Part shown: piece after piece, positions 1-64,000 of the stretch
Position numbering within the stretch: the first letter of the stretch is position 1
Layout: every line of letters starts with the position of its first letter
Assembly (NCBI GenBank): GCA_015665315.1
Contig: JADFAK010000021.1
Coordinates: 454 to 64,453 of the forward strand
Source: Flavobacteriales bacterium
GTDB lineage: Bacteria; Bacteroidota; Bacteroidia; Flavobacteriales_D; Sanyastnellaceae
DNA length: 64,000 nucleotides
Direction: 5' to 3'
Position numbers and translations under genes: made by a program
The notes under the pieces: model-generated
The model's input: the letters and a program-made list of their open reading frames with translations, nothing else
Told to the model about the DNA's origin: nothing
The model's database searches: none

Positions 1-1
1 C

Positions 2-283
2 AGAATCCTGAATTTATTGAGCCGGAACAAAGAGTTTTACCTCCGTATCATTGGGTATACGGATGTTGTTGGTTCAGATGATTATAATTTAGGTCTTTCG
101 GAACATCGGGCAGAATCAGTGATCAAGTATTTGGTCGACAAAGGTGCAGCGGCCGATCGATTGGAGATGGTGTGGAAAGGAAGCGCAGATCCTGTTGCTG
201 ACAATACAACACCAGATGGTCGAGCTCAAAACAGGCGAGTGGAATTTCAAATGCTGCAACCTGAATTCACACGCTATCAGTGA
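2..283 (+). CDS. OmpA-family peptidoglycan-binding domain protein, C-terminal part (5' end outside window)
   Basis: Frame is open from the window edge. Contains ...GYTDVVGSDDYNLGLSEHRAESVIKYL...GRAQNRRVEF, the classic OmpA/MotB C-terminal domain signature. Confidence 0.8.
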   Translation, partial: RILNLLSRNKEFYLRIIGYTDVVGSDDYNLGLSEHRAESVIKYLVDKGAAADRLEMVWKGSADPVADNTTPDGRAQNRRVEFQMLQPEFTRYQ

Positions 284-1572
284 TCTAAATTCATGGTGAT
301 TTCTTCCTTCGGGACGCGGAACAACATGATCAATCCAACTGCGAAAAAGGCGACAATGGCCAAAATGGACATGCGCATGTCGCCCCATTCCTCTAGTAAA
401 CCAAAAATGAACAAGCCGAATACAATTCCCAACTTTTCGCTCACGTCGAAAAAGCTGAAGAAAGAGGCTGTGTCGCGCGTTTCAGGTAAAAACTTCGCGT
501 AAGTTGAACGGGACATGGATTGAATGCCACCCATGACAAATCCGACCATTCCTGCTAAAATGAAAAAGTGGGTTTGAGAGGTAATGAAATAGGCGCATAT
601 ACATATCATCACCCACAAGGCATTGGCTAGAATAAGGGTTTTGATGTTTCCATATTTTTTCGAAAAACGGGCCATAACTTGGGCACCCACAGCAGCAATA
701 AGTTGAATGATCAACACGCATATCATGAGGCCTAGCATTTTAAACTCCTTTGAACTCCATTCGATCTCTTCTTCACCAAAATAGATGGCGACCAACATGA
801 CCGTCTGCACGCCCATACTATAAACGAAAAATGCTGCTAAGTATCGTTTTAATCGGCGGGTCTTCACCATGTTCTTCCACACCCATCTCAATTCTTGGTA
901 GCCTTTAACTAGGTGCTCTTTGCGGACTTTAGGGATTTTTGCTCCATCGGGTAGTCTTTTGAAAGTCACTTGTGCAAATCCAATCCACCAAATTCCTGTC
1001 AGGATGAAGGCGTAGGGCCTCAGCGACTCATCATAGATCATCATGAGGATACACAGAAGTAGAAGAATGACACTGCCGATGTAGCCAAAAGTATAACCCT
1101 TGGCGCTCACTTTGTCCTGATCTTTAGGATGCGCCACAAGAGGTAAGTAGGAATTGTAGAAAACAACACTTCCCCAGAAACCAATGAGCGACAAGACATA
1201 GAAAGTGAGTCCAAGAAACAACCCGACCTGTTCGAAAAAGAAAAGTCCCATGCAGCTGAGTCCGCCCAAATAGCAGAAAAATTTAAGGAACTTCTTTTTG
1301 CTGTCGGAGTAATCGGCAATTCCTGTTAGGATAGGGATGATCAGACAAATGAGCAGGAAGGCGACCGATCCCGTGTAATTGATCAGACTGGTAGCATTGA
1401 ATTCCCGTCCGAGGAAGTCGACCATTTTCTGTTCCCCCTGCATGCGAGTCACTGCGATGGCCGAGTAGTGCAGAGGGAAAATGGCCGTGGTGATAACAAG
1501 CGAATGCACCGAGTTTGCCCAGTCATAGAACGCCCAGGCGTTGATCAACTTCTTGTTTCCCCTCTCTAACAT
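277..1572 (-). CDS. MFS transporter, UMF1/Atg22-like
   Basis: 431 aa, about 12 hydrophobic segments. N-terminus AWAFYDWANS is typical of the UMF1 subfamily. Confidence 0.65.
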   Translation of the reverse strand: MLERGNKKLINAWAFYDWANSVHSLVITTAIFPLHYSAIAVTRMQGEQKMVDFLGREFNATSLINYTGSVAFLLICLIIPILTGIADYSDSKKKFLKFFCYLGGLSCMGLFFFEQVGLFLGLTFYVLSLIGFWGSVVFYNSYLPLVAHPKDQDKVSAKGYTFGYIGSVILLLLCILMMIYDESLRPYAFILTGIWWIGFAQVTFKRLPDGAKIPKVRKEHLVKGYQELRWVWKNMVKTRRLKRYLAAFFVYSMGVQTVMLVAIYFGEEEIEWSSKEFKMLGLMICVLIIQLIAAVGAQVMARFSKKYGNIKTLILANALWVMICICAYFITSQTHFFILAGMVGFVMGGIQSMSRSTYAKFLPETRDTASFFSFFDVSEKLGIVFGLFIFGLLEEWGDMRMSILAIVAFFAVGLIMLFRVPKEEITMNLDH

Positions 1573-1725
1573 AGTGCCGCAAAGTAGAAGAAATTTTGCA
1601 GAATACCACCCCTCACATGGTCTGCTGGTTTTCTAAATAAAATTGGAGGAAATGCTTGACGTTTTCAAGAATCTTGACAAGATCGAATAGTCACTTTGTT
1701 ACCTTTGAGCCGAATTCAAGACGAC

Positions 1726-2955
1726 ATGAAAAAGCAATTCGATCTAATAATTGTAGGAGGAGGAATAGTGGGGGCAGCCACTATGTACAAGATCCAAGAA
1801 GCACATCCCGACATGCGGATCTTGTTGGTGGAGAAGGAAACTGAGTTGGCCGGACATCAGACTGGGCACAATTCAGGAGTAATACATTCTGGTTTGTATT
1901 ATAAGCCTGGTTCTAAAAAAGCGATAAACTGTGTCAAGGGCCGACATGAATTGGTAGCTTTTGCCAAAGAGCACAAGGTGGCCCATGACATCTGTGGAAA
2001 GATTGTAGCAGCTATCAGCGAGGAAGAATTCCCGCACATGGAAAAGATTTTCCAGAACGGAGTGGCCAATAACGTAGAAGGAGTTGAGAAAGTCACGGCC
2101 GAGCAGATCAAAGAAATAGAACCGCATGTCGAGTGTATTGGTGGGATTTGGGTGCCTTGCACCGGGATTATTGATTTTCCTGGGGCTACCAAGAAGATGT
2201 GCGAAGTCGCCTTACAAATTCAATCCGAAAGCGAAGTTCATCTCGGAGAAGAAGTGCTGGATTTTGTTCGCGGCGAGACTGAAACAGATGTGGTCACATC
2301 GAAGGGTAGTTATCGAACGAAACGATTGATTGTGTGCGGAGGATTGCAAGCCGATCGATTGGCGAAAAAAGATTCGGTCAATCTAAAGGAGAAGGTGGTT
2401 GGATTCAGAGGAGATTATTATGAATTGAACGACGAAGCCAAGCACAAGGTGAAGAATCTCATCTATCCTGTGCCGAACCCCGATTTCCCATTCTTGGGCG
2501 TCCACTTTACGCGCATGGTCAATGGCGATATTGAATGCGGACCGAACGCCGTATTCACCTTCAAAAGAGAAGGGTATGGCAAGACTGATTTTAACATGAA
2601 GGACACGCTTGACGCTTTGTCTTATGCAGGGACGTGGAAGCTCTTCATGAACAATATGAGTTTTGGAATCAATGAATACAGACGAGCGTTTTCCAAGAAG
2701 CTATTTTTGAAAACCCTTCAACGAATAATTCCGTCGCTCACCATGGATGATTTGCGCCCAGGCCGAGCAGGAGTTCGAGCCATGCTTCTCAGACAAGACG
2801 GTGATACGAGAGATGACTTCCGCATCGAGTATACGGATAGAAGTATTCACGTACTTAATGCGCCCTCTCCTGCGGCGACGGCATGTCTTGCTATTGGAGA
2901 TGACATTCGCTTAATGGCAGAGGAGCATTTCAACATGGAAGTGGGACAAGATTAA
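1726..2955 (+). CDS. lhgO: FAD-dependent L-2-hydroxyglutarate oxidase-like
   Basis: DLIIVGGGIVGAA dinucleotide-binding motif followed by GHQTGHNSGVIHSGLYYKPGS. ATG at 1726 preferred over the TTG at 1696. Confidence 0.75.
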   Translation: MKKQFDLIIVGGGIVGAATMYKIQEAHPDMRILLVEKETELAGHQTGHNSGVIHSGLYYKPGSKKAINCVKGRHELVAFAKEHKVAHDICGKIVAAISEEEFPHMEKIFQNGVANNVEGVEKVTAEQIKEIEPHVECIGGIWVPCTGIIDFPGATKKMCEVALQIQSESEVHLGEEVLDFVRGETETDVVTSKGSYRTKRLIVCGGLQADRLAKKDSVNLKEKVVGFRGDYYELNDEAKHKVKNLIYPVPNPDFPFLGVHFTRMVNGDIECGPNAVFTFKREGYGKTDFNMKDTLDALSYAGTWKLFMNNMSFGINEYRRAFSKKLFLKTLQRIIPSLTMDDLRPGRAGVRAMLLRQDGDTRDDFRIEYTDRSIHVLNAPSPAATACLAIGDDIRLMAEEHFNMEVGQD

Positions 2956-2973
2956 TTCTAAATTCGGGGCAAC

Positions 2974-3007
2974 AAAAAAGGCCAAACACTGAGTGCTTGG
3001 CCTTTTG
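2974..3007. terminator. Bidirectional intrinsic terminator between convergent genes
   Basis: Hairpin aaaaggccaa-N11-ttggcctttt, with an A-run on one side and a T-run on the other. Confidence 0.6.
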
Positions 3008-3025
3008 AATATTGTGTGAAAGAAA

Positions 3026-3394
3026 TTACTCCTTCTTCGCAGCTACAGCACCTCCGTTGGCACGTTTCTGACGAGATGCAGAATCCTTAGATTTAGCAGT
3101 TTGCTTTGCTTTCTGAGCACTTCCTTTACTGTCAGCTTTTGACTTGTCACAGCAAGACTTTGAACAAGACTTGTCGTTCTTAGCCGCTTTATCTGCACAT
3201 GCAGCTTTGTCGGCACAACAAGCTTTACCTTTAGCATCTTTCGAGCATTCAGTCTTTGCCTTTGTGTCTTGTGCTTTTACTTTTTCAGTAGAAGCTTTTT
3301 CAGCTTTTGCGCCAGCAGCTGGAGCAGTAGTTTGAGCGATAGCCATTGATCCTACAAAGACCATCATGCTGAATACTAGAAGAAACTTTTTCAT
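3026..3394 (-). CDS. Small secreted Lys/Ala/Cys-rich low-complexity protein
   Basis: Signal peptide MKKFLLVFSMMVFVGSMAIAQ. The mature part is K/A/D/S-rich with the Cys pattern C-x8-CC-x5-C-x10-C-x3-CC. Confidence 0.5.
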   Translation of the reverse strand: MKKFLLVFSMMVFVGSMAIAQTTAPAAGAKAEKASTEKVKAQDTKAKTECSKDAKGKACCADKAACADKAAKNDKSCSKSCCDKSKADSKGSAQKAKQTAKSKDSASRQKRANGGAVAAKKE

Positions 3395-3668
3395 GTTGAA
3401 TATTTTTTAAATTGGTTATTCTCCGTTTAATGGAGGTAAATATAATTCCTTTTACGCAATTTCAATGCCACAGTTTGCGTGAATCCTGTGAATATGTGTT
3501 AATCTTTCGGATTGATTTGACGATATGCGACATGAAGTGGGCGTTGATTTGCTGCTCGGATCATGGCTTGAGCGCTTTTTAAGCCGCTGATGTTTTTGAC
3601 TTACTTCCCCAGCGACATAGTGAGTCACTGAGCAAGATTGGTTATTTTAGCCCTAAAATAATTGTACT

Positions 3669-4394
3669 ATGACTAAAGGCAGAATTTTTCTTTTCGTTCT
3701 TTCCCTCTCTATTATTTTTTCTCTTGAATCTTGTGTAGACTGCATTCAAGGCGAAGGGGCACCTATCAAAGAGTCTAGGGCCATCGTTGATTTTGAAGTG
3801 CTGAAATTGGACTGCAGTGTCAATGTTGAAATTCGCGAGAACTTAGTGAGTGAGAAAAATAGGGTAGAGGTGGAAGCTCCAGAAAACCTCTTGCCTTACA
3901 TCAAGTCGATATCTGAGGGAAAAAAGCTGACCATTTCAATAGAGGGGTGTGTGAACAGTATCACACCTTTGACAGTGAGGGTGTACACCAATGGGATGCA
4001 AAAGCTTATAAATGATGGCAGCGGCAATGTGCTTTGTCTGAATGCATTGAAAGGAGATCAATTGGTATTGGTCAACAATGGTTCAGGTGATATGAACATC
4101 CAATTCAAAGGAAAGGAAGTTGAAATTGAGAATGATGGATCTGGAGATGTCGAAATTTCAGGTGGAGCTGGTGAACTGGAAATTGATAGTAGTGGATCTG
4201 GAAACGTCAACGCGGCAGAATTTAAGGCCGATAAAGCATCCATTGACAATAGTGGATCGGGAAATGTAGTTGTTTCAGTAAAAAGTGTGCTTTCGATTAA
4301 CTTATCTGGCAGTGGAGACGTACGCTATAGAGGCAACCCGCAACAACTGGAACAATCCAACGACGGGTCCGGTAGTATTGTAAAACTCAACTAA
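3669..4394 (+). CDS. DUF2807/GIN-domain (putative auto-transporter adhesin head) lipoprotein
   Basis: Lipobox LESC and repeated (D/N)GSG(D/N)V beta-solenoid units. Confidence 0.6.
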   Translation: MTKGRIFLFVLSLSIIFSLESCVDCIQGEGAPIKESRAIVDFEVLKLDCSVNVEIRENLVSEKNRVEVEAPENLLPYIKSISEGKKLTISIEGCVNSITPLTVRVYTNGMQKLINDGSGNVLCLNALKGDQLVLVNNGSGDMNIQFKGKEVEIENDGSGDVEISGGAGELEIDSSGSGNVNAAEFKADKASIDNSGSGNVVVSVKSVLSINLSGSGDVRYRGNPQQLEQSNDGSGSIVKLN

Positions 4395-4398
4395 CATT

Positions 4399-5115
4399 TT
4401 GACGAAACAAGGATACCATGCGATTATCATCTCTTTAGTAGCACATATTATCGTGCTGGGAGGAATTCATTGGTATACGAGTGGAGGTGATTTCGTATTG
4501 ACACAACTTGAGGAAGTAGCCCCCATTGAGGTCAAGTTAATGGCAGTCGAGAGTCCGCCCGAATTGGAGTTTGATTCCGACATGAGTGATGTCAAAAACT
4601 TAACTGCCAATGCCGAGTCGGCTAAATCGGCGCAAGCGCAAAGTTTCAGCAAACGTGCTAGCGATAAAATGGCACAGGATGTTTACAATGATCTCATGAA
4701 TTTAGAGCAGCAAGTGCTCAATGAACTGGCTCAGGAAAAGGCAGGGAAGGATCAAACCAACGACAAAGTAGTTCTCTCAGAAGAACAGAAAGACTTGTCG
4801 GATTATGAGTGGTTCAACGATTCATCGTACGAAGGAAAAGTGATGGGAAGCTACGCCCTATCTGGAAGGCATGACATAGATTTTAGGGTGCCAGGGTACA
4901 CCTGCAAACAAAGCGGACAAGTGACACTGAATATAGTTGTATCAAATGGAGGCGAAGTCATCTCTGCAGAAGTCAATCCCGCGCTCACAACCACATCTGA
5001 TCCATGTCTTGTCGAGCAGTCGATTAAATATGCCGAACTGTCACGCTTCAACAGCGCCCTCTCGGCTGAAAAGAAGCAAAAGGGAACAATTACCTACCTT
5101 TTTATTGCACAATAA
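4399..5115 (+). CDS. Membrane-anchored TonB/TolA-like C-terminal-domain protein
   Basis: TTG start 5 nt after the upstream stop. One N-terminal TM helix, a charged linker and a C-terminal GQVTLNIVVSNGGEVISAEV... motif that resembles a TonB C-terminal domain. Confidence 0.45.
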   Translation: MTKQGYHAIIISLVAHIIVLGGIHWYTSGGDFVLTQLEEVAPIEVKLMAVESPPELEFDSDMSDVKNLTANAESAKSAQAQSFSKRASDKMAQDVYNDLMNLEQQVLNELAQEKAGKDQTNDKVVLSEEQKDLSDYEWFNDSSYEGKVMGSYALSGRHDIDFRVPGYTCKQSGQVTLNIVVSNGGEVISAEVNPALTTTSDPCLVEQSIKYAELSRFNSALSAEKKQKGTITYLFIAQ

Positions 5116-5118
5116 TTC

Positions 5119-6327
5119 TTAGGCCCTGCTTACGTAGTCTGCTAAGTAACTGTATTTCTCGGTGAGCTTTCCATTCAAATCTGTTTCACTGGCGTTGGCG
5201 ATAATGCCTAATTCGTCTGAACCCAACAAGTGAGGTAATACATGCTTGATGAGTTCCTGGCCAAAATCTTCGGACGCATCCTTCGGAAGTTCGCAAGGAA
5301 GATTGTCGACGGCCATCACGCAAATAGCGTCTTTATCATTCACGTCTGTTTCTTGCTCAGTGAAGCGATTGTATCCATACAAGGGATCCGCTATCGTCGA
5401 TGGCCTCAATGTGCATGCTACAGGTCCGTCGATATCACAGCTAACATCCGCTACCACGCTGCATTTCCATTTTGGATTCTTCATGTCCTCACGTGTGAAG
5501 AAGAAGGGTGATTGGTCGCTCCAATAGTGGCAAGCCACATACATGTCTGCCTGATGGCAAAAAGGAGGGAATATAGAAACATAACCTGTCGGATCTTTGT
5601 AGAACTCGCTCTTGTCAAAGCCATTGTCCGAGCCTCTTTTAAAGTAATCACCCGTATCGAGATGGGTAAATACTGGTCGGTCGAAGGATTTTTCCAGAAA
5701 GTCTTGGGGACTTACTTCTTCTATCGGTAAAAGATCCATGATTTCACGGGCGCCGTGACCTACTCGACCATATCCAGTAAGAACTGTTTTGAATCCATCG
5801 GGAAATACGACTTTACTCAGTTCAGCCTCCATTTCTTTGCGGTCTTCGCATTGATTGGCAGGCTTTAAATCATAAGTGCCCTTCTTTTTGCCTAAAGCTC
5901 TAAATCCATTGTAACAACCTACTATTCCCGCATATCTACCGAATCCGATCAAGCGATGCCCTTGGAGATCTTTGATTATTTCGTAGTCTACAAGACGGAT
6001 GCTCTTTGAAAGTATCGCTTTTAATAGCTTGGCGTTGTACGGCTGTAGTTTATAGGTGTGCGAGAAGAACATGTATGTTTTATTCTCAATCAGCGCATCG
6101 ATATTCACCTCTTTCACACCGATGAGTATGTCACAATCCGTAAGATCTTCTTGCAAAGGCACCCCAGCTTCGACAAATTCATAGTCCTGGTATTTTCGAA
6201 CTTCACTGGGTTGAACCACCAGCGAAACGTGCGGGTATTGTTCAATTACTTGCCTGCATTGAGCTGGGCTCAAGGGAACTCGTTTGTCTGGTGGATTTTT
6301 GGTCTCGCGGACCACGCCGATTTTCAT
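5119..6327 (-). CDS. Alanine dehydrogenase/PNT-N plus saccharopine-dehydrogenase-like (LOR/SDH-type) oxidoreductase
   Basis: MKIGVVRETKNPPDKRVPLSP... start at ATG 6327. The 64-codon upstream extension in the ORF track has no protein-like character. Confidence 0.6.
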   Translation of the reverse strand: MKIGVVRETKNPPDKRVPLSPAQCRQVIEQYPHVSLVVQPSEVRKYQDYEFVEAGVPLQEDLTDCDILIGVKEVNIDALIENKTYMFFSHTYKLQPYNAKLLKAILSKSIRLVDYEIIKDLQGHRLIGFGRYAGIVGCYNGFRALGKKKGTYDLKPANQCEDRKEMEAELSKVVFPDGFKTVLTGYGRVGHGAREIMDLLPIEEVSPQDFLEKSFDRPVFTHLDTGDYFKRGSDNGFDKSEFYKDPTGYVSIFPPFCHQADMYVACHYWSDQSPFFFTREDMKNPKWKCSVVADVSCDIDGPVACTLRPSTIADPLYGYNRFTEQETDVNDKDAICVMAVDNLPCELPKDASEDFGQELIKHVLPHLLGSDELGIIANASETDLNGKLTEKYSYLADYVSRA

Positions 6328-6787
6328 ATGTCTAATTTGCTTCAGTTGCCAAAAGTACGAAGGACTAAAAGAAAAGCAAGGTTGTTGTGGGGGGCAGAAA
6401 ACTGTTTTTATTGTGGTGATTTCTGTCAGTCGACATTGAAAAAGGAGGTTCGTTTGATGCGTCCCAAGGATATTTTCCACGCGATAGGAATTCGATTTTC
6501 TAAGTGATTTGAACGACAATGTCTGTTAAGTACTGGATTATGCGTATATTTGGGGAACACCATCCCTACTGAATACGATACTTTAACCACTAATTTGTTT
6601 CCGCATGAATTCAGGAAATAGACGCGGAAATGCGTTTTTTGAATCGGCCGAAGGTGTGCTATTCACTGCCTTCAGCAAGGGATTGGATCGGTTGTCATCT
6701 GGAATTTGGATGAATCAACAACTAATTTCACCTGTTTACGTAGAACATAACCAAAACCATAACATACCTGTCATGGCCTAATTTGTC

Positions 6788-9700
6788 ATGCTTTCACTTT
6801 TCCAAAAAATCAACAATATGACCTTATCCAACATCCAAGTGGGTATTCGGCATTTGCTTAAACCAGCAATCATTGCCCTGTGCCTATTGGTAGTAACTGG
6901 GCTATCGGCTCAACAGCACTTGTCTTCAGGTGTAGACTACCTGAAGAAGAACGCAGAGCAACTAAAAGTCAATGAAAAAGACTTGGACGGCATGCAATTA
7001 ACCCATGTTACTAAAGGCGCTCGTGGTGCCTTTGAAGTTGCTTATTTGCAGCAGACAAAAGGGGGGATTTCTATCCACAATCGAATTATCAATGTCATGT
7101 ATGACGGATCTGGAAAGATCGTAGGTCATTCGGGAACATTGGCAGATAACCTTGAACGTTCAAATATTCCAACTTCTCCAGCGATCTCTCCGATTGATGG
7201 ATTGAAGTCGGCTGCAATGGCTTTGAAGCTTGGGCAGATTGGCGACGTTGTTGTATTAGAGCCTGGACAAGGAGCTGAGCAAAAAGGTATTCTTTCAAAA
7301 GGAGCTATTTCGCAAGATGATATCGTTTTCAGACTTGTTTACCAAGATTTTGGAAAACTGGGAATCAAACTTACTTGGGAGTACGTTATTTATGAAAACA
7401 GCAGTAAGCACTGGTGGCAGATTCGTATAGATGCGCAATCTGGTCAGTACGTTGATAAAAACGACTGGGTGAGCAGCTGTAACGTTGATCATTCATTGAC
7501 TGAAGGTCGCGGACATATTCACGGAGCGAGTTGTGCTGAAGGCCCAGCTTATCTTCCTATGTTGGCCAACTCGTACAATGTATATGGTATGCCAACTGAG
7601 TCGCCAAGTCATGGTGGCCGTTCGCAACAAACTTCTCCTTGGTTGGATGGGGTAGGTTCTCCTTTCGGATGGCATGATACCAATGGTGCTGCAGGAGCAG
7701 AATACACCATTACAAGAGGTAACAACGTATGGGCTTCAGAAGATCAGGATGCCAACAACGTGGCTGGATTCAGCCCAGATGGAGGAGCAACTTTGGACTT
7801 CGACTTTCCTGAGAACTTAGGTGGTGCGCCTTCTACATATCAGGAAGCAGTTATTACCAACTTGTTTTACTGGAACAACATTATTCATGATGTCCTCTAC
7901 AACTACGGTTTCGATGAGGCCAGTGGAAACTTTCAAGAAAACAACTACGGAAATGGTGGTGCAGGAGCGGATTACGTAATTGCAGATGCTTTGGACGGAA
8001 GTGGAACGAACAACGCAAACTTTGGAACGCCTCCAGATGGTGGTAACCCGAGAATGCAGATGTATGTTTGGACACAAACTACACCAAATAGAACTTCAGA
8101 TTATGACAATGGCGTGATTATCCACGAGTATGGTCATGGTGTGTCGAACCGACTTACTGGTGGTCCAGGGTCGGCGAGTTGCTTGGGTAACCAAGAGCAA
8201 ATGGGTGAAGGATGGAGTGATTATCTTGGCCTCATGCTTACCATGGAACCAGGTGATGCTGGAACAGACCCAAGGGGAATTGGAACATACGTATTGGGAC
8301 AACCTACAACTGGTGCTGGTATCCGTCAGTATCCATATTCAACCGATTTAGGAGTCAATCTACATACCTACGGAGATGTAGGCGGTGTAGCAGTTCCTCA
8401 CGGTGTAGGTTCTATTTGGTGTGAAATGCTTTGGGAGATGACCTGGGCATTGATTGACCAATATGGTTTTGATGCAGACGTATACAATGGCACGGGCGGA
8501 AACAACATTGCCCTTCAATTGGTTATGGACGGAATGAAGCTTCAGCCTTGTTCGCCAGGTTTTGTTGACGGACGAGATGCTATCTTGCTTGCCGATCAAT
8601 TGAACAACGGTGGAGCAAACCAATGTCTTATTTGGGAAGCTTTTGCTAAAAGAGGATTAGGATTTTCGGCCGATCAAGGTTCGTCTAACAGTGTTTCTGA
8701 CGGAACTGAGGCCTTTGATACCCCATGTTTCTGTGATCCGAATCCAGGTCCGCTTGGATGTGATGATTCAACAGCTTGTAACTACGATTCAACAGCAGGT
8801 TGCAACGACGGTTCATGTGTATACCCGGGATGTACCGATTCAGCAGCTTGTAACTACGATTCGACTGCGGGATGTGACGACGGTTCTTGTCTGCTATCAG
8901 CAGCTAGTCCAACACTTACATTGACAACAGATTGTTGGGGTGGTGAAGTTAGCTGGGAGATCCTAGATGCAGGTGGCAACCAAATTGCGACCAACCCAAT
9001 CGCTTATGGAAACCAGACAACGTACACCTATGACGGATGTATGGTGCCAGGTGCTTGTTATACCTTTATCATTTACGATTCATTCGGAGACGGACTATCT
9101 GGTATCGCTTCTGGATGTAGCACGGATGGATATTATTCTATGGTAGATGATGATGGCACATTGCTGTTTGAAATTGCTGCCGATCCAAACTACGGTTCTT
9201 CGGCGACGCATCCATTTTGCTTGGGAATTAGTACTGTGGATTGCAACGATTCTGCAGCTTGTAACTACAATCCTACTGCCACTGGTGCGACCGAATGCGA
9301 GTACCTCGATGAATGTGGTTTCTGTGGAGGAACTGGAACATTGGGATGTATGGACAGTGCAGCTTGTAACTACGATTCAGTAGCTGCATGTGACGATGGT
9401 TCGTGTGTATACCCTGGATGTACTGATTCTGCTGCTTGTAATTACGATTCGACTGCAGGATGTGACGATGGAACATGTATCGTTCCTGGTGCGACGCCAA
9501 CACTTACTCTCCTTACAGATTGTTGGGGTGGTGAAGTTTCATGGGAGATCTTGGATTCGGGTGGTAACCAAATTGCAACCAACCCAATCACCTACGGAAA
9601 CCAAACTACGTACACGTGGGATGGTTGTATGGTAGATGGTGAGTGTTATACCTTTATTATTTACGATTCATTCGGCGACGGACTTGCAGGAATTGCTTCT

Positions 9701-10819
9701 GGTTGTGCGATTGATGGTAACTACTTCATGACCGATGACGGTGGCAACATCTTATTCGAAATGGGACCAGATCCTAATTATGGGTCACAGGCAACTCACG
9801 AATTTTGCCTAGGAGGCGGTATTCAGGGATGTACTGATTCTACTGCGTGTAACTACGATTCAACAGCAACTGTCGACGATGGTTCATGCCTCGTGTTCGA
9901 TGCTTGTGGAGTATGTGGAGGAACAAGTGTCGCAGGATGTAACAATCCGGCAGCGTGTAACTTCAATTCATTGGCCGATTGCGATGATGGGTCTTGTACC
10001 TTCCCAGGATGTATGGATTCTACAGCTTGTAACTACGATTCAACTGCAGGATGTAGTGATGGATCTTGTACTTACCCAGGTTGTACTACGCTTATTGCCT
10101 GTAATTACAACGCTTCGGCAGGTTGCGATGACGGATCATGTACCTTCCCAGGATGTCAGAATCCAGCGGCTTGCAACTTTAACCCAGCGGCAGGTTGTAA
10201 CGATGGATCATGTGTATTCCCAGGATGTATGGATACTGCGGCCTGTAACTACAGCGCAGCAGCTGCTTGTGACGATGGTTCATGTACTTACCCAGGATGT
10301 ACCATTTCTACAGCGTGTAACTATGATTCGACAGCAGGTTGCGACGACGGTTCGTGTACAACAGCAGGTTGTATAGATACAGCTGCTTGTAACTATGATT
10401 CAGGTGCTTCATGTGACGATGGATCATGTACATATCCAAGTAACGTGTACTATGCTGATACGGATACTGATACTTATGGTGATCCACTCGTGTCAATTAC
10501 TGTATGCGGAGCTGCTCCGGCAGGTTACGTTAGCGATAACACCGATTGTGACGATACGAACGATGCGATGTACCCAGGTGCTCCCCCAACGGCGCAAGGC
10601 ATTGATAACGATTGCAATGGAACAGTCGATCCAGATGAGGCCGCACCTTGCTTAGGTGACTTTGACTTCAACGGAACGATCGACGTGCAAGACTTGCTTA
10701 TATTCTTAGGTGACTTTGGATGTCAGTCAAGCTGCTTTGCCGATTTAAATGGCGACGATCAAACCAATGCAGCAGATATTTTGATCTTCTTAGGTCTGTT
10801 CGGAACGGACTGCCCATAA
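6788..10819 (+). CDS. Secreted M36 (fungalysin-family) metalloprotease with a multi-domain Cys-rich tail and a dockerin-like C-terminus
   Basis: Signal peptide and an FTP-like propeptide. Zinc motif HEYGHGVSNRLTGGP at 8123. Tail: 13 CNYD mini-repeats (8759-10438), two copies of a 109-aa CWGGEVSWEI...YDSFGDGL module, a MopE-like DxDxDxxG...DNDCNG motif (10447-10640) and a double dockerin-like module (10649-10816). Confidence 0.85.
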   Translation: MLSLFQKINNMTLSNIQVGIRHLLKPAIIALCLLVVTGLSAQQHLSSGVDYLKKNAEQLKVNEKDLDGMQLTHVTKGARGAFEVAYLQQTKGGISIHNRIINVMYDGSGKIVGHSGTLADNLERSNIPTSPAISPIDGLKSAAMALKLGQIGDVVVLEPGQGAEQKGILSKGAISQDDIVFRLVYQDFGKLGIKLTWEYVIYENSSKHWWQIRIDAQSGQYVDKNDWVSSCNVDHSLTEGRGHIHGASCAEGPAYLPMLANSYNVYGMPTESPSHGGRSQQTSPWLDGVGSPFGWHDTNGAAGAEYTITRGNNVWASEDQDANNVAGFSPDGGATLDFDFPENLGGAPSTYQEAVITNLFYWNNIIHDVLYNYGFDEASGNFQENNYGNGGAGADYVIADALDGSGTNNANFGTPPDGGNPRMQMYVWTQTTPNRTSDYDNGVIIHEYGHGVSNRLTGGPGSASCLGNQEQMGEGWSDYLGLMLTMEPGDAGTDPRGIGTYVLGQPTTGAGIRQYPYSTDLGVNLHTYGDVGGVAVPHGVGSIWCEMLWEMTWALIDQYGFDADVYNGTGGNNIALQLVMDGMKLQPCSPGFVDGRDAILLADQLNNGGANQCLIWEAFAKRGLGFSADQGSSNSVSDGTEAFDTPCFCDPNPGPLGCDDSTACNYDSTAGCNDGSCVYPGCTDSAACNYDSTAGCDDGSCLLSAASPTLTLTTDCWGGEVSWEILDAGGNQIATNPIAYGNQTTYTYDGCMVPGACYTFIIYDSFGDGLSGIASGCSTDGYYSMVDDDGTLLFEIAADPNYGSSATHPFCLGISTVDCNDSAACNYNPTATGATECEYLDECGFCGGTGTLGCMDSAACNYDSVAACDDGSCVYPGCTDSAACNYDSTAGCDDGTCIVPGATPTLTLLTDCWGGEVSWEILDSGGNQIATNPITYGNQTTYTWDGCMVDGECYTFIIYDSFGDGLAGIASGCAIDGNYFMTDDGGNILFEMGPDPNYGSQATHEFCLGGGIQGCTDSTACNYDSTATVDDGSCLVFDACGVCGGTSVAGCNNPAACNFNSLADCDDGSCTFPGCMDSTACNYDSTAGCSDGSCTYPGCTTLIACNYNASAGCDDGSCTFPGCQNPAACNFNPAAGCNDGSCVFPGCMDTAACNYSAAAACDDGSCTYPGCTISTACNYDSTAGCDDGSCTTAGCIDTAACNYDSGASCDDGSCTYPSNVYYADTDTDTYGDPLVSITVCGAAPAGYVSDNTDCDDTNDAMYPGAPPTAQGIDNDCNGTVDPDEAAPCLGDFDFNGTIDVQDLLIFLGDFGCQSSCFADLNGDDQTNAADILIFLGLFGTDCP

Positions 10820-10837
10820 GAGCATAGGTTTAAAATA

Positions 10838-10927
10838 ATAAAGCCCTGGTAGAATTACTCTATCAGGGCTTTTTTCTTTAGCACAAGGCAAATGCGCTTA
10901 CTCCTTCAATGACATTTGCCTTGTGCA
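10838..10927. repeat. Double-hairpin module, copy 1
   Basis: Terminator hairpin plus a perfect 14-bp-stem hairpin, gcacaaggcaaatg-N18-catttgccttgtgc (10881-10926). Confidence 0.8.
10841..10875 (+). terminator. Intrinsic terminator of the M36 gene
   Basis: agccctg-N15-cagggct followed by tttttt, 22 nt after the stop codon. Confidence 0.6.
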
Positions 10928-11017
10928 TAGAAATAATTGCTAAGACTAGTTGGATAATGATTTGAGCTTGCTAGAATGAACATTTCGACCTATCCATCTA
11001 TGGAGAATTTCGGTCCT

Positions 11018-11107
11018 AAAAAAGCCCCAGTAGTTGATTCTATCGGGGCTTTTTCTTTTAGCACAAGGCAAATGTGTTTTCTCCTTCAATGGCATTTGCC
11101 TTGTGCT
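11018..11107. repeat. Double-hairpin module, copy 2
   Basis: Near-identical direct copy 180 bp downstream of copy 1 (agcccc/ggggct hairpin plus gcacaaggcaaatg...catttgccttgtgc at 11061-11106). Confidence 0.8.
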
Positions 11108-11148
11108 ACATTATCAACTGACTATTTTACAGCGATTGTCATGTTTTA

Positions 11149-11310
11149 TCTCGCTCTCTGAACTGTCTATAATTCTCGCTTCTCGTTCTCGCACTCTATG
11201 CTGTCTATAATTCTCGCCTCTCGCTCACACACTCTATACTGTCTTGAATTCTCGCTTCTCGCTCTCGTACTCTATACTGTCTTCGCTTCTCGCTCTCTAT
11301 TCTGTCTTTA
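11149..11310. repeat. Tandem array of about 38-bp TCTCGC-rich units (4-5 copies)
   Basis: Units such as ttctcgcttctcgttctcgcactctatgctgtctataa repeat head to tail. The last unit overlaps the stop codon of the 11308-15264 gene. Confidence 0.8.
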
Positions 11311-14300
11311 GTTGCAAGCTGTTCCAAAAACTGAGAGAAATAGAAGTAAGTCGGTTGTGTCAACCATGTCATCATCGGTCAAATCCACAGTGCAACTCGA
11401 TTGGCAACCGAAGCCTGAAAGAAGTTGAAGTAAATCATTGGTATCAATCACCATGTCACCATTAAAGTCTCCTAAACATCCGGCAGCCGTTGTTTCAATA
11501 ACCTGAATTTTGAATGAAGCTTCCTGTGTTCCTACGCCATCTAATCGAACCCGATAGTTTGATCCTGGGTTCAGGCCAGAAAGCTCTAGTGTTTCCGCAG
11601 TTTCATCTCCGTAATTATCGACACAAGCAATTTCATTTAATGATTCACAATTGCCGCTAAAAGCAGTCAGCCGCATATTGAAAATTGGAGTGAGCATATT
11701 GACTTCGCTTGTAACAATTTCAACGCTACCAGTAGCTGGGGCAGTGAATCCATACCAAACCGTTCTTCCAGTACTAACCGAGCAAGAGCTAATAGGCCCA
11801 TTGGCCTGGCTAGCACATTCATTTGAGCCAAAGGAAGGATCTTCGTTGACTTGAAGTAAGATAAAGTCGGCACATTCATCGTGAGGCACTTCGCACACTT
11901 GCGCTTCAAAACAGCCCATGTCTACCGTAGAGAGATAGATGCGTTGATTTCCAGCTAGGTCGGTTAGCAAATTTGAGGCACTATTCAGCCCTGAATTATA
12001 TGCTTGACTGTTTGCGGAAATTTTGAAATTGCCGGCGCTTGGATCTAAGAAATTTGGATTGCAATCGAAAATACTGGTCCCAGTGGCTCCTCCTTCAATA
12101 ATACAATGTGACGGTATGATGTTGCCCGCGCCGAATTGGACATTGTAGGTGCTAAAGTTATTCCACACGATGCAATTGGTGAATTCACCTCCAGCACCAT
12201 CTATTGTGAGGCTAGTTCCAGAGCCTGAGGTAGCTATGTTCTCGGTAAATGTGCAATTGATGATTTCGGACGTTGCTTGATTTAAAACCCGGAGAGCGGC
12301 ATTTGTATTGGACGTGTTTTGATAAAAGAGACAATTCTCGACTACACTTGTGCCGCTATAGATATCCATTGCTCCAGTGATTGTTCCACCGGTGTTGTTT
12401 TCAAAAATTGAATTAGATATTTCGGCAGTTGCCCCGATAATTGTCAGGGTACTTCCAAGACTTGTTGCCGTATTGTCGGAAAAAACACACTCACTAATCG
12501 TTCCGGCCGATCCTGTATTGAGAATCAGCGCCGCTCCTGAAGTGGCGGCAACATTTCCTTGAAAAAGTGTGTTTGTAAAATCGAATAGGCCATTTGTGCT
12601 AACTGCTCCACCAGAACCGCCCGAAGTGTTGTTGATAAAGGAAGAATTAGAAACATGTAAATCAGACCCTGCAGAGGCTAGTACAACTGCTGTTGCACCT
12701 GCAGTAATATCTTCAAAAATGCAATTGTCGGCATAGATTTCACTTCCAGATTGAAAGAAGAAAGCTCCGGCGAAATTGGCATAGTGGCCTGTAAATGTAC
12801 AATTCGCAAGGTTGACTTGTGTACTTACAACTCGCATGGCAGCGCTATTGTTGTTGCTGCCTGACCCATCGGCATAGCCATCGCTGATAATCAATCCATC
12901 CAAGATAATGACGCCTGCCGCGGCCAGGTCTATCAGTCGATAAGAATTGTCGGTAGAGGCGGCCGTCCCAATATTACCACTCATTACCGTTGGATTGGCC
13001 GACCAGTCTCTTTGGCTGTGCAGAATTTCATTTCCTTGGAAACCGCCATATAGTGCGCAATCGTCAGGGATGTCGAAGGTAATGCTTCTGTCATTCGTTG
13101 AGGTAGGGAAGTAGGTTCCTTCAGCAACCCAAATTTCGTTTCCAGGTGAGAACACGGCCAGAGCATCTTGAAGGTCGACAAAAGCATCTTGCCACGACGA
13201 ACCGTCATTTGCCCCTGTGGCATCTTGATCAACGTATAATGTATTGCTTGAATAGTATTCGAAACAGCCCACGTCGGCAGTTCCGTTCCAAATTCTTTGC
13301 TCATGCGCGAGGTCTAGGTTCAGACTAGAATAGGCATTTGATCCGTAATCAATGGCTGGGGAGGTGGGAAGCAGACTAAAATCACCTGCAGCTACATCGG
13401 CAAAAAGTGGCGATTGCATTAACGTGTCGCCAATGACATTTATCGCGCTGCTTTGGTATACATCGAGGATAACCTTGTCGGCAGTGATCGGGGTACTGCC
13501 AAAAGCTTTGTGGTCGTCGTTGTCCCAAATGATCGAGTTGTAGACCTCCGCCGAACCAAACGATGTTCCACCAATTACCGAACCATATGATTGTTCAAAT
13601 ATATTTTGGGAGAACGTGGAATTGAAAATTGAGGCAATTGCATTTGTACCAACATATACAATGGAGCCTCCGTCGTTGTTGTTTTGTCGTACAAGACAAT
13701 TGTCCATGGATAGGTGGCTATTTGGTCCAACAAATACAGCTGCCTGTGTGTTGGCGGTGCAAAAACGTATGTCGCAATGACGGATATCAAGTTCGGTTGC
13801 TGTATTCATATAAATTGCGCCACTTAGGTTGTTGTTGTCGTTCACATCTCTGTATGCATATCTGAACTCGAATCCATCAACAAGAGTATTGGTTCCTTGG
13901 ACAACTAGGATGCGGTAAGAATTGTCGGTTATGTCTCCAATAACACCTATTGCTCCGGATAAGATAGTCTTGTTTTCGTTCCAATCTCTTTGACCGCGGA
14001 AAGATTCATTACCGATAAAACCGCCATATAAACTCACACCTGACCCCAATTGGAAATTGATGTTGCGGTCGGTGGATGTTGTAGGCTTGTACACACCTTG
14101 GGCAACCCAAATTTGGTCGCCGCTGTTGGAGAAGCTTAGGGCATCTTGGAGATCGACAAATGCATTGTTCCAAGATGAGCCATCGTTTTCACCTGTTGCG
14201 GTGAGATCAACGTAGAGTCGACGGTCGGTTTGCATCTCATAACAACCTGCGTCAATTACTGTGTTCCAGACCCTGGGTTGTCCGGCTAAATCGAGATTTT

Positions 14301-15264
14301 CGTTAAAAAGACCATTTTGACCGAAATCTTGAGCTGGCGAACCTGAGGTAAGTTGATAATTATTGCTGCCGGGGTCTTCAAATAGAGGATCTTGATCCAG
14401 CACGTCTCCAATTGTATAATTAAGTGAATTTTGGATAATATCAAGAACACAATTGTCGATTTCCCCACTGGGAGAGCCGAATGGATTGTGCATGTCGTTG
14501 TCCCAGATAATGTCGTTGTAGGCTATAAACAGGCTGGTACTATGTCCGCCGATAACCGACCCAAATGTTTGTTCAAATTTGTTTTGGGATAAGGTGCAAT
14601 TATAGATTTTGGCTACGGCGTTCACATTAAGATCTATGATTCCACTTATGTCGGTCGTGTTGTCGTGCACCAGGCAATTAACCATGATGAGATAGGTGTC
14701 TGTTAGTCCTCCTACGGCGGGTCCCGCTAGTGCTAGGTTATTGTATATCGTGCAGTTTACTAGATCCATACTGGCACCGTCGTCCATATAGACTCCACCA
14801 CGTGGATAAAATACATCGGTAAATTCTCGGTAAGCTTTTTTAATGCCAAATCCGTCGACGACAATATTAGAACCATGTGCGAAAATCACATTGTATGAGT
14901 TGTCAGCCGCAGTTGATTGACTGCCTATTGCTCCAGAAAGTTCAGTGACATTGGTTGCCCAGTCCCTTTGATCTCTTTGTGTTTCTGTACCATCAAAACC
15001 GCCGTATAACTCAATACCAGAATTGATATCGAATCGAATATCTCGATCGGTCGTTGTAGTTGGCTTGTAAATTCCTTCAGCCACCCATATTTCATCGTTG
15101 GCTCCAGCTACAGCCAGGGCATCTTGTAAATCGGTAAATGCGTTATTCCAGGATGCGCCTGAGTTGGTACCTGTGGCGTCTTTGTCGACGTAAATAACAG
15201 CCGCTTGACTTGAAAAGGTGAGGGTGCAGGCCAGTACCCAAAGTAGTAGGTTGCGTGTATTCAT
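11308..15264 (-). CDS. Secreted right-handed beta-helix repeat protein with a dockerin-like C-terminus
   Basis: Signal peptide. Three tandem copies of a roughly 325-aa unit that starts YVDxxATGxNxGSSWxxAFxDLQDAL...IWVAxGxYKPT. Then long Asn/Gly/Thr-rich helix turns, a Cys-containing beta-sandwich-like domain and a double dockerin-like module (11311-11475). Confidence 0.8.
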   Translation of the reverse strand: MNTRNLLLWVLACTLTFSSQAAVIYVDKDATGTNSGASWNNAFTDLQDALAVAGANDEIWVAEGIYKPTTTTDRDIRFDINSGIELYGGFDGTETQRDQRDWATNVTELSGAIGSQSTAADNSYNVIFAHGSNIVVDGFGIKKAYREFTDVFYPRGGVYMDDGASMDLVNCTIYNNLALAGPAVGGLTDTYLIMVNCLVHDNTTDISGIIDLNVNAVAKIYNCTLSQNKFEQTFGSVIGGHSTSLFIAYNDIIWDNDMHNPFGSPSGEIDNCVLDIIQNSLNYTIGDVLDQDPLFEDPGSNNYQLTSGSPAQDFGQNGLFNENLDLAGQPRVWNTVIDAGCYEMQTDRRLYVDLTATGENDGSSWNNAFVDLQDALSFSNSGDQIWVAQGVYKPTTSTDRNINFQLGSGVSLYGGFIGNESFRGQRDWNENKTILSGAIGVIGDITDNSYRILVVQGTNTLVDGFEFRYAYRDVNDNNNLSGAIYMNTATELDIRHCDIRFCTANTQAAVFVGPNSHLSMDNCLVRQNNNDGGSIVYVGTNAIASIFNSTFSQNIFEQSYGSVIGGTSFGSAEVYNSIIWDNDDHKAFGSTPITADKVILDVYQSSAINVIGDTLMQSPLFADVAAGDFSLLPTSPAIDYGSNAYSSLNLDLAHEQRIWNGTADVGCFEYYSSNTLYVDQDATGANDGSSWQDAFVDLQDALAVFSPGNEIWVAEGTYFPTSTNDRSITFDIPDDCALYGGFQGNEILHSQRDWSANPTVMSGNIGTAASTDNSYRLIDLAAAGVIILDGLIISDGYADGSGSNNNSAAMRVVSTQVNLANCTFTGHYANFAGAFFFQSGSEIYADNCIFEDITAGATAVVLASAGSDLHVSNSSFINNTSGGSGGAVSTNGLFDFTNTLFQGNVAATSGAALILNTGSAGTISECVFSDNTATSLGSTLTIIGATAEISNSIFENNTGGTITGAMDIYSGTSVVENCLFYQNTSNTNAALRVLNQATSEIINCTFTENIATSGSGTSLTIDGAGGEFTNCIVWNNFSTYNVQFGAGNIIPSHCIIEGGATGTSIFDCNPNFLDPSAGNFKISANSQAYNSGLNSASNLLTDLAGNQRIYLSTVDMGCFEAQVCEVPHDECADFILLQVNEDPSFGSNECASQANGPISSCSVSTGRTVWYGFTAPATGSVEIVTSEVNMLTPIFNMRLTAFSGNCESLNEIACVDNYGDETAETLELSGLNPGSNYRVRLDGVGTQEASFKIQVIETTAAGCLGDFNGDMVIDTNDLLQLLSGFGCQSSCTVDLTDDDMVDTTDLLLFLSVFGTACN

Positions 15265-15418
15265 TTTGGTGAGATTAGATAATTCAGCTTTAAGGATTTT
15301 CTGAAATCAGAATTTCCACCACAAAGAAGCGCAAGGAATAGCGTGTTGTTTTCACCCAGAAGGGTGAATTTGACTGGTTGAACTGGGAATTTGTAGAAGT
15401 CTAACCGATAGGACTTCG

Positions 15419-16237
15419 TTAGAATTGTACGCCTACTAGGAACTGCGCATAGAAGCCTGAATGATTCTCGCGCGGCACATAATCGCTGCCGTTTCCTGCG
15501 ATTGGATCATCGGTAAATAAAGGGTCACGTACTAAGTGAAAAGGAGTGAATCGGAAATCGGCCTGTTGGAATCCCCCTACTGCAACCAGTGAAATCTTTT
15601 GAGCAAACTGATAGCCTGTTCTAAACTCGAAAGCTGCCTCGAGTGTTTTTTGATCTCCGTCGTAATAGCGCATAACCACTTGGTCGTCATCCACCTCGGC
15701 ATATTGTACGGAATAATATGAGCTAAGCAAGCCAAATACAAGGCGCGGTTCGATGATCAGGTTCTGGTGCCAGGCTCTTTGCGCGCTTGGACTTACAATA
15801 TTTTGTTTGTTGACCTTTCTTTTTTTGAATAGTTGTTGGACTTGATAGCCGACGTGAAAACGCTGAGCGATCGAACGGTGATGATAATTTAAATCGGTCC
15901 ATTCTCTGCGCATATTGGAGCCGACAAAAGCAGCGTAATTGAAATTGGTCCAGGCAAAGCGTAATTCTGCACTATAGGTCATACTCTGGTGAATCCATGT
16001 GAGATCAGTATTGATTCCCTGTTGTTCTAGAAATGGGTCTGCTTGAAGCCCTGAAGATTGGTCGGCGGCCCAATTTTCATAATTGGGGAAGAAGAGATTG
16101 AAATTATTATGGCCTTCAATGAAGAAAGTGCGGTGAGTTCCGAAATGGAGAACACGGGCGTTGTTGTGTTGGGCCGAAGTCGATCCTGCAAAACCAAGAA
16201 ATAATGCAAAAACAAATATTGAAGGCAAACTGTTCAT
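15419..16237 (-). CDS. Putative outer-membrane beta-barrel protein
   Basis: Signal peptide, alternating aromatic/polar pattern and a C-terminal ...LVGVQF. Confidence 0.5.
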   Translation of the reverse strand: MNSLPSIFVFALFLGFAGSTSAQHNNARVLHFGTHRTFFIEGHNNFNLFFPNYENWAADQSSGLQADPFLEQQGINTDLTWIHQSMTYSAELRFAWTNFNYAAFVGSNMRREWTDLNYHHRSIAQRFHVGYQVQQLFKKRKVNKQNIVSPSAQRAWHQNLIIEPRLVFGLLSSYYSVQYAEVDDDQVVMRYYDGDQKTLEAAFEFRTGYQFAQKISLVAVGGFQQADFRFTPFHLVRDPLFTDDPIAGNGSDYVPRENHSGFYAQFLVGVQF

Positions 16238-16350
16238 ACGAAGGATTAATGAGAGTTGCTAGTCTAACGACTTTAGTTGGAATTAATTTCGCCATGCATC
16301 CTGCATAAGTAATGAAAGTTTGAATCGAAACATTCGAGGATTGGGTATAG

Positions 16351-17103
16351 TTAGAAAGTAAAAGAAATTCCTGAATTCAGATAGAAGGCGCTGTAGTTTG
16401 CTTTTGGTCTATAATAATCTCGCCAGCTATCCCAATAAGAAGAGGATGAAGTCGGTTCATCAATCAGGAGCGACTCCTTTCCGAAATTCATGTATTGATA
16501 ACCCGGAGTGATGATAATATCAACGTGTTTAGAAACGTGGAAGTTAAGTCCTATTTCAAGAGTTGCGTATCCCGCGCTTAGCCAATAGTTAAATCGTATG
16601 TCCTTTTTTTCTGCAATAGATTGGTGGCTTTGGTCGAATTTTGTTAGCCTCCGGGTTACACCCAAAATCATTCTAGGCGTTATCGAAAGGCCTTTGTCAT
16701 TTTCTGATTTCACTGTCGTGAATGCTTCGTAGCCGATTGACATTCCTTGGTCCAAGGCTACTGAATTGAAACGGAAATGAGTGATTTCTTTGTTTTCTGC
16801 ATTCGTAAAAGTGGAAACGAAACTTTGGGATTGAATTTGATTTCTAAACCCAATTTTGAGCTTTTTAATACTCCATTCCATGCCTAAAGCAATAGTTGTT
16901 GAATTATCAAATGTATGCTTGTCAGCATTTTTAGAGATGTTTTCAGACCATGGAGAATTTTCGTCGAAAATCGATTGGAAGATGTCTTCTGAGTTTGTGT
17001 GAAACATTCCACCAATTTGGGCGCGAATGGAGGAGGAATTCTGTCCTGAAGCAGAAACGGACAGTAGTACGATTGCTGAAAAGAGTGACAAAATTGTTTT
17101 CAT
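16351..17103 (-). CDS. Putative outer-membrane beta-barrel protein (paralogue-like of 15419-16237)
   Basis: ATG at 17103 gives MKTILSLFSAIVLLSVSASGQ. C-terminal ...YSAFYLNSGISFTF resembles ...HSGFYAQFLVGVQF of the neighbouring gene. Confidence 0.5.
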   Translation of the reverse strand: MKTILSLFSAIVLLSVSASGQNSSSIRAQIGGMFHTNSEDIFQSIFDENSPWSENISKNADKHTFDNSTTIALGMEWSIKKLKIGFRNQIQSQSFVSTFTNAENKEITHFRFNSVALDQGMSIGYEAFTTVKSENDKGLSITPRMILGVTRRLTKFDQSHQSIAEKKDIRFNYWLSAGYATLEIGLNFHVSKHVDIIITPGYQYMNFGKESLLIDEPTSSSSYWDSWRDYYRPKANYSAFYLNSGISFTF

Positions 17104-17367
17104 GGCTTTGTGTTTTTGTTTTGATAAAACTACGTGTGAAGTCGGTGACGAACAATTCAATTTTTACAAAAAACGTATTTTAAGAATGTGTGCAGTATGC
17201 GACTAATGCTTCTTGAAAAAAGAACTTGATTGTTGAAATACGTACTAAAAATAACAGCGAGTGTTTGAATTAGTACCAGGTGTGTTCTTTGGCTTTTAAG
17301 TGGACTTCCAGTTTCTCTAAGTTGGACTTGAAGGATGGAGCGAGTATTTAGGAGGTTTGGGAATATT

Positions 17368-17520
17368 GTTCTCGCTTCTCGTTCTCGCACTCTGTACAGT
17401 CTTTGATTCTCGCTTCTTGTTCCAGTACTCGGTACTATTTAGGTTTGAGTATTGAGAATAAAAAAAAGTGTGAGTATTGATGGAAGAGATAATTCTCGCT
17501 CACAAAGCTCACACTTATTA
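17368..17520. repeat. TCTCGC-rich repeat units (second locus)
   Basis: ttgttctcgcttctcgttctcgcactctgtacagtct is almost identical to a unit at 11173-11206. Degenerate copies follow up to 17520. Confidence 0.75.
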
Positions 17521-17668
17521 CTAATCTGTGGAGCCGGCGGGAGCTAGGTCGAACCTTTTGCCGGAAGATTTAGATAGACTTTTGTCATTCGGCATGTCGA
17601 ATGACGCTTTGAATTCGACTGAATGATTCCATTTCACCTTGACAGCCAAAATATAAGTAGGTCAAAAT

Positions 17669-17700
17669 GTTTCCATATTGGAAACTATTTGATATATTTG
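17669..17700 (+). promoter_or_regulatory. Candidate higBA promoter/operator
   Basis: Inverted repeat GTTTCC-N5-GGAAAC (17669-17685), then a Bacteroidota-type -7 box TATATTTG (17693-17700), about 87 nt upstream of higB. Confidence 0.35.
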
Positions 17701-17786
17701 CGTATAATTGATTGTTAAACCAATTGAGAAAGGAATGGAAGAATTAAGAATGGGGTTAGATCGCCTCGAATTAATATTTGTACCGA

Positions 17787-18089
17787 ATGAGGATTATTGC
17801 GGTAGGAAACCTAAAGAGATTCTATGAAGAACATCCTGAGACAGAAACAGGAATTAAAACATGGATTAAGCTTGTGAAAGGTGCGGCTTGGAAAAAGCCT
17901 AAAGATATCCTGCAGACATTCAGCCATGCAAGGCCAATTGGAAATGGCCGTGTTGTTTTCAACATAAACAAGAATGATTATAGGTTAATAGCGAAAGTCG
18001 AATACAGGTTGGGAATAGTTTTTGTCTGTTTTATCGGGACTCACGAAAAATATGATAGAATAGACCCAATTTCCATTCAAGAATACTAG
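17787..18089 (+). CDS. higB: Type II toxin HigB (RelE-fold mRNA interferase, HigB_toxin family)
   Basis: MRIIAVGNLKRFYEEHP...VVFNINKNDYRLIAKVEYRLGIVFVCFIGTHEKYDRID matches the family pattern (VFNI.GN.YRL...GTH.EYD). Confidence 0.8.
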   Translation: MRIIAVGNLKRFYEEHPETETGIKTWIKLVKGAAWKKPKDILQTFSHARPIGNGRVVFNINKNDYRLIAKVEYRLGIVFVCFIGTHEKYDRIDPISIQEY

Positions 18090-18107
18090 GACATTAAAAA
18101 GAACACA

Positions 18108-18545
18108 GTGAATAGTAAAAATCACATACAACCAATTAAAAGTCGCAAAGATTACCGACTAGCCTTGGATGAACTGTATCAACTGATGGATGCGCCTTTG
18201 GATTCTGATGATTACAACAGTGCTGAAATCTTGAGCATTCTTATTGAAAAATATGAAGAGGAACATTTTCCAATAGAGAGTCCTGATCCAATTGAGGCAA
18301 TTAAGTATTTAATGGAAGAAAATGATTTAAATCAAACTCAGTTGGGTGAAATTATTGGGGGAAGATCAAAAGCTTCATTAATCTTAAATAGAAAAAGAGC
18401 CTTGAGTATCACAATGATCCGCAGTCTTAATGAGAGATTAAAAATTCCCTTTGAAGTTTTAATGAAAGAATATCCACTTGCGATATACTGGGCTACCATT
18501 TTGGTAGCCTTTTTTTATGACTCTGATTTTTTTCAGAGATTTTGA
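18108..18545 (+). CDS. higA: HigA antitoxin (HTH/XRE-type)
   Basis: GTG start 18 nt after higB. Contains ...EKYEEEHFPIESPDPIEAIKYLMEENDLNQTQLGEIIG.RSKASLILNRKRALSITMIRSL. A terminator hairpin (gctacca/tggtagc plus T7, about 18489-18516) lies inside the last codons. Confidence 0.75.
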   Translation: MNSKNHIQPIKSRKDYRLALDELYQLMDAPLDSDDYNSAEILSILIEKYEEEHFPIESPDPIEAIKYLMEENDLNQTQLGEIIGGRSKASLILNRKRALSITMIRSLNERLKIPFEVLMKEYPLAIYWATILVAFFYDSDFFQRF

Positions 18546-18704
18546 TGTTCAAGAGAATTTGCATAAAGTCTTAGTCTCAGGCAATGCGGTGAACTACAAA
18601 CCCATGAAGTGGAATTCATTCTATCACCCCGCTCATCAAGATAAACTTCTACTCCTTTCATTTCTTCAAAATGCAGTAAGCAGCTAAAAGCTGCTTTCTG
18701 TCTC

Positions 18705-18721
18705 CTGTGGAGCCGGTGGGA
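18705..18721. repeat. Displaced partial copy of the ssrA 3' end
   Basis: ctgtggagccggtggga compared with the genuine ctgtggagccgagggga at 18871. Confidence 0.6.
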
Positions 18722-18873
18722 TTACCTTCAATGATCCCTAGTCACCCTCGTACATGAACCCGATCGCTGCGCTCTTGCTGTTTTCGTGTGTCTTCGCAAC
18801 CTCGAGAAAGCTCGGGCAGCTTCAACACAGAAAACCCGAACTCCGCAAAGCGGAGTTCGGGTTCATCCAACTG

Positions 18874-19270
18874 TGGAGCCGAGGGGAGTCGAACCCCCGT
18901 CCAAACAAGGAAAGATTGAGCTTTCTACATGCTTATTTTCTTATTGGTTTTCGATTACTGACTGGCAAGAAACAACCACTCCAATAACTTATCCTGTTGG
19001 TTTCGCTGAGGCATCCAGGTTCTACCATCGCTAGCTCTTATTCACGATGTCCCAATTCCAAAGGTCAAGAGCCAACCTTTTAGCGGGACAGCTCGTTTGC
19101 CTACCTAGTAGGTCAAATTAAGGTAATCAGTCTCAGACTAGATTACGCAGCAAGCGCGTAAGATGTGTTGCCATTTACAGGCTGAGTTGCTGAGATTTAC
19201 GAGCCAACAAAACAAAAGCTCGGCATGCTTACTGAACCAGTCATCTCGATGTCAAAGCCAAATCGGCCCC
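18874..19270 (-). ncRNA. ssrA: tmRNA (SsrA)
   Basis: 5' GGGGCCGATTTGGCTTTGACATCGAG... and 3' ...GGGGGTTCGACTCCCCTCGGCTCCA. The acceptor stem pairs with a G3-U wobble. The internal tag ORF GGC AAC ACA TCT TAC GCG CTT GCT GCG TAA encodes GNTSYALAA (19172-19143). Confidence 0.92.
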
Positions 19271-19346
19271 AGTACACCAGGTTGCCCTGATAAAGTGCGG
19301 CAAGGATCCCCGTTGGAATTGCCCCTGCCTGTTGTAATTAGGACTG

Positions 19347-19385
19347 CAAAGATAGTACCATTCATCCCTATAAGACAACCTGTCA
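19347..19385 (-). promoter_or_regulatory. Candidate ssrA promoter
   Basis: On the minus strand, TATCTTTG (-7 box, 19354-19347) with a TTG 21 nt upstream. This implies a leader of about 70 nt removed by RNase P. Confidence 0.35.
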
Positions 19386-19429
19386 TAAAATATAGTTCTG
19401 TTTTTCTAATTGTCTGCTAAATTGCGCCC

Positions 19430-21685
19430 ATGAAAGCATCAACAATTATCTGTAGCAGAGCTCTTGTCCTCTTCTCACTTATCCTCCTTTTCTCTACCTC
19501 AAATCTTATCGGCCAACTTACCCTCGATCGCGTGTGGTTTTCCGGTGAATTTCGACAAGAACGTATGTCGGCCATCGAATGGTTCAAGGACGGGAGTCAG
19601 TATCTAACCCAAGAACGTGGCGAGAATGGCACCGATTACCTGCTTACCGATGTCAAAACGGGGAAAACAACCGTACTAGTCGATGGTGGAGTATTCACAA
19701 CCCCGGATGGAGAAAAGCTGAATGTTGAATCGCATACCTTTTCCGACGATTACACGAAAATGCTGCTCTACGGAAATTCGAAGCGCGTTTGGCGATCAAA
19801 TACAAAAGGCGATTACTGGTTGTACGACCTAAAAACACACAAAGTCAAGCAGCTAGGTGTTGGTCTGCCTGCATCTTCCCTGATGTTTGCCAAATTGTCG
19901 CCCGATCATTCAACTGTAGCTTATGTCTCCGAATTCAATATTTACAAGGAAGATTTAAAAACCGGTAAAATCACAGCCCTTACAACCGATGGAACAACCG
20001 ATATCATCAACGGTACCTTCGACTGGGTATACGAAGAAGAGTTTTCGTGCCGCGATGGTTTTCGCTGGAGTGAAGATGGGAAGAGCATTGCTTTTTGGCA
20101 ACTAGATGCGTCTAAGATTCGTGATTTCTACATGATTAACAATACCGATTCACTCTATCCATTTATGGTTCCTGTTCAATACCCGAAAGTGGGAGAGGAT
20201 CCATCGCGATGCAGGGTGGGGGTGATTGACCTGGCTTCAGGTGCGCGCACTTGGATGAAAATTGAAGGTGATCAAGTTCAGCACTACTTGCCACGTATGC
20301 AGTGGGTAGGCACACAATTACTCGTCCAGCAATTGGATCGCAAGCAGCAAGTTCAAAAATTCTGGATGTGCAACCCTGCAACTGGGGATGCGAAGCAGAT
20401 TTACAAAGAATCCGACGAGGCCTACATCGAAATCATGAACAACGATTTTAGCGCGGGACATGCCATGGATGAGATGACGCTGTTGCCTAAAACCAAGGAG
20501 CTTCTTCACCTCACTGAAAAGGATGGTTGGCGACATTTATCTGCCATAAAGGCAAATGGTTCAGGTGAACGCCTTGTGACGGATTTCGCCGGAGACATAT
20601 CAGCAGTCTACAGCATCCAGGCCGATAAAGGAGTTGCCTATATCTGTGCATCGCCCGAAAATGCAACCCAACGTTACTTGTACCAGGCTTCTTTGAGCAA
20701 GGCTAGCGCTGTCAAGCGATTGACACCTAAGGAATACAGTGGAGTGAATAACTACTCGATTTCGCCGAATGGCAAATACGCCGTTCACTACCACCAAAAT
20801 GCCAACGAACCAAGAACTGTACGCCTCATTCAATTGCCTTCTCACAAAACAGTTCGCACATTGGTTGCAAATGAAGAATACAAGCATTTGATGGATTCAT
20901 TGAATTATCCGACAGCCGAGTTTTCAAAGATCACAACGGCCGATGGTATTGAAATGGATGTGCGCATGCTCAAACCGTCGAATTTCGATCCTAGCAAAAA
21001 ATACCCCGTATTGTTCTATGTATACGGCGAGCCTTGGGGACAAACTTGTGCAGATAATTGGTCTTTTGGCTATGATAATGTGATAAGCGAACTCGGATAT
21101 ATCGTCATTACCATGGACAATCGTGGAACACCCTGTCCGAAAGGTCGTGAGTGGAGGAAGTGTGTCTATCGCAAGGTGGGCCGACTGAATATTTCAGACC
21201 AAGCTCAGGCTGCTCAGGAGATTGCCAAACTTCCCTTCGTTGATGCCGAGCGCATGGCCGTGTGGGGATGGAGCGGAGGAGGAAGCTCGACACTTAACCT
21301 TATGTTCCAATATCCCGATGTGTACTCATGTGGAATATCTGTGGCGCCGGTGGCAAATCAACTATACTACGATAATATCTACCAAGAGAGGTATATGGGC
21401 TTGCCCCAAGAGAACCGAGAGGACTTTGTTGCGGGTTCGCCAGTAACTTATGCCAACGGACTCGAAGGAGACTTGCTCGTGATTCATGGAACAGGCGACG
21501 ACAATGTGCATTACCAAGGAACCGAAGAATTGATCAATGCTTTGGTGAAATACGGTAAACAGTTTCAAGTGATGCCATACCCGAATCGCTCGCACGGCAT
21601 TTGGGAAGGTGAGGGTACCACGAAACATTTGTACACCTTGATGACCAATTTTCTCACAGACCACGTGGAAGCTGGCGGTAAATAG
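19430..21685 (+). CDS. Dipeptidyl-peptidase IV (S9B family serine peptidase)
   Basis: Signal peptide, the DWVYEEEF hallmark and the GWSGGG nucleophile elbow in an alpha/beta-hydrolase C-terminus. Confidence 0.85.
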   Translation: MKASTIICSRALVLFSLILLFSTSNLIGQLTLDRVWFSGEFRQERMSAIEWFKDGSQYLTQERGENGTDYLLTDVKTGKTTVLVDGGVFTTPDGEKLNVESHTFSDDYTKMLLYGNSKRVWRSNTKGDYWLYDLKTHKVKQLGVGLPASSLMFAKLSPDHSTVAYVSEFNIYKEDLKTGKITALTTDGTTDIINGTFDWVYEEEFSCRDGFRWSEDGKSIAFWQLDASKIRDFYMINNTDSLYPFMVPVQYPKVGEDPSRCRVGVIDLASGARTWMKIEGDQVQHYLPRMQWVGTQLLVQQLDRKQQVQKFWMCNPATGDAKQIYKESDEAYIEIMNNDFSAGHAMDEMTLLPKTKELLHLTEKDGWRHLSAIKANGSGERLVTDFAGDISAVYSIQADKGVAYICASPENATQRYLYQASLSKASAVKRLTPKEYSGVNNYSISPNGKYAVHYHQNANEPRTVRLIQLPSHKTVRTLVANEEYKHLMDSLNYPTAEFSKITTADGIEMDVRMLKPSNFDPSKKYPVLFYVYGEPWGQTCADNWSFGYDNVISELGYIVITMDNRGTPCPKGREWRKCVYRKVGRLNISDQAQAAQEIAKLPFVDAERMAVWGWSGGGSSTLNLMFQYPDVYSCGISVAPVANQLYYDNIYQERYMGLPQENREDFVAGSPVTYANGLEGDLLVIHGTGDDNVHYQGTEELINALVKYGKQFQVMPYPNRSHGIWEGEGTTKHLYTLMTNFLTDHVEAGGK

Positions 21686-21715
21686 CTAAACTCGCATTAC
21701 GAACTTATATGAATG

Positions 21716-21749
21716 AATGGTCGCCTCTCGTTGAAGCGACCATTTCTTT
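21716..21749 (+). terminator. Intrinsic terminator after the DPP-IV gene
   Basis: aatggtcgc-N11-gcgaccatt followed by tctttg. Confidence 0.55.
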
Positions 21750-21758
21750 GCACTTAAC

Positions 21759-23849
21759 TTGTCGGATTTGATTTCTCAACAACAAAAACAGGCTGTTCTC
21801 GATCTATTTGCGGGTGGAGCAACAGTGCCTTTCATCGCCAGATATAGGAAAGAGGCCACAGGCGGATTGGATGAAGTCCAGATCGCCCAAATCAAGGATG
21901 ATCACCAAAAATCGGAGGAACTTTCAAAGCGAAAAGACACCGTGTTGAGCACTATGACCGAGTTGGGTGTTCTCACCGATGAACTGCGTGGGAAGGTCAA
22001 CGCTTGCTCCGATTTAATCTCACTTGAGGATCTCTATTTGCCGTATAAACCCAAGCGAAAGTCGAAGGCTAGTGTGGCCCGTGAGCGCGGACTAGAACCT
22101 CTGGCAGGAGCTTTTATGAAGCAAGAAATCAATGATCCCGAGTCTTATGCCCAGCGATTTGTAAAAGGAGAAGTAAAAGATGTCGACGAGGCAATTTTAG
22201 GCGCCCAACATATCATGGCCGAATGGATGAGCGAGCGGTCCTATGCGCGAAACAAGCTGCGCCGCATGTTTTTAACCAAGGGCGAAATCACCGCTAAAGT
22301 GCAGAAAGGAAAGGAAGGGGAAGTGAAGTTCAAGGACTATTTCAGCTACTCGTCTTTGTTAAGTCGAACCCCTGGTCATCGCTTGCTAGCAATCCTCCGC
22401 GGCGAGCAAGAGGGCGTATTAAAAGTAGGGATTGAGCCACCTCGTAAAGAGGCGATTGAGATGCTTAATTCTATTTTTATAAAGAGCACAAGGCAAATGG
22501 GGCAGATCGTGGAGGTAGCGGTTCGTGATGCATATATGCGCCTTCTCCGAGGGAGTATGGAAACCGAGATGCGCCAGCAATTCAAAGAAAAGGCAGATGA
22601 TGAATCAATCGCTGTCTTTGCGGCCAACCTCGAACAGCTTCTCATGGCGCCGCCTGTCGGTCAGCACACAACATTGGCCATAGACCCGGGCTTTCGAAGT
22701 GGGTGCAAAGTGGTATGTCTCGACGCCCAAGGGAATCTCAAACACAACGCCACCGTATTCCCCCATCCACCGCAGAACCAACGAAAAGAAGCAGCGGCGA
22801 AAATCAGTCAGTTCATAGAGGCTTACAAAATCGACATAATCGCGATTGGCGATGGAACGGCTGGGCGAGAAACAGAGGAGTGGGTGAACAGAGAGGTATA
22901 CAAGAAAAGGCCTGTTTCAGTTTACTCGGTCAACGAAGATGGTGCCTCGATTTATTCGGCGTCGACAGTTGCCCGCGAGGAGTTTCCAGATTACGATGTG
23001 ACCGTTCGAGGAGCCGTGAGTATCGGCAGGCGCTTGATGGACCCCTTGTCGGAATTGGTGAAAATTGATCCGAAATCAATTGGTGTAGGGCAGTACCAGC
23101 ACGATGTAGACCAAAAGAAACTCAAGGAGAAACTGGATGCAATTGTAGAGAGAGCAGTGAATCGCGTAGGGGTGAATTTGAATTTATCAAGCGAGCACTT
23201 GCTGCAACATGTATCGGGCTTGAATGCAGGTGTGGCTAAAAAGATTGTAGCCTATCGGCAAATGAATGGCGATTTTTCAAGTCGGCAGCAGCTCCTAAAA
23301 GTAGGAGGTTTGGGACCCAAAGCATTCGAGCAATGCGCAGGTTTTCTCCGAATTACAAACGGGAAGAATCCGCTGGATAATAGTGCCATACACCCTGAAA
23401 GTTACGCGTTGGTAGGTAAGATAGCCAAGGAGAATGGGGCCGAATTGAATCAAGTAGTAGGTACTGATTGGATCAAAGGAATCGCTTTAGATAAGTATGT
23501 TTCGGGGAATGTGGGCTTGCCTACGCTTCAAGATATTGCCGGCGAAATTCAAAAACCTGGGAGAGACCCTCGAGGCGAGGCCAAGCAGTTCTCATTTGCC
23601 GAAGGCGTGAGTAGCATTACCGACCTGCATGTAGGCATGAAAGTTCCAGGAAAGGTGAGCAATATTACCAAGTTTGGGGCTTTTGTGGATATTGGAGTGA
23701 AGCAGGACGGACTGGTCCACGTGTCGAAACTTGCAGATAGATTTGTGAGTGATCCCATGGAAGTTGTGCATCTCGGTCAGGAAGTTTCTGTGACCGTTCT
23801 TGAATTGGACGTCGCTCGCAAGCGTATCAACTTGAGTATGATTGGGTAG
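21759..23849 (+). CDS. tex: Tex-like transcription accessory protein (YqgF/HHH/S1 domains)
   Basis: GGATVPFIARYRKEATGGLDE... and a C-terminal S1 domain (GKVSNITKFGAFVDIG...GLVHVS). A TTG start is the only in-frame start after an upstream stop. Confidence 0.85.
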   Translation: MSDLISQQQKQAVLDLFAGGATVPFIARYRKEATGGLDEVQIAQIKDDHQKSEELSKRKDTVLSTMTELGVLTDELRGKVNACSDLISLEDLYLPYKPKRKSKASVARERGLEPLAGAFMKQEINDPESYAQRFVKGEVKDVDEAILGAQHIMAEWMSERSYARNKLRRMFLTKGEITAKVQKGKEGEVKFKDYFSYSSLLSRTPGHRLLAILRGEQEGVLKVGIEPPRKEAIEMLNSIFIKSTRQMGQIVEVAVRDAYMRLLRGSMETEMRQQFKEKADDESIAVFAANLEQLLMAPPVGQHTTLAIDPGFRSGCKVVCLDAQGNLKHNATVFPHPPQNQRKEAAAKISQFIEAYKIDIIAIGDGTAGRETEEWVNREVYKKRPVSVYSVNEDGASIYSASTVAREEFPDYDVTVRGAVSIGRRLMDPLSELVKIDPKSIGVGQYQHDVDQKKLKEKLDAIVERAVNRVGVNLNLSSEHLLQHVSGLNAGVAKKIVAYRQMNGDFSSRQQLLKVGGLGPKAFEQCAGFLRITNGKNPLDNSAIHPESYALVGKIAKENGAELNQVVGTDWIKGIALDKYVSGNVGLPTLQDIAGEIQKPGRDPRGEAKQFSFAEGVSSITDLHVGMKVPGKVSNITKFGAFVDIGVKQDGLVHVSKLADRFVSDPMEVVHLGQEVSVTVLELDVARKRINLSMIG

Positions 23850-24006
23850 CGCACGAATGAGCCTAGATTACTTTGAACCATCAGTTTTATCTGGCTGGGA
23901 ATGTTACAATTCCATCTTTTAGTCGTCTATTAAATAGCAATTCATGAGGGTTGATGCCTTCAATGATTAAATTGCACATGAAACAACCAAAATCAAACCC
24001 AATTAC

Positions 24007-26388
24007 ATGAAGAAATTCAACTTATTTTTATTGTTCGCATTGTCTGTCATTTGCGCGCAGTCGCAGTTAAACCTGACCTACCAGGGCAACATTACCTACA
24101 ATCAAAACTTGAGTGATATATGGGGCTACGCGGCGCCGGATGATCATGAGTACGCCATAGTGGGTGTTTACAACGGAGTGTCGATCGTAGATTTAGCTGA
24201 TCCGACAAACCCGACAGAATTATTTTTCTTGAATGGGTTGGGAACGACTTGGCGCGATATTAAAACGTGGGGAGAATATGCCTATGTGACCAATGAGGAA
24301 GGAAATGGAGTTGAAGTGATTGACTTGAGCGACCTGCCAAATTCGGTGGAGTCATTCAACTGGACGCCTAATATTCCGGGGTCTGGAACGCTTTCAACTT
24401 GCCACAATATTTGGATTGATGAATTCGGATACGCCTACCTCACCGGTTGCAATGTGAACAATGGTGGAATGGTGTATGTCGACGTGTTTACGAATCCTGG
24501 TCAGCCCGAATACGTTGGCAAAGGCCCCGCGGTTTACGCCCATGATGTGTATACGGCCAATAACTTGGCCTACACCTGTGAAGTCTATGACGGCGTATTT
24601 GGTATTTACGATGTGACAGATAAATCGAGTACCGTCTTTTTGGGAAATCAAGTCACAACTGGGGAATTCACGCATAACTGCTGGCTTTCGGACGATGGGA
24701 CAATTCTCTATACTACGGATGAACAGCCGAATTCGCCGGTAGGATCTTACGATGTGAGTGATCCAACTAACATTATTCACTTGGATGACTTTCTACCGTA
24801 TGAAACGTTGGGAACAGGCGTAGTTCCGCACAATGTCCATGTATGGGAAGATTGGTTGATTATATCTTATTACACTGATGGCTGTATTTTGGTTGACGGT
24901 TCGAATCCAACCAACTTAATTGAGGTAGGTAATTTCGACACATTTATTCCTCAGAGTTCGGGATTTAGCGGCGCTTGGGGAGCATATCCGTATTTGCCTT
25001 CTGGCTTGGTACTGATCTCCGATATTGGCAATGGAATGTATGTGTTGGAGCCCAATTACGTGAATGCATGTTGGCTCGAAGGCGAAGTCACGGACGAATC
25101 TACTGGACTCGCTCTGAGTGGTGCAAGCATCGTTATCGAGTCGACCAATGTAGCAGATCAGAGTAATATTGGTGGAGATTACGCCACGGGATATGCGATC
25201 TCCGGAACCTACGATGTGACCTATTCCAAGGCGGGATATATTCCCCAGACAATTGCAGTTGATATCGAAAACGGTGAAATTGTTATCGTTGACGTAGCGC
25301 TTAGTCCGCTCAACGCCTTCTCCATTGGGGGAACAGTAGTCGACGAAAATTCGGGTGATCCGATTCCTTTTGCAACTGTTCGTATTGTGAACGAGGATTT
25401 CGACTATGAGTTAACTACCGACGATGCTGGAGCGTTTACATTGAATACTTTCTTTGAAGGGGAATATGATGTGATCGCTGGAAAATGGGGGCATCACACG
25501 GCCTATATCAGTGCCGAGCAAATCGACGAAGGAAATGCCTCTCTCACTATTGAAATTGCCGAAGGATACGAGGATATTTTCTCATTGGACCACGGTTGGA
25601 ATACCTTCTTTAGCGGATATACCGGCGAGTGGGAGATTGGAACGCCTATAGGTGTTGTAGTTCCAGATGTAGAGCAATTAATCACTCCTGAATTTGATGT
25701 TCCTGAAGATTTAGGGAATCACTGTTACGTAACAGGAAATGATGCCGATTTTTTCAACGGCGTACTTATTGGAGGTGATGCTGGTCTGACCAGTCCGGTA
25801 ATGGATTTAACGAGTTATGACGCGCCATTTTTGCACTACTATGTTTGGTATTTGAATGTCGATGTAGATCAAGGCAATCCTGGATTTGACGACATGATTG
25901 TGACGATGTCCGACGGTTTTCAATCGATGCCAATTGACACCGTTCCATTTGAGAATTTCTCACAGTTGGGGTGGGCATTGCGATCGGTTGATTTGTCGCA
26001 ATTTATGCCTATGACGGGAAACATGACGATTTCATTTACATGTTCGACACCGGGAAGCTTTACCTATGTTTCGGAGGCGGCGATAGATTACTTTTTAATC
26101 ACCGATGGTAATCCGAATGGAGTAGCCGAAGTGATGAGTGAAATCCTGTTGACGGCAGCTCCAAACCCATCTACTTCGGAGTTTGTGATTAACTACAAGC
26201 TTGAGCAATTTGGATCAACATCAGTCATCCAAGTTTTTAATGCGATGGGGCAGTTGGTCCACCATGAGAGATTGACATCAAAGAGCGGTAGGATTGTGAT
26301 AGGGGAAGACTTTGTAGGCGGAATGTATGTCGCACGAATTGTCAGCGAAGGAAACGTGAGTAAGTCGATCACGCTTATCAAGAACTAA
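24007..26388 (+). CDS. LVIVD-repeat beta-propeller protein with CarboxypepD_reg-like domains and a T9SS C-terminal sorting domain
   Basis: Signal peptide, YAYVTNEEGNGVEVIDLSD-type LVIVD repeats and two GxVxDxxTGxPLxGAxV-like domains. The tail ...APNPSTSEFVINY...GMYVARIVSEGNVSKSITLIKN is a T9SS type-A CTD. Confidence 0.75.
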   Translation: MKKFNLFLLFALSVICAQSQLNLTYQGNITYNQNLSDIWGYAAPDDHEYAIVGVYNGVSIVDLADPTNPTELFFLNGLGTTWRDIKTWGEYAYVTNEEGNGVEVIDLSDLPNSVESFNWTPNIPGSGTLSTCHNIWIDEFGYAYLTGCNVNNGGMVYVDVFTNPGQPEYVGKGPAVYAHDVYTANNLAYTCEVYDGVFGIYDVTDKSSTVFLGNQVTTGEFTHNCWLSDDGTILYTTDEQPNSPVGSYDVSDPTNIIHLDDFLPYETLGTGVVPHNVHVWEDWLIISYYTDGCILVDGSNPTNLIEVGNFDTFIPQSSGFSGAWGAYPYLPSGLVLISDIGNGMYVLEPNYVNACWLEGEVTDESTGLALSGASIVIESTNVADQSNIGGDYATGYAISGTYDVTYSKAGYIPQTIAVDIENGEIVIVDVALSPLNAFSIGGTVVDENSGDPIPFATVRIVNEDFDYELTTDDAGAFTLNTFFEGEYDVIAGKWGHHTAYISAEQIDEGNASLTIEIAEGYEDIFSLDHGWNTFFSGYTGEWEIGTPIGVVVPDVEQLITPEFDVPEDLGNHCYVTGNDADFFNGVLIGGDAGLTSPVMDLTSYDAPFLHYYVWYLNVDVDQGNPGFDDMIVTMSDGFQSMPIDTVPFENFSQLGWALRSVDLSQFMPMTGNMTISFTCSTPGSFTYVSEAAIDYFLITDGNPNGVAEVMSEILLTAAPNPSTSEFVINYKLEQFGSTSVIQVFNAMGQLVHHERLTSKSGRIVIGEDFVGGMYVARIVSEGNVSKSITLIKN

Positions 26389-26429
26389 GAAAAACTACTG
26401 GCTTTCCGGTGGAGGTCGGTTTAGGGAAT

Positions 26430-26467
26430 AAAAAAATGGGTAGACCGCGAGATCTACCCATTTTTTA
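26430..26467. terminator. Bidirectional terminator
   Basis: aaaaaa-atgggtaga-N8-tctacccat-tttttt between convergent genes. Confidence 0.65.
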
Positions 26468-26482
26468 TGTCTGTAAAATGAT

Positions 26483-27091
26483 TTATTTAAAGACATTCTT
26501 TTGGATGTACTTAGCCATCTGCTTACCACAAAGGGCGTAGCACTCGGCCAGTCTTGATCCGGCATCAAGGTCGTATCCCATTACTTGCGAACCTGGTACG
26601 CCAAAAATCTCAACTATGGCCGATGGAGTGTCGCTTCCATCTTCGTAGAATTCAAGGATGAAATCACACGAAGCAGCTTTTTTCGTTACGCCAATATTGA
26701 ATCCAGGCTCGGTTCTTACTGTTTTAACAACCACACGAAATCCTGAAGTGCTCTCTTCGGAAACAGTCAATGCTCCATCGCAGATTTCGTTGAAAAGCTC
26801 GGTAAACTTTGGTTCGAACCGATTGTCGCGGTTGGCCACCCAACCTTCCAACCATGCGTCGGCATCGGCAGGATTTTTTTCGGCGATCTCGCCAGTTTTC
26901 TTGTCGATATACTCTTGCTCTGTAGCGTATTTTCCTACGCTCATGCTTGAATAATCAAATTCAACTTTCAATTCCTTTACATTTTTAAGAAATCCTAGGT
27001 CGCCTTTGGTGACCTTAACTTTTGCACTTGACGTGCTCGACATTCCAAGAACGAAGGCCGTTGCGAGAAAGATAGATAGTAGATTTTTCAT
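26483..27091 (-). CDS. Secreted hypothetical protein
   Basis: ATG at 27091 gives a signal peptide, MKNLLSIFLATAFVLGMSSTSSA. No family recognised. Confidence 0.5.
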   Translation of the reverse strand: MKNLLSIFLATAFVLGMSSTSSAKVKVTKGDLGFLKNVKELKVEFDYSSMSVGKYATEQEYIDKKTGEIAEKNPADADAWLEGWVANRDNRFEPKFTELFNEICDGALTVSEESTSGFRVVVKTVRTEPGFNIGVTKKAASCDFILEFYEDGSDTPSAIVEIFGVPGSQVMGYDLDAGSRLAECYALCGKQMAKYIQKNVFK

Positions 27092-27277
27092 ATTTGTTTC
27101 GTTTAGTAATTGTGAAACGAAGATACAGATTGTTCGCATCGGCGAAACACCATGGTGAAAAATCATATTTGCCCAGTCAGCGTCCTGAAATCGAGGCTTT
27201 TAACGAACGGGCAATTCTTGAAAAACGATATTTGGTACTGTGGATTGGCCAGTTATTGGCGCTATGCGCAAATGTTT

Positions 27278-29299
27278 TTACTTCCCATATTCACGGTCCA
27301 TGACATAGGCACGCTCTTCCTTCCTGATCATGGCTAGTCTTATCAAGTCGATGATTTGCTCCTCTGCAGGGTCTTTAAATTTTAGTGGTTCGTTGCGCAC
27401 AAAGTAGCGGATCTTCATCACAGACTCTGGCTTGTCTCGCACCGATGTTATGTATACATCGACCGATTTCGTTCTTTTTTGCTGAGAGAACAAACTGTCA
27501 TAGTCTAGCTGGAAGACTTCGGCATACGCTTCTCGGGTTTTTTCCTTTTTACGTGATTCGAGGTAGGAGCATCGTACATATTCAATTTCGTTTACCTCGA
27601 AGTCGTAGAGGGTTTGCCAGTAGCGTGGGTCAAGTGTGTGCAGACTGGTTTTTTGGCCTTCAGAAATAAGAACTAGCCAGCTGAAGTCTTCCAATTCGTC
27701 AAGCATCCGATAATCATTGAGATCGGTATAAATCAGGTCTTTTAGGACAAGTGATTTGTGTTGTTGTTGATCGGCTAAGACAGTTTGCAGCATACTTGAA
27801 AGTTGGGGCTGCAGGTCTTCATTCTCTCCACGAATAAGGATATCCTCTTCACCTTGTCGAACACGAGCCGTCATACCCGCAAACACGACCATTTTTTGGT
27901 CTGGCAATGCCGCTTGCAATGAATCGGCCAACATGAGTTCGGCGTACTCTCTGTAGCCGATATCTTCAAAGCTAAGGTATCGACGCAGTAGGGTGTTTCT
28001 TGTATCCTTCATGTCGGCATAGCTCAAAGCGCATGACAGGACACATTCTGGCTCGTTGTACGTTTGGCTCAGCTTGTAGAAATAGTTGAAAGCTTGTTCG
28101 TTGTTGAAGAATTTGGGTACTTCATTCCAGTACTTCTTGCCCGGACACGCGTCAAACTCTTCCTGTGACATCCGCAGCGGACCCAAAACGTCGGAGGAGA
28201 AAAGATTGGATCTTCGAGGAACTTTCTTTGTCCTATCCTTGGTCTCGACGACATCGAAATAGCGGTAGGAAATAAAATTGGCTGTCCATAATTCGGGGCG
28301 TAAATAACATGATCTTCGAATACCCTCCATGATATAGTACATGTACATCGGATTGGAGAGGTCATCGAGGTGGTAGCGAAATGCTCGTTCAATACATAGG
28401 GAGTAATCGAAAGAGTTGAGGTAGTCGCGAAGGACAATGGCGCGGATGCTCTCCTGCGCTTCCTTGAGAAAATTTGGGTCTACGATGAAGTCGGCACCGG
28501 GCGTTTCGGCATGCTTTGCTTTGAATGACTCAAGTGCATCGATTCGCTCCGACGAAAGGGGGTGGGTTGTAGCGGTCATTCTCCACATTTCAAGTGAACG
28601 TGAGATATAATTGCTTTCGATCTTTGCAAGAATATCAAATGAACGGGAAATGCCTTCCATGTTGTAGCCTGAAGCATACATCCAAGCTATAGAAAGTGAA
28701 TCGGCTTGCAACTCGACGTCTTGCGAAAAGGAGTTCCTCGAGGTGTTTCTTCCAAGTAAAAACGGATCAAATTCCCCATCTTCTCTTTTGACGAATTGTT
28801 TGATCGAGTGTTGTTTGTAATAGTGGGCTACTTCATGGGCCAGGATCGCGGCTAGTGTTGCTTCATCTTTGATCTCTGCGAGAACGCCAAGGTCGACATA
28901 AGTGGATCCCGAAGGCCCCATGTGGGCATTGAAATCACTAGAAATGTTCAGAAAAGCACGGATCATTTTATCCGACTTCAACTCGTCTGGAAGGACGTTC
29001 TGGAGTACTTGGTTGACATAATCGCTTAGCTCAGGCCAGTCGCTAATTACCTTGCCATTCTTCGAAGAGAATTCGGCTTGGAGTCCGTTTTGATCGGCAA
29101 AACGATAAGCTGCCCGGTCGTATTCTCCTCCCTTTAAATCCTCGGGAATAGTTGACCATATATGTTCGCGGATTTCGGATGCTTGAATGAAGGCTTCCTT
29201 CGGGAGGGTGTCGCTAAACTGTCGTTCGAAGCGAAGTGCGTATTGTCCAGTGGCTGCGTAGCATCCGAAGATGAGCAGGATAAGGCATTGGATTTTCAT
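27278..29299 (-). CDS. M48-like zinc metallopeptidase with a long C-terminal extension
   Basis: Signal peptide and AILAHEVAHYYKQH (HExxH) in an M48-like context. About 400 further residues have no family I recognise. Confidence 0.6.
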   Translation of the reverse strand: MKIQCLILLIFGCYAATGQYALRFERQFSDTLPKEAFIQASEIREHIWSTIPEDLKGGEYDRAAYRFADQNGLQAEFSSKNGKVISDWPELSDYVNQVLQNVLPDELKSDKMIRAFLNISSDFNAHMGPSGSTYVDLGVLAEIKDEATLAAILAHEVAHYYKQHSIKQFVKREDGEFDPFLLGRNTSRNSFSQDVELQADSLSIAWMYASGYNMEGISRSFDILAKIESNYISRSLEMWRMTATTHPLSSERIDALESFKAKHAETPGADFIVDPNFLKEAQESIRAIVLRDYLNSFDYSLCIERAFRYHLDDLSNPMYMYYIMEGIRRSCYLRPELWTANFISYRYFDVVETKDRTKKVPRRSNLFSSDVLGPLRMSQEEFDACPGKKYWNEVPKFFNNEQAFNYFYKLSQTYNEPECVLSCALSYADMKDTRNTLLRRYLSFEDIGYREYAELMLADSLQAALPDQKMVVFAGMTARVRQGEEDILIRGENEDLQPQLSSMLQTVLADQQQHKSLVLKDLIYTDLNDYRMLDELEDFSWLVLISEGQKTSLHTLDPRYWQTLYDFEVNEIEYVRCSYLESRKKEKTREAYAEVFQLDYDSLFSQQKRTKSVDVYITSVRDKPESVMKIRYFVRNEPLKFKDPAEEQIIDLIRLAMIRKEERAYVMDREYGK

Positions 29300-29498
29300 G
29301 AGAATAGTTCAATTTGGAAGGCCCAAAGTAGCAAAGATTGAGATAATCCAAAGGATATTATATAAAATATTCTCCTGATAGAACGAGAAAGCCCTACAGT
29401 CGATGTGTCGAAACATCAACTGTAGGACTTAATCAGCGTTTTTGTAGGCACAAGATGATTTATATCACTGTGCGTCGAAACAGTCTTGCTGTTTTCAA

Positions 29499-30149
29499 TT
29501 ACTTCTTACCCGTATACTTGCGTTTCCACGCCAAATATTCAGTCTTTTTAATTTGCTTGATTACACTGTAAACCGAACCAGCCCAGTAGTTTCTCAAACC
29601 AATGCCCATTGGCTTGCCAACAACGCGCTCTTGCATTAGCACTTCATTGGTGCTTAGATTGATAGCAACCAAGTGGTAAATTCCTTCAAGCGTTAACTTG
29701 TTCATGCTTTCTGCGATAAAGACAAAGCCAATGCCGGTCTTTCCAGTTGATTCATACTCTTTGCAATAAGCAATAATGTCTTCCTCTGAAAAACTGGGAG
29801 CGTCGTAAGTTTCCATGTCATCGGCCGACGCATTTGCATTCTTCTTCATTATCATCTCGATGCTATTCTGCATATTGCTTTTGCGCAACATACCACGTAC
29901 ATCATACTTGTCTGGCTCACTTATTAATAAGTAGTTCCACTTCGGGAAATAGGTCTTTTGAACTTGTACCGCGCTGCGATTGCCAGCTTCAGCGAATTCT
30001 GAAAAATCACCCACCAAAGAGACATGTGAATAATCGATTCCCAACCAGAAAAAGTCATGGTCGCCAGATGCAAATACATCCTCAGTAGTTTGGCTAGTGC
30101 CAATAAAAGTAATGGAGAGTGCTAGAATAAATAAGAAGTGCTTGATCAT
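29499..30149 (-). CDS. Secreted hypothetical protein
   Basis: Signal peptide MIKHFLFILALSITFIGTSQ. No family recognised. Confidence 0.5.
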   Translation of the reverse strand: MIKHFLFILALSITFIGTSQTTEDVFASGDHDFFWLGIDYSHVSLVGDFSEFAEAGNRSAVQVQKTYFPKWNYLLISEPDKYDVRGMLRKSNMQNSIEMIMKKNANASADDMETYDAPSFSEEDIIAYCKEYESTGKTGIGFVFIAESMNKLTLEGIYHLVAINLSTNEVLMQERVVGKPMGIGLRNYWAGSVYSVIKQIKKTEYLAWKRKYTGKK

Positions 30150-30721
30150 GATAATTGATAATTAGTTTGTTGATGAAGCCGTTGTTCGACTAATCAAATG
30201 CTAAATTATAAAATTCATAGGATCTCGAAAGACCCCAAGCTTGTTTATTGAACAGGTATGGGGGAATATCCTGAAGCCAAGACAACTTCGTTCATTCCCA
30301 TTCAACACAAATGGCTATTCAGAAGATGTAAAATCGATCCACCGAGGGCTAGGGATTGTTTCATGACTGTGGTTATTTTTACACGACTGTCCGCAAGGTA
30401 TCACCGGGACTAACGCCGTGGGAATTTTGCTCATTTGATCGATATGAGGCGCAAAGACTTTTTGTCCTCACCAGGTATAGAACGATGAAGTTGTAAAGCA
30501 TCGTGTCGTGTTAAGAAGAAACTACATATCCCGAAATTCGAGTAAATCCTGTCCCTTGAGACAATATATAGGTGGAAATTTGTCTGCCCAACAGAATTTC
30601 CGAGCTTTTCGGCACTGGATTCCCATGGCTAACTGCAATGAAATCATCAAATCCATTCATGCTCCGGGTCAGCGGTTAAAACGTTGGTGCTACTTTGAGG
30701 ATAGTCATTTATCTTTATAGC

Positions 30722-33700
30722 ATGAACAAAGTGTTGATTGTGTCCATATGTGCATTTGCCCTTGTGGCTAGTTGCAAAACGCATGAAGTAACTTCAAGTG
30801 CCAATGATCTAGGCACTGCTGAAAATAACGAGACGGAATCGGGTGCATTGTTCTCTCAAGTACCATCCAGTCATTCGCATGTTGATTTTGTGAATCGTTC
30901 AATTGAGACGGTAGCGCGAAATATTGCCGACTATGATTATTTCTACAATGGGGGTGGAGTTGCGATTGGGGATTTGAATAAGGATGATTTGCCAGACTTG
31001 TTTTTTGCGGGGAATGATGTGCCGAGCAAGATGTATTTCAATCAAGGAGACATGCAATTCAAGGATGTCACGGAGAAAGCTGGGATTTCGGGAAATAGAT
31101 GGAGTACGGGAGTTTCCATGGTTGATGTGAATGGCGACGGTTGGTTGGATATTTATGTGTGCAATTCAGGTCCCGATGCCGATTCTTTATCGACAGAGAA
31201 CGAAATGTGGATCAATCAGCAAGACGGGACTTTTATCGATGAAAGCGTAGCCATGGGCATCAATGACCCGGCGCTCTCAACGCAGGCCGTGTTTTTTGAT
31301 ATGGACAATGATGGGGATCAGGATTTGTGGGTGCTGAATCATTCGGAGCGCGGATTGGGAAATCAGGCCTACGAATGGCTTGGGGCAATGAAAGCCTTGC
31401 CTTTTGAAAAGCAGCGACTCCTGAGCAATACCATTTACGAAAACGAGGGCAATGGTCATTATAAAGATGTTACCACGCGATCGGGTTTGAGAAATCCAGG
31501 ATTCGGCTTGGGGATTTCGTTGAGTGATTTCAACCATGACGGATTGCTAGATGTCTATGTCGCCAATGATTTTTTTATTCCCGACCTCTACTATATCAAT
31601 GAGGGACAAGGGAAGTTCAAAGAAGTGAGCAAAGAGAAACTCAAGCACATCTCCTTTTTCTCGATGGGTTGTGATGCGGCCGATATGAACAACGACGGTC
31701 TGAGTGATCTCTATGTTTTGGACATGGCCTCACGCGATCACGTGCGCAGCAAGACCAACATGAACTCCATGAGCATTCCCGAGTTTCGGTTTTTGAAAAA
31801 TGATTTGGGCTACATCGGTCAGTTCATGACCAATATGCTGCACTTGAATCGCGGAGACGGCGAGATGAGTGAAATAGGTCATTTGGCAGGGGTTGATCGA
31901 ACCGACTGGAGTTGGGCTCCTTTGATGGCCGATTTCGATAATGATGGTTGGAAAGATATTTATGTCACCAACGGCATGAAAAGGGACATCAAGAACAACG
32001 ACTGGCGCATCGAATTGCTGGGGATGCTAGGCGATCCAGATTACGATCGCGCGATGTATTTCGACCATTTGCAAAAAGCGCCAAAGACTCCTTTGAGTAA
32101 CATGATGTTCCAAAACAAGGGGGATCTGACCTTTGACGATAAATCGGCGGCATGGGGCTTGACCTTGCCTTCCTTCTCAAACGGGGCGGCCTATGCAGAT
32201 TTGGATTTGGATGGAGACTTGGACCTGGTCACAAACAATCTTGACGACCTCGCCACGATATGGAAGAACAATGCGAGTGCAAGCGAAAAAGGAAATTTCG
32301 TGCAATTGGAGTTGATCGGAGATGCTTCCATGGTCCACGGGGCTGAAGTTCAAATTACAACTTCCTCGGGCAGTCAAACATGCGAAAATTTATTCACCAG
32401 AGGATATGCTTCTTCGGTCGAACCGGTCATTCATTTTGGGATAGGGGCAGAGCAGCAAGTGTCCAAAATTCAGTTCACTTGGCGTGACGGCACACAATCA
32501 GAAATCAACAACGTTCAGGCCAATCAGCGCTTGAAAGTCCAAGTTTCGGAGCTTTTGAAACTCGCTGTAGATGAAGCGCCAATCACTCCTTTTTTCGAGG
32601 ATGAGTCCAAAGCGATTTTGGGCAAGAATGTATACCACCATGAAAATGCCTGGGACGATTTTGAGAAGGAGATCCTTTTGCCGCATCAAATGACTCGAAT
32701 GGGGCCGGGAGTTGCAGTTGGAGACATGAACGGCGACGGACTGCAGGATTTCTTCTTGGGCGCCGGCACGACCAATCCGTCGCGCTTGTTTATCCAAAAG
32801 GACGGCATTTTCTCTGCTGTTCAAGACGATTTTAAGCTCAATCGCAACGCAGAGATTATCGACGCCTGCTTTTTCGATGTCGACAACGATGGGGATTTGG
32901 ATTTATACGCTGCAAGTGGTGGAGGTGGAGAGTTTGTCGATAGAGAAGCGGGATTGCAAGACGTGCTGTATCTCAACGATGGAACGGGCCATTTCAATGC
33001 CGCAGCAGATTTTCCAGTGTCCTTGAAAAGTTCAGGTGCCGTGCAGCCCATCGACGTGGACAATGATGGCTGGATGGATGTTTTCGTGGGAACGCGCAAT
33101 GTTCCGGGAAAATATGGGGCTTCCGATTCGTCGGTCTTTCTGAAAAATGAGGGCGGACTATTAGTCGATCGCACCGAGGAGTATTTGGATGGAATAGCAG
33201 ATTTTGGCATGGTGACCGATGTCGTTGCTGAAGACCTGAATGCCGATGGATTGCAAGATCTGATCCTGGTTGGAGATTGGATGAATGTCACGGTGTTGAT
33301 CAATCGGCGAAGCAATTTTGACTTGGTAGAACATCAAGCTTTGCGCAATACGGAAGGCTGGTGGCGAAGCATACATAAAGTAGATGTCGACCAAGATGGG
33401 GACATGGATTTCGTCCTCGGAAACATAGGGGAGAACAACAAGTTTCACCCAAGTCAGGACCATCCCTTGCATCTATTTGCCGGCGATTTCGACGCGAGTT
33501 CGACGTGGGATATTGTATTGAGCAAGGAGTACAAGGACAAATTGGTTCCGGTTCGAGGTAAGGAATGTTCGACCGCTCAGATGCCCTTTGTGGCCTATAA
33601 ATTTCCAACGTACGATCAGTTTGCCTCCTCTTCTGTTTACGATATTCTGGGCAAGAGCGCTTTGGATACATCGGTTCATCGAGTGGCTCACACCTTTTCT

Positions 33701-34069
33701 CACGTCGTCATCGAGAACCTCGGCGAGTTCAAGTTTAAGGTGCATGATATGCCGCGACAAGCGCAAATGTCTCCTCTGTACGGCCTAGCCAGTGGCGACT
33801 GGGATAAGGATGGGAATTTGGATTTGCTGTTGGCTGGCAATGAAACGGGGACGGAAGTAGAAACAGTTCCCTATGATGCTGGTAAAGGGCTTGTGCTCTT
33901 CAATAATTCACGGATGACTAGCGGAGCAAGGTTCGAGATGGACCTCCGAAGACTCGGAGTGGAATTCGATGGGAATGTAAAATCGATGAATTGGATCTCC
34001 GTAAATGGAGAATTAAAATTATTGGTCGTGGAAAATGCTGGGTCAGTGAAAATGGTCTCAGTGAAGTAA
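30722..34069 (+). CDS. FG-GAP/VCBS-repeat plus ASPIC/UnbV-domain lipoprotein (CRTAC1-like)
   Basis: Lipobox LVASC, many DxNxDGxxD FG-GAP/VCBS repeats and a central UnbV_ASPIC-like segment (GAEVQITTSSGSQT...VIHFGIG...FTWRDG). Confidence 0.8.
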   Translation: MNKVLIVSICAFALVASCKTHEVTSSANDLGTAENNETESGALFSQVPSSHSHVDFVNRSIETVARNIADYDYFYNGGGVAIGDLNKDDLPDLFFAGNDVPSKMYFNQGDMQFKDVTEKAGISGNRWSTGVSMVDVNGDGWLDIYVCNSGPDADSLSTENEMWINQQDGTFIDESVAMGINDPALSTQAVFFDMDNDGDQDLWVLNHSERGLGNQAYEWLGAMKALPFEKQRLLSNTIYENEGNGHYKDVTTRSGLRNPGFGLGISLSDFNHDGLLDVYVANDFFIPDLYYINEGQGKFKEVSKEKLKHISFFSMGCDAADMNNDGLSDLYVLDMASRDHVRSKTNMNSMSIPEFRFLKNDLGYIGQFMTNMLHLNRGDGEMSEIGHLAGVDRTDWSWAPLMADFDNDGWKDIYVTNGMKRDIKNNDWRIELLGMLGDPDYDRAMYFDHLQKAPKTPLSNMMFQNKGDLTFDDKSAAWGLTLPSFSNGAAYADLDLDGDLDLVTNNLDDLATIWKNNASASEKGNFVQLELIGDASMVHGAEVQITTSSGSQTCENLFTRGYASSVEPVIHFGIGAEQQVSKIQFTWRDGTQSEINNVQANQRLKVQVSELLKLAVDEAPITPFFEDESKAILGKNVYHHENAWDDFEKEILLPHQMTRMGPGVAVGDMNGDGLQDFFLGAGTTNPSRLFIQKDGIFSAVQDDFKLNRNAEIIDACFFDVDNDGDLDLYAASGGGGEFVDREAGLQDVLYLNDGTGHFNAAADFPVSLKSSGAVQPIDVDNDGWMDVFVGTRNVPGKYGASDSSVFLKNEGGLLVDRTEEYLDGIADFGMVTDVVAEDLNADGLQDLILVGDWMNVTVLINRRSNFDLVEHQALRNTEGWWRSIHKVDVDQDGDMDFVLGNIGENNKFHPSQDHPLHLFAGDFDASSTWDIVLSKEYKDKLVPVRGKECSTAQMPFVAYKFPTYDQFASSSVYDILGKSALDTSVHRVAHTFSHVVIENLGEFKFKVHDMPRQAQMSPLYGLASGDWDKDGNLDLLLAGNETGTEVETVPYDAGKGLVLFNNSRMTSGARFEMDLRRLGVEFDGNVKSMNWISVNGELKLLVVENAGSVKMVSVK

Positions 34070-34168
34070 GAAAAGTGGCACATTGGGGAAAGATTAGTAA
34101 AATTTTCCTATCTTGTCTAAACCATTACATTGAATCATATTACTGATTCGAACATTAAACTTTATACC

Positions 34169-34426
34169 ATGACTAACTTATGCATGGCCATTTTTATGGC
34201 CCTTGTTTTAGGTTCACAAGGTGAGCCTTCAGCTACATCGCTGGACGCGATGCTCTGTCCCTACGATCTCAATGGCGACGGGGTTGTTAATAACCCAGAT
34301 TTATTGCTGTTTCTTTCCAAATATGGCCAAGTAGGCGTGTACGATCAGGATTTTGACGGCAATGGCTCAGTAGGAATTACAGATTACATTGAGTTTATGC
34401 GTTACAAAGGAGGTGTGTGTCCATGA
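34169..34426 (+). CDS. Stand-alone dockerin/EF-hand-like mini-protein, cassette 1 (A1)
   Basis: 85 aa: a hydrophobic N-terminus MTNLCMAIFMALVLGSQG, then CPYDLNGDGVVNNPDLLLFLSKYG and DQDFDGNGSVGITDYIEFMRYKGGVC. 80% identical to A2 (68/85 by hand count). Confidence 0.65.
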   Translation: MTNLCMAIFMALVLGSQGEPSATSLDAMLCPYDLNGDGVVNNPDLLLFLSKYGQVGVYDQDFDGNGSVGITDYIEFMRYKGGVCP

Positions 34427-35307
34427 AAAAGATACTAGCTCTTTTAGCATTGGCGCTGATAAGCGCGGGTGCTAGTTCGCAAGTTGTTCAAATTTGGTTA
34501 GTCCCAGACACGGTGTATGTCGATGAATATGTCGGCGACTTTGAAACTGTGGAGGCAGGATCAGTTGTTTATGGATTTTATTTAGAAATGTTGCATGCCG
34601 ATGATGTTGTGTCGACCATTTACGGGGATGCAACAAATCCACTCGTTCTTGAGACAACGACGAGTTTTTTCACCACTATATTGGGGCTTGCGCCATCTCC
34701 GTCGAACTATGATTTATTCACTTCAATTGCTCCCGAACTTGGGTCGAGTACATATTTGACAATTACGGGTGAGGAGGAAACGTGTATTGACAATAGCATC
34801 TTATTGCTGTCAAATTCAGATAACCCATGGACGGATGAGCTGTTGCTTGGGCAAAGTGCTTTTGTGGATGATATAATTGGCGGTGGTTGGGGCGTGGAGC
34901 CCATCTTTTACCCTGCTTGCACTCCTGCTGGCGAAGACCACATGTATAGAATAGGGCAATTTACTACCACGGGTGTATTTTCGGGTGTAATCAATGTGCA
35001 GACCTTCATTCATGGAGTTCAGCTGGATTATTCGTTGGATACAGGATTGGTCTTTGGACCCGATAATATAGCGGAATTGGGATGTATGGATCCGGAGGCG
35101 ATGAACTACGATTCGAGTATTTTGTTTGGTGATGACTCTTGTTTGTATTTAGGTGACTTAAACGGCGACGGCGAGGTAAATACAGGTGATGTGCTTAACT
35201 TTTTAGGGGCATATGGGTGTGAAGTCGACTGTGGACCGGCCGACATGAATGGCGATGGAGTTGTCAACGCGCAGGATCTACTGATTTTATTGGGACAATT
35301 TGGATAA
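34423..35307 (+). CDS. Secreted protein with an unknown N-domain, one CNYD unit and a double dockerin-like C-terminus, cassette 1 (B1)
   Basis: The ATG overlaps the A1 stop (ATGA), with AAGGAGG 10 nt upstream. Signal peptide MKKILALLALALISAGASSQ. C-terminus CLYLGDLNGDGEVNTGDVLNFLGAYGCEVDCGPADMNGDGVVNAQDLLILLGQFG. Confidence 0.7.
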   Translation: MKKILALLALALISAGASSQVVQIWLVPDTVYVDEYVGDFETVEAGSVVYGFYLEMLHADDVVSTIYGDATNPLVLETTTSFFTTILGLAPSPSNYDLFTSIAPELGSSTYLTITGEEETCIDNSILLLSNSDNPWTDELLLGQSAFVDDIIGGGWGVEPIFYPACTPAGEDHMYRIGQFTTTGVFSGVINVQTFIHGVQLDYSLDTGLVFGPDNIAELGCMDPEAMNYDSSILFGDDSCLYLGDLNGDGEVNTGDVLNFLGAYGCEVDCGPADMNGDGVVNAQDLLILLGQFG

Positions 35308-35488
35308 AATGAAACGCCCTGATTTTGGTGATCGGACTATCAGGAACAAGGTGCTAGGCCTCTTGTTTATTGCACTTTCTTTGCAAAGCAACAAAGTGCA
35401 TGGCTTAAGATCAAGAATCTTAATTGGTAGTTTTAAAATTGATTTTTAGGTTCCTTTAATAGGGATGTTTTTTCTATGATGCAAACAT

Positions 35489-35496
35489 TAAATTTG
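35489..35496 (+). promoter_or_regulatory. Candidate -7 box (TAAATTTG) directly upstream of A2
   Basis: Exact TAnnTTTG match ending 5 nt before the ATG at 35502. This would imply a leaderless or nearly leaderless mRNA. Copy 1 has TAAACTTT instead. Confidence 0.3.
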
Positions 35497-35501
35497 ATAC
35501 C

Positions 35502-35759
35502 ATGACTAACTTATGCATGGCCCTTTTCATGGCCCTTGCTCTAGGTTCACAAGGTGAGCCTGAGGCTCCTTCGCTCGATGCGATGATCTGTCCCTATGAC
35601 TTCAACGACGATGGGATAGTTAACAACCAAGATCTCTTGATATTCCTAACAAAATATGGCCTAGTTGGAGACTTTGATCAAGATTTTGATGGAAATGGCT
35701 CGGTAGGGATTACCGACTATATTGAATTCATGCGTTATAAAGGATCGGCATGTCAATGA
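35502..35759 (+). CDS. Stand-alone dockerin/EF-hand-like mini-protein, cassette 2 (A2)
   Basis: 85 aa, paralogue of A1. Confidence 0.65.
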   Translation: MTNLCMALFMALALGSQGEPEAPSLDAMICPYDFNDDGIVNNQDLLIFLTKYGLVGDFDQDFDGNGSVGITDYIEFMRYKGSACQ

Positions 35760-36634
35760 AATCAATTGTCACATTAATTGGAGGAATGCTGCTTCTACTG
35801 GGCGTTCAAGGTCAAGTTACTCAGGTGTGGTTGGTGGTCGATACAGTTTATACCGAAGAGCAAGTAGGAACTTTTGGGACCGTAGAGGCCGGATCGGTCG
35901 TGTATGACCTGTATTTAGAGCTGATGCATAGCGATGATAAGGTCTCTACGATGTATGGAGATACTACTCATCCCATGCTCATCGAGACAACTACAAGCTT
36001 TTTCGTCGCTGCTGAGCTAGGCATCGCGCCGAATAACTATGAACTTATGTCCTCCCTGTTTCCTGAAATACGGGCATCCACGCGCGTTGGAGTGAACAAT
36101 GACCAAAGTGAGTGTAGCTCTCAGAATATTTATTTGATCAGTTCAGAACAAAATGATTGGGTTGCCAATTTGAACGATGGTCAGTCCGTGAATCTGGACG
36201 ATTTCATAGGAGGTGGATGGGGAGTTGAGGCGTATGCCGACCAGGGATGCAATGAAGCTGGCGACGACCTATTGGTTTGGATAGGACGGTTCACTACAAC
36301 CGGTGTTTTTTCGGGAGTTCTGAATGTACAGTCTTTTATCCATGGAATTCCCCTTGATTATGATTTGGCCGAGGATCTACCCTTTGGGCCGGATAGCATA
36401 ACCGAATTCGGGTGTACCGATTCTACGGCCGGAAATTACAATCCCAATGCACAATTGGACGATGGAAGTTGCGCTGCTTTGGGAGATCTCAATGGCGATG
36501 GGATGATAGACATCGACGACCTTCTTGATTTTTTAGGATCATTTGGATGTGCGGATGATTGCGGGCCCGTCGACTTGAACGACGATGGCATTGTAAATAT
36601 CCTCGACTTGTTGATCCTTCTTGGAATGTTATAA
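35756..36634 (+). CDS. Secreted protein with an unknown N-domain, one CNYD unit and a double dockerin-like C-terminus, cassette 2 (B2)
   Basis: The ATG overlaps the A2 stop (ATGA). Colinear with B1, sharing blocks TVEAGSVVY, ETTTSFF, IGGGWGVE, FTTTGVFSGV and NVQxFIHG. Confidence 0.7.
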   Translation: MKSIVTLIGGMLLLLGVQGQVTQVWLVVDTVYTEEQVGTFGTVEAGSVVYDLYLELMHSDDKVSTMYGDTTHPMLIETTTSFFVAAELGIAPNNYELMSSLFPEIRASTRVGVNNDQSECSSQNIYLISSEQNDWVANLNDGQSVNLDDFIGGGWGVEAYADQGCNEAGDDLLVWIGRFTTTGVFSGVLNVQSFIHGIPLDYDLAEDLPFGPDSITEFGCTDSTAGNYNPNAQLDDGSCAALGDLNGDGMIDIDDLLDFLGSFGCADDCGPVDLNDDGIVNILDLLILLGML

Positions 36635-36638
36635 AAAT

Positions 36639-36679
36639 GAAACGCCCTGACATCGGTGGCGATTCCGTCAGGGCGTTTC
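36639..36679. terminator. Bidirectional terminator hairpin (13-bp perfect stem)
   Basis: gaaacgccctgac-N15-gtcagggcgtttc between convergent B2 and the 36701-38404 gene. Only the left arm is present after B1 (35311-35323). Confidence 0.65.
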
Positions 36680-36700
36680 TCGTTAGCTATAGTAATTAAT

Positions 36701-38404
36701 TTACTGAGCGATATCAATACATGCTTGTCCAAACACACCAAGGAACATAAGCAAGTCGGTGGTGTCTCGAACTCCGTCTCCATTCATATCTCCGAGACAA
36801 GGAACTACATAAGAGCAAGAACCGTTGTCGTGCGTCGCAAAAGGATTGTAGTTCACTGCTGTCGGATCCGTACATCCAATAAAGACACATGAGCCATCCT
36901 CAATCGTGGCCAATGGATCGTAGTTAGCAGCACCTATATACGTACAACCGGCTGCGGAACCTTGGCACGAACCATCGTCAAAAGCTGCACAAGAATTGTA
37001 GTTGGCAGCACCTTGATCAGTACACCCAATTCCTGGAACTTGACATTGATAGACGAGCGAAGCTTGACCGCAACTTTGTCCGCCCTCAGTTCCCAATGAA
37101 ATCGTGTAGGCTATATCAAAGAAGCTGTCTACAGTGAATCCATCCGGTGAGGGAAGAGCGCTCAAAAGGCCGGTACCCGGACCAGCGCCTGGATTTGGTT
37201 GAATTTGAATCGGACCTAAAGGTGAAGCTCCGCCCAAAGTCATCTCCATAATTTCTAGGTCGTAGTACTGTGCACCTAGTGGATCAGAATAAGGCGTTGG
37301 AATGACCATGGTCTGCATGAATCCGTTTCCTTGAACTTCATCGGCGACCAATTCACCCCCAATGTAGATGTCAAAGAAGATGTCAAAAAATGAATCGACG
37401 AAGAAAGGTTCGCTACCAGGATTGAAAAGTGGAACTGGAGGTCCTATGTTGTGGATTCTAACATTCTGGATAGACATGATGTCGGCATTCGCAGGATCGA
37501 GATTCACGAAGTTCCAAGGAGTAGGGTTGATCCACAAACCTTCGGGAAGTACAGTTGGGTTTTCAACTACAACACCTGGAAATAGGATTGGAGTATCTGT
37601 CATATAAAAATGCAATCCACACCCATCGCTGCATCCACAGCCTACATATACACCCCCCACTTCTTCTTCCGCTTCAGGTTCGGTGGTATTGGTTGGCTTG
37701 TAGTAGGTAATAGTGACCGTAAGCTTCCCTGCGCCAATTTTGGCGTCTACAATTGCTTGAGCGGCCGTCTTGTCGGTAGTGGCAGGAGCTGGATCCCGGT
37801 TGTGTGGAGGTTCTTCGGTCCAACTGCCGTCGGAATTCAAACAGTCCTGTGCTGCCTTGACATCGGCTTTGGTCGCTCCTCCACCTTCTACAGGAGTAAG
37901 AGTGTAACACGCCTGCGAAGTAGCTAAATCGGTAAAGCCGTTGGCTGACGATCCAGCGCCAAGTGCGTCTTCGATCTTATCGCACAAAGAAGTGTCATCG
38001 CCATCGGCACCATCTGGGTCTTTTTTCGACCAGCACGTACAAAAGTCGACTTTGATGTTTTCCAGTTCGTCGAAACCATCGGGAACCGGCATTTCATCTT
38101 CTCCGTCTCCGAAGCCGTAGTAGTATCCGTTACCCCATTTAAATCCCTCTCCACCATTGATACCATGGGCAACGATGACCAATTGGTCCCCGTCTTCCAA
38201 TTGCGCCAAGCAGTCGGTAAGCGATCCTCCCACCTGGATCACCGTGTCGTCGTCGGCATTCTGACGTTCCCATCCTTCATGGGCGTTCAAAAAACCGTCT
38301 CCTCCAGAGTCAATGCAAACGATTTTTTTGGCATCGACATTCAGAGAGAGTAGTAAAAACAAAATTAAGCTGTTGAGTGAAATGATTGTTCTAAGATTTT
38401 TCAT
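36701..38404 (-). CDS. Secreted Cys-rich protein with three CNYD units and a single dockerin-like C-terminal unit
   Basis: Signal peptide and repeated DSFFDI motifs. Contains GCTDQGAANYNSCAAFDDGSC, CTYIGAANYDPLATIEDGSC and CTDPTAVNYNPFATHDNGSC, then CLGDMNGDGVRDTTDLLMFLGVFGQAC. Confidence 0.7.
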   Translation of the reverse strand: MKNLRTIISLNSLILFLLLSLNVDAKKIVCIDSGGDGFLNAHEGWERQNADDDTVIQVGGSLTDCLAQLEDGDQLVIVAHGINGGEGFKWGNGYYYGFGDGEDEMPVPDGFDELENIKVDFCTCWSKKDPDGADGDDTSLCDKIEDALGAGSSANGFTDLATSQACYTLTPVEGGGATKADVKAAQDCLNSDGSWTEEPPHNRDPAPATTDKTAAQAIVDAKIGAGKLTVTITYYKPTNTTEPEAEEEVGGVYVGCGCSDGCGLHFYMTDTPILFPGVVVENPTVLPEGLWINPTPWNFVNLDPANADIMSIQNVRIHNIGPPVPLFNPGSEPFFVDSFFDIFFDIYIGGELVADEVQGNGFMQTMVIPTPYSDPLGAQYYDLEIMEMTLGGASPLGPIQIQPNPGAGPGTGLLSALPSPDGFTVDSFFDIAYTISLGTEGGQSCGQASLVYQCQVPGIGCTDQGAANYNSCAAFDDGSCQGSAAGCTYIGAANYDPLATIEDGSCVFIGCTDPTAVNYNPFATHDNGSCSYVVPCLGDMNGDGVRDTTDLLMFLGVFGQACIDIAQ

Positions 38405-38640
38405 TTCTCTTAAGTTTTGGTGAATAGTGATATAAAGGTAAGTGAATGTTCCTCAGTTTGTTACGTTCTTTTATTAAGACGACGCCTTTGCTCTTCATTC
38501 GGTTCAGTTGCCTTAGAATTCGGTAAATTCTGAAGAGTTGAAATTGCGCGGAGACGCACCATCGATCTCCCATCGCTGCACTACACATTTATATCAGGTG
38601 ATCACCTTGGGGGATGTTGTTTACACATTTGCGTTTATCG

Positions 38641-40800
38641 CTAGCATTGTGTGCCAAAAAGACCAAGGAAAATAAGTAGGTCGCTGGTGTTGGCTATGCC
38701 GTCGTTATCCAAGTCAAATGCACAAAAATCCACGCAGCCGATGCCGCCGAGAAAGCTCAGCAAGTCAACGGTGTCAACGGAATTGTCGTTGTTGAAGTCG
38801 CCCAAACACCCTGCGGATTGCAGATTAAGGATCTGGGTTGAGGCATGACTTCCGCAGCTATTTGACACCGTGAGCATGACGTCGAATTGTCCGGCCGCAG
38901 CGTAATCGTAAACCGGAGAACTACTGGTGTTCAGGGCCGAAGCATCACCAAAATCCCACGCGTATGTCAAAGGCCAGCCCATCGGATTTCCTGAACTTTG
39001 ATCGGTGAAACTTACTTGAAGTCCGTTTGTGACATAAGTGAAATCCGACGTTGGTGACTGACCGAAATCACCGTTGCCTGGATCGGGAAAAGCAGGGTTT
39101 ATTTGTGAGCCATTGAGGTCAAAACCCAATCCTTGCCAGCTAGCAAAATTCATCGATTGCCAGGGGTTCGTAGGTTGGAATGGTAAGGCAATGGACGGAC
39201 TCCAATAGGTGTTGTAGTCGATTTGATAATTCACGCTGAAATCACCGTACATATGTGTGGTGTTGGAGGTGGCGTCGGTGTAGAATAGATTGTGGTAAAA
39301 GTATCCCTGTTGTCCGCTTATTACACTTACCGCATCGTGTGGCATTGTCGCTGGGGTGTAAAATTTATTTCTGTAAACGCGGTATTGTACATCGGTGTCG
39401 AGAATGTAGATATCGTTGATGGGGTTATTGAAGAAGTGATTGTCTCTAATGGCGACATCTTTGACGCTGTATCCGAAGACCCCAAAACCTTGGTTTCCTG
39501 TGGTGAGATCATGAATTTGACAATTTTGAACGATCGCTTTTCTGAAGTGTCCGGTGTTATCGTTGTTGCCATTGCTGAAGTCGATTCCGTTGTTGGTGCC
39601 TGTGATGTCACAACCATCTATGAGACAATATTCAAAGTCTTCTTGGTAGCTGGGCGCGTTCATGTTCAGACAAAAATTCCGATTGACTGATTGTCCGAAT
39701 GTGACCCAGCGAATGACGGTATGATCGCAGTGGTTGATATACATGTGGTGATCGAGAAGTGCGTTGCCGTTTCCACCATCAAAATGTCCGCCGATGACTG
39801 CTACATATGGATTGTCGGCGGGTACAAAGCTTTGTTTCGCCGTTTGATTAGCGTGGAAATCACATTCCCAAACGAGGAAGGCTTGCTTCGTACCTGAGCC
39901 TGTCGTGATGATCAACCCTTCGTTGTTGCCATTTTGCAAGGTGCAATCGGCGAATACCATACGCTCGACGCTTCCGGAAGGATCAGCATAGGCGAAGAAC
40001 AAGGCTCCACTCACGTTGTTTCCATCAAAGACTAAGTCTTGGTATACATGATCGGTAACATTCTGATTTGTGCCATTTAGAAAAATCGTGCGGCTGGCGG
40101 ATAATCCTGAATTGGTCATTAAAACAGGATCACTTCCTACACCATAGGCTCCCATGCGTATTCCCGATTTTTTCGTGGTCAAAGTCGCAGAGACATCAAC
40201 GGTCGTCCCGCGCTTGAACAATACGCGTCGGTTATTGCCTCCGTTGATCCACGAGATGGCCTGCGTCCAAGTTTGCCAAGGCGTCGCCACAGAAAGCCCA
40301 TCGTTGAGGTCATCCCCAGAAATAGGGTCGACGTAACGATCTTGTCCGCTCCAAGCCGAAATAGTCACAGATTTAGAAGTTGAGGTCGAGATGTAATTGG
40401 AGCCGTCCCACCCGCGAACGGTGAGCGTAATCTGATAAGTCCCCGGCGTCTCATACAAATAGCACGCTTCCGGTCCGCGTTGGTCCGTGTTGGCCGATTG
40501 AACCATGCCATCGACCGGGTGCGCTATGGTGCCTTGGCCCGTGGGAGAATTGTCTCCAAAATCCCAGGAATATTCCAGATCGTAGTAGGGTTCGAGGGTT
40601 CCGACTGCCGTGGTTTGGAAGGCCGAAACATAAATGGCGACCGGAGCTTCACCCGCTGAATCTGGATAGTGAATCTGTGGGGAAATGGAAGAAATTGTCA
40701 CTTCAGAATTGCCGCCAAACCCATTTCCTGGACAAGAAGGAATTTGAGCGATTGCGACCCCAAAGGTCATTAGAAATAGAAGGGTTAGTAGCTGTCTCAT
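38641..40800 (-). CDS. Secreted PKD-domain / right-handed beta-helix protein with a double dockerin-like C-terminus
   Basis: ATG at 40800 gives the signal peptide MRQLLTLLFLMTFGVAIAQ. Two PKD-like domains (YSWDFGDNSP..., YAWDFGDASA...) flank a beta-helix core. C-terminus CLGDFNNDNSVDTVDLLSFLGGIGCVDFCAFDLDNDGIANTSDLLIFLGLFGTQC. Confidence 0.75.
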   Translation of the reverse strand: MRQLLTLLFLMTFGVAIAQIPSCPGNGFGGNSEVTISSISPQIHYPDSAGEAPVAIYVSAFQTTAVGTLEPYYDLEYSWDFGDNSPTGQGTIAHPVDGMVQSANTDQRGPEACYLYETPGTYQITLTVRGWDGSNYISTSTSKSVTISAWSGQDRYVDPISGDDLNDGLSVATPWQTWTQAISWINGGNNRRVLFKRGTTVDVSATLTTKKSGIRMGAYGVGSDPVLMTNSGLSASRTIFLNGTNQNVTDHVYQDLVFDGNNVSGALFFAYADPSGSVERMVFADCTLQNGNNEGLIITTGSGTKQAFLVWECDFHANQTAKQSFVPADNPYVAVIGGHFDGGNGNALLDHHMYINHCDHTVIRWVTFGQSVNRNFCLNMNAPSYQEDFEYCLIDGCDITGTNNGIDFSNGNNDNTGHFRKAIVQNCQIHDLTTGNQGFGVFGYSVKDVAIRDNHFFNNPINDIYILDTDVQYRVYRNKFYTPATMPHDAVSVISGQQGYFYHNLFYTDATSNTTHMYGDFSVNYQIDYNTYWSPSIALPFQPTNPWQSMNFASWQGLGFDLNGSQINPAFPDPGNGDFGQSPTSDFTYVTNGLQVSFTDQSSGNPMGWPLTYAWDFGDASALNTSSSPVYDYAAAGQFDVMLTVSNSCGSHASTQILNLQSAGCLGDFNNDNSVDTVDLLSFLGGIGCVDFCAFDLDNDGIANTSDLLIFLGLFGTQC

Positions 40801-40903
40801 GGGTGCTTTTCTAATTTGGTAAGTGAACTGGTTTCTGTGTAGCGCACTTGTCCGCAAGAAGAATTCTCCTAACAAGACTAGCGCGCAGGCCTAATTGTTG
40901 CAA

Positions 40904-42811
40904 CTATTCAATAATAATTTTGTGCGCTTTAACTCTATCTCGATTTTGAATGGTGAGAATGTATAAGCCTTCGGCAAATGAGGAAACGTCTAGCGAAAGT
41001 TCGGAGTCACTCGTGGCACTTGACCAAAGGACTTGCCCCCTGGTGTTTCTTAATTCAAGCTTGTCTTTTCCCGAAGGATTCGTCCTATTGATGTGTAGCA
41101 CCTTGGAGCATGGATTGGGAGAAATGGTTAATTCTGATAAATCAAGGTCATCGATTTCTGACACCAAGAAATAGTAACAATTTGAGATCGCTACACAGTT
41201 TTCATAGCTTATTTCAACGGCATACAGCCCATCTTCGTCAGGTGTGAAAGTCGTTCCATATCCCACGATTCCATCGGAGACATCACATTCCCACCACGTG
41301 TAAGTATCTCCATCGGTGTAGTCAACGACTAACATGCCGTTCGACTCGCTTACTGTTGGATTGACTGTGCAATCTTGGAAGAAGGAGATGATGCATGCCG
41401 ACATACCAGCACCTGATGAGCTGAGCATTAGCTGCTCTTCTGTAGGGTCAACATCTTGGATTCCGCCGATGCCACCTCCCAGGGCGAATCGACCGTTTTG
41501 ATTGAAAGTAATGCTTGAATAAGTACTTTCAAGGTCACCAATGGTGGCACCGGAGAATTGGTGGTTGCCCAATTCGTCGTACAGGGCGACATAGGCGTTC
41601 TTGTTGACCGCGGTGGGTAAGGTGTTGCTTGGATCATTTGGGTCGAAACTGGCCTCTTGTGAGTTGTATTGTCCGGCAATTACCACTTGGTCTTCACCAT
41701 AATACCGAACCACCGAAGCATAGTCGTTGCCTACGCCCCCCATGCTGTTTACCCAAGCCAATTCACCTTGGTAATTGAATTTGGCCAGGAAGATATCGGG
41801 ATGGGCGCTTACTGGAGCTTTCTGCAGAATATTCGGACTTGGATCAAAATCAACCAGCCCAGTATATTCTCCTAGGAGGTAAACGTTGTTTTCGGTATCG
41901 ATGGTAACCGACTTTCCATATTCTTGTGATCCATCTGACCCCAGTACGTGAGCCCACGAGAGTGCCCCATTGGAGTCGTATACGGCTACGAAAATATCTT
42001 GGTATCCCACGGGAGTCAAGGTCGTATTGCCGATGCCTGGATCGAAGTCGGTTGCGTCGAAGATATATCCCGTGACAGCAACAGAGCCATTCGAACTCAC
42101 GGAAATATCAAAACACTCGTCGGTTGAGGCACTTCCAAGTGCAAAGGCCCACTGGAGGTCACCTACCACATTGTACTTGGCCACAAATCCATCAACGTAG
42201 TTTGCCGCGACCAGGTATTCTCCAACAGGATCAGGATCGAAGTCGACTGTCCCGCTGAATGTTCCGCATACATAAATATTATTGGAGTTGTCACGGGCAA
42301 GGGCCGAGATGAAATCGTTGCCCGATCCACCAAAGCTAAAGCTTGAAACATAGTCTCCGTCATCTGAGTAATTAACCACTACGGCATCTCGACCTCCCTG
42401 TGTTGTGTGAAAGTTGGAGTCAGAACTGGGGTTGAAATCGGTGTTGTCGGTAAAATACCCAACGGCCGTTACGCCGTTTTGGGCAAACTCGATGTCTGTG
42501 AATTCAGTATTCGCATTCGAGCCTATTCCAAATGACCACACATGCTCTCCGGATTCGTTGTATTTTGCCACAAAGGCATCTGTAAATCCGTTGGCATTCA
42601 CATTGCTTTGTCCTAGGCCTGGGTCGAAATCTGCAGGTGTGGATGAGAATTTTCCAACGGTGTAGAAATTATTACTGTAGTCTGAAATCAGACCATTGAC
42701 TTGGTCGTTTTGTGAGCCTCCAAAGGTGATTCCAAAATCGATGTAAGGAGTTTGGGCTGGCAGATTAAGAAAGCCAATAAACATACATGTGAGGAGTAAA
42801 GCGTTTTTCAT
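40904..42811 (-). CDS. SBBP-repeat beta-propeller protein with a T9SS C-terminal sorting domain
   Basis: Repeated ...D.F(V/L)AKYN..G...W... units. The tail ISPNPCSKVLHINRT...GLYILTIQNRDRVKAHKIIIE is a T9SS CTD. Confidence 0.75.
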   Translation of the reverse strand: MKNALLLTCMFIGFLNLPAQTPYIDFGITFGGSQNDQVNGLISDYSNNFYTVGKFSSTPADFDPGLGQSNVNANGFTDAFVAKYNESGEHVWSFGIGSNANTEFTDIEFAQNGVTAVGYFTDNTDFNPSSDSNFHTTQGGRDAVVVNYSDDGDYVSSFSFGGSGNDFISALARDNSNNIYVCGTFSGTVDFDPDPVGEYLVAANYVDGFVAKYNVVGDLQWAFALGSASTDECFDISVSSNGSVAVTGYIFDATDFDPGIGNTTLTPVGYQDIFVAVYDSNGALSWAHVLGSDGSQEYGKSVTIDTENNVYLLGEYTGLVDFDPSPNILQKAPVSAHPDIFLAKFNYQGELAWVNSMGGVGNDYASVVRYYGEDQVVIAGQYNSQEASFDPNDPSNTLPTAVNKNAYVALYDELGNHQFSGATIGDLESTYSSITFNQNGRFALGGGIGGIQDVDPTEEQLMLSSSGAGMSACIISFFQDCTVNPTVSESNGMLVVDYTDGDTYTWWECDVSDGIVGYGTTFTPDEDGLYAVEISYENCVAISNCYYFLVSEIDDLDLSELTISPNPCSKVLHINRTNPSGKDKLELRNTRGQVLWSSATSDSELSLDVSSFAEGLYILTIQNRDRVKAHKIIIE

Positions 42812-42851
42812 GGGATTAGCATTTGATTGATTAATAAAATCTGGTCAACAA

Positions 42852-42859
42852 CAAAGTTA
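42852..42859 (-). promoter_or_regulatory. Candidate -7 box (TAACTTTG on the minus strand) for the SBBP/PKD/Cys-rich gene string
   Basis: Exact TAnnTTTG match about 40 nt upstream of the ATG at 42811. No clear -33 element. Confidence 0.3.
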
Positions 42860-43111
42860 TTTCGATGAAGTGCCGAATCATTCATGGCATAGCGGGATTT
42901 TAAACTCCCTGAAAACCATGAGAAGAATATGTTTTAGACCATGATTATATCCATGTTTTCATGGAAGAGATTCTATTGTGAAAAATCGATATTTGTAGAT
43001 CAGACCAACAGGAAGTCCACCTTGAATCATATCAAAAACACGTATTTACCGCAATCTTATCCTAGATGCAATGTTGGGCCAGTCCGGTCTGGACGCGCAA
43101 TAGAGGGAGTA

Positions 43112-45043
43112 ATGCTGGCTGTGCTGACGTTCCTGAGTATATCGCTTTTGGGGCAGGATTTATCTTCTTTAGAGAGAATCCAACAACTGAGCGATTCAGC
43201 CTGGGCCTTGGAGGCATCCCAGCCTAGAAAGGCCATCGAAATGTACGACCGGGCAATCGACCTTAGCTCGTTGTCGAATCAGGACCTCGAGAAAGGAAAG
43301 AATATGCGCTACAAAGCCTTGTTGTACAAGGAGATTTTGTCATTGGATACTGCCCTTCATTGGATGGAGAAAGCCGATTCGGTTCTAACTCTTTGTTCGG
43401 ATTCTGTGCAGATTGCCAAGGTTAAATTTAGCTTGGCCACCATCCATCAATTCAAAGGAAATGCAGGAGCGGCCGCGCGGTTCTATAGTCAGTCACTCCA
43501 TGTTTTTACCGACTTACGAGATACGCTATCGGTCTCAAAATGCGCATCCAACTTGGGGGTCTTGTATTACGAATTGAGTATGTACGACCAGGCCGAACGC
43601 TATGATTCCATCGCAGTTTCTTTGGCGCGCTTGAGCGAACAAAATGAAAGTTTATGTTCCTCCTTGATCAATTGGGGAATTGCCCAAGCCGCTCTCGGCA
43701 AGTCGGAAAGCGCAGTTGAGAAATACCGTGAAGCACTCGTACTAGCAATTGACTTGGGAGATCAACGACTTGTATCCTACGCTCACACCAATTTGGCCGA
43801 TTACTTTGCCAATCAAGGTCAGTATGAACAGGCCATACTCAATTCGGCCGAAGCACTGGAAATCGCGCGGGCAACCGAGAATGAAATTGAAGAGGCCTTC
43901 TTTCTTCACCAGCTGGGGTACTTTTATGAGAAGTCTAATCGATCGGGCGGACTTCAAATGATGGAAGAGGCGCTAGCACTGAATCGGAAGTTGGGCTTGC
44001 GCGCCGACCGTCTGCCGCTGTTGAAGCACTTGTCGCAAGTGTATGCCGATCGAAGTGATTATAAGTCGGCCTATATTCATGCACAAGAATTGATGGAACT
44101 CAAGGACTCAATTGGCTCTGAGTCAACGATGCAACTGGTTAACGATTTACGGGTGCAGTACGAAGCTGCCGAAAAGGAAAAGGAAAATGAGCAGTTAAAA
44201 CACTCCCGTGTACTGGATGCTATTCAATTTGAAGAAGGCCAGACACGCATGGTTTTGATCATCGCTGTCCTGGTTTTGTTGTTGGCCTTGAGCATGTTTG
44301 GTGTATGGAGCTACCGATCGAAGTTAAAGTCGAAAACCATCATCGCCGAGCAGGAACGGCAATTGAATGAGCAGAGAATAGAAGAGCTGAGAAATAAACA
44401 AACCATCCAATCTCTGGACGACATGTTGCAAGGTCAGCAAGAAGAGAGGCAGCGCATTGCCAATGATTTACACGATGGTTTGGGTGGGTTGTTGTCGACT
44501 ATTCAACTTCATTTTGGCCGTATTCAAGAAGAACTCGATTCCATGAAAAGATTGGACGCCCACAGCGCTGCATTTAATCTACTGGACGAAGCATGTAAGG
44601 AAGTCCGCAAAATCGCGCACGACATGATGCCTAGCTCCTTGGAGAAATTGGGTTTATTCTCGGCGACCACGGATTTATTGACTCAACTGCAGGCGGGTTC
44701 GAAGATTGAGGTGATTCCGCAGCAGTTTGGGGATGCGGTAAACTTGCAAGCTGGCAAGGCGACCATGATCTATCGGATTATCCAAGAGGTCATAGCCAAC
44801 GTGGTAAAGCATGCGAATGCAAAACAGATTATCGTTCAATTCAATTGGCACCCAGATTCATTGCATATTGTCATCGAAGATGATGGCCAAGGATTCGATT
44901 TTGAGCGTGTGAAAAAAGGGCTTGGACTCAAAAGCATAGATTCACGGGTGAAATACATGGGCGGAAATTGGGAAATTGAGTCAAGTGTGGATCATGGGAC
45001 AGCCATCAATCTGACATTTCCATATCAAAACATCCAGGAGTAA
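43112..45043 (+). CDS. TPR-repeat sensor histidine kinase (HisKA_3/NarX-type)
   Basis: N-terminal signal/TM segment, a long TPR-like region and one TM helix. H-box ERQRIANDLHDGLGG and an HATPase_c domain (VANVVKHANA...DDGQGF...GLGLKSIDSRV). The start is uncertain (42941-43112). Confidence 0.75.
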   Translation: MLAVLTFLSISLLGQDLSSLERIQQLSDSAWALEASQPRKAIEMYDRAIDLSSLSNQDLEKGKNMRYKALLYKEILSLDTALHWMEKADSVLTLCSDSVQIAKVKFSLATIHQFKGNAGAAARFYSQSLHVFTDLRDTLSVSKCASNLGVLYYELSMYDQAERYDSIAVSLARLSEQNESLCSSLINWGIAQAALGKSESAVEKYREALVLAIDLGDQRLVSYAHTNLADYFANQGQYEQAILNSAEALEIARATENEIEEAFFLHQLGYFYEKSNRSGGLQMMEEALALNRKLGLRADRLPLLKHLSQVYADRSDYKSAYIHAQELMELKDSIGSESTMQLVNDLRVQYEAAEKEKENEQLKHSRVLDAIQFEEGQTRMVLIIAVLVLLLALSMFGVWSYRSKLKSKTIIAEQERQLNEQRIEELRNKQTIQSLDDMLQGQQEERQRIANDLHDGLGGLLSTIQLHFGRIQEELDSMKRLDAHSAAFNLLDEACKEVRKIAHDMMPSSLEKLGLFSATTDLLTQLQAGSKIEVIPQQFGDAVNLQAGKATMIYRIIQEVIANVVKHANAKQIIVQFNWHPDSLHIVIEDDGQGFDFERVKKGLGLKSIDSRVKYMGGNWEIESSVDHGTAINLTFPYQNIQE

Positions 45044-45053
45044 AGTAAAAGCG

Positions 45054-45719
45054 ATGACCAGAGTGTATATTGTAGACGATCATTCCTTATTTGCCGAAGG
45101 CTTGAAAAGTATGCTTTCAAAGACGAAGAGTATTCACGTTGTAGGTATGGCCTCGGATGCTGCTAGCGCGATTGAGTCTATCGATGGCGCTGATGTTGAT
45201 GTGGTCTTGCTCGATGTTAATTTACCCGATCGTGATGGTGTACATGTGTGTTCTGAGCTGCTTTCTAGGTTTCCTTCGCTAAAAATTATTGCGCTCAGTA
45301 TGCATTCTGAGGCAAGTATTATTGCTAGCATGGTAGAAGCTGGAGCCCTGGGCTACGTGCTTAAAAATGCCAAGTCAGAAGAACTTCTTGAAGCCATTTC
45401 GTGCGCCATGAAGAACATGAAGTATTTCAGCAAGGAGGCATCGAATAATCTGATATTCAAGTTGATGGGCACAGGCGGTGCCACTTCAAAAAGCACACAA
45501 AAGCCAATGCTCACCAGACGGGAAAAAGACGTTTTGTACCTCATTATGAAGGAGCACACTACCACAGAGATTGCCGAGAAACTCTTCGTAAGCCCGAGCA
45601 CGGTCGAAACACATCGCAAAAACTTATTGCAAAAACTCGAAGTCCGCAACGTCGTAGGATTGGCTCAAGCAGCCTTGGAATTTGATATTCTGGGCGACTA
45701 TCTTCCACCTTCTCAATAG
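45054..45719 (+). CDS. NarL/LuxR-family response regulator
   Basis: Receiver domain (VYIVDDH...DVVLLDVNLPDRDG) plus a C-terminal LuxR HTH (LTRREKDVLYLIMKEHTTTEIAEKLFVSPSTVETHRKNLLQKL). Confidence 0.85.
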   Translation: MTRVYIVDDHSLFAEGLKSMLSKTKSIHVVGMASDAASAIESIDGADVDVVLLDVNLPDRDGVHVCSELLSRFPSLKIIALSMHSEASIIASMVEAGALGYVLKNAKSEELLEAISCAMKNMKYFSKEASNNLIFKLMGTGGATSKSTQKPMLTRREKDVLYLIMKEHTTTEIAEKLFVSPSTVETHRKNLLQKLEVRNVVGLAQAALEFDILGDYLPPSQ

Positions 45720-46039
45720 GATGAATAGTTTTTTTCAGCCCTACGGGCAAATGCGATTATGTACGTACAACTGACTTTTCTGGTCACTTTTTTATTCAGG
45801 TAGGGATACCGCTCGAAGTGTTTCAGTCTGCCAAACAACGGAAAAAGTGCCTTCCCGCAGTGGTTTAAGTTGAAAACCGGCAGAAAGATCATTAAAAATG
45901 ACCTTCTTCCGATCTTTAATCGCCAATTAATCAATCATTTGAGGGTAAGTGCTTGCATGTCGGGCGCGCATAAAAAACCCGTACTTTTGCAAAAAATTTG
46001 CCAGAGGCTATTCTTTGGTAACACAGACATTAGAATACC

Positions 46040-47878
46040 TTGAGTAAGTTCCAAGAGCTTGGCTTGTCCGAGCAAATTTCAAAATCGCTCCCAGAATTAG
46101 GCATTGAAACGCCGACAGAGATTCAGGAGAAAAGTATCCCACTTTTGCTCAATGGGCAGAAGGACCTAGTGGCATTGGCGCAGACTGGTACAGGTAAAAC
46201 TGCTGCCTTCGGATTGCCTTTACTAGATCTCATCGACGAGGATGAGCGTGAAGTTCAAGCATTGATTCTTTCACCAACCAGAGAGTTGGGTCAGCAGATT
46301 GCAGATCAGATTTCTAAGTTCAGTAAATACAAGAGAGGCATTAAGTCTTTGGCTGTTTACGGAGGTGCGAATATTGTTCCACAGATTCGTTCACTAAAAG
46401 GGAAAATACATATTGTCATAGCAACTCCAGGTCGATTGATCGACTTGATTGAGCGACGAGCCATTTCGTTGGAGTCGATCAAATACCTCATTTTGGATGA
46501 GGCAGATGAGATGCTCACAATGGGTTTTAAAGAAGATATCGATAAGATTCTCAAAGGCACCCCCGCTGAAAAGTCGACATGGCTTTTCTCAGCAACGATG
46601 CCGAAAGAAATCCGTCGGATTATCTCGAGCTACATGGACAAAAATGCCGTAGAAGTTCAGGTAAACCCGAGTCAGCAAGTAAACAAAAACATCGAGCACC
46701 AGTATGTAATCATCAACCGTGATAACAAACTGGATTCATTGTGTGGTTTTCTAGAAGCCGATACAGAGGCGCGAGGAATCATATTTAGCCGTACGAAGCT
46801 TGGCTGTCAGAAATTGGCCGAGCAACTTCGCGGTCAGGGACAGCATGCCGATGCATTGCACGGTGACTTGTCGCAGACGCAGCGAGATCGTGTTATGAAG
46901 CAGTTCAAGGCCAACGCACTTCGTGTATTGGTTGCTACCGATGTAGCCGCACGTGGAATAGACGTGGCAGATTTGAATTTTGTTATTCACTACAATCTTC
47001 CAGATCAATTGGAGTACTACACGCACAGAAGTGGACGTACTGGTCGTGCTGGAAAGAAGGGAGTTTCGATTTCATTCATCAGCAGAGGAGAAAAGAGAAA
47101 GATCAACACTCTTCAACGAGATTTAGATGTTGATTTTAAAGAGATTGCTCCACCAAGCGCCAACGATTTGATCGAATTGCGCGTGAACAAATGGAGCAAA
47201 GAAGTTCTCGAAGCTTCTGTTCGCACAGGAGTTGAGCCAGAATTACTGGAGAAAGTCTATGCGAAGTTTGCCGACGTAAGCAAGGAGCAACTACTCGAGC
47301 AACTGGTATCGGTCATTGTAAACGATATTCAGTCGGCAGCGCGAAAAGTACGTGACGAGAGCATGAGTGAGCGTGGAGATCGTCGCGATCGAAATGATCG
47401 CAGTGATCGTGGAGGCCGAGATCGAGATCGTGCGCCAAGGGGTGACCGTCGTGAGAGAGGGGATCGAAAAGATCGTCCGGAGAGAAGGGAGCGTCCGGAG
47501 AGAAGAGATAGAAAAGATAGAGATTTTTCAAGCGAGAGAAGTGATGATCGCAGCCGCAAGGATCGCGGACCGAAGAAGACTTCAAAAGGAATGCACAGGT
47601 ATTTCATCAACATAGGAAAGCGCGATGATATTCGTGCTGGAGATTTGGTGAACTTTATTTGTGAGGAAGCTCGAATTGGAAAGAGTGATATCGGCGATAT
47701 CGAAATCGACCGTAACCACAGTTACTTCGAAGTAGCTGAAGACAAGTCAGGAAAGATTAATTCTTCGTTTCAAGGTATCGAAATCGATGGCAGAGAACTA
47801 CGTGTGAACCGCGATGGTGATCAAAGTGGTGACACAGCCGAGCGACCGAAGAAGTCTAGAAAGAAGGATATGGAATAG
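46040..47878 (+). CDS. deaD: DEAD-box ATP-dependent RNA helicase (DeaD/CsdA-like) with an R/D/E-rich linker and a DbpA-type C-terminal domain
   Basis: Motifs AQTGTGKT, PTRELG, DEAD, SAT and HRSGRTGRAG. Low-complexity RGDRRDRNDRSDRGGRDRDR... at about 47370-47560. TTG start, with an in-frame stop 9 nt upstream. Confidence 0.85.
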   Translation: MSKFQELGLSEQISKSLPELGIETPTEIQEKSIPLLLNGQKDLVALAQTGTGKTAAFGLPLLDLIDEDEREVQALILSPTRELGQQIADQISKFSKYKRGIKSLAVYGGANIVPQIRSLKGKIHIVIATPGRLIDLIERRAISLESIKYLILDEADEMLTMGFKEDIDKILKGTPAEKSTWLFSATMPKEIRRIISSYMDKNAVEVQVNPSQQVNKNIEHQYVIINRDNKLDSLCGFLEADTEARGIIFSRTKLGCQKLAEQLRGQGQHADALHGDLSQTQRDRVMKQFKANALRVLVATDVAARGIDVADLNFVIHYNLPDQLEYYTHRSGRTGRAGKKGVSISFISRGEKRKINTLQRDLDVDFKEIAPPSANDLIELRVNKWSKEVLEASVRTGVEPELLEKVYAKFADVSKEQLLEQLVSVIVNDIQSAARKVRDESMSERGDRRDRNDRSDRGGRDRDRAPRGDRRERGDRKDRPERRERPERRDRKDRDFSSERSDDRSRKDRGPKKTSKGMHRYFINIGKRDDIRAGDLVNFICEEARIGKSDIGDIEIDRNHSYFEVAEDKSGKINSSFQGIEIDGRELRVNRDGDQSGDTAERPKKSRKKDME

Positions 47879-47954
47879 GCCCATTCAAGGGACCCATCCA
47901 TTTGCACGAAGTGCCAATCAAGAAAATTAAGCAGGGAAGAGTTAAAAGAAATTT

Positions 47955-49736
47955 ATGAGCGACCAACTGAGAAACATCGCGATTATTGCTCACGTCGACC
48001 ACGGTAAAACGACGTTAGTAGACAAGATTATTGACGCATGCAAGGTATTTGATGAACGCAAGGAGCGTACTGAATTGTTACTTGATAGCAATGATCTTGA
48101 AAAAGAACGTGGAATTACCATTCTATCGAAGAACGTAAGTGTTACCTATAAAGGTGTGAAGATTAATATTATCGACACCCCAGGTCACGCGGATTTTGGA
48201 GGAGAAGTAGAGCGAGTGCTGAAAATGGCCGACGGCGTTTTGTTGTTGGTAGATGCATTCGAAGGACCGATGCCACAGACGCGTTTCGTATTGACTAAAG
48301 CGATCGAATTGGGATTGAAGCCCATCGTTGTAGTCAACAAAGTAGACAAAGAAAATTGCCACCCGGATATTGTACAGGAGTCTGTTTTTGACTTGATGTT
48401 CAACTTGGGTGCCACGGAAGATCAGCTGGATTTTGCGACGATTTACGGTTCGGCCAAGCACGGTTGGATGGATAGGGATTGGCAGACGCCAACGGATAAC
48501 ATTTTCCCACTCTTGGATGCAATCTTGGAAGAAATTCCAGAAGCACCGAATTACCAAGGTACTTCTCAGATGCAGATTACAACACTCGATTTTTCAAGTT
48601 TTGTGGGCCGTATTGCAATCGGACGTATTTACCGAGGGGTATTGGAAGAAAATAAGGACTACATGCTTTGCAAGCGCAATGGCGAATTCAAGAAAGTGCG
48701 TATCAAGGAATTGATGGTATTTGAAGGAATGGCTCGAGCGAAAGTGACTCAAGCCCGTAGTGGAGAGTTGGTTGCCGTTGTAGGAATTGATGATTTCGAA
48801 ATTGGTGATACGATTGCCGATATCACGGTACCTGAGGCCTTGCCCCGAATAGAAGTAGATGAGCCAACTATGAGTATGTTGTTTACGATCAACAACTCGC
48901 CGTTCTATGGAAAGGAAGGTAAATATGTTACTTCACGTCACTTGCGTGACCGATTGATGAAGGAAACTGAGAAGAACTTGGCTTTGCGCGTTGATCCTAC
49001 TGATACAGAGGATAAATTCAACGTCTTCGGTCGAGGTATTCTTCACTTGTCGGTCCTCATCGAAACCATGCGTAGAGAAGGATATGAGCTGCAAGTAGGC
49101 AAGCCACAAGTAATTATCAAAGAAGTGGATGGCGTTAAGATGGAGCCTATCGAGACCTTGGTGGTTGATGTTCCTGAAAGTGCCGCTGGAAAAGTGATTG
49201 AGCTTGCTACGCAACGTAAAGGTGATTTGTTGGTAATGGAGCCGAAGGGAGATCTTCAGCACCTTGAGTTTACTATTCCTTCTCGTGGATTGATCGGTTT
49301 GAGAAATCAAGTGCTTACTGCAACTGCTGGAACGGCCGTCATGACGCACCGTTTTATGCAATTCGAGAAGTACAAAGGTGAACTTCCTGGGCGTAACAAA
49401 GGAGCTTTATGTTCTATGGAAGCAGGTCAAGCACTGGCTTTTGCTATTGACCGACTGCAAGACCGAGGTAAGTTTTTCGTCGGACCGGGAGATCAGATCT
49501 ATAAAGGTCAAGTTATTGGAGAGCACACACGTGAAAATGACGTTGACTTGAACCTTATCAAAGGAAAGAAGATGTCGAATATGCGTTCGTCAGGTGCCGA
49601 TGAAGCAGCTAAGATTTATCCGAAAATTGATTTCTCTTTGGAGGAGTCGATGGAGTACATCCGAGAAGATGAATACTTGGAGATCACACCGCTTAGTTTG
49701 AGAATGAGAAAGATTCACTACAATCAACGTAGTTAA
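47955..49736 (+). CDS. typA: Translational GTPase TypA/BipA
   Basis: NIAIIAHVDHGKTTLVDK..., DTPGHADFGGEVER, NKVD and EF-G-like domains. Confidence 0.92.
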   Translation: MSDQLRNIAIIAHVDHGKTTLVDKIIDACKVFDERKERTELLLDSNDLEKERGITILSKNVSVTYKGVKINIIDTPGHADFGGEVERVLKMADGVLLLVDAFEGPMPQTRFVLTKAIELGLKPIVVVNKVDKENCHPDIVQESVFDLMFNLGATEDQLDFATIYGSAKHGWMDRDWQTPTDNIFPLLDAILEEIPEAPNYQGTSQMQITTLDFSSFVGRIAIGRIYRGVLEENKDYMLCKRNGEFKKVRIKELMVFEGMARAKVTQARSGELVAVVGIDDFEIGDTIADITVPEALPRIEVDEPTMSMLFTINNSPFYGKEGKYVTSRHLRDRLMKETEKNLALRVDPTDTEDKFNVFGRGILHLSVLIETMRREGYELQVGKPQVIIKEVDGVKMEPIETLVVDVPESAAGKVIELATQRKGDLLVMEPKGDLQHLEFTIPSRGLIGLRNQVLTATAGTAVMTHRFMQFEKYKGELPGRNKGALCSMEAGQALAFAIDRLQDRGKFFVGPGDQIYKGQVIGEHTRENDVDLNLIKGKKMSNMRSSGADEAAKIYPKIDFSLEESMEYIREDEYLEITPLSLRMRKIHYNQRS

Positions 49737-49756
49737 TTGAATTCGAAATAATTGAA

Positions 49757-49794
49757 TGCGCCCAATTGCTGTAAAGTGATTGGGCGTTTTTTTT
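49757..49794 (+). terminator. Intrinsic terminator of typA
   Basis: gcgcccaat-N12-attgggcg followed by T8. Confidence 0.75.
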
Positions 49795-50150
49795 GTGGAG
49801 AAATCACTTTATCCTGACCACCCCCTTGAATTTTAATGGAAAATTGAAAATTGAAAATGTAAAATGAAAAATGGGGTCGATCTCTCTGGTGACTTTTCTG
49901 GTTGATTTGATTTCGGCTGCGATTGCGCAGTCTCTCGAGATGGGTGTCTTTGATATATGACTATCCGTAAAGTAGCGCCAATAGTAACCATTGCTCCCCG
50001 TTCCTCATAAAAGCGTACGTGTTTCGCAAAAGCATGTCGAAGGAATTCCGTACCTACGGCACGGGATGTCATGTTGAGGGTTTTTGGCTACCGATATATA
50101 GTCCCTACGGGACATGTTTTGGTTGTGAAAAGAAATCTCTTTCTCTGTTT

Positions 50151-50348
50151 AAAGCAGAACTTGAAGGCCAGAGCGAGTTGGAGAGCGAGTATTTAGATAT
50201 TTGCCTTGCGCGCCCCCTAAAACGCCCTAATCATTACCCAACGGAAATACCAATACTTATCTCTTTCTATTATCTCTTTCTATTATCTCTATTTAAAGTT
50301 GGAGAGCTTGAAGGTCAGAGCGAGTGCGAGAGCGAGTCTTGAGAAATT
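50151..50348. repeat. TCTCGC-rich repeat units in inverted orientation (third locus), plus a 13-bp tandem
   Basis: cagagcgagttggagagcgag (about 50170-50190) and cagagcgagtgcgagagcgag (about 50316-50336) are reverse complements of the ctcgctctcgcactcgctctg type. tatctctttctat occurs 2.6 times at 50258-50292. Confidence 0.65.
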
Positions 50349-50707
50349 CGGTTGTTCAGATGTTTTTTTCTTGCCATGACGTAGGTATGGGATAGTATCC
50401 TGAAAGATGATCGTTTCGTCAAGATTACACACCAATTGCTAGCTTATTAGCGCATGAAGCATTAAACATTTTCCTGAACTGGGGCAACTGGATTTGTCGT
50501 CCAAGCTAGCCTAGCTCAGGAGTTCATCCAGTAGATCTAAGGAAGGCGTAGAAACGTAAATTGAGAGAATGAGCGGGCTTTTCACCTAGTTAGTTTCTGG
50601 TGACAAGTTGCGGATAGTCATGCTTTGATATACAGTATATTAATATAGTTTACTTACTTTTACAAGACCAAATTTTTAATGAGCGTTTGAGATTTGGTTG
50701 AATTGAG

Positions 50708-50738
50708 GAGCAGCCTGTTTTCAGGCTGCTTTTTTTTG
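50708..50738 (+). terminator. Plus-strand intrinsic terminator overlapping the stop codon of the minus-strand wzc-like gene
   Basis: gcagcctg-tttt-caggctgc followed by T8 on the plus strand. On the minus strand an A8 run precedes it and no T-run follows. Confidence 0.5.
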
Positions 50739-53150
50739 TCTCAAACGGAAGATCGATTGCCATGGGTTTTTTAGGATTCCGCGTAGATATTCCAGGTACA
50801 ATTTTTTATTGATTTCCCAGTCGGCGGATTTCCAGGGCCATTGAACTTCGAGGGTGCGGTAGTTCATAAGGATGGTGTTTCCGGAGAGCAGACCGCTCTT
50901 TGAACGAAAAGCGTTCATGACTTGGATTTCCTTCGTTTCCGATTGGTTGTCGGCAAATGAAAATACCACGTGCTCAACGTAGGGAAGAACTCGGCGTGTG
51001 ATATCAATTGAACTGCAAGGAGGCAGGTCAATCAGTACGTAGTCGAAATCATGTTTGAAGTAGCGCACCAATTCGCCGAAGAGGTGGCCTTCGAACAACT
51101 CTGCGGGATCGGCGGAGTAGTCGCCTGATTCGATTACTGTGAGGGAATAGGCCTTTTCGAATAAATCGTCGTAGTTTACTTGTCCGCGCACGAGGTCTAG
51201 AGCCGTTTTTGGTGCTGGTGATCGTTGGGGGAGCAGACATTTGCCCGTAGGGCTCATATTGAATAAGACCACTTTTAGACCCATGTTTCCCAAGGCTTTC
51301 GCCAAATGCAATGCTGCCGTGCTCGTGCCAGCTCTTTTATGCGTCGCCGTAATACCAATAACTTGCCTGTCTTCCGCGAAATGCTTGAGGCTCATGCCAT
51401 GACTTTGCCAATTTTCTTGAACGGAAGGCTTGGCATTGTCGGTAAGGAAGGAGGAAAGACGCTTTTTGCCGACGGCTAGTGCGCAGCCAATGACTTCATA
51501 TTCACTCAATTGGACGAGTGATTCGACGTTGGTGATTTTTTCACTGATGAGACCTTTTATCAAGATGATGACGAAGGGAATCATAAGGCCAACCATGAGC
51601 ATCATGAGGTGTGACAGGCTCACAAGTGGAGCGACGATGGAGTTTCCTTTGATGTGCGCGGTTTCCCATATTTCGCAGTCTGGCAAGTTAGACGCCAGTG
51701 CAAGCTCGGCCTGACCTAGTTTCTTTTTTAGGTACTTCATCATACCTAGTTCGTTGTTGATCACGCGGTTGTTGGCGATGATTTCTCTTTCGAGTGCTGG
51801 CAGCCTGTTGATTTTTGTATTTACGCTTCGCAAATCATGCTGCTTGCCGCCGAGTTCAATTTCGGCCTGAGCAATTAAACCGCTGATCGACTCGATGATG
51901 GTTTTGAAGCTCTGCTCTATTTGGGTATTCAGTTGAATAAGTTTGGGATTGCGCGGACCGGCATGATAGAGTGTTTCTTGTCGTTCCAATTGCATTTTCG
52001 CGTGCTCTTGCACCAGGTTGACAAGGACCACGTCGCGGACACCTTGAAGCGAAGGACTTAGCAACGTGTCAAGTCGCGCTTGATTTTGGCAATAGCCCAA
52101 TAAGTAGGTGTAGTACTTAAGTTGGGTTGAAATCTCAGAAGTCTCCTCCTGGAGCGTGTTGTGGTGGTTCAGTAGGGTGCTTGCGTGGGTGCTGAGGTCG
52201 AGCATGGAGTGGTTCGACTTAACTTCGGCCAAGGTGTCTTCTTGGGCTGCGATAATGGCTTGCGTTGCGTCAAGTTGCCCTTTCAGAAAACGGATTGTGT
52301 TTCGGGCCATGGCGTTCTTGGCTTCGAGATCATGTCCTTCGTAGACCCGCATCATTTGATCGATAAGATCGCTGTCGGCCTCCTTCTTGGCTGTGGTGAT
52401 TGCCAATGAAAGGATAGACGAGCCCTTATTCAGTGTTTTAACTCTGATACGTTGTTTGTAGTCGTGGGCAAGTACGCTGGCATCGACCAATTTGAAGGTA
52501 TATTTTGCGGGGTCGATTGACTCGTGGAATGCTTGTTCGCGATGAATGGCCAACTTAAGTTCAGGGATATCCAACATTTGCCCGAAGGGTAGAATCGTAT
52601 CCAACTGAAAAGGACTATTTCTCGTTTCTACTGTCGTATTCCAGCGGTAATCGAAGAGATAATAATGGGGCGAGAAAGCTTTGAGGTGAACCAATTCATC
52701 GCCTAGGTCTTCCACTGAAAACCGAATTCCCGAAACAGTGGGATGCTCGCGATTTACCTGGACGCGAAAAGGAGATTTGCCATAATTGTTGCGGCCATTT
52801 CGTTGATACTCGACATCAAAATCCAGATCGTACATCGCCTCGTACAAAGTTGAATAGGTGTCGACCGAGCCAATGTAATTGTAAATATTGGCGAGCTTAG
52901 CATAGAGTTGCAAGGCCGTAATTCGGTTCTCCAATCCATGCGTAGGAAATTCGAATTCTCGATGAACCTTGAATGATGCGTTGACGTTGTACTTGAAATC
53001 GGCATCGCGCATGAGGTACCACGAGAAGCCTATCATACACGGAATAGTGATGATAAACAGGTACTTGTGGGCGATGATGGACTTCAGCAGTCCAAGAACA
53101 TTGAAGCTGTTGTCCACACGGAAATAGTGTCCCCGTGGAATTAGCTTCAT
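50721..53150 (-). CDS. Polysaccharide co-polymerase (Wzz/GumC-type chain-length domain) fused to a P-loop ATPase-like domain (Wzc-like)
   Basis: ATG at 53150 overlaps the upstream stop (ATGA). Two TM segments flank a long coiled periplasmic region. The C-terminal ParA/BY-kinase-like domain has an atypical Walker A (ATHKRAGTST, no Lys) and no terminal Tyr cluster. Confidence 0.65.
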   Translation of the reverse strand: MKLIPRGHYFRVDNSFNVLGLLKSIIAHKYLFIITIPCMIGFSWYLMRDADFKYNVNASFKVHREFEFPTHGLENRITALQLYAKLANIYNYIGSVDTYSTLYEAMYDLDFDVEYQRNGRNNYGKSPFRVQVNREHPTVSGIRFSVEDLGDELVHLKAFSPHYYLFDYRWNTTVETRNSPFQLDTILPFGQMLDIPELKLAIHREQAFHESIDPAKYTFKLVDASVLAHDYKQRIRVKTLNKGSSILSLAITTAKKEADSDLIDQMMRVYEGHDLEAKNAMARNTIRFLKGQLDATQAIIAAQEDTLAEVKSNHSMLDLSTHASTLLNHHNTLQEETSEISTQLKYYTYLLGYCQNQARLDTLLSPSLQGVRDVVLVNLVQEHAKMQLERQETLYHAGPRNPKLIQLNTQIEQSFKTIIESISGLIAQAEIELGGKQHDLRSVNTKINRLPALEREIIANNRVINNELGMMKYLKKKLGQAELALASNLPDCEIWETAHIKGNSIVAPLVSLSHLMMLMVGLMIPFVIILIKGLISEKITNVESLVQLSEYEVIGCALAVGKKRLSSFLTDNAKPSVQENWQSHGMSLKHFAEDRQVIGITATHKRAGTSTAALHLAKALGNMGLKVVLFNMSPTGKCLLPQRSPAPKTALDLVRGQVNYDDLFEKAYSLTVIESGDYSADPAELFEGHLFGELVRYFKHDFDYVLIDLPPCSSIDITRRVLPYVEHVVFSFADNQSETKEIQVMNAFRSKSGLLSGNTILMNYRTLEVQWPWKSADWEINKKLYLEYLRGILKNPWQSIFRLRQKKAA

Positions 53151-55030
53151 TCGAATAAGTCGTTTTTCAAGACATTGGCTGTTTCTTCGGTCTGACCTTT
53201 GAACCAATAATGCAATACAGTGAGCAAGTACAATTGCTTTTCATAATTCACCTTTCCCGTGCGATGGGCTTCGAACAGACTGGCGATGTAGGTGTCGTCG
53301 AACATGGATCCGAAAAGCGTGCCATTGGCCGACATTTCCTCTTGCAGTTGGTAAGATCGCTCGCTTTTAAACCACTCGTTTTGAGGAGTGTAGAAGCCTT
53401 TTTTCTTGCGGTAGATAATCTCGTCTGGCAAGTATTTTTGCGACAGTTTTTTGTGCAGAATCTTGTTGTTGAACATGTCCAGTTTCATGCGATCTGGCAA
53501 ACATTCGACGAACTCGGTGAGCTCCGTATCCAAGAAAGGAACTCGAAGCTCTAACGCGTGGTACATGGAGATCTTATCGGTGTACAGGAGTAGGTCATCT
53601 GACAAGTTCATGCGAAGATCTAGGCTGCTCATAGCTTTGACGGCCGACATATCGTCGAGGTCATACAGCTCGTATCGTTTCTCGATGAGGTGGTGTAGGT
53701 TGGCGTAATTCTTTTCTGAAAAAGCTGCGCCACAAAGTGCGTTGATCATCGAATCGTCGTACAGGGAATAGGACTCGATAAAGCGTGTAATCCTATCCTC
53801 CTCAAGCACGGCATTCAGTCCGCGGCGAAGCTTGTCACCGAGGGACATATTCTTAAACATTTTGAGAGGAGCCACCATCCCTCTTGGGACTTTGTCGATG
53901 ATATTTTGAACGTTGTAACGACCGTAGCCATTCCACGGTTCATCGACGCCTTGGCCAGTAAGGGCTACTTTGAATCCAGCGTCGGCAATAGCCTGGGATA
54001 AAAAGTAAATGGGGAAGATCGATGAAGAGCCGTTGGGTTCCTCGACAATGCCGACAAATTTTTCGAAGTTGGCGAAGAAATCGTCTTGCTTCAAGATCAC
54101 TTCGTGGTGCTTGGTTCCTAAATATTTCGCCGAGGCTTTGGCCTCTTCCAATTCATTGGCATCCGTGTCAATATCAAATCCTGCCGTGAAGGTAGTAAGT
54201 CGTTCGCCAGTGAGTTTTTGGGCCATCTGGCATAACAAAGCCGAGTCGACGCCACCACTAAGCAGCATAGAAATGGGAACATCGGAGAGCATTTGTCGCT
54301 CAACTGCTTGATGCAAAAGTTCATCGTAGCAAATGAGGGCGTCTTCTTCCAGGATATTGTATTCGGTGTTGGGCTTGTAGGAATAGAAAGCCTTCTCGTA
54401 ATTCAAATTTTCTAGATCGATGGTCAAATAGTGACCGGGCTCCAACTTGCTAATCCCTTGCCAGATAGTCTGCGGTGCAGGAACATACCTCAATTTTAGG
54501 AATTGGTACAAAGCATCTTCATTGATGTCATTGAACGTGTCAATTGCACGCAAAGTCTTAATCTCCGAAGACCAACTCCAGCCTTTGCCGTGCTGAGAAT
54601 AATACAAAGGTTTTACTCCATACGGATCGCGAGCCAAGTATACTTTCGCATGCTTCAAGTCGAAAAAGGAAAAGGCAAAAATCCCGTTGAAATCGGCCGT
54701 GCCTTTGATGCCATTCACGGCCAAGTGGTGCAATAGGGTCTCGGTATCTGAATGACCTTTCCAATCGACTCCTTTCAATTTCTTGCGTAAATCCAAGTGG
54801 TTGTACACCTCCCCATTGAAGATGATAGCATAATTCCCACATGAAGTGAGCATCGGCTGCGCGCCGGCCTCGCTGAGATCTTGAATGGCCAATCTCGTAT
54901 GACCAAAGTTTACCTGTCTGCTTGCACAGCTCAGGGAAACCAGTCCGTTTGAATCCGGACCACGGTGATGAATCAAGTTGACTATCTCTTGAGTCAACGC
55001 TTTATCTATTGTACCTACTATTCCACACAT
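53147..55030 (-). CDS. Asparagine synthase (glutamine-hydrolysing)-type amidotransferase
   Basis: N-terminal MCGIVG nucleophile and the SGGVDS PP-loop. Confidence 0.85.
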   Translation of the reverse strand: MCGIVGTIDKALTQEIVNLIHHRGPDSNGLVSLSCASRQVNFGHTRLAIQDLSEAGAQPMLTSCGNYAIIFNGEVYNHLDLRKKLKGVDWKGHSDTETLLHHLAVNGIKGTADFNGIFAFSFFDLKHAKVYLARDPYGVKPLYYSQHGKGWSWSSEIKTLRAIDTFNDINEDALYQFLKLRYVPAPQTIWQGISKLEPGHYLTIDLENLNYEKAFYSYKPNTEYNILEEDALICYDELLHQAVERQMLSDVPISMLLSGGVDSALLCQMAQKLTGERLTTFTAGFDIDTDANELEEAKASAKYLGTKHHEVILKQDDFFANFEKFVGIVEEPNGSSSIFPIYFLSQAIADAGFKVALTGQGVDEPWNGYGRYNVQNIIDKVPRGMVAPLKMFKNMSLGDKLRRGLNAVLEEDRITRFIESYSLYDDSMINALCGAAFSEKNYANLHHLIEKRYELYDLDDMSAVKAMSSLDLRMNLSDDLLLYTDKISMYHALELRVPFLDTELTEFVECLPDRMKLDMFNNKILHKKLSQKYLPDEIIYRKKKGFYTPQNEWFKSERSYQLQEEMSANGTLFGSMFDDTYIASLFEAHRTGKVNYEKQLYLLTVLHYWFKGQTEETANVLKNDLFE

Positions 55031-55062
55031 GGGTTGCTATTTTTAGGGAGCGTTTTGCTAGA

Positions 55063-55635
55063 TTACTTTCTTTTCTTGATCACTTTTGCAGGAACACCAC
55101 CTACAATGGAGTAGGGCTCTACGTCTTTTGTGACGACGGCCCCAGCCGCGATGATGGATCCTTCGCCAATACACACGCCGGGCATGAGCAGCACGTTGCG
55201 ACCAAGCCACACATCGTTTTGTAGCGTTACGGGCTGGTCTTCGGTTTCACCTTGCAGACTCATAGGAATATCTGTTCGACTGTGTTCGTGGTTCTTTGAG
55301 AGGAGAACACATCCTGGTGCGATCATGACATGGTTGCCAATGGTGGCGGCTTGGATGAAGACATTCTCGTTGATTTGGCAGCCAATGCCAATTTTTACTT
55401 TTCCCGGTCCGGCGATATAGACCTTTTCCTCAAAAAAGGTGTGGTCATCGCGTTGCATGATGCCCAAAACGGAGCACACATACCAGCAGCGGAACCGATT
55501 GAAACCGCCCCAGAACCGGCTGTTCGGCAGTTTGTTGATGACGATATAGTAGAGCAAAAAGGCGATTTTTTGAACTATGCCAGCCGATGATCTTTCGGTG
55601 GTAGGGGATAGGGTTGTGGCAATTGATGTAGACAT
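55063..55635 (-). CDS. Hexapeptide-repeat (LbH) O-acetyltransferase
   Basis: IGxxVxI hexapeptide repeats and a C-terminal ...VGGVPAKVIKKRK. Confidence 0.75.
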   Translation of the reverse strand: MSTSIATTLSPTTERSSAGIVQKIAFLLYYIVINKLPNSRFWGGFNRFRCWYVCSVLGIMQRDDHTFFEEKVYIAGPGKVKIGIGCQINENVFIQAATIGNHVMIAPGCVLLSKNHEHSRTDIPMSLQGETEDQPVTLQNDVWLGRNVLLMPGVCIGEGSIIAAGAVVTKDVEPYSIVGGVPAKVIKKRK

Positions 55636-55638
55636 GGC

Positions 55639-56736
55639 TTATGGGTTTAATGAACCGTATTCGATGTTCTTAGACCTGACTGAAGCGGATTCGCAATGGA
55701 GTTTGCGGTAAAACGTCAGGAAAGTGCTGCAAACGTTTTGCAGACTGAATTCAGCATTGGTTTTGGGTGTGCGCTGGGCGAGCAGGGCGTACTCGTCATT
55801 TGAAATAGCTAGACATTCGTTGAGTTGCTTGGCGAGGACCCTTGGCTCGTTGGCTGGATATATAAATCCGTTGTTTCCTTCTGATATTTGGTGTTGGGCG
55901 CCTCCATTGGCACATACGATGGCTGGGGTTCCGCTGTAGATGGCCTCTGTCACGACCAAGCCAAAAGCATCGCCGCGAGAAGTGAAGAGTAAGTACTTAC
56001 TTCGCCAATAGAGTTCGCGCAACTCGTCATGGGTTTTGTTTCCGGCAATTTCTAGGTTGAACTCGTTTTGCATGGATTTTATCGACGACTCAAGCGGACC
56101 GTTACCCACGAAGCAAAATGTCGCGGTGCTGTTATCCATTTGCGGAATCGCGCTTAACAAAACATCCAAACCTTTTACCGGAAGGAAAGAGCCAACAACT
56201 AAGAAATCAATGTCTTTTTCTACGGCTTTCTGGGGCGGATAGAATTTTCTTTTGTCGACACCGGCGCATAGCGTATGATCGGGTTTTACGCCCAATTTAT
56301 CCATGACAGGTTGATGAAGAGCTTGTCCAACAGGCATTATTTTATCGAAGGACTTAATCCATTTTCGGAACAATTTATTCTTCATTCCACTTGCCGGAAG
56401 ATCGTCGTTGATATCGCCCCCGTGCATGGTAACCAATAATTTCGTGCGTGGATGAAAAGCTTTGTACAGCACGGCCGCGGGGGCAAGCATTCCATAAAAG
56501 TGCACGTGGATGACGTCGTAGGATTTGAATAGTTTAGGAATAAACCTCAAATACGCCAATATATATTTCATGTAAGATCCCAGCTTCGAGCTTATCACCT
56601 GTCGCATGCAAAAGATGTCGACTTTCTCGTTGTCCTCGGCAATCTCCTGCAGGTATTCGTATTGCGCCTTCACAAAGATGCCGGAGTAGGGCAGCTCGGA
56701 AGAAGGGTACATGTTTGTTATTAATAATACATTCAT
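55639..56736 (-). CDS. Glycosyltransferase family 4 (GT-B)
   Basis: MNVLLITNMYPS... at the N-terminus and a C-terminal E-x7-E-like region (GDAFGLVVTEAIYSGTPAIV). Confidence 0.75.
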   Translation of the reverse strand: MNVLLITNMYPSSELPYSGIFVKAQYEYLQEIAEDNEKVDIFCMRQVISSKLGSYMKYILAYLRFIPKLFKSYDVIHVHFYGMLAPAAVLYKAFHPRTKLLVTMHGGDINDDLPASGMKNKLFRKWIKSFDKIMPVGQALHQPVMDKLGVKPDHTLCAGVDKRKFYPPQKAVEKDIDFLVVGSFLPVKGLDVLLSAIPQMDNSTATFCFVGNGPLESSIKSMQNEFNLEIAGNKTHDELRELYWRSKYLLFTSRGDAFGLVVTEAIYSGTPAIVCANGGAQHQISEGNNGFIYPANEPRVLAKQLNECLAISNDEYALLAQRTPKTNAEFSLQNVCSTFLTFYRKLHCESASVRSKNIEYGSLNP

Positions 56737-56746
56737 AGGAGTAGGA

Positions 56747-57796
56747 TTAGGTGATTTTGCGAATGACCCAAACCAGGTCGGTATACGCCACATAGGCCGG
56801 ATAAATCAGGAGATTGGCGCTGCTTTCATCGCGGTAGGTTTCAAACTTGCTGGCGTAGGTCCTAAAAGACTCGCGTCCTGTTATATTGTAGATAGCCTTG
56901 ACCTGGTTGGTATGGAGCTTTTGGTACCATGGAGAGCAATAATTCCAGTGATTTCGGAGGTCGGAGACTTTGTTCAGACTATACTTCGTCCAACTGCCGG
57001 TATCGAACATGTGCAAAGAGTTATCGAGTCCGTCAACCCCTTCCTGAAAAAGGGCAAGTGCTTCGGCATTGTCGTCGTTGAGGTATAGATCGTAGAGTCC
57101 GAACAGACTGTACATGAAACCGTTCAAGACATGCGTCGGATTTTCGGGAAGCGGATACTCCTCGTAGAACACACCAAATTCATTGGTTGTGCGCACACCT
57201 CCCTCGGTAATATCTCGATGGAAGGGAGCCAAGGCCGCTCTGGCCGTTTCGACAAAGCGTTCTTCGCCAGTAGTTTCATAAGCTCTTGATAGGACCGAGA
57301 TTCCTAGACCTTGCGCTAGACCTGAGCACCAAGGAGCTTCGACGAGGTATTCGCCTACGGCAACGTCTAGCGTCAATGGCCACTCACCACGGTCGTTGAT
57401 GTTTTCGACCAACCAATTTGCGTTAGCTAAAAATATTTCTTTCTCTTCCTCATTGTCCAAGCGCACCCATTTTTGGTAGGAGCGAATTGCGTTGAGGGAA
57501 AGAGTTACCGGGCTGTATACCAGCTGATTGCTGACGCCCAAAGATTTGATTTTCGAATAGTCGACATAGTACACCTTGTTTTCGTCCAGCTTGATGGCCT
57601 CCTTTTCTTTGACATGGCCAAACGTGAAGTAGTAGTACTTCTCGAAGTTGGAGACATTTTCGACCAGCATTTCTCCATTGCTCAATCCAAAAGTGTGGAT
57701 GCTCCTCACGACGAGGACCACCACGTAGATTGAGATGCATACTAGAATACTTACGCGGGCAAATTTAAATGCCCTGGAGTTCCATAAATTTTTCAT
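56747..57796 (-). CDS. D-glucuronyl C5-epimerase C-terminal-domain-like protein
   Basis: N-terminal TM anchor. WCSGLAQGLGISVLSRAY and HVLNGFMYSLFGLYDLY resemble the heparosan/GlcA C5-epimerase C-terminal domain. Called from memory of the family motifs. Confidence 0.5.
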   Translation of the reverse strand: MKNLWNSRAFKFARVSILVCISIYVVVLVVRSIHTFGLSNGEMLVENVSNFEKYYYFTFGHVKEKEAIKLDENKVYYVDYSKIKSLGVSNQLVYSPVTLSLNAIRSYQKWVRLDNEEEKEIFLANANWLVENINDRGEWPLTLDVAVGEYLVEAPWCSGLAQGLGISVLSRAYETTGEERFVETARAALAPFHRDITEGGVRTTNEFGVFYEEYPLPENPTHVLNGFMYSLFGLYDLYLNDDNAEALALFQEGVDGLDNSLHMFDTGSWTKYSLNKVSDLRNHWNYCSPWYQKLHTNQVKAIYNITGRESFRTYASKFETYRDESSANLLIYPAYVAYTDLVWVIRKIT

Positions 57797-59051
57797 CCTC
57801 GTGGATTTTTTTATAACCAACAACAAAGAAGTAGCCCACTACAATCGCCGTGCTTACAGTCGGACTGTTAATCGCGTGTCCGGCGGAAGAGGAGTGGAGT
57901 ACAAATATTCCTATCATGACAGCAATGGCCATGTCTCGAAATCGACGGCCATTGGTAAAGAATTTAATGCCTAAAAATGCGAGTGCGGCGACTGGAAATC
58001 CGAGCATCATTCCGCCCACAACCCAGCCGTAGGAGCCTACCATATCCATGATGTCTTGCTCAACCCATTTACCTTTGGCATAGGTCTTACCTCCGGTATT
58101 TCCGATCTCGACATACTTGTGAAAGGCAAATGTTCCCTCTCCAAAAACCTGCAAGATGAAGGGTCGGTCATCAATACGTTCTTGTGCCGCTTTCTCCAAG
58201 TGTGCACGTGCACTTTCCTCACCCATGGACTCGAATTTCTCAAGCATGTAGGGGTACTCTTGGATGTAGTCATAGGCGACTTTGATAATAGCCATCGTGC
58301 CAGCCATCATGATGGAAAGCATGGTTACTTTGAAAGTCTGACTCATATTCATATTTCCCTTCCCGTAGAAAATGGGCACGATTAGGAAGAAGATCATCAC
58401 TACTGCCGCGCCCGCTGTTCCTGTTCGCGAACCAGTAACCAGCAGTCCGAGAAAGCAAGTAGCTGCTTGTATGGCTTTGAACAGGTTGAAATTGGCCAAC
58501 ATGCGGTACATGCAGCTGGCGAAGCATAGGAGCAGACAAAGTCCGACGTCGTTTACGGCGATGAAGAAAGATTTTACTCCGTAGCTATTGTCATCGTAGG
58601 TCTTCATACCTACGCCAGTCACAAAAGAGAAAACAAGGAAGCAACCTACGATGAATCCGAAAAGATTGAGCCATTTCATGATGTCGTCAAACTTCATGAG
58701 GTAGTTTTCCTGGAGATAAATGAAATAGGACAGGAGGAAATAGGGGAACATGATCCTCGATAAAAACTCGAGTTCGGTTTTGAGTTCGATGAAATCGGCG
58801 TAATAGTTCCAAATCACGAAGCTCACGCAAAAGAGAAAGAACATGCTGCCAACCCAAACTTTGACAAACTTGTTTTTGACCAGAAAGACGAAGGGCAGGG
58901 TGCAACCCAGAAGTGCTACACGATAAAGTGCTCCTACTGAAACCTCAGATCCTGAAACAAAGAAAATAAGCCCGTTGAAAAAGTCAACGAGCACTGGGAC
59001 AACCAGTATCAGGAAGTTTAGAATGACAAATAGTGAGGATCGCGTGAGCAC
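57765..59051 (-). CDS. O-antigen polymerase/ligase-like (Wzy-type) integral membrane protein
   Basis: About 11 TM segments with one larger loop. GTG start. Position within a polysaccharide locus. Confidence 0.55.
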   Translation of the reverse strand: MLTRSSLFVILNFLILVVPVLVDFFNGLIFFVSGSEVSVGALYRVALLGCTLPFVFLVKNKFVKVWVGSMFFLFCVSFVIWNYYADFIELKTELEFLSRIMFPYFLLSYFIYLQENYLMKFDDIMKWLNLFGFIVGCFLVFSFVTGVGMKTYDDNSYGVKSFFIAVNDVGLCLLLCFASCMYRMLANFNLFKAIQAATCFLGLLVTGSRTGTAGAAVVMIFFLIVPIFYGKGNMNMSQTFKVTMLSIMMAGTMAIIKVAYDYIQEYPYMLEKFESMGEESARAHLEKAAQERIDDRPFILQVFGEGTFAFHKYVEIGNTGGKTYAKGKWVEQDIMDMVGSYGWVVGGMMLGFPVAALAFLGIKFFTNGRRFRDMAIAVMIGIFVLHSSSAGHAINSPTVSTAIVVGYFFVVGYKKIHEDEKFMELQGI

Positions 59052-59063
59052 CGTAGGTGTGTT

Positions 59064-60431
59064 TTAATAGGCGTTTTCTTCTCCTTTGAATACATTGACA
59101 ACCGTGAGCACAACCATTTTTAAGTCAAACCAGATACTCCAGTTTTCGAGGTAGTACACGTCGTGCTTGACTCGGGCTTCCATCAATTCAGGAGTTTCTG
59201 TTCCACCGCGGTATCCACTTACTTGGGCATAGCCCGTGATGCCCGGTTTTACCAAGTGTCGGACCATAAAGCTGTTGATTTCTTTTCCGTAGTCTTCGGT
59301 GTGCTTGAGCATGTGCGGACGAGGACCCACGACGCTCATGTCGCCTACCAGGACGTTGAAGAATTGAGGCAACTCATCGATGCTAGTTTTCCGCATAAAA
59401 GCACCCCATTTCGTAATTCGAGCGTCATGTTTGGTAGCCTGTTGGGCGTCGGATTCACGGTTCACAGTCATCGATCGGAATTTCAGACAGGTAAACGTTT
59501 CATTGTTTCTTCCCGATCTGGCTTGTCCAAAAAACATCGGTCCGGGCATGGTGATTTTCATGATGACAAAAACCACGGGGATCACAAATGGGAAAAGGAA
59601 GAGAATAACCATCAGCGAGAAAATGATGTCGAAACTTCTCTTCACGAATCGGTTCCAAGCACTTTCCAGCGGTTCCTTTCTATAGGTAAAAACTGGCGTA
59701 CTATTGAAAAACTCCAATTCGGCACCGCGACTTAGGAAGCCCTGGAAGTTCATGGCGAATTTGAAGCGTATTAAGTTGTTATCGGCAAATTTTACGATCT
59801 CCTTAATAAGGTCTTTACTCAAATCGGTATGCGCGTAATAGATCTCATGAATCTCATTGCTCTTGCAAAAATTCTTCAGGTCCTCGACGTAATTCAGCGC
59901 GTTGTTATTCCACTTGAAGAAGCCTTTGAATTTATACCCCAGCAGTTTTTGAGTTCCGAAAAAATCGCGCAATTCCACAGCCAAAGGCCCGCTTCCCAAG
60001 ACAACAACATTCTTCGACGCGAAGGAGGTCGGCTTGAAATACTGCATCCATAAACGAAACAAAGTTCTAAGTACGAGCAAGGAAACCAACACGAGGCCTA
60101 CATTGGTGAACATCGATATTTTGGGCAAGTAAAAGTTCTTGACGAAAATGACGTAGGCCATAACAAGGAAAGTCTGCAATGCCATCGTCTTCAACAATCC
60201 ACTCACCAGCCGATCCATCCGTTCGAGGTTGGAAATCTGGTAGGTTCGAATCACAATCACCGAAGCCAACCATGCCACATTGAAAAAATATAGCAGTGAC
60301 AAATCGTTACCAAAAGGATCGAACACACCTCGTTGTGAAGAGAAGAATGTGTATCGGAAAATTAGGTTGATCACCAGGAATTCTACCAAGAATAGAAAGA
60401 GCTGGCTGTATCGCATAATGCGCTTATCCAT
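59064..60431 (-). CDS. Polyprenyl-phosphate sugar phosphotransferase (WbaP/WcaJ-type initiating enzyme)
   Basis: N-terminal TM block, a central Rossmann-like domain and the C-terminal bacterial sugar-transferase domain (KRSFDIIFS...GPRP...PGITGYAQV). ATG at 60431 preferred over the GTG at 60659. Confidence 0.8.
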   Translation of the reverse strand: MDKRIMRYSQLFLFLVEFLVINLIFRYTFFSSQRGVFDPFGNDLSLLYFFNVAWLASVIVIRTYQISNLERMDRLVSGLLKTMALQTFLVMAYVIFVKNFYLPKISMFTNVGLVLVSLLVLRTLFRLWMQYFKPTSFASKNVVVLGSGPLAVELRDFFGTQKLLGYKFKGFFKWNNNALNYVEDLKNFCKSNEIHEIYYAHTDLSKDLIKEIVKFADNNLIRFKFAMNFQGFLSRGAELEFFNSTPVFTYRKEPLESAWNRFVKRSFDIIFSLMVILFLFPFVIPVVFVIMKITMPGPMFFGQARSGRNNETFTCLKFRSMTVNRESDAQQATKHDARITKWGAFMRKTSIDELPQFFNVLVGDMSVVGPRPHMLKHTEDYGKEINSFMVRHLVKPGITGYAQVSGYRGGTETPELMEARVKHDVYYLENWSIWFDLKMVVLTVVNVFKGEENAY

Positions 60432-60576
60432 ACTTAAAAGAGTTGTAAGTTCTACTTCTTGGAACGAATGTACAGTCGGAATGAACCTATTAACGTGGGG
60501 GGCAAACCGTAGTTCTTGTCTGAATAGGACGACAAGCGTAGGAATGAATGAAGCTGGAAGTTCACGTTTTTTGATG

Positions 60577-60814
60577 AAGCCTTCGGCAAACGCGAGTCTG
60601 CCCTGAGTTTTCAAAGTTTCTCCTTGGTAATTAAGCCTTCGGCAAATGCTTGTCTGCACCTAATCCTTCCTATTCGTGTTTTTGATTAAGCCTTCGGCAA
60701 ATGCGAGTCTGCCCTGAGTTTTCAAAGTTTCTCCTTGGTAATTAAGCCTTCGGCAAATGCTTGTCTGCACTAAATCCTTCCTATTCGTGTTTTTGATTTA
60801 GCCTTCGGCAAATG
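60577..60814. repeat. 111-bp tandem repeat (2.1 copies) carrying five AAGCCTTCGGCAAA boxes
   Basis: Copy 1 is 60577-60687, copy 2 is 60688-60798, and a partial third copy follows. Boxes lie at 60577, 60633, 60688, 60744 and 60799 (alternating 56/55-bp spacing). The repeat lies 146-383 nt upstream of the operon start. Confidence 0.85.
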
Positions 60815-61106
60815 ATTAAACAGACCTACATTTTGACGTGTCACATGCAATTATGTGATGTCCCAGTTATAGAAGTTTTGTGGATGAAGGCGTTTGGGTA
60901 CTGGTTCAAATCCTGTCTTGGTTTTAATGGGTCCTCGAAAAGCCCTTTGTTTGCTGGGTGTTCAACGCATGCGGGTGAGCATTTGGGAAAAAAAAAAGGG
61001 CGTGCCAGCGTTTGCACTTACAAAGGAAATCGCGCACTTACAAAACGGATGGGTCAATTTGGCCTTGTTTTAAAGAGCGAGCGAAATTGATCTATATACT
61101 TGTGCT

Positions 61107-61808
61107 ATGTTGGATTTCGTCGAACGTAGTCAGTTAGAAATTGCCAAGGTCAAAAAAGACCTCATGGAAGGCAATAAACGCCATATGAATTCTGCATGGG
61201 AGCACCCTGGATTGTCCCATGATAAGCAGAATGACCAGAGCTTTTTCATGCGGCCGAATGCGGTCGTGTTGTGTGGTTCTGATTGTAGGGTCGTCCCACA
61301 TTTCATCTTCGATCAAGGTCTGGGGACTTTGCAGGTCGTCCAGACTGGCGGTCCGGCTGCTAGTCCAGAAACCCTTGCGGCGATTGATTATGCCGTTCTC
61401 GAACAGGCATGTCGCGTCATCATTGTCCTGTGTACTGAAGATGATCCTGTCATGCGGGCGGCCATGGATTACGGCGAACATGGGGAAAATATAGCCAGTC
61501 AGTCAAGAAAATTTTACAAAACCTTTAGTTGGGCGGCAAGTGAAGGTCCGCGTGACATTGCGACCATGAACGCATTGTACGTGGCCTATAAGTGCACCTT
61601 GCACAGCGAAGCAGTCCGCAAAAGAGTAAATCACGGTGTCTTAGAGGTCATTCCAGCATTGCACAACGTGCTTACAGGAGAGGTGACTTTTTTACCGTTT
61701 TGGACTCCCGAAGATCCGAAACCATCAGATGTGGTTGAGGCCAACATTCGAAAGAGAATTTTAGCCGATGGGGGAGACCCATTGACTATGAGAAGAGAAC
61801 ATTCGTAG
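61107..61808 (+). CDS. Beta-carbonic-anhydrase-like protein lacking the zinc ligands
   Basis: VVLCGSDCRVVPHFIFDQGLGTLQVVQTGG aligns with the CxDxR...IFD...G.LFV.R..GN block. The expected GHxxCG position reads LCTEDDP. Confidence 0.5.
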   Translation: MLDFVERSQLEIAKVKKDLMEGNKRHMNSAWEHPGLSHDKQNDQSFFMRPNAVVLCGSDCRVVPHFIFDQGLGTLQVVQTGGPAASPETLAAIDYAVLEQACRVIIVLCTEDDPVMRAAMDYGEHGENIASQSRKFYKTFSWAASEGPRDIATMNALYVAYKCTLHSEAVRKRVNHGVLEVIPALHNVLTGEVTFLPFWTPEDPKPSDVVEANIRKRILADGGDPLTMRREHS

Positions 61809-61835
61809 ACTATGAATGGATAATTGCCTTAGTAG

Positions 61836-61868
61836 AAAAGGCTGTCAACGGAGGGTTGGCAGCCTTTT
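61836..61868. terminator. Bidirectional terminator hairpin
   Basis: aaaggctgtcaac-N5-gttggcagccttt between convergent genes. Confidence 0.55.
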
Positions 61869-61890
61869 CCTTTATAGGATGTTTTCAATT

Positions 61891-62577
61891 TCAATTCATA
61901 TACACCTCGGTATCCACAGTTCGATACCGGCCATAAACAATGCCGCCAGCCGAAGTAGCTTGCTGGATGCCAGGCGAAAGGGTACGCTCCATGAAAAAAT
62001 CGGCATTGCCCTCTAGCAACTCCATCAATTGATCCGTGGCCAAAATGATACTCTCGGCACCTTCATCGTTTTCGAGGAAAATCTGGGTGTCATGTTTAAG
62101 GTCTCCATTGATCCACAAGGTGACTAGTTCGCCCGAAAGGAGCGCACCACCGTCCCAGAATAGTTCGAAAGCTGCATCGCGCGGAATGGTATCCAAATCT
62201 GCAGGAAAGGCGATCGTAGGGATGCTTGCTGAATTTGAAAACGTGTTTCCCTCCAAGTCTTCGTACACAAAGGTGCCTTCGTCTACCAATCCAGCCATGT
62301 CCAATTCATAGTATGCAAATCCATTTTGCCATGGCACGTTTTGATCGTTAAAAGTGATCGAAGCTCCTTCTGAAAGCTCAAGATGTGTACCGCTGGCATT
62401 GCTAAAACGGAAGACAACCTTGGCGTAGGTTTTGTCTTCATTGGCGTCGTAACGCAAATCGTAACTTGTCCAAATAGTATCCTGATTTACGGTGTCAGAC
62501 TCCTCTCGATTGCAGCTGGTTAATGCTAGCAATCCCAAGAATGCAAAGACCAGAACTTTGCCTTGAAAATTTCTCAT
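61891..62577 (-). CDS. Hypothetical lipoprotein
   Basis: ATG at 62577 gives MRNFQGKVLVFAFLGLLALTSC (lipobox). No family recognised. Confidence 0.5.
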   Translation of the reverse strand: MRNFQGKVLVFAFLGLLALTSCNREESDTVNQDTIWTSYDLRYDANEDKTYAKVVFRFSNASGTHLELSEGASITFNDQNVPWQNGFAYYELDMAGLVDEGTFVYEDLEGNTFSNSASIPTIAFPADLDTIPRDAAFELFWDGGALLSGELVTLWINGDLKHDTQIFLENDEGAESIILATDQLMELLEGNADFFMERTLSPGIQQATSAGGIVYGRYRTVDTEVYMN

Positions 62578-62730
62578 GCGTGTAATTTTAGGTTTCACAT
62601 TTGCCGATAGGCTCAATACAAAGTTAACGCCTCGAAGCAGGTGAATGGTATTGGGAGCCAAGAATTTATACCCAACGGAGGTGAGTTTATGGCAAGCAAT
62701 AAGTTTGAAGAGAAGAATAGGAAGTGCAGA

Positions 62731-63600
62731 CTAGCCGAGAACCTCAGCCATCTTAGCGCCAATGGCAGCAGGAGAATCAACAACGTGAATTCCACATTCG
62801 GCCATGATCTTCTTTTTCGCCGCAGCCGACTCGCCTTCACCAGATACAATCGCTCCAGCGTGACCCATCGTTCTACCAACAGGAGCAGTCTCACCGGCGA
62901 TAAAACCAACGACTGGCTTCGTGCCATTTTCCTTGATCCATCGAGCAGCTTTCGCTTCGAGGTCTCCACCAATCTCACCGATCATCACGATTCCTTTTGT
63001 ATCGTCATCTTCCATGAACAATTGAACAGCCTCCAGGGTAGTTGTACCGATAATCGGGTCTCCCCCAATACCAATGGCAGTAGTGATTCCCAAGCCAGCT
63101 TTTACAATCTGATCGGCAGCCTCATACGTAAGCGTTCCAGACTTAGAAACGATACCTACTGTACCGGCTTGGAAAACGAATCCAGGCATAATACCCACTT
63201 TCGCCTCTCCTGCAGTGATCACACCCGGACAGTTTGGACCTACCAAGCGGCAATCTTTGTCGGTCAAGTATTCTTTGACCATCACCATGTCTTTTACAGG
63301 AATGCCTTCCGTAATCGCAACGATTACCTTGATCCCGGCTTCAGCAGCTTCCATCATCGCATCGGCTGCAAATGCTGGTGGAACAAAAATGATGGATACA
63401 TCAGCTCCAGTAGTTTTGACAGCGTCGGCTACCGTGTTAAATACAGGCTTGCCCAAATGCTCGGTTCCACCTTTACCAGGTGTTACTCCTCCAACGATTT
63501 GAGTTCCGTATTCAATGCACTGTTCAGCGTGAAAAGTTCCTTCCTTTCCAGTGAATCCTTGTACGATAACTTTTGACTGCTTATTGACTAATACGCTCAT
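62731..63600 (-). CDS. sucD: Succinyl-CoA synthetase alpha subunit
   Basis: [24 protein letters not shown]... and the catalytic His loop GHAGAI. Confidence 0.93.
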
Positions 63601-63763
63601 GGTCTCTTTTTTGCGAGTGCGAAGGTATGAAAAGTTAAATAGTTCACGAATCTAATAGCAGCGTTTTTCACCTGTCCATTTCAAGTCCTCTACGCCACTC
63701 CAGCTCGTGGTATACTTTCTTCTTCATGATTCAGTTTTACCGTCAAAAAACTAACTTCGCGGC

Positions 63764-64000
63764 ATGTATCAACTAGTCCGTACAGACACCATTTGTGCAA
63801 TCAGTACAGCACCGGGAGTAGGCGCCATTGCGGTGATCCGACTTTCGGGTGATAAGGCCATCGAAATTTGCAATCCACTGTTTTCAGGAGATATAGAGGC
63901 CATGGATTCTCATACGGTTAAGTATGGCGCTATGCGCAAAGGCGGAATTTTACTCGACGAAGTGGTGGTTACCTTGTTCAAAGGACCAAATTCCTATACG
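63764..64000 (+). CDS. mnmE: tRNA modification GTPase MnmE, N-terminal part (3' end outside window)
   Basis: MYQLVRTDTICAISTAPGVGAIAVIRLSG... The frame stays open to the window edge. Confidence 0.85.
   Translation, partial: MYQLVRTDTICAISTAPGVGAIAVIRLSGDKAIEICNPLFSGDIEAMDSHTVKYGAMRKGGILLDEVVVTLFKGPNSYT

Follow-up and report, generated by a model that had tools for sequence, protein, structure and literature searches.

Eight secreted proteins encoded in a 64-kb stretch of DNA, hereafter the window, carry genuine dockerin modules of a lineage-specific form, and on homologous passengers this dockerin tail stands in for the T9SS C-terminal domain (CTD). In two of the eight carriers the tail follows a previously undescribed domain, the B domain, which resembles a socket matching the dockerin plug and is a candidate cohesin-like receptor. 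Dockerin plugs of other bacteria are used in assembling enzyme complexes. We give about an even chance to the complete reading, according to which the tail would be a disulfide-stapled docking tag that replaces the T9SS CTD, with the B domain as its candidate receptor. The host is an uncultured marine Flavobacteriales lineage, and related forms of the module are found in Planctomycetota.

Dockerin tails of eight secreted proteins

A sequence-only reading of the window had claimed that eight ORFs share one tail unit, and translating the coordinates of these units regained the tails quoted there. The eight ORFs hold 15 F-hand units between 6.8 and 40.9 kb, and six-frame translation of the 64-kb window gave none beyond them. 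When the whole window was scanned in six frames with a regex, 14 units came up, all within seven of the named ORFs; the regex overlooks the 15th (36704-36799, minus strand), which is evident in the translation of a 567-aa protein, P567. All eight carriers have an N-terminal Sec-type signal peptide, and a lipobox, sought on the same eight, was found on none.

The first carrier is an M36 (fungalysin) metallopeptidase of 1343 aa (6788..10819, plus strand; PF02128, 481 bits), composed of a signal peptide, the M36 domain, a Cys-rich stalk (~14 four-Cys repeats of 24 aa and two unknown domains of ~110 aa), a MopE motif and a double F-hand dockerin tail (10649..10816, plus strand) that ends one residue before the stop. 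It is followed by a beta-helix protein of 1318 aa with choice-of-anchor Q domains (11308..15264, minus strand; NF041518, 72.9 bits) and a double F-hand tail (11311..11475, minus strand). P567 (36701..38404, minus strand) begins with an N-domain of unknown type, continues with several repeats of the Cys-knot kind, of which two fit the strict motif, and ends in one Cys-framed F-hand, or half dockerin. A PKD-domain protein (38641..40875, minus strand, likely start near 40800) ends in a double dockerin (38644-38805, minus strand). The remaining four are two small proteins, A1 and A2, and two larger ones, B1 and B2, described below. The tails of the four other enzyme and B proteins are 47-54 % identical to the M36 tail in pairwise comparison, and those of A1 and A2 28-32 %.

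The claim that the module is a portable tag on unrelated passengers holds in the window and in 51 further MAG proteins, whose passengers include S8, M12, esterase, amylase/CBM, VCPO, nuclease, PAD, FG-GAP and LTD domains. Its carriers are Sec-exported hydrolases, adhesin-like proteins and small proteins. The module measures 30-58 aa and is placed at the extreme C-terminus: in about 190 of 209 relatives, 0–8 residues separate it from the stop.

Several lines of evidence bear out the dockerin-type F-hand that had been proposed. When the PDB was searched with a tail profile, 2Y3N_B came first (E 6e-10), followed by other type-I dockerins and then by calmodulins, and the AF2 model of the B1 tail superposed on 2Y3N_B with TMt 0.79, rmsd 1.4 Å, 42 % identity and probability 1.0. 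With type I dockerins (PF00404; 2Y3N_B, 1OHZ_B, 2CCL_B) the tails have in common a duplicated F-hand of ~22 aa, in which a D-x-[DN]-x-[DN]-G-x-[VI]-[DN]-x-x-D loop is followed by a helix, and a C-terminal position on secreted enzymes; the F-hands of the tails would presumably bind Ca2+. Unlike type I dockerins, the tails have a linker cut to G-C-x3-C where the usual one is longer, frequently consist of one F-hand, belong to a Gram-negative marine Flavobacteriales host with T9SS and not to a cellulolytic Firmicute, and are borne by proteases, esterases, amylases and beta-helix/PKD proteins.

Pfam Dockerin_1 (PF00404) is passed by one of the eight window tails, that of B1 (28.2 vs cutoff 22.9), and the model hits only 5 of the 51 MAG carriers at E <= 1e-3. 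The sequence-only reading had mentioned an NCBIfam label, 'GC-type dockerin domain-anchored protein', which does exist as NF041540, but none of the eight tails reaches its cutoff of 29 bits. This model matches about 4-5 of the eight window carriers at 16.9-27.5 bits, with the B1 tail at the top (27.5) and the beta-helix tail at 17.7, and gives no match for the M36, PKD, P567 and A1 tails; PGAP would therefore leave the window tails unnamed by it. The cutoff is exceeded by related tails of two Flavobacteriales MAGs, L007 (31.3) and L015 (30.7), and by a B-domain protein from Planctomycetota. With NF041540 the tails share the notion of a dockerin as anchor and cysteines in the linker, and the 55-aa tails align end-to-end to its 67 positions, the model being about 12 positions longer. 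In the literature no paper uses the label, and the model has no attached publication, receptor or mechanism. The sub-cutoff NF041540 scores of the eight tails, the single Dockerin_1 pass in the window and the few Dockerin_1 hits among the MAG carriers count against our explanation.

Cysteine covariation and the dockerin clasp

The cysteine frame had been described by one consensus, usually as a tandem pair with C-x3-C. It is not uniform, and that arrangement is one of three patterns. Four cysteines, C1-C4, are all present in the M36, beta-helix and PKD tails; B1 and B2, with the CxxxC linker, lack the terminal cysteine; only the outer pair is found in A1 and A2, whose linker is free of cysteine, and in the single unit of P567.

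Across relatives C1 and C4 covary. In double units both are present in 78 cases and neither in 50, with C1 only in 24 and C4 only in 5 (Fisher p 6e-17); the corresponding counts in single units are 37, 8, 5 and 2 (p 6e-5). The linker contains two cysteines in 118 cases, none in 30 and one in 6. Such joint presence and absence suggests a C1–C4 disulfide at the dockerin 'clasp', the site where dockerin termini meet (PMC3821032), and a C2–C3 disulfide in the linker. In solved dockerins, 2Y3N included, the clasp is formed by positions -3 to -1 (PMC3821032). C1 is found at position -2 from G0, two residues ahead of the conserved Gly-Asp, and thus inside this range, and C4 is at the extreme C-terminus. 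In the tail, the non-covalent clasp of ordinary dockerins would then be replaced by a disulfide locking the N- and C-termini of the module together.

Exchange of the tail with the T9SS CTD

We considered the tail as a T9SS CTD, which the sequence-only reading had named as a way to be wrong, and rejected this identity: none of the eight carriers matches TIGR04183/PF18962. The type A CTD is also a portable module at the extreme C-terminus of similar secreted Bacteroidota proteins, but it is a beta-sandwich of ~75 aa, whereas the tail is a much shorter helix-loop module, predicted to bind Ca2+, of unrelated fold.

Two neighbours do match T9SS sorting-domain models. One is an LVIVD/CarboxypepD_reg protein (24007..26388, plus strand) with a weak CTD match (PF18962, 25.5 bits, cutoff 27), and the other a conventional T9SS cargo (Por_Secre_tail; 40904..42811, minus strand; PF18962, 43.8 bits, cutoff 27) which adjoins the tail cluster and shows T9SS to be in use in the organism. 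Homologues of the N-domain of the LVIVD protein end in a dockerin tail in three MAGs (tblastn against tail-bearing ORFs of L003, L009 and L021; 28-31 % identity, E 1e-29 to 1e-33), so that tails have been swapped. The top NCBIfam model for the M36 protease is T9SS-dependent M36 (NF038113; 794 bits, cutoff 885), whose positions 779-869 are its CTD, as its matches on P0190 and P0195 show; searched with TIGR04183/PF18962, the protease itself gave no T9SS sorting domain. B-domain proteins, too, terminate either in the tail or in TIGR04183.

That tail and CTD exclude each other on homologous passengers (M36, LVIVD protein, B giants) would also be expected if the tail were mainly an export or sorting signal for a translocation or attachment machinery, either as a new class of T9SS cargo or for another outer-membrane route; it would then be an analogue of the T9SS CTD, GlyGly-CTERM or MYXO-CTERM and not a plug between proteins. 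The strictly terminal position, the choice-of-anchor Q domains of the beta-helix carrier, the words 'dockerin domain-anchored' in the NCBIfam family name and the need of CTD-less cargo for an outer-membrane route all agree with such a signal. We nevertheless find it unlikely, since the tail has a soluble dockerin fold, predicted to bind Ca2+, without TM segment or beta-sandwich CTD features, A-type dockerins are N-terminal in fused B proteins, and no conserved candidate machinery gene recurs beside tail genes in 58 MAG loci. The dockerins of cellulosomal systems are likewise C-terminal, yet they are not export signals. A point against the docking mechanism is that it does not explain how proteins without a CTD, up to 3,600 aa long, would get across the outer membrane.

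The B domain as a candidate receptor

B1 (294 aa; 34423..35307, plus strand; P0122 identical) comprises a signal peptide, the B domain (34480..35088, ~200 aa), a Cys knot and the dockerin tail (35143..35304). Its paralogue B2 (292 aa; 35756..36634, plus strand; P0124; 54 % identity) has the same architecture, with the B domain at 35813-36418 and the tail at 36473-36631. Directly upstream of each lies one of the 85-aa mini-proteins, which had been listed without position and are confirmed here: A1 (34169..34426, plus strand; P0002 identical), a signal peptide plus two F-hands, and its paralogue A2 (35502..35759, plus strand; P0001 identical; 81 % identity over 84 aa). The stop of each A gene overlaps the start of the B gene (ATGA); the A product is a free dockerin, and its translation is coupled to that of the B protein. 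Relatives have natural A-B fusions (P0125, P0126, P0128), with the A dockerin at the N-terminus of the B domain. Another 85-aa ORF of the window, at 19163-19420, is unrelated to A1 and A2.

The passenger of B1 and B2 had been left as 'unknown', and no partner for the tail had been recognised. The latter holds at the sequence level: no Pfam cohesin is found in the window ORFs, even at E <= 1-10, nor among the neighbours recurring in 58 MAG loci. The N-domain of B1 and B2 is a candidate, however, by fold and domain architecture. It has no Pfam or NCBIfam model of its own and belongs to a family of 2622 proteins, in which one to five copies occur in giant scaffoldin-like proteins (2-5 copies in 103 of 147 representatives); complete members nearly always end in a dockerin tail or a T9SS CTD. 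The AF2 model of the B1 domain (pLDDT 90.5, pTM 0.87) is a beta-sandwich of 9 main strands and short extra strands. Cohesins make up 28 of its best 50 Foldseek matches in the PDB (TM 0.33-0.52, probability up to 0.87, E >= 0.01), among them 2Y3N_A, the partner of the top dockerin match 2Y3N_B.

The resemblance to cohesins is weak and confined to the fold: Foldseek against the PDB gave no match at E <= 1e-3, hmmsearch against the PDB found nothing, Pfam Cohesin was not found even at E <= 10, and hhalign with type-I cohesins gave a probability of 0.1 %. The B domain resembles the cohesins of scaffoldins (PF00963; cellulosome, R. bromii amylosome, proposed 'planctosome') in being a beta-sandwich repeated in tandem in large non-catalytic secreted proteins, which end in a dockerin, as adaptors do, or in a surface-anchoring signal, as anchoring scaffoldins do, and whose genes cluster with dockerin-tagged genes. 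The planctosome, a non-cellulosomal cohesin-dockerin system, was proposed for peptidases (PMC6461901). Unlike cohesins, the B domain has helical insertions, and B proteins have four-Cys knots and TSP3-like repeats as spacers and would be anchored by a T9SS CTD, not by SLH or sortase.

In the docking mechanism that we favour, tail disulfides would form in the periplasm and Ca2+ would fold the module. The folded tag would then plug into a B domain, of which B1 and B2 have one copy each and the giants one to five; B proteins with a T9SS CTD would be cell-anchored scaffolds and those with the tag adaptors.

A possible though less probable explanation is a docking tag with another receptor, be it a glycan of the surface, a protein of the outer membrane or an undetected classical cohesin encoded elsewhere in the genome; the B domain would then be a repeated passenger of adhesin or CBM type and often tagged. 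Adhesins and CBM arrays, too, typically contain repeated beta-sandwiches. Besides the sub-significant Foldseek scores and the missing profile similarity, CBM2, complement MG and pilin folds appear in the Foldseek list, and faint CBM48, X25 and SusF-CBM matches in the giant P0343 suggest glycan binding; the inspection for cohesins covered 64 kb of the genome. Among metagenome loci chosen by the B domain, 27 of 79 have another tail gene within 10 kb; this favours the B domain as receptor, but the figure has no proper genomic baseline, and the B domain could simply be a frequent passenger. What also speaks for the B domain as receptor is that the share of cohesins among its structural neighbours far exceeds their share among PDB beta-sandwiches, together with the scaffoldin-like architecture, the coupling and fusion of A and B, and the lack of Pfam cohesins in the window and in the recurring neighbourhoods.

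Half dockerins with one F-hand are frequent (37 Cys-framed singles), and an isolated EF/F-hand normally requires a partner hand. A tail with no dedicated receptor could act as an end-cap stabilised by Ca2+ and disulfides, or it could mediate self-association, the single F-hands of two proteins pairing in EF-hand manner, and so oligomerise secreted proteins or make them more stable in seawater. Outside cellulosomes, dockerin-like modules that have no cohesins are indeed widespread (PMC3821032, PMC6461901). We hold this to be quite improbable, since a simple stability cap would need neither exchange with the T9SS CTD nor a free secreted version such as A1 and A2. Moreover, three distinct, conserved tail subtypes coexist in one locus, the A and B subtypes even in one fused protein, which suggests distinct specificities.

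A dockerin-like module at the C-terminus of eight secreted proteins

Eight proteins of the window had been described as ending in, or consisting of, a common tail: an M36 protease, a beta-helix protein, a PKD protein, a 567-residue protein (P567), the mini-proteins A1 and A2, and their neighbours B1 and B2. By its TypA protein, the window belongs to an uncultured Flavobacteriales bacterium: this TypA is 95 % identical to the one in a metagenome-assembled Flavobacteriales genome and no more than 84 % to any other. Exact look-ups of M36, A1 and B1 gave no NCBI record, and for A2 a single 1.4-kb Logan contig was retrieved. Translation of the sequence regenerated every one of the quoted tails. By a six-frame regular-expression scan of the whole 64 kb we detected 14 F-hand units, all of them inside these ORFs and none outside. 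A 15th, the single unit that closes P567, was missed by the loop-and-helix expression; by inspection, it has Asp or Asn at loop positions 1, 3, 5 and 12. Type I dockerins are defined by a tandem of F-hand repeats, two Ca2+-binding loop-helix units that bear Asp/Asn at these four positions; two units are present in seven of our carriers, and one in P567. All eight have a Sec-type signal peptide and none has a lipobox. Compared with the M36 tail, the four other enzyme or B tails are 47-54 % identical and the A tails 28-32 %.

Between 34.1 and 40.9 kb, six genes in a row carry the tail. Among them, A1 (34169-34426, plus strand) and A2 (35502-35759, plus strand) consist of a signal peptide and two F-hands, and their stop codons overlap the start codons of B1 and B2, respectively (ATGA). 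This two-gene A-B cassette is duplicated in tandem (34169-36634), A1 and A2 being 81 % identical and B1 and B2 54 %; an AAGGAGG sequence lies 9 nt upstream of the B1 start. Another ORF of 85 aa, like A1 and A2 (19163-19420, plus strand), is unrelated to them and probably not a gene.

When the PDB was searched with a profile of the seven double tails, the best match was the dockerin 2Y3N_B (E 6e-10), followed by 2CCL_B, 6KG9, 1OHZ_B, 2MTE and 1DAQ, and calmodulins ranked only below the dockerins. The tail of B1 also resembles 2Y3N_B in structure (TMt 0.79, rmsd 1.4 Å, 42 % identity, probability 1.0), as taken from an AF2 model of full-length B1 built with 12 sequences, whose mean pLDDT is only 63 and reaches 74-81 in the tail blocks. 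The Pfam model for type I dockerins, PF00404 (gathering threshold 22.9 bits), scores above threshold on B1 (28.2) and below it on A2 (20.0); it has no match at E <= 0.01 on the remaining six carriers, and matches just 5 of the 51 carriers that we collected from metagenome-assembled genomes (MAGs). EF-hand Pfam models gave sub-threshold matches only.

The sequence-only reading had mentioned the label "GC-type dockerin domain-anchored protein". This label does exist, as NCBIfam NF041540, and the model aligns end to end with the tails. With a cutoff of 29 bits, B1 (27.5), A2 (21.0), the beta-helix protein (17.7) and B2 (16.9) all score below it, and M36, PKD, P567 and A1 have no match. The cutoff is passed by tails from two Flavobacteriales MAGs (31.3 in L007 and 30.7 in L015) and by a Planctomycetota protein (P0131, 33.8), so the window tails are fringe relatives of this curated, unpublished family. 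The term "GC-type dockerin" occurs in no paper found by our literature search, which likewise returned nothing on dockerins in Flavobacteriales or on dockerins together with the type IX secretion system (T9SS) in this sense.

The models of the T9SS C-terminal sorting domain (CTD), TIGR04183, TIGR04131 and PF18962, have no match at E <= 0.01 on the eight carriers. Two other proteins of the window served as positive controls, with 43.8 bits at 40904-42811 and 25.5 bits at 24007-26388. On these model scans, together with the dockerin-first profile search, we rejected the view that the tails are T9SS CTDs or low-complexity sequence. We consider it very probable that the tail is a dockerin; that it works as a docking tag is a reading that we favour with less assurance. 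As a type I dockerin it would be predicted to bind a cohesin in a Ca2+-dependent way. A stabilising or self-pairing module that needs no receptor seems highly improbable to us.

Cysteine frame, portability and exchange with the T9SS CTD

The tails contain up to four cysteines: C1 before the Gly-Asp pair, C2 and C3 in a CxxxC linker, and C4 at the C-terminus. We counted them in some 290 tails, which came from the window, from 58 MAG loci and from database searches. In double units, C1 and C4 are both present in 78 tails and both absent in 50, with C1 alone in 24 and C4 alone in 5 (Fisher p 6e-17). The corresponding numbers for single units are 37, 8, 5 and 2 (p 6e-5). As for the linker, two cysteines are found in 118 tails, none in 30 and one in just 6. 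The window itself displays three states: the M36, beta-helix and PKD tails have four cysteines, A1, A2 and the P567 unit have just C1 and C4, and B1 and B2 have just C2 and C3. The joint presence or absence of the cysteines and these three states argue for C1-C4 and C2-C3 disulfides.

C1 occupies position -2 from the conserved Gly. In solved dockerins, including 2Y3N, Slutzki et al. described positions -3 to -1 as forming with the C-terminus a non-covalent "intramolecular clasp", required for dockerin stability and for cohesin binding (PMC3821032). Since C1 is at this known clasp position, the C1-C4 pair would most simply make the dockerin clasp a covalent one. Tails with just one F-hand between C1 and C4, or "half dockerins", occur frequently and are the usual end of the large proteins with B domains considered below. 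As a variant of the dockerin, the tag is new in that its clasp would be covalent, its linker is CxxxC and it also exists with a single F-hand.

The tail lies at most 8 residues from the stop codon in about 190 of 209 non-redundant hits. Its passengers, among the 51 MAG carriers, include subtilases, M12 peptidases, esterases, an alpha-amylase with CBM48/CBM20/X25, a vanadium chloroperoxidase, endonuclease I, PAD, FG-GAP/ASPIC and LTD proteins and others, in a sample of loci that came from narrow tail alignments and is biased to the motifs "DLLIFLGLFG" and "RVLLGQFT". Relatives of the tail, as of the B domain, come largely from marine metagenomes, Tara among them. One tail protein, of 1003 aa (L014), is encoded on scaffold_1 of "Flavobacteriales bacterium DA487", a candidate for a carrier that can be cultured. 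The nearest model to the window M36 protease is "T9SS-dependent M36", with a score under its cutoff; positions 779-869 of that model are the CTD, and the window protein has no T9SS sorting-domain match. The LVIVD protein at 24007-26388, with its T9SS-CTD-like end, has an N-terminal domain homologous to three MAG proteins that close in the tail. The beta-helix carrier holds "choice-of-anchor Q" domains. The tail is thus terminal and portable, and homologous passengers carry either it or the T9SS CTD. Such an exchange is also what one could expect if the tail were itself an export or sorting signal, an alternative that we regard as improbable next to the dockerin matches in sequence and structure. 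Should the same enzyme families bear either the dockerin tag or the CTD, marine Flavobacteriales would have a second logic of protein localisation.

Several other genes were observed in the same surroundings. Directly upstream of A1 lies a gene for an FG-GAP/ASPIC-UnbV lipoprotein of 1124 aa (30695-34069, plus strand; signal ending LVASC), whose homologues in three related loci (L031-L033) themselves close in a dockerin tail. On marine metagenome contigs, genes for Kazal-type inhibitor-like (L085, L088) and plastocyanin/cupredoxin-like proteins (L072, L095, L097), secreted, of 160-300 aa and with a single Cys-framed F-hand tail, adjoin genes with multiple B domains. The catalytic domain of the M36 protease is joined to the tail by a stalk (window ~8735-10630, aa 650-1280), built from some 14 copies of a four-Cys repeat of 24 aa, "GCTDSxACNYDSTAGCDDGSCxYP". 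This repeat is also found in B2 (aa 220-239) and P567 (aa 461-531), ahead of the tails of most MAG carriers and between the B domains of large proteins; no Pfam model matches it. The same stalk includes two copies of a ~110-aa domain ("CWGGEVSWEILD...YTFIIYDSFGDGL..."), at ~8900-9230 and ~9500-9820 (aa ~705-815 and ~905-1010), again with no Pfam match.

The B domain as a candidate receptor

B1 and B2 have in common a ~200-aa N-terminal domain, the B domain (34480-35088 in B1), for which there is no Pfam or NCBIfam model. Modelled by AF2 with a 40-sequence alignment, it is a beta-sandwich of 9 main strands with short extra strands and helices (pLDDT 90.5, pTM 0.87). When this model was compared by Foldseek with 350,542 PDB chains, 28 of the 50 top matches were cohesins, among them type II cohesins (3FNK, 1QZN, 1ZV9, 4WI0), 2VO8, the archaeal 2XDH and 2Y3N_A, which is the partner of 2Y3N_B, the dockerin that best matches the tail. 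Probabilities reach 0.87 (3FNK) and TMt 0.52 (2VO8), with all E >= 0.01 and TM 0.33-0.52. The N-terminal domain in the full-length B1 model (12 sequences, pLDDT 63) gave no usable match. A link with cohesins at the level of sequence was not obtained: there is no Cohesin match in 40 B domains by Pfam at E <= 10, no cohesin in an hmmsearch of the PDB with the B domain, and a probability of 0.1 % by hhalign against three type-I cohesins, a narrow cohesin profile.

A profile of the B domain, run against 1.84 billion representatives, retrieved 2,622 proteins at E <= 1e-3 and 1,233 at E <= 1e-10. The members are annotated solely as hypothetical proteins, in Flavobacteriales and Planctomycetota MAGs, and we found nothing in the searchable literature on this family or on its possible role as a divergent cohesin. 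The top 147 representatives are secreted proteins of up to 3,529-3,611 aa, without catalytic domains; they hold 1 to 5 copies of the B domain (at least two in 103), spaced by four-Cys "GCTDxxACNYDxxAxxDDGSC" knots and TSP3-like repeats. Their C-termini are Cys-framed F-hands in 47, F-hands without the Cys frame in 13 and T9SS CTDs in 27, while other representatives are cut off by contig ends, and TIGR04183 was confirmed on three of them. In a separate sample of 79 metagenome loci picked by the B domain, the tail closes 32 of 61 complete B proteins; CTD-like sequences close most of the others, with at least 13 CTDs. The family therefore has a scaffoldin-like architecture, with tandem copies plus an anchoring signal or a dockerin.

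Genes with tails also accompany B genes. They lie directly 3' of a B gene in L006 and L023, and an additional tail gene is found within 10 kb in 27 of the 79 loci; over the 864 kb of these loci we counted 29 tail genes and 17 T9SS-CTD genes, numbers for which there is no proper genomic baseline. In addition, three relatives (P0125, P0126 and P0128, 31-36 % identity) are natural fusions of an A-type dockerin, a B domain and a B-type dockerin, which indicates that A and B belong together. The translational coupling of A and B, these fusions and the clustering of the genes are indirect evidence that the B domain may bind dockerins.

The tails had been reported to have no recognisable partner. This holds for sequence, by which no cohesin is found in the ORFs of the window; it no longer holds for fold and architecture, by which the B domain is a candidate. 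We tentatively propose that the B domain may be the receptor of the tail, based on a weak fold similarity and on the architecture. It is about as conceivable, and for us equally doubtful, that the receptor is something else, with the B domain as a passenger of adhesin or CBM type; the negative sequence searches would suit this view, the cohesins among the Foldseek matches and the scaffoldin-like architecture would suit it less. The tags would stay orphan dockerins if the B domain is not the receptor. Having a partner hypothesis that can be tested makes the find more interesting than orphan dockerins would be.

Other candidates were rejected. The two OMP-like tandem paralogues of ~270 aa directly upstream of the beta-helix gene and on its strand (u272 and u269; 15419-16237 and 16351-17160, minus strand), with signal peptide and terminal Phe, are absent from the 58 MAG loci and have no Pfam match. 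The recurring neighbours of tail genes in the MAG loci are housekeeping or syntenic genes (ABC exporter, ValRS, peroxiredoxin, photolyase, TonB receptor), with no cohesin or dedicated machinery among them. A HisKA_3 sensor kinase of TPR type and a LuxR-type response regulator flank the tail cluster of the window (42941-45719, plus strand), and similar pairs lie 1-2 kb from tail genes in L012, L016, L019 and L029. Such pairs were rejected as linked partners; although they are near tail genes in 5 loci, their proximity may be a coincidence because the family is a common, generic one and the identity is only 23-36 %.

A possible assembly system in marine Flavobacteriales

Cohesin-dockerin assembly is the textbook system of anaerobic Gram-positive cellulose degraders, and the paradigm for Bacteroidota is that of polysaccharide utilization loci and the T9SS. 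Uncultured marine Flavobacteriales are abundant and are major degraders of algal organic matter. It is possible, if doubtful, that marine Flavobacteriales and some Planctomycetota have a complete cohesin-dockerin-like assembly system, unrecognised until now, with divergent parts. The receptor would be a cohesin-like B-domain family of novel sequence, of ~2,600 proteins, with 1 to 5 copies in giant scaffolds. As plugs, proteases, amylases, esterases, inhibitors and cupredoxins would carry full dockerins with a disulfide clasp or half dockerins of one F-hand. Scaffolds with a T9SS CTD would tie the assembly to the outer membrane, and the free A1 and A2 could act as caps or adaptors.

Once exported by Sec, the tag would be oxidised and would fold on Ca2+, then dock in this form onto the B domain. 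The B proteins with a CTD would be T9SS-exported, cell-anchored scaffolds, and those with a tail, B1 and B2 included, would be adaptors; A1 and A2, as free dockerins, may partner, cap or regulate B. It is pure speculation that tagged proteins devoid of a CTD cross the outer membrane by hitch-hiking on CTD-bearing scaffolds. For peptidases that bear dockerins, a precedent outside the cellulosome has been proposed, the "planctosome" (PMC6461901).

If such a system exists, pelagic Gram-negative bacteria would have an equivalent of the cellulosome or amylosome. The modules are small (tags of 30-58 aa, a B domain of 200 aa) and expressible for binding assays. A large unannotated domain family, a putative covalent dockerin "clasp" and a minimal one-F-hand dockerin are items for curation, and the last two are relevant to designer-cellulosome and protein-engineering work.

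Finally, some minor observations were made. MCH1582872.1 (L060 10001-20836, GCA_022428205.1), a Flavobacteriales protein of 3,611 aa, belongs to the same 90 %-identity cluster as P0180, a protein with five B domains that ends in a half dockerin; its record has faint CBM48/X25/SusF-CBM and weak HYR matches, and its gene stands alone among housekeeping genes. In the window, a HigB-like toxin (PF09907) and an HTH antitoxin are encoded between the two groups of tail genes (17778-18545, plus strand). A polysaccharide-biosynthesis cluster (50721-61000, minus strand) encodes an asparagine synthase, a hexapeptide transferase, a GT4, a glucuronyl C5-epimerase-like protein, an O-antigen-ligase-like protein and a sugar transferase, as well as an 828-aa protein with a weak match to the ATPase domain AAA_31.

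Follow-up and report, generated by a model that had tools for sequence, protein, structure and literature searches.

Why should a genome encode, twice in succession, an 85-residue protein that is little more than one dockerin-like module directly in front of a secreted protein that itself ends in such a module? The arrangement lies in the 64-kb stretch of Flavobacteriales DNA analysed here as a whole (the window), in a genome with 45% G+C. A sequence-only reading had described two adjacent two-gene copies, A1-B1 and A2-B2, and the open reading frames with their translations confirmed all four genes (Table 1). The ATGA overlap between A stop and B start was observed in both pairs (34423-34426 and 35756-35759), placing the B reading frame at -1 relative to A, and there is no in-frame start codon upstream of the A2 ATG at 35502. 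The 80% identity counted by hand between A1 and A2 was reproduced (68/85), and B1 and B2, judged by eye to be roughly half identical, share 157 of 291 positions (54%), with the greatest divergence at residues 101-175 of B2 (39% identity). The same reading suggested a cognate binding pair, an adaptor, a competitor or a chaperone; comparison with relatives shows that the cassette is no new invention of an adaptor/competitor kind but the split version of their single-chain protein.

Table 1. Coordinates of the cassette genes, their domains and the flanking elements (positions of the window)
Feature	Position	Strand	Description
Conserved 5' block, copy 1	34144-34228	+	about -25 to +60 of A1; three-way alignment
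A1	34169-34426	+	85 aa; ORF and translation; hydrophobic leader 1-18, one two-segment module bracketed by Cys30...Cys84
B1	34423-35307	+	294 aa; signal peptide 1-19, B domain 20-220, CNYD 220-240 (degenerate), tail 243-294
B domain of B1	34480-35082	+	local HMM, positions 1-201, E = 1e-82; modelled as a beta-sandwich, no Pfam model
B1 double dockerin-like C-terminal tail	35149-35304	+	Pfam Dockerin_1 residues 243-289; two modelled helices
Hairpin remnant and small second hairpin between cassettes	35318-35367	+	CCTGAT...ATCAGG; AACAAGG...CTTGTT then TATT
Conserved 5' block, copy 2	35477-35561	+	three-way alignment; includes TAAATTTG
A2	35502-35759	+	85 aa; A1 paralogue, 80% identity
B2	35756-36634	+	292 aa; B1 paralogue, 54% identity; B1-like architecture with canonical CNYD unit
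B domain of B2	35813-36412	+	local HMM, E = 9e-77
13-bp G+C-rich hairpin	36639-36679	.	common to the convergent B2 and 567-aa genes

The fused homologue is a protein of approximately 350-380 aa comprising a signal peptide, an A-like module, a B domain, a CNYD unit and a double dockerin-like tail, so that both parts are encoded in the same order within one polypeptide. This form was identified in 12 cluster representatives at 50% identity (P0006, P0007, P0009 and nine more), in four Flavobacteriales MAG loci (L011, L012, L024 and L090) and in 19 marine metagenome loci (L091-L109), and the distance from the A-like module to the B domain is 9-13 residues in every case. The split form was also found beyond the window, on three other contigs, which places the A-B gene order outside the duplication, where the sequence-only reading had proposed to look for it. 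One of them (L001) carries a single cassette with the ATGA overlap and 83-88% identity to the window genes, including 83% between B1 and its orthologue. A second (L151) likewise shows the overlap, while in the third (L002) the two genes are separated by an 8-nt gap; the split genes of these two are 41-46% identical to each other, with both ORFs still intact. In the split forms, B opens with a hydrophobic leader at the place where the fused forms carry an acidic linker. The split cassette recurs identically in L150, assembled independently from another run, which excludes a sequencing frameshift. Conserved gene order together with fusion into one polypeptide in most relatives ties A functionally to B and, by the Rosetta-stone argument, points to a shared function. 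The contig profile scan was seeded on the generic dockerin loop, and the 80 loci it returned are mostly dockerin proteins of no relevance here; the remoter A-like modules were found only by B-based and pattern searches. A word-indexed search matched A1 and A2 only, yet the L001 copy falls within the A1 cluster, and the view of A as an orphan was dropped.

The anatomy of A corresponds to its earlier description, with a hydrophobic N-terminus (residues 1-18) and two EF-hand-type loops flanked by Cys30 and Cys84. Dockerin type I modules were defined as two duplicated segments, each with a 12-residue Ca2+ loop (Asp/Asn at positions 1, 3, 5 and 12) plus a helix. In A1, loop 1 (D33-x-N-x-D-G-x-V-x-x-x-D44) and loop 2 (D61-x-D-x-N-G-x-V-x-x-x-D72) are each followed by a helix-like stretch, and D33/N35/D37/D44 and D61/D63/N65/D72 occupy the four loop positions. 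The Pfam Dockerin_1 model (PF00404) scored 21.3 bits on A1 and 20.0 on A2, both below the gathering threshold of 22.9, and its match spans 16 residues, in A1 the first loop only. The NCBIfam model NF041540 (dockerin_GC) reached 23.1 bits on A1, below its cut-off of 29. The A leader, MTNLCMAIFMALVLGSQG-E, combines a hydrophobic core with small residues at positions -3 and -1 and is without a basic n-region; the A leaders of L002 and L151 look classical.

For B, the signal peptide, a beta-rich domain of 200 aa, one CNYD unit (degenerate in B1) and a two-segment dockerin-like tail were all recovered as previously outlined. Its leader, MKKILALLALALISAGASS-Q, was judged by eye to be a classical-looking signal peptide. 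Both tails contain two dockerin-type segments, whose helices were modelled in B1 at pLDDT > 90 (AlphaFold). With Dockerin_1, the B1 tail scored 28.3 bits and the B2 tail 14.6, making B1 the only one of the four proteins above the 22.9 threshold; with NF041540, B1 (27.5 bits) and B2 (17.0) both fell below the 29-bit cut-off. The Pfam scan gave no match in A or B to the T9SS sorting domain Por_Secre_tail (PF18962), a domain that is present in the neighbour genes at 24007-26388 and 40904-42811. Such T9SS tails, together with the labels on MAG contigs that carry homologues, point to Bacteroidota/Flavobacteriales as the host group. The window as a whole holds at least seven dockerin-like modules.

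Substitution patterns describe A as a real, conserved, cargo-less dockerin-like protein, given purifying selection in three copies and split homologues elsewhere. The dN/dS values were 0.10 for A1/A2, 0.06 for A1/L001 and 0.07 for A2/L001, at dS 0.9-1.5 (Fisher p <= 5e-13), and the value for B1 against its L001 orthologue was also 0.06, indicating that both halves are under purifying selection; other genomes have kept the split as well. The earlier view that A is more constrained than B holds for the window pairs (dN 0.11 for A versus 0.41 for B); no such excess of conservation of A over B is seen in the L002/L151 clade. The first 20 codons of A have a dS of 0.17 and codons 21-85 a dS of 2.66, and at this value of about 2.7 the constraint beyond codon 20 does not reflect recent gene conversion. 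A neighbour-joining tree of B domains, which does not separate one fission from two, groups B1 and B2 with the L001 B in one clade, and the duplication therefore most probably came after the fission.

The DNA around the genes was also compared. The heptamer AAGGAGG previously pointed out before B1 is present (34407-34413), whereas the Shine-Dalgarno role assigned to it was not supported: copy 2 reads AAGGATC and L001 AAGGGGG. Translational coupling through this motif was rejected, as the window contains 12 copies of the heptamer where 6.8 would be expected, without association with start codons, and it reads simply as Lys-Gly-Gly codons. The 5' block is near-invariant among A1, A2 and the L001 orthologue. 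Within the copy 2 block, TAAATTTG (35489-35496), ending 5 nt upstream of the A2 ATG, fits TAnnTTTG, the -7 promoter consensus of Bacteroidota; it is a single consensus match of a motif that is not enriched in the window. Scans for sigma-70-type promoters and terminators returned nothing meaningful. The 13-bp hairpin downstream of B2 proved real and strong (-27.6 kcal/mol, z = -5.3), is conserved by alignment after the L001 single cassette and is likely a bidirectional terminator. The shared 3' motif TAAAA(A)TGAAACGCCCTGA follows the B stop in both copies; since synonymous sites are saturated, its survival as a neutral scar of the duplication is unlikely. The right hairpin arm had been assigned to copy 2 only, and the full arm is indeed restricted to that copy, although copy 1 keeps the left arm and a 6-bp remnant (CCTGAT...ATCAGG). 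The fold between the cassettes does not differ significantly from shuffles (z = -1.7) and could be a weak terminator.

Taken as a history, it is highly probable that A and B arose by fission of one secreted protein, with later duplication, and that the genes are functional. The ancestral state would be a single secreted chain, as in most related uncultured marine Flavobacteriales. In the lineage of the window, the gene would have been divided at the linker of 9-13 residues, with A keeping the original leader, B acquiring a signal peptide of its own where the linker had been, and the two ORFs remaining coupled through the ATGA overlap. The split cassette would then have been tandemly duplicated before divergence from the L001 organism, which would have retained the B1-type copy only, and B2 would have diverged afterwards, chiefly at residues 101-175. 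Both proteins are presumably exported via Sec, and their folding would involve Ca2+ and a disulfide clasp; A may then rejoin the B protein through non-covalent contacts, which would re-create the ancestral arrangement. Such a complex might belong to a Ca2+-dependent surface or extracellular assembly and adhesion system, built in the host genome from B domains, CNYD units and dockerin-like tails. The whole split-gene explanation, with this re-association, is likely. That A physically binds B, taken by itself, is put at slightly under even. The leading candidate for the contact would be a cohesin-dockerin-like one onto the B domain, though we regard this mode of binding as doubtful.

The suggestion that the N-terminal domain of B serves as the receptor for A receives a weak hint from modelling, in that cohesins are the nearest solved folds of the predicted B structure. 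An earlier AlphaFold model of B1 built from 12 sequences was unusable (pLDDT 59), while a second model was confident (pLDDT 85.8). Its best Foldseek match in the PDB was the cohesin 3kcp_A (E = 6e-4), followed by 1zv9, 2y3n, 3fnk, 4wi0, 6kgf, 5k39 and 2b59, with cohesins forming about half of the top 50 matches at weak similarity (TM 0.33-0.41, rmsd 7-10 A). Cohesins also appeared among the matches of the poorer first model, and generic beta-sandwiches among those of both. At the sequence level, a Pfam scan of 11 B domains gave no cohesin at E up to 10, the B profile found no cohesin among PDB sequences, an hhalign comparison with the CipA cohesin (its sequence checked against 1aoh) gave a probability of 0.1%, and cohesin PF00963 had no match in the window proteins scanned. 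More generally, neither Pfam, NCBIfam, PDB sequences nor hhalign against a cohesin placed B in a known family. The B-domain profile matches 2,585 cluster representatives (50%-identity clusters) from marine Flavobacteriales, other Bacteroidota and Planctomycetota. Giant surface proteins carry up to five copies and end in T9SS domains, and many Planctomycetota proteins consist of B plus a PEP-CTERM-like tail and nothing else, which argues that B does not depend on an adjacent dockerin. Among the best 150 matches, a dockerin-like module precedes the B domain in 13 of 309 instances, all confined to one subfamily. Upstream of the B-domain protein, L053 and L040 have a gene with a C-terminal dockerin-like module, and in L013 dockerin-like and B units alternate.

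These observations bear on a different account, in which B is a new class of dockerin receptor in a true intermolecular cohesin-dockerin-type system. A, and possibly the dockerin-like tails of further secreted proteins such as the M36 peptidase, would dock onto B of other molecules, and A would be a cap, competitor or adaptor tuning assembly rather than the restorer of an ancestral protein. The dominance of cohesins among the Foldseek matches of the confident model, the scaffoldin-like layouts (multi-B giants with T9SS ends; B with PEP-CTERM-like anchors), the seven or more modules within 64 kb, the module-terminated genes upstream in L053 and L040 and the alternating units of L013 are all consistent with it, and the 'planctosome' hypothesis offers a conceptual precedent (PMC6461901). 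The TM scores, however, lie in the twilight zone without a sequence link between B and cohesins, generic beta-sandwiches share the Foldseek lists, and the adjacency of dockerin-like and B modules is confined to one subfamily, leaving this account unlikely. We consider it a little less likely again that the B domain is an unrecognised, very widespread cohesin-like receptor class (more than 2,500 clusters) that would supply the partner for the many 'orphan' dockerin-like modules of Bacteroidota and Planctomycetota.

Alternatively, A and B may have become independent after the split, with A a free Ca2+-binding or dockerin-like protein that has some third-party partner and the adjacency reflecting only shared history and co-regulation. 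The higher identity of A1/A2 (80%) than of B1/B2 (54%) fits an A that binds something other than the fast-changing B, and the unusual conservation of its N-terminal 20 residues also speaks for this account; yet the A-B order and tight coupling are kept across lineages only about 30-46% identical, and the fused form with its constant short linker is the majority state, so that independence appears improbable. A could also be a decaying fragment left by a frameshift, nonsense mutation or assembly error, with only B functional, and both the prevalence of the fused form and the atypical A leader, which has no basic residue, would agree with this. Strong purifying selection on three copies of A, the identical split in two paralogues, L001, L151 and the independent assembly L150, and a classical-looking signal peptide on B that fused forms do not have all oppose it; a pseudogene or artefact is essentially refuted by dN/dS and the recurrence of the split, and we hold this origin to be very improbable. 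Programmed -1 frameshifting at the ATGA junction, or a stop-start bypass there, might still yield a single A-B chain, given that B lies in the -1 frame of A with overlapping ORFs and that A AAA AAG follows right after the junction in copy 1. This A-rich run comes after the A stop and is missing from copy 2, the L002 genes are separated by a gap rather than overlapping, and the product would hold the hydrophobic B leader internally, unlike natural fused proteins; with no slippery site conserved between the copies, a frameshift fusion was rejected as exceedingly improbable.

Returning to fission as the preferred reading, the modules can be compared with known systems. Like the type I dockerins of cellulosomes (PF00404), A has two tandem 12-residue EF-hand-like loops with helices in approximately 55-60 residues, and the module of B is likewise C-terminal on a secreted protein. 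An 'intramolecular clasp' has been reported for some dockerins, and the Cys bracket resembles it. Unlike type I dockerins, A stands alone without cargo, is N-terminal in the fused relatives and scores below the Pfam cut-off; unlike in cellulosomes, no recognisable cohesin (PF00963) and no link to cellulose were found, and the host is a T9SS-bearing Bacteroidota rather than a cellulolytic Firmicute. Cohesins, whose fold is a nine-stranded jelly-roll beta-sandwich, and especially those of type II (1zv9, 2y3n, 3fnk, 2b59, 3kcp), are the nearest solved folds to the B model. The model is, like them, a beta-sandwich of similar size into which a helix is inserted, and both domains occur in multiple copies in large surface proteins, but B has about 200 aa against about 150-170 and shows no sequence or profile similarity, at TM of only 0.33-0.41. 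NF041540 (GC-type dockerin domain-anchored protein), the best NCBIfam match of A1, B1 and B2, describes a C-terminal dockerin-type anchoring domain, whereas the modules here are Cys-bracketed and score 17-27.5 bits, under the cut-off of 29. Non-cellulosomal cohesin/dockerin assemblies were reportedly surveyed by Peer et al. in 2009. One such assembly has been hypothesised as the 'planctosome' of freshwater Planctomycetes (PMC6461901). In these assemblies as here, dockerin-type modules are borne by peptidases and further non-cellulolytic proteins that aquatic bacteria secrete, and a Ca2+-dependent surface assembly is proposed; those models use Pfam-recognisable cohesins, while the candidate receptor in the present case is a domain not described before and a split two-gene form exists. 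As in other Rosetta-stone pairs, adjacent coupled genes correspond to consecutive domains of one protein in relatives; unlike them, both halves are putatively exported, so that fission needed the evolution of a second signal peptide, and the cassette was duplicated afterwards.

Many secreted proteins of aquatic Bacteroidota and Planctomycetota carry dockerin-type modules, most of which, to our knowledge, have no known partner. The question of their partners is still open (PMC6461901). This locus ties a dockerin-like module to the uncharacterised B domain through fusion, conserved gene order and a weak cohesin resemblance. It also provides a natural two-piece system of 85-aa and 294-aa proteins in two diverged versions, and because the parts are already separate in nature, the binding hypothesis can be tested directly and cheaply, including the cross-pairs A1/B2 and A2/B1. 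If the receptor reading were true, the giant multi-B proteins with T9SS or PEP-CTERM anchors would be scaffoldins, and no native dockerin/receptor pair would be smaller than the split A + B cassette. Even without binding, the cassette would reveal a new and large family of extracellular domains for which Pfam has no model, and a rare fission of an exported protein in which a second signal peptide was required.

Each copy of the cassette pairs a small dockerin-like gene (A1 or A2) with a larger gene for a secreted protein (B1 or B2). The four open reading frames lie where the sequence-only reading had placed them, the ATGA overlap of the A stop with the B start is seen in copy 1 and copy 2, and A1 and A2 share 68/85 residues (80%). 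B1 and B2, judged by eye to differ at roughly half of their positions, are identical at 157/291 (54%). The A proteins have a hydrophobic N-terminus and, after it, a single module with Cys30 and Cys84 at its borders. This module contains the EF-hand-type loops D33-x-N-x-D-G-x-V-x-x-x-D44 and D61-x-D-x-N-G-x-V-x-x-x-D72, with a helix-like stretch after each loop. Pfam Dockerin_1 scored B1 at 28.3 bits, above its cut-off of 22.9, and A1 (21.3), A2 (20.0) and B2 (14.6 bits) below it; the nearest NCBIfam model, NF041540 (GC-type dockerin), scored under its own cut-off. Judged by the defining motif, the modules of A and of the B tail appear dockerin-like, with A under the Pfam threshold. The window has a G+C content of 45%, and genes neighbouring the cassette carry T9SS sorting domains, which places the host in the Bacteroidota.

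Coordinates of the cassette, its conserved and structured elements, and other tailed proteins in the window
Feature	Position	Strand	Remark
A1	34169-34426		85 aa
B1	34423-35307		294 aa
A2	35502-35759		85 aa
B2	35756-36634		292 aa
Conserved 5' block, copy 1	34144-34228		A1/A2/L001 comparison
Conserved 5' block, copy 2	35477-35561		A1/A2/L001 comparison
Conserved 5' block, contig L001	111-195		A1/A2/L001 comparison
Terminator hairpin	36639-36679
M36 fungalysin peptidase	6788-10819	+	dockerin-tailed
Dockerin-like-tailed protein	11308-15264	-
Dockerin-like-tailed protein	36701-38404	-
Dockerin-like-tailed protein	38641-40875	-
Por_Secre_tail (T9SS) protein	24007-26388	+
Por_Secre_tail (T9SS) protein	40904-42811	-

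The closest relative returned by a search with B1, P0004 (83% identity), is encoded on contig L001. That contig has only one A-B cassette, in which the two genes again overlap by 4 nt; the 567-aa gene also found in the window, a DEAD helicase and BipA lie 3' of it. In three more distant homologues (P0006, P0007 and P0009; 357–375 aa), an A-like Cys-bracketed two-loop module is located within the B-domain polypeptide itself, after the signal peptide and ahead of the B domain, the ~200-aa beta-rich domain of B. This fused architecture was observed in four Flavobacteriales-type MAG contigs (L011, L012, L024, L090), in nine more 50%-identity cluster representatives (12 including the three homologues above) and in nineteen marine metagenome loci fetched using A1 peptides (L091–L109). 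In every fused homologue, 9–13 residues separate the end of the A-like module from the start of the B domain, and the acidic linker of the fused proteins is replaced by a hydrophobic signal peptide in split B proteins. The A-B gene order, which the sequence-only reading had proposed to look for in relatives, was found outside the duplication in L001 and in two other contigs, L002 and L151. L002 encodes a 103-aa protein made up of a signal peptide and the module, with B following after a gap of 8 nt, and in L151 the TGA of a 104-aa protein overlaps the B ATG; the two are only 41–46% identical, and both ORFs are nonetheless intact. Because the split recurs with intact ORFs in L002 and L151, and because an independent assembly of a different sequencing run (L150) yielded the window's split cassette again, we rejected its reading as a pseudogene, an assembly error or a frameshift. 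The A and B genes lie next to each other, overlap and are both under selection, and in relatives they correspond to consecutive parts of one secreted protein. The cassette is well supported as a fission form, later duplicated, of a hitherto undescribed family of secreted proteins that bear dockerin-like modules. One fused-form contig, L090 (PBNL01000050.1), is labelled 'Methanobacteriota archaeon', encodes a flavobacterial-type protein (dockerin-like module, B, CNYD, dockerin-like module) at 903-2324 next to genes with T9SS-like C-terminal domains, and is probably mis-binned.

Pairwise dN/dS values (Nei-Gojobori) were 0.10 for A1/A2 (dS 1.17), 0.06 for A1 and its L001 orthologue (dS 0.90) and 0.07 for A2 and that orthologue (dS 1.49). 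Fisher tests of synonymous versus non-synonymous changes in A gave p of at most 5e-13; selection acts on A, which is a genuine gene. B1 and its L001 orthologue likewise gave 0.06. Between B1 and B2 synonymous sites are saturated, and dN (0.41, against 0.11 for A) bears out, for this clade, the earlier view of A as the more constrained partner. Recent gene conversion was ruled out as the cause of this constraint, since dS at A codons 21–85 is ~2.7. B2 has accumulated its extra divergence mainly in residues 101–175 (identity 39%, dN/dS 0.24).

The ~25 nt before A and its first ~60 nt are near-invariant across A1, A2 and the L001 orthologue, with dS of 0.17 in the first 20 codons of A and 2.66 in the remainder. 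The A leader peptide is 90% conserved, the B signal peptide only 35%. Promoter, leaderless-start or other regulatory constraint is a possible cause of the 5' invariance, as is gene conversion at the boundaries of the repeated segment. The sequence TAAATTTG, located 5 nt before the A2 ATG, matches the Bacteroidota -7 box as a single consensus match and would fit a leaderless or near-leaderless A2 start. The 3' motif shared by both copies had been taken to mark the duplication junction; given the saturated synonymous sites, neither this motif nor the 5' block is likely to be a neutral scar. The terminator hairpin proposed after copy 2 is strong (-27.6 kcal/mol, z = -5.3), and its right arm is complete there, as claimed, although copy 1 still has a 6-bp remnant of that arm instead of none; L001 has a complete hairpin directly 3' of its single cassette. 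The strong AAGGAGG noted before B1, and linked there to Shine-Dalgarno use, is not kept in copy 2 or L001 and is accounted for by the codons.

A neighbour-joining tree of B domains places B1 and B2 in a single clade with the L001 B, to which B1 is closest. In the simplest history, fission came first, then tandem duplication of the split cassette and divergence of the organisms, after which the L001 lineage lost its B2-type copy. L002 and L151 form a clade apart, with a junction similar to that of the window (...C-P-Q-stop overlapping ATG); fission may have happened once or twice. Tandem fused paralogues of ~351 and 358 aa, with dockerin-like modules flanking B, occur in L099, L102, L103 and L107, and the two members belong to different clades of the tree. 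These pairs represent an older, independent event, and tandem duplication is thus recurrent in the family. A ~7 kb indel adjoins the cassette: L001 3043-3613 is without the block at window 38641-45719, located between the 567-aa gene and the DEAD-box helicase, which encodes a PKD-dockerin protein, an SBBP/T9SS protein, a TPR histidine kinase and a LuxR-type response regulator.

Neither the B domain nor the CNYD unit, a short Cys-containing mini-domain, matched any model in Pfam or NCBIfam. Among 1.84 billion cluster representatives, a B-domain-only profile detected 2,585 proteins with E values of 1e-3 or lower, 1,211 of which reached 1e-10 or lower, with up to five B domains per protein. Typically, a signal peptide precedes repeated B plus CNYD units, and the C-terminus is either a single Cys-bracketed dockerin-like segment or a tail that by eye resembles a T9SS C-terminal domain; T9SS-type ends were also observed on B-domain proteins in L040 and L053. 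Planctomycetota members carry a signal peptide and B, then a PEP-CTERM-like tail or dockerin repeats. From these signal peptides and surface-type tails, B is an extracellular module of surface proteins. Many Planctomycetota proteins (P0253–P0330) contain only a signal peptide, B and a PEP-CTERM-like tail (...VPGPGALxLLGxAGLxGxRRRR) and would be cell-anchored. The CNYD unit is about 21 aa long (GC-T/M-D-x2-A-x-N-Y-D/N-x3-A-x3-DGSC) and usually lies directly after a B domain; it occurs in B1, B2, the M36 peptidase, the 36701-38404 protein and many homologues, reaching at least 27 units in single giant proteins. In L053 (4389-5240 / 5289-6320) and L040 (19-3615 / 3669-7622), a dockerin-like-ended protein is encoded directly upstream of a B-first, T9SS-type-tailed protein, a further recurrent dockerin-then-B adjacency across gene boundaries.

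The M36 peptidase matches the NCBIfam 'T9SS-dependent M36' model at residues 28–432 and has seven CNYD units, with a Cys-bracketed dockerin-like tail in place of a T9SS sorting domain; in this genome, such a tail may thus offer another means of targeting proteins to the surface or anchoring them. The other three dockerin-like-tailed proteins have single or double Cys-bracketed tails, and dockerin-like and Por_Secre_tail C-termini lie side by side within 64 kb.

The AlphaFold model of B1 from a 115-sequence alignment is confident (pLDDT 85.8, pTM 0.72) and shows a beta-sandwich with inserted helices and a helical tail. In a Foldseek search of the PDB, cohesins predominated among its top 50 matches, led by 3kcp_A (E = 6e-4), which also holds a dockerin that may inflate the match, and followed by 1zv9, 2y3n, 3fnk, 4wi0, 6kgf, 5k39 and 2b59; these cohesin matches are weak, with TM of only 0.33–0.41 and rmsd of 7–10 A. 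For a poorer first model, the matches had included both type II cohesins and generic Ig-like folds. B was not assigned as a cohesin because every sequence test of membership failed, with no sequence or profile link between the B domain and cohesins found, and because the fold comparison combines many cohesin matches with low TM values. The modelled resemblance is suggestive but not established.

The closest literature concept to the A-B cassette is a non-cellulosomal cohesin-dockerin assembly, exemplified by the 'planctosome' hypothesis (PMC6461901). In the proposed mechanism, A and B would be co-transcribed, translationally coupled and both exported; a Cys30-Cys84 disulfide would clasp A, which would then re-join B and regain the ancestral arrangement. 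For the binding of A, a cohesin-dockerin-like contact with the B domain is the leading, unproven mode. That B is more broadly the receptor so far lacking for orphan dockerins seems rather unlikely. Against a general receptor role, only 13/309 B-domain instances (best 150 matches) have a dockerin-like module directly in front of them, and many B proteins are without any dockerin. Together with the other dockerin-tailed proteins, the A-B pair may form part of a Ca2+-dependent surface-assembly toolkit encoded in the window, and this split locus makes the idea of B as a receptor directly testable.
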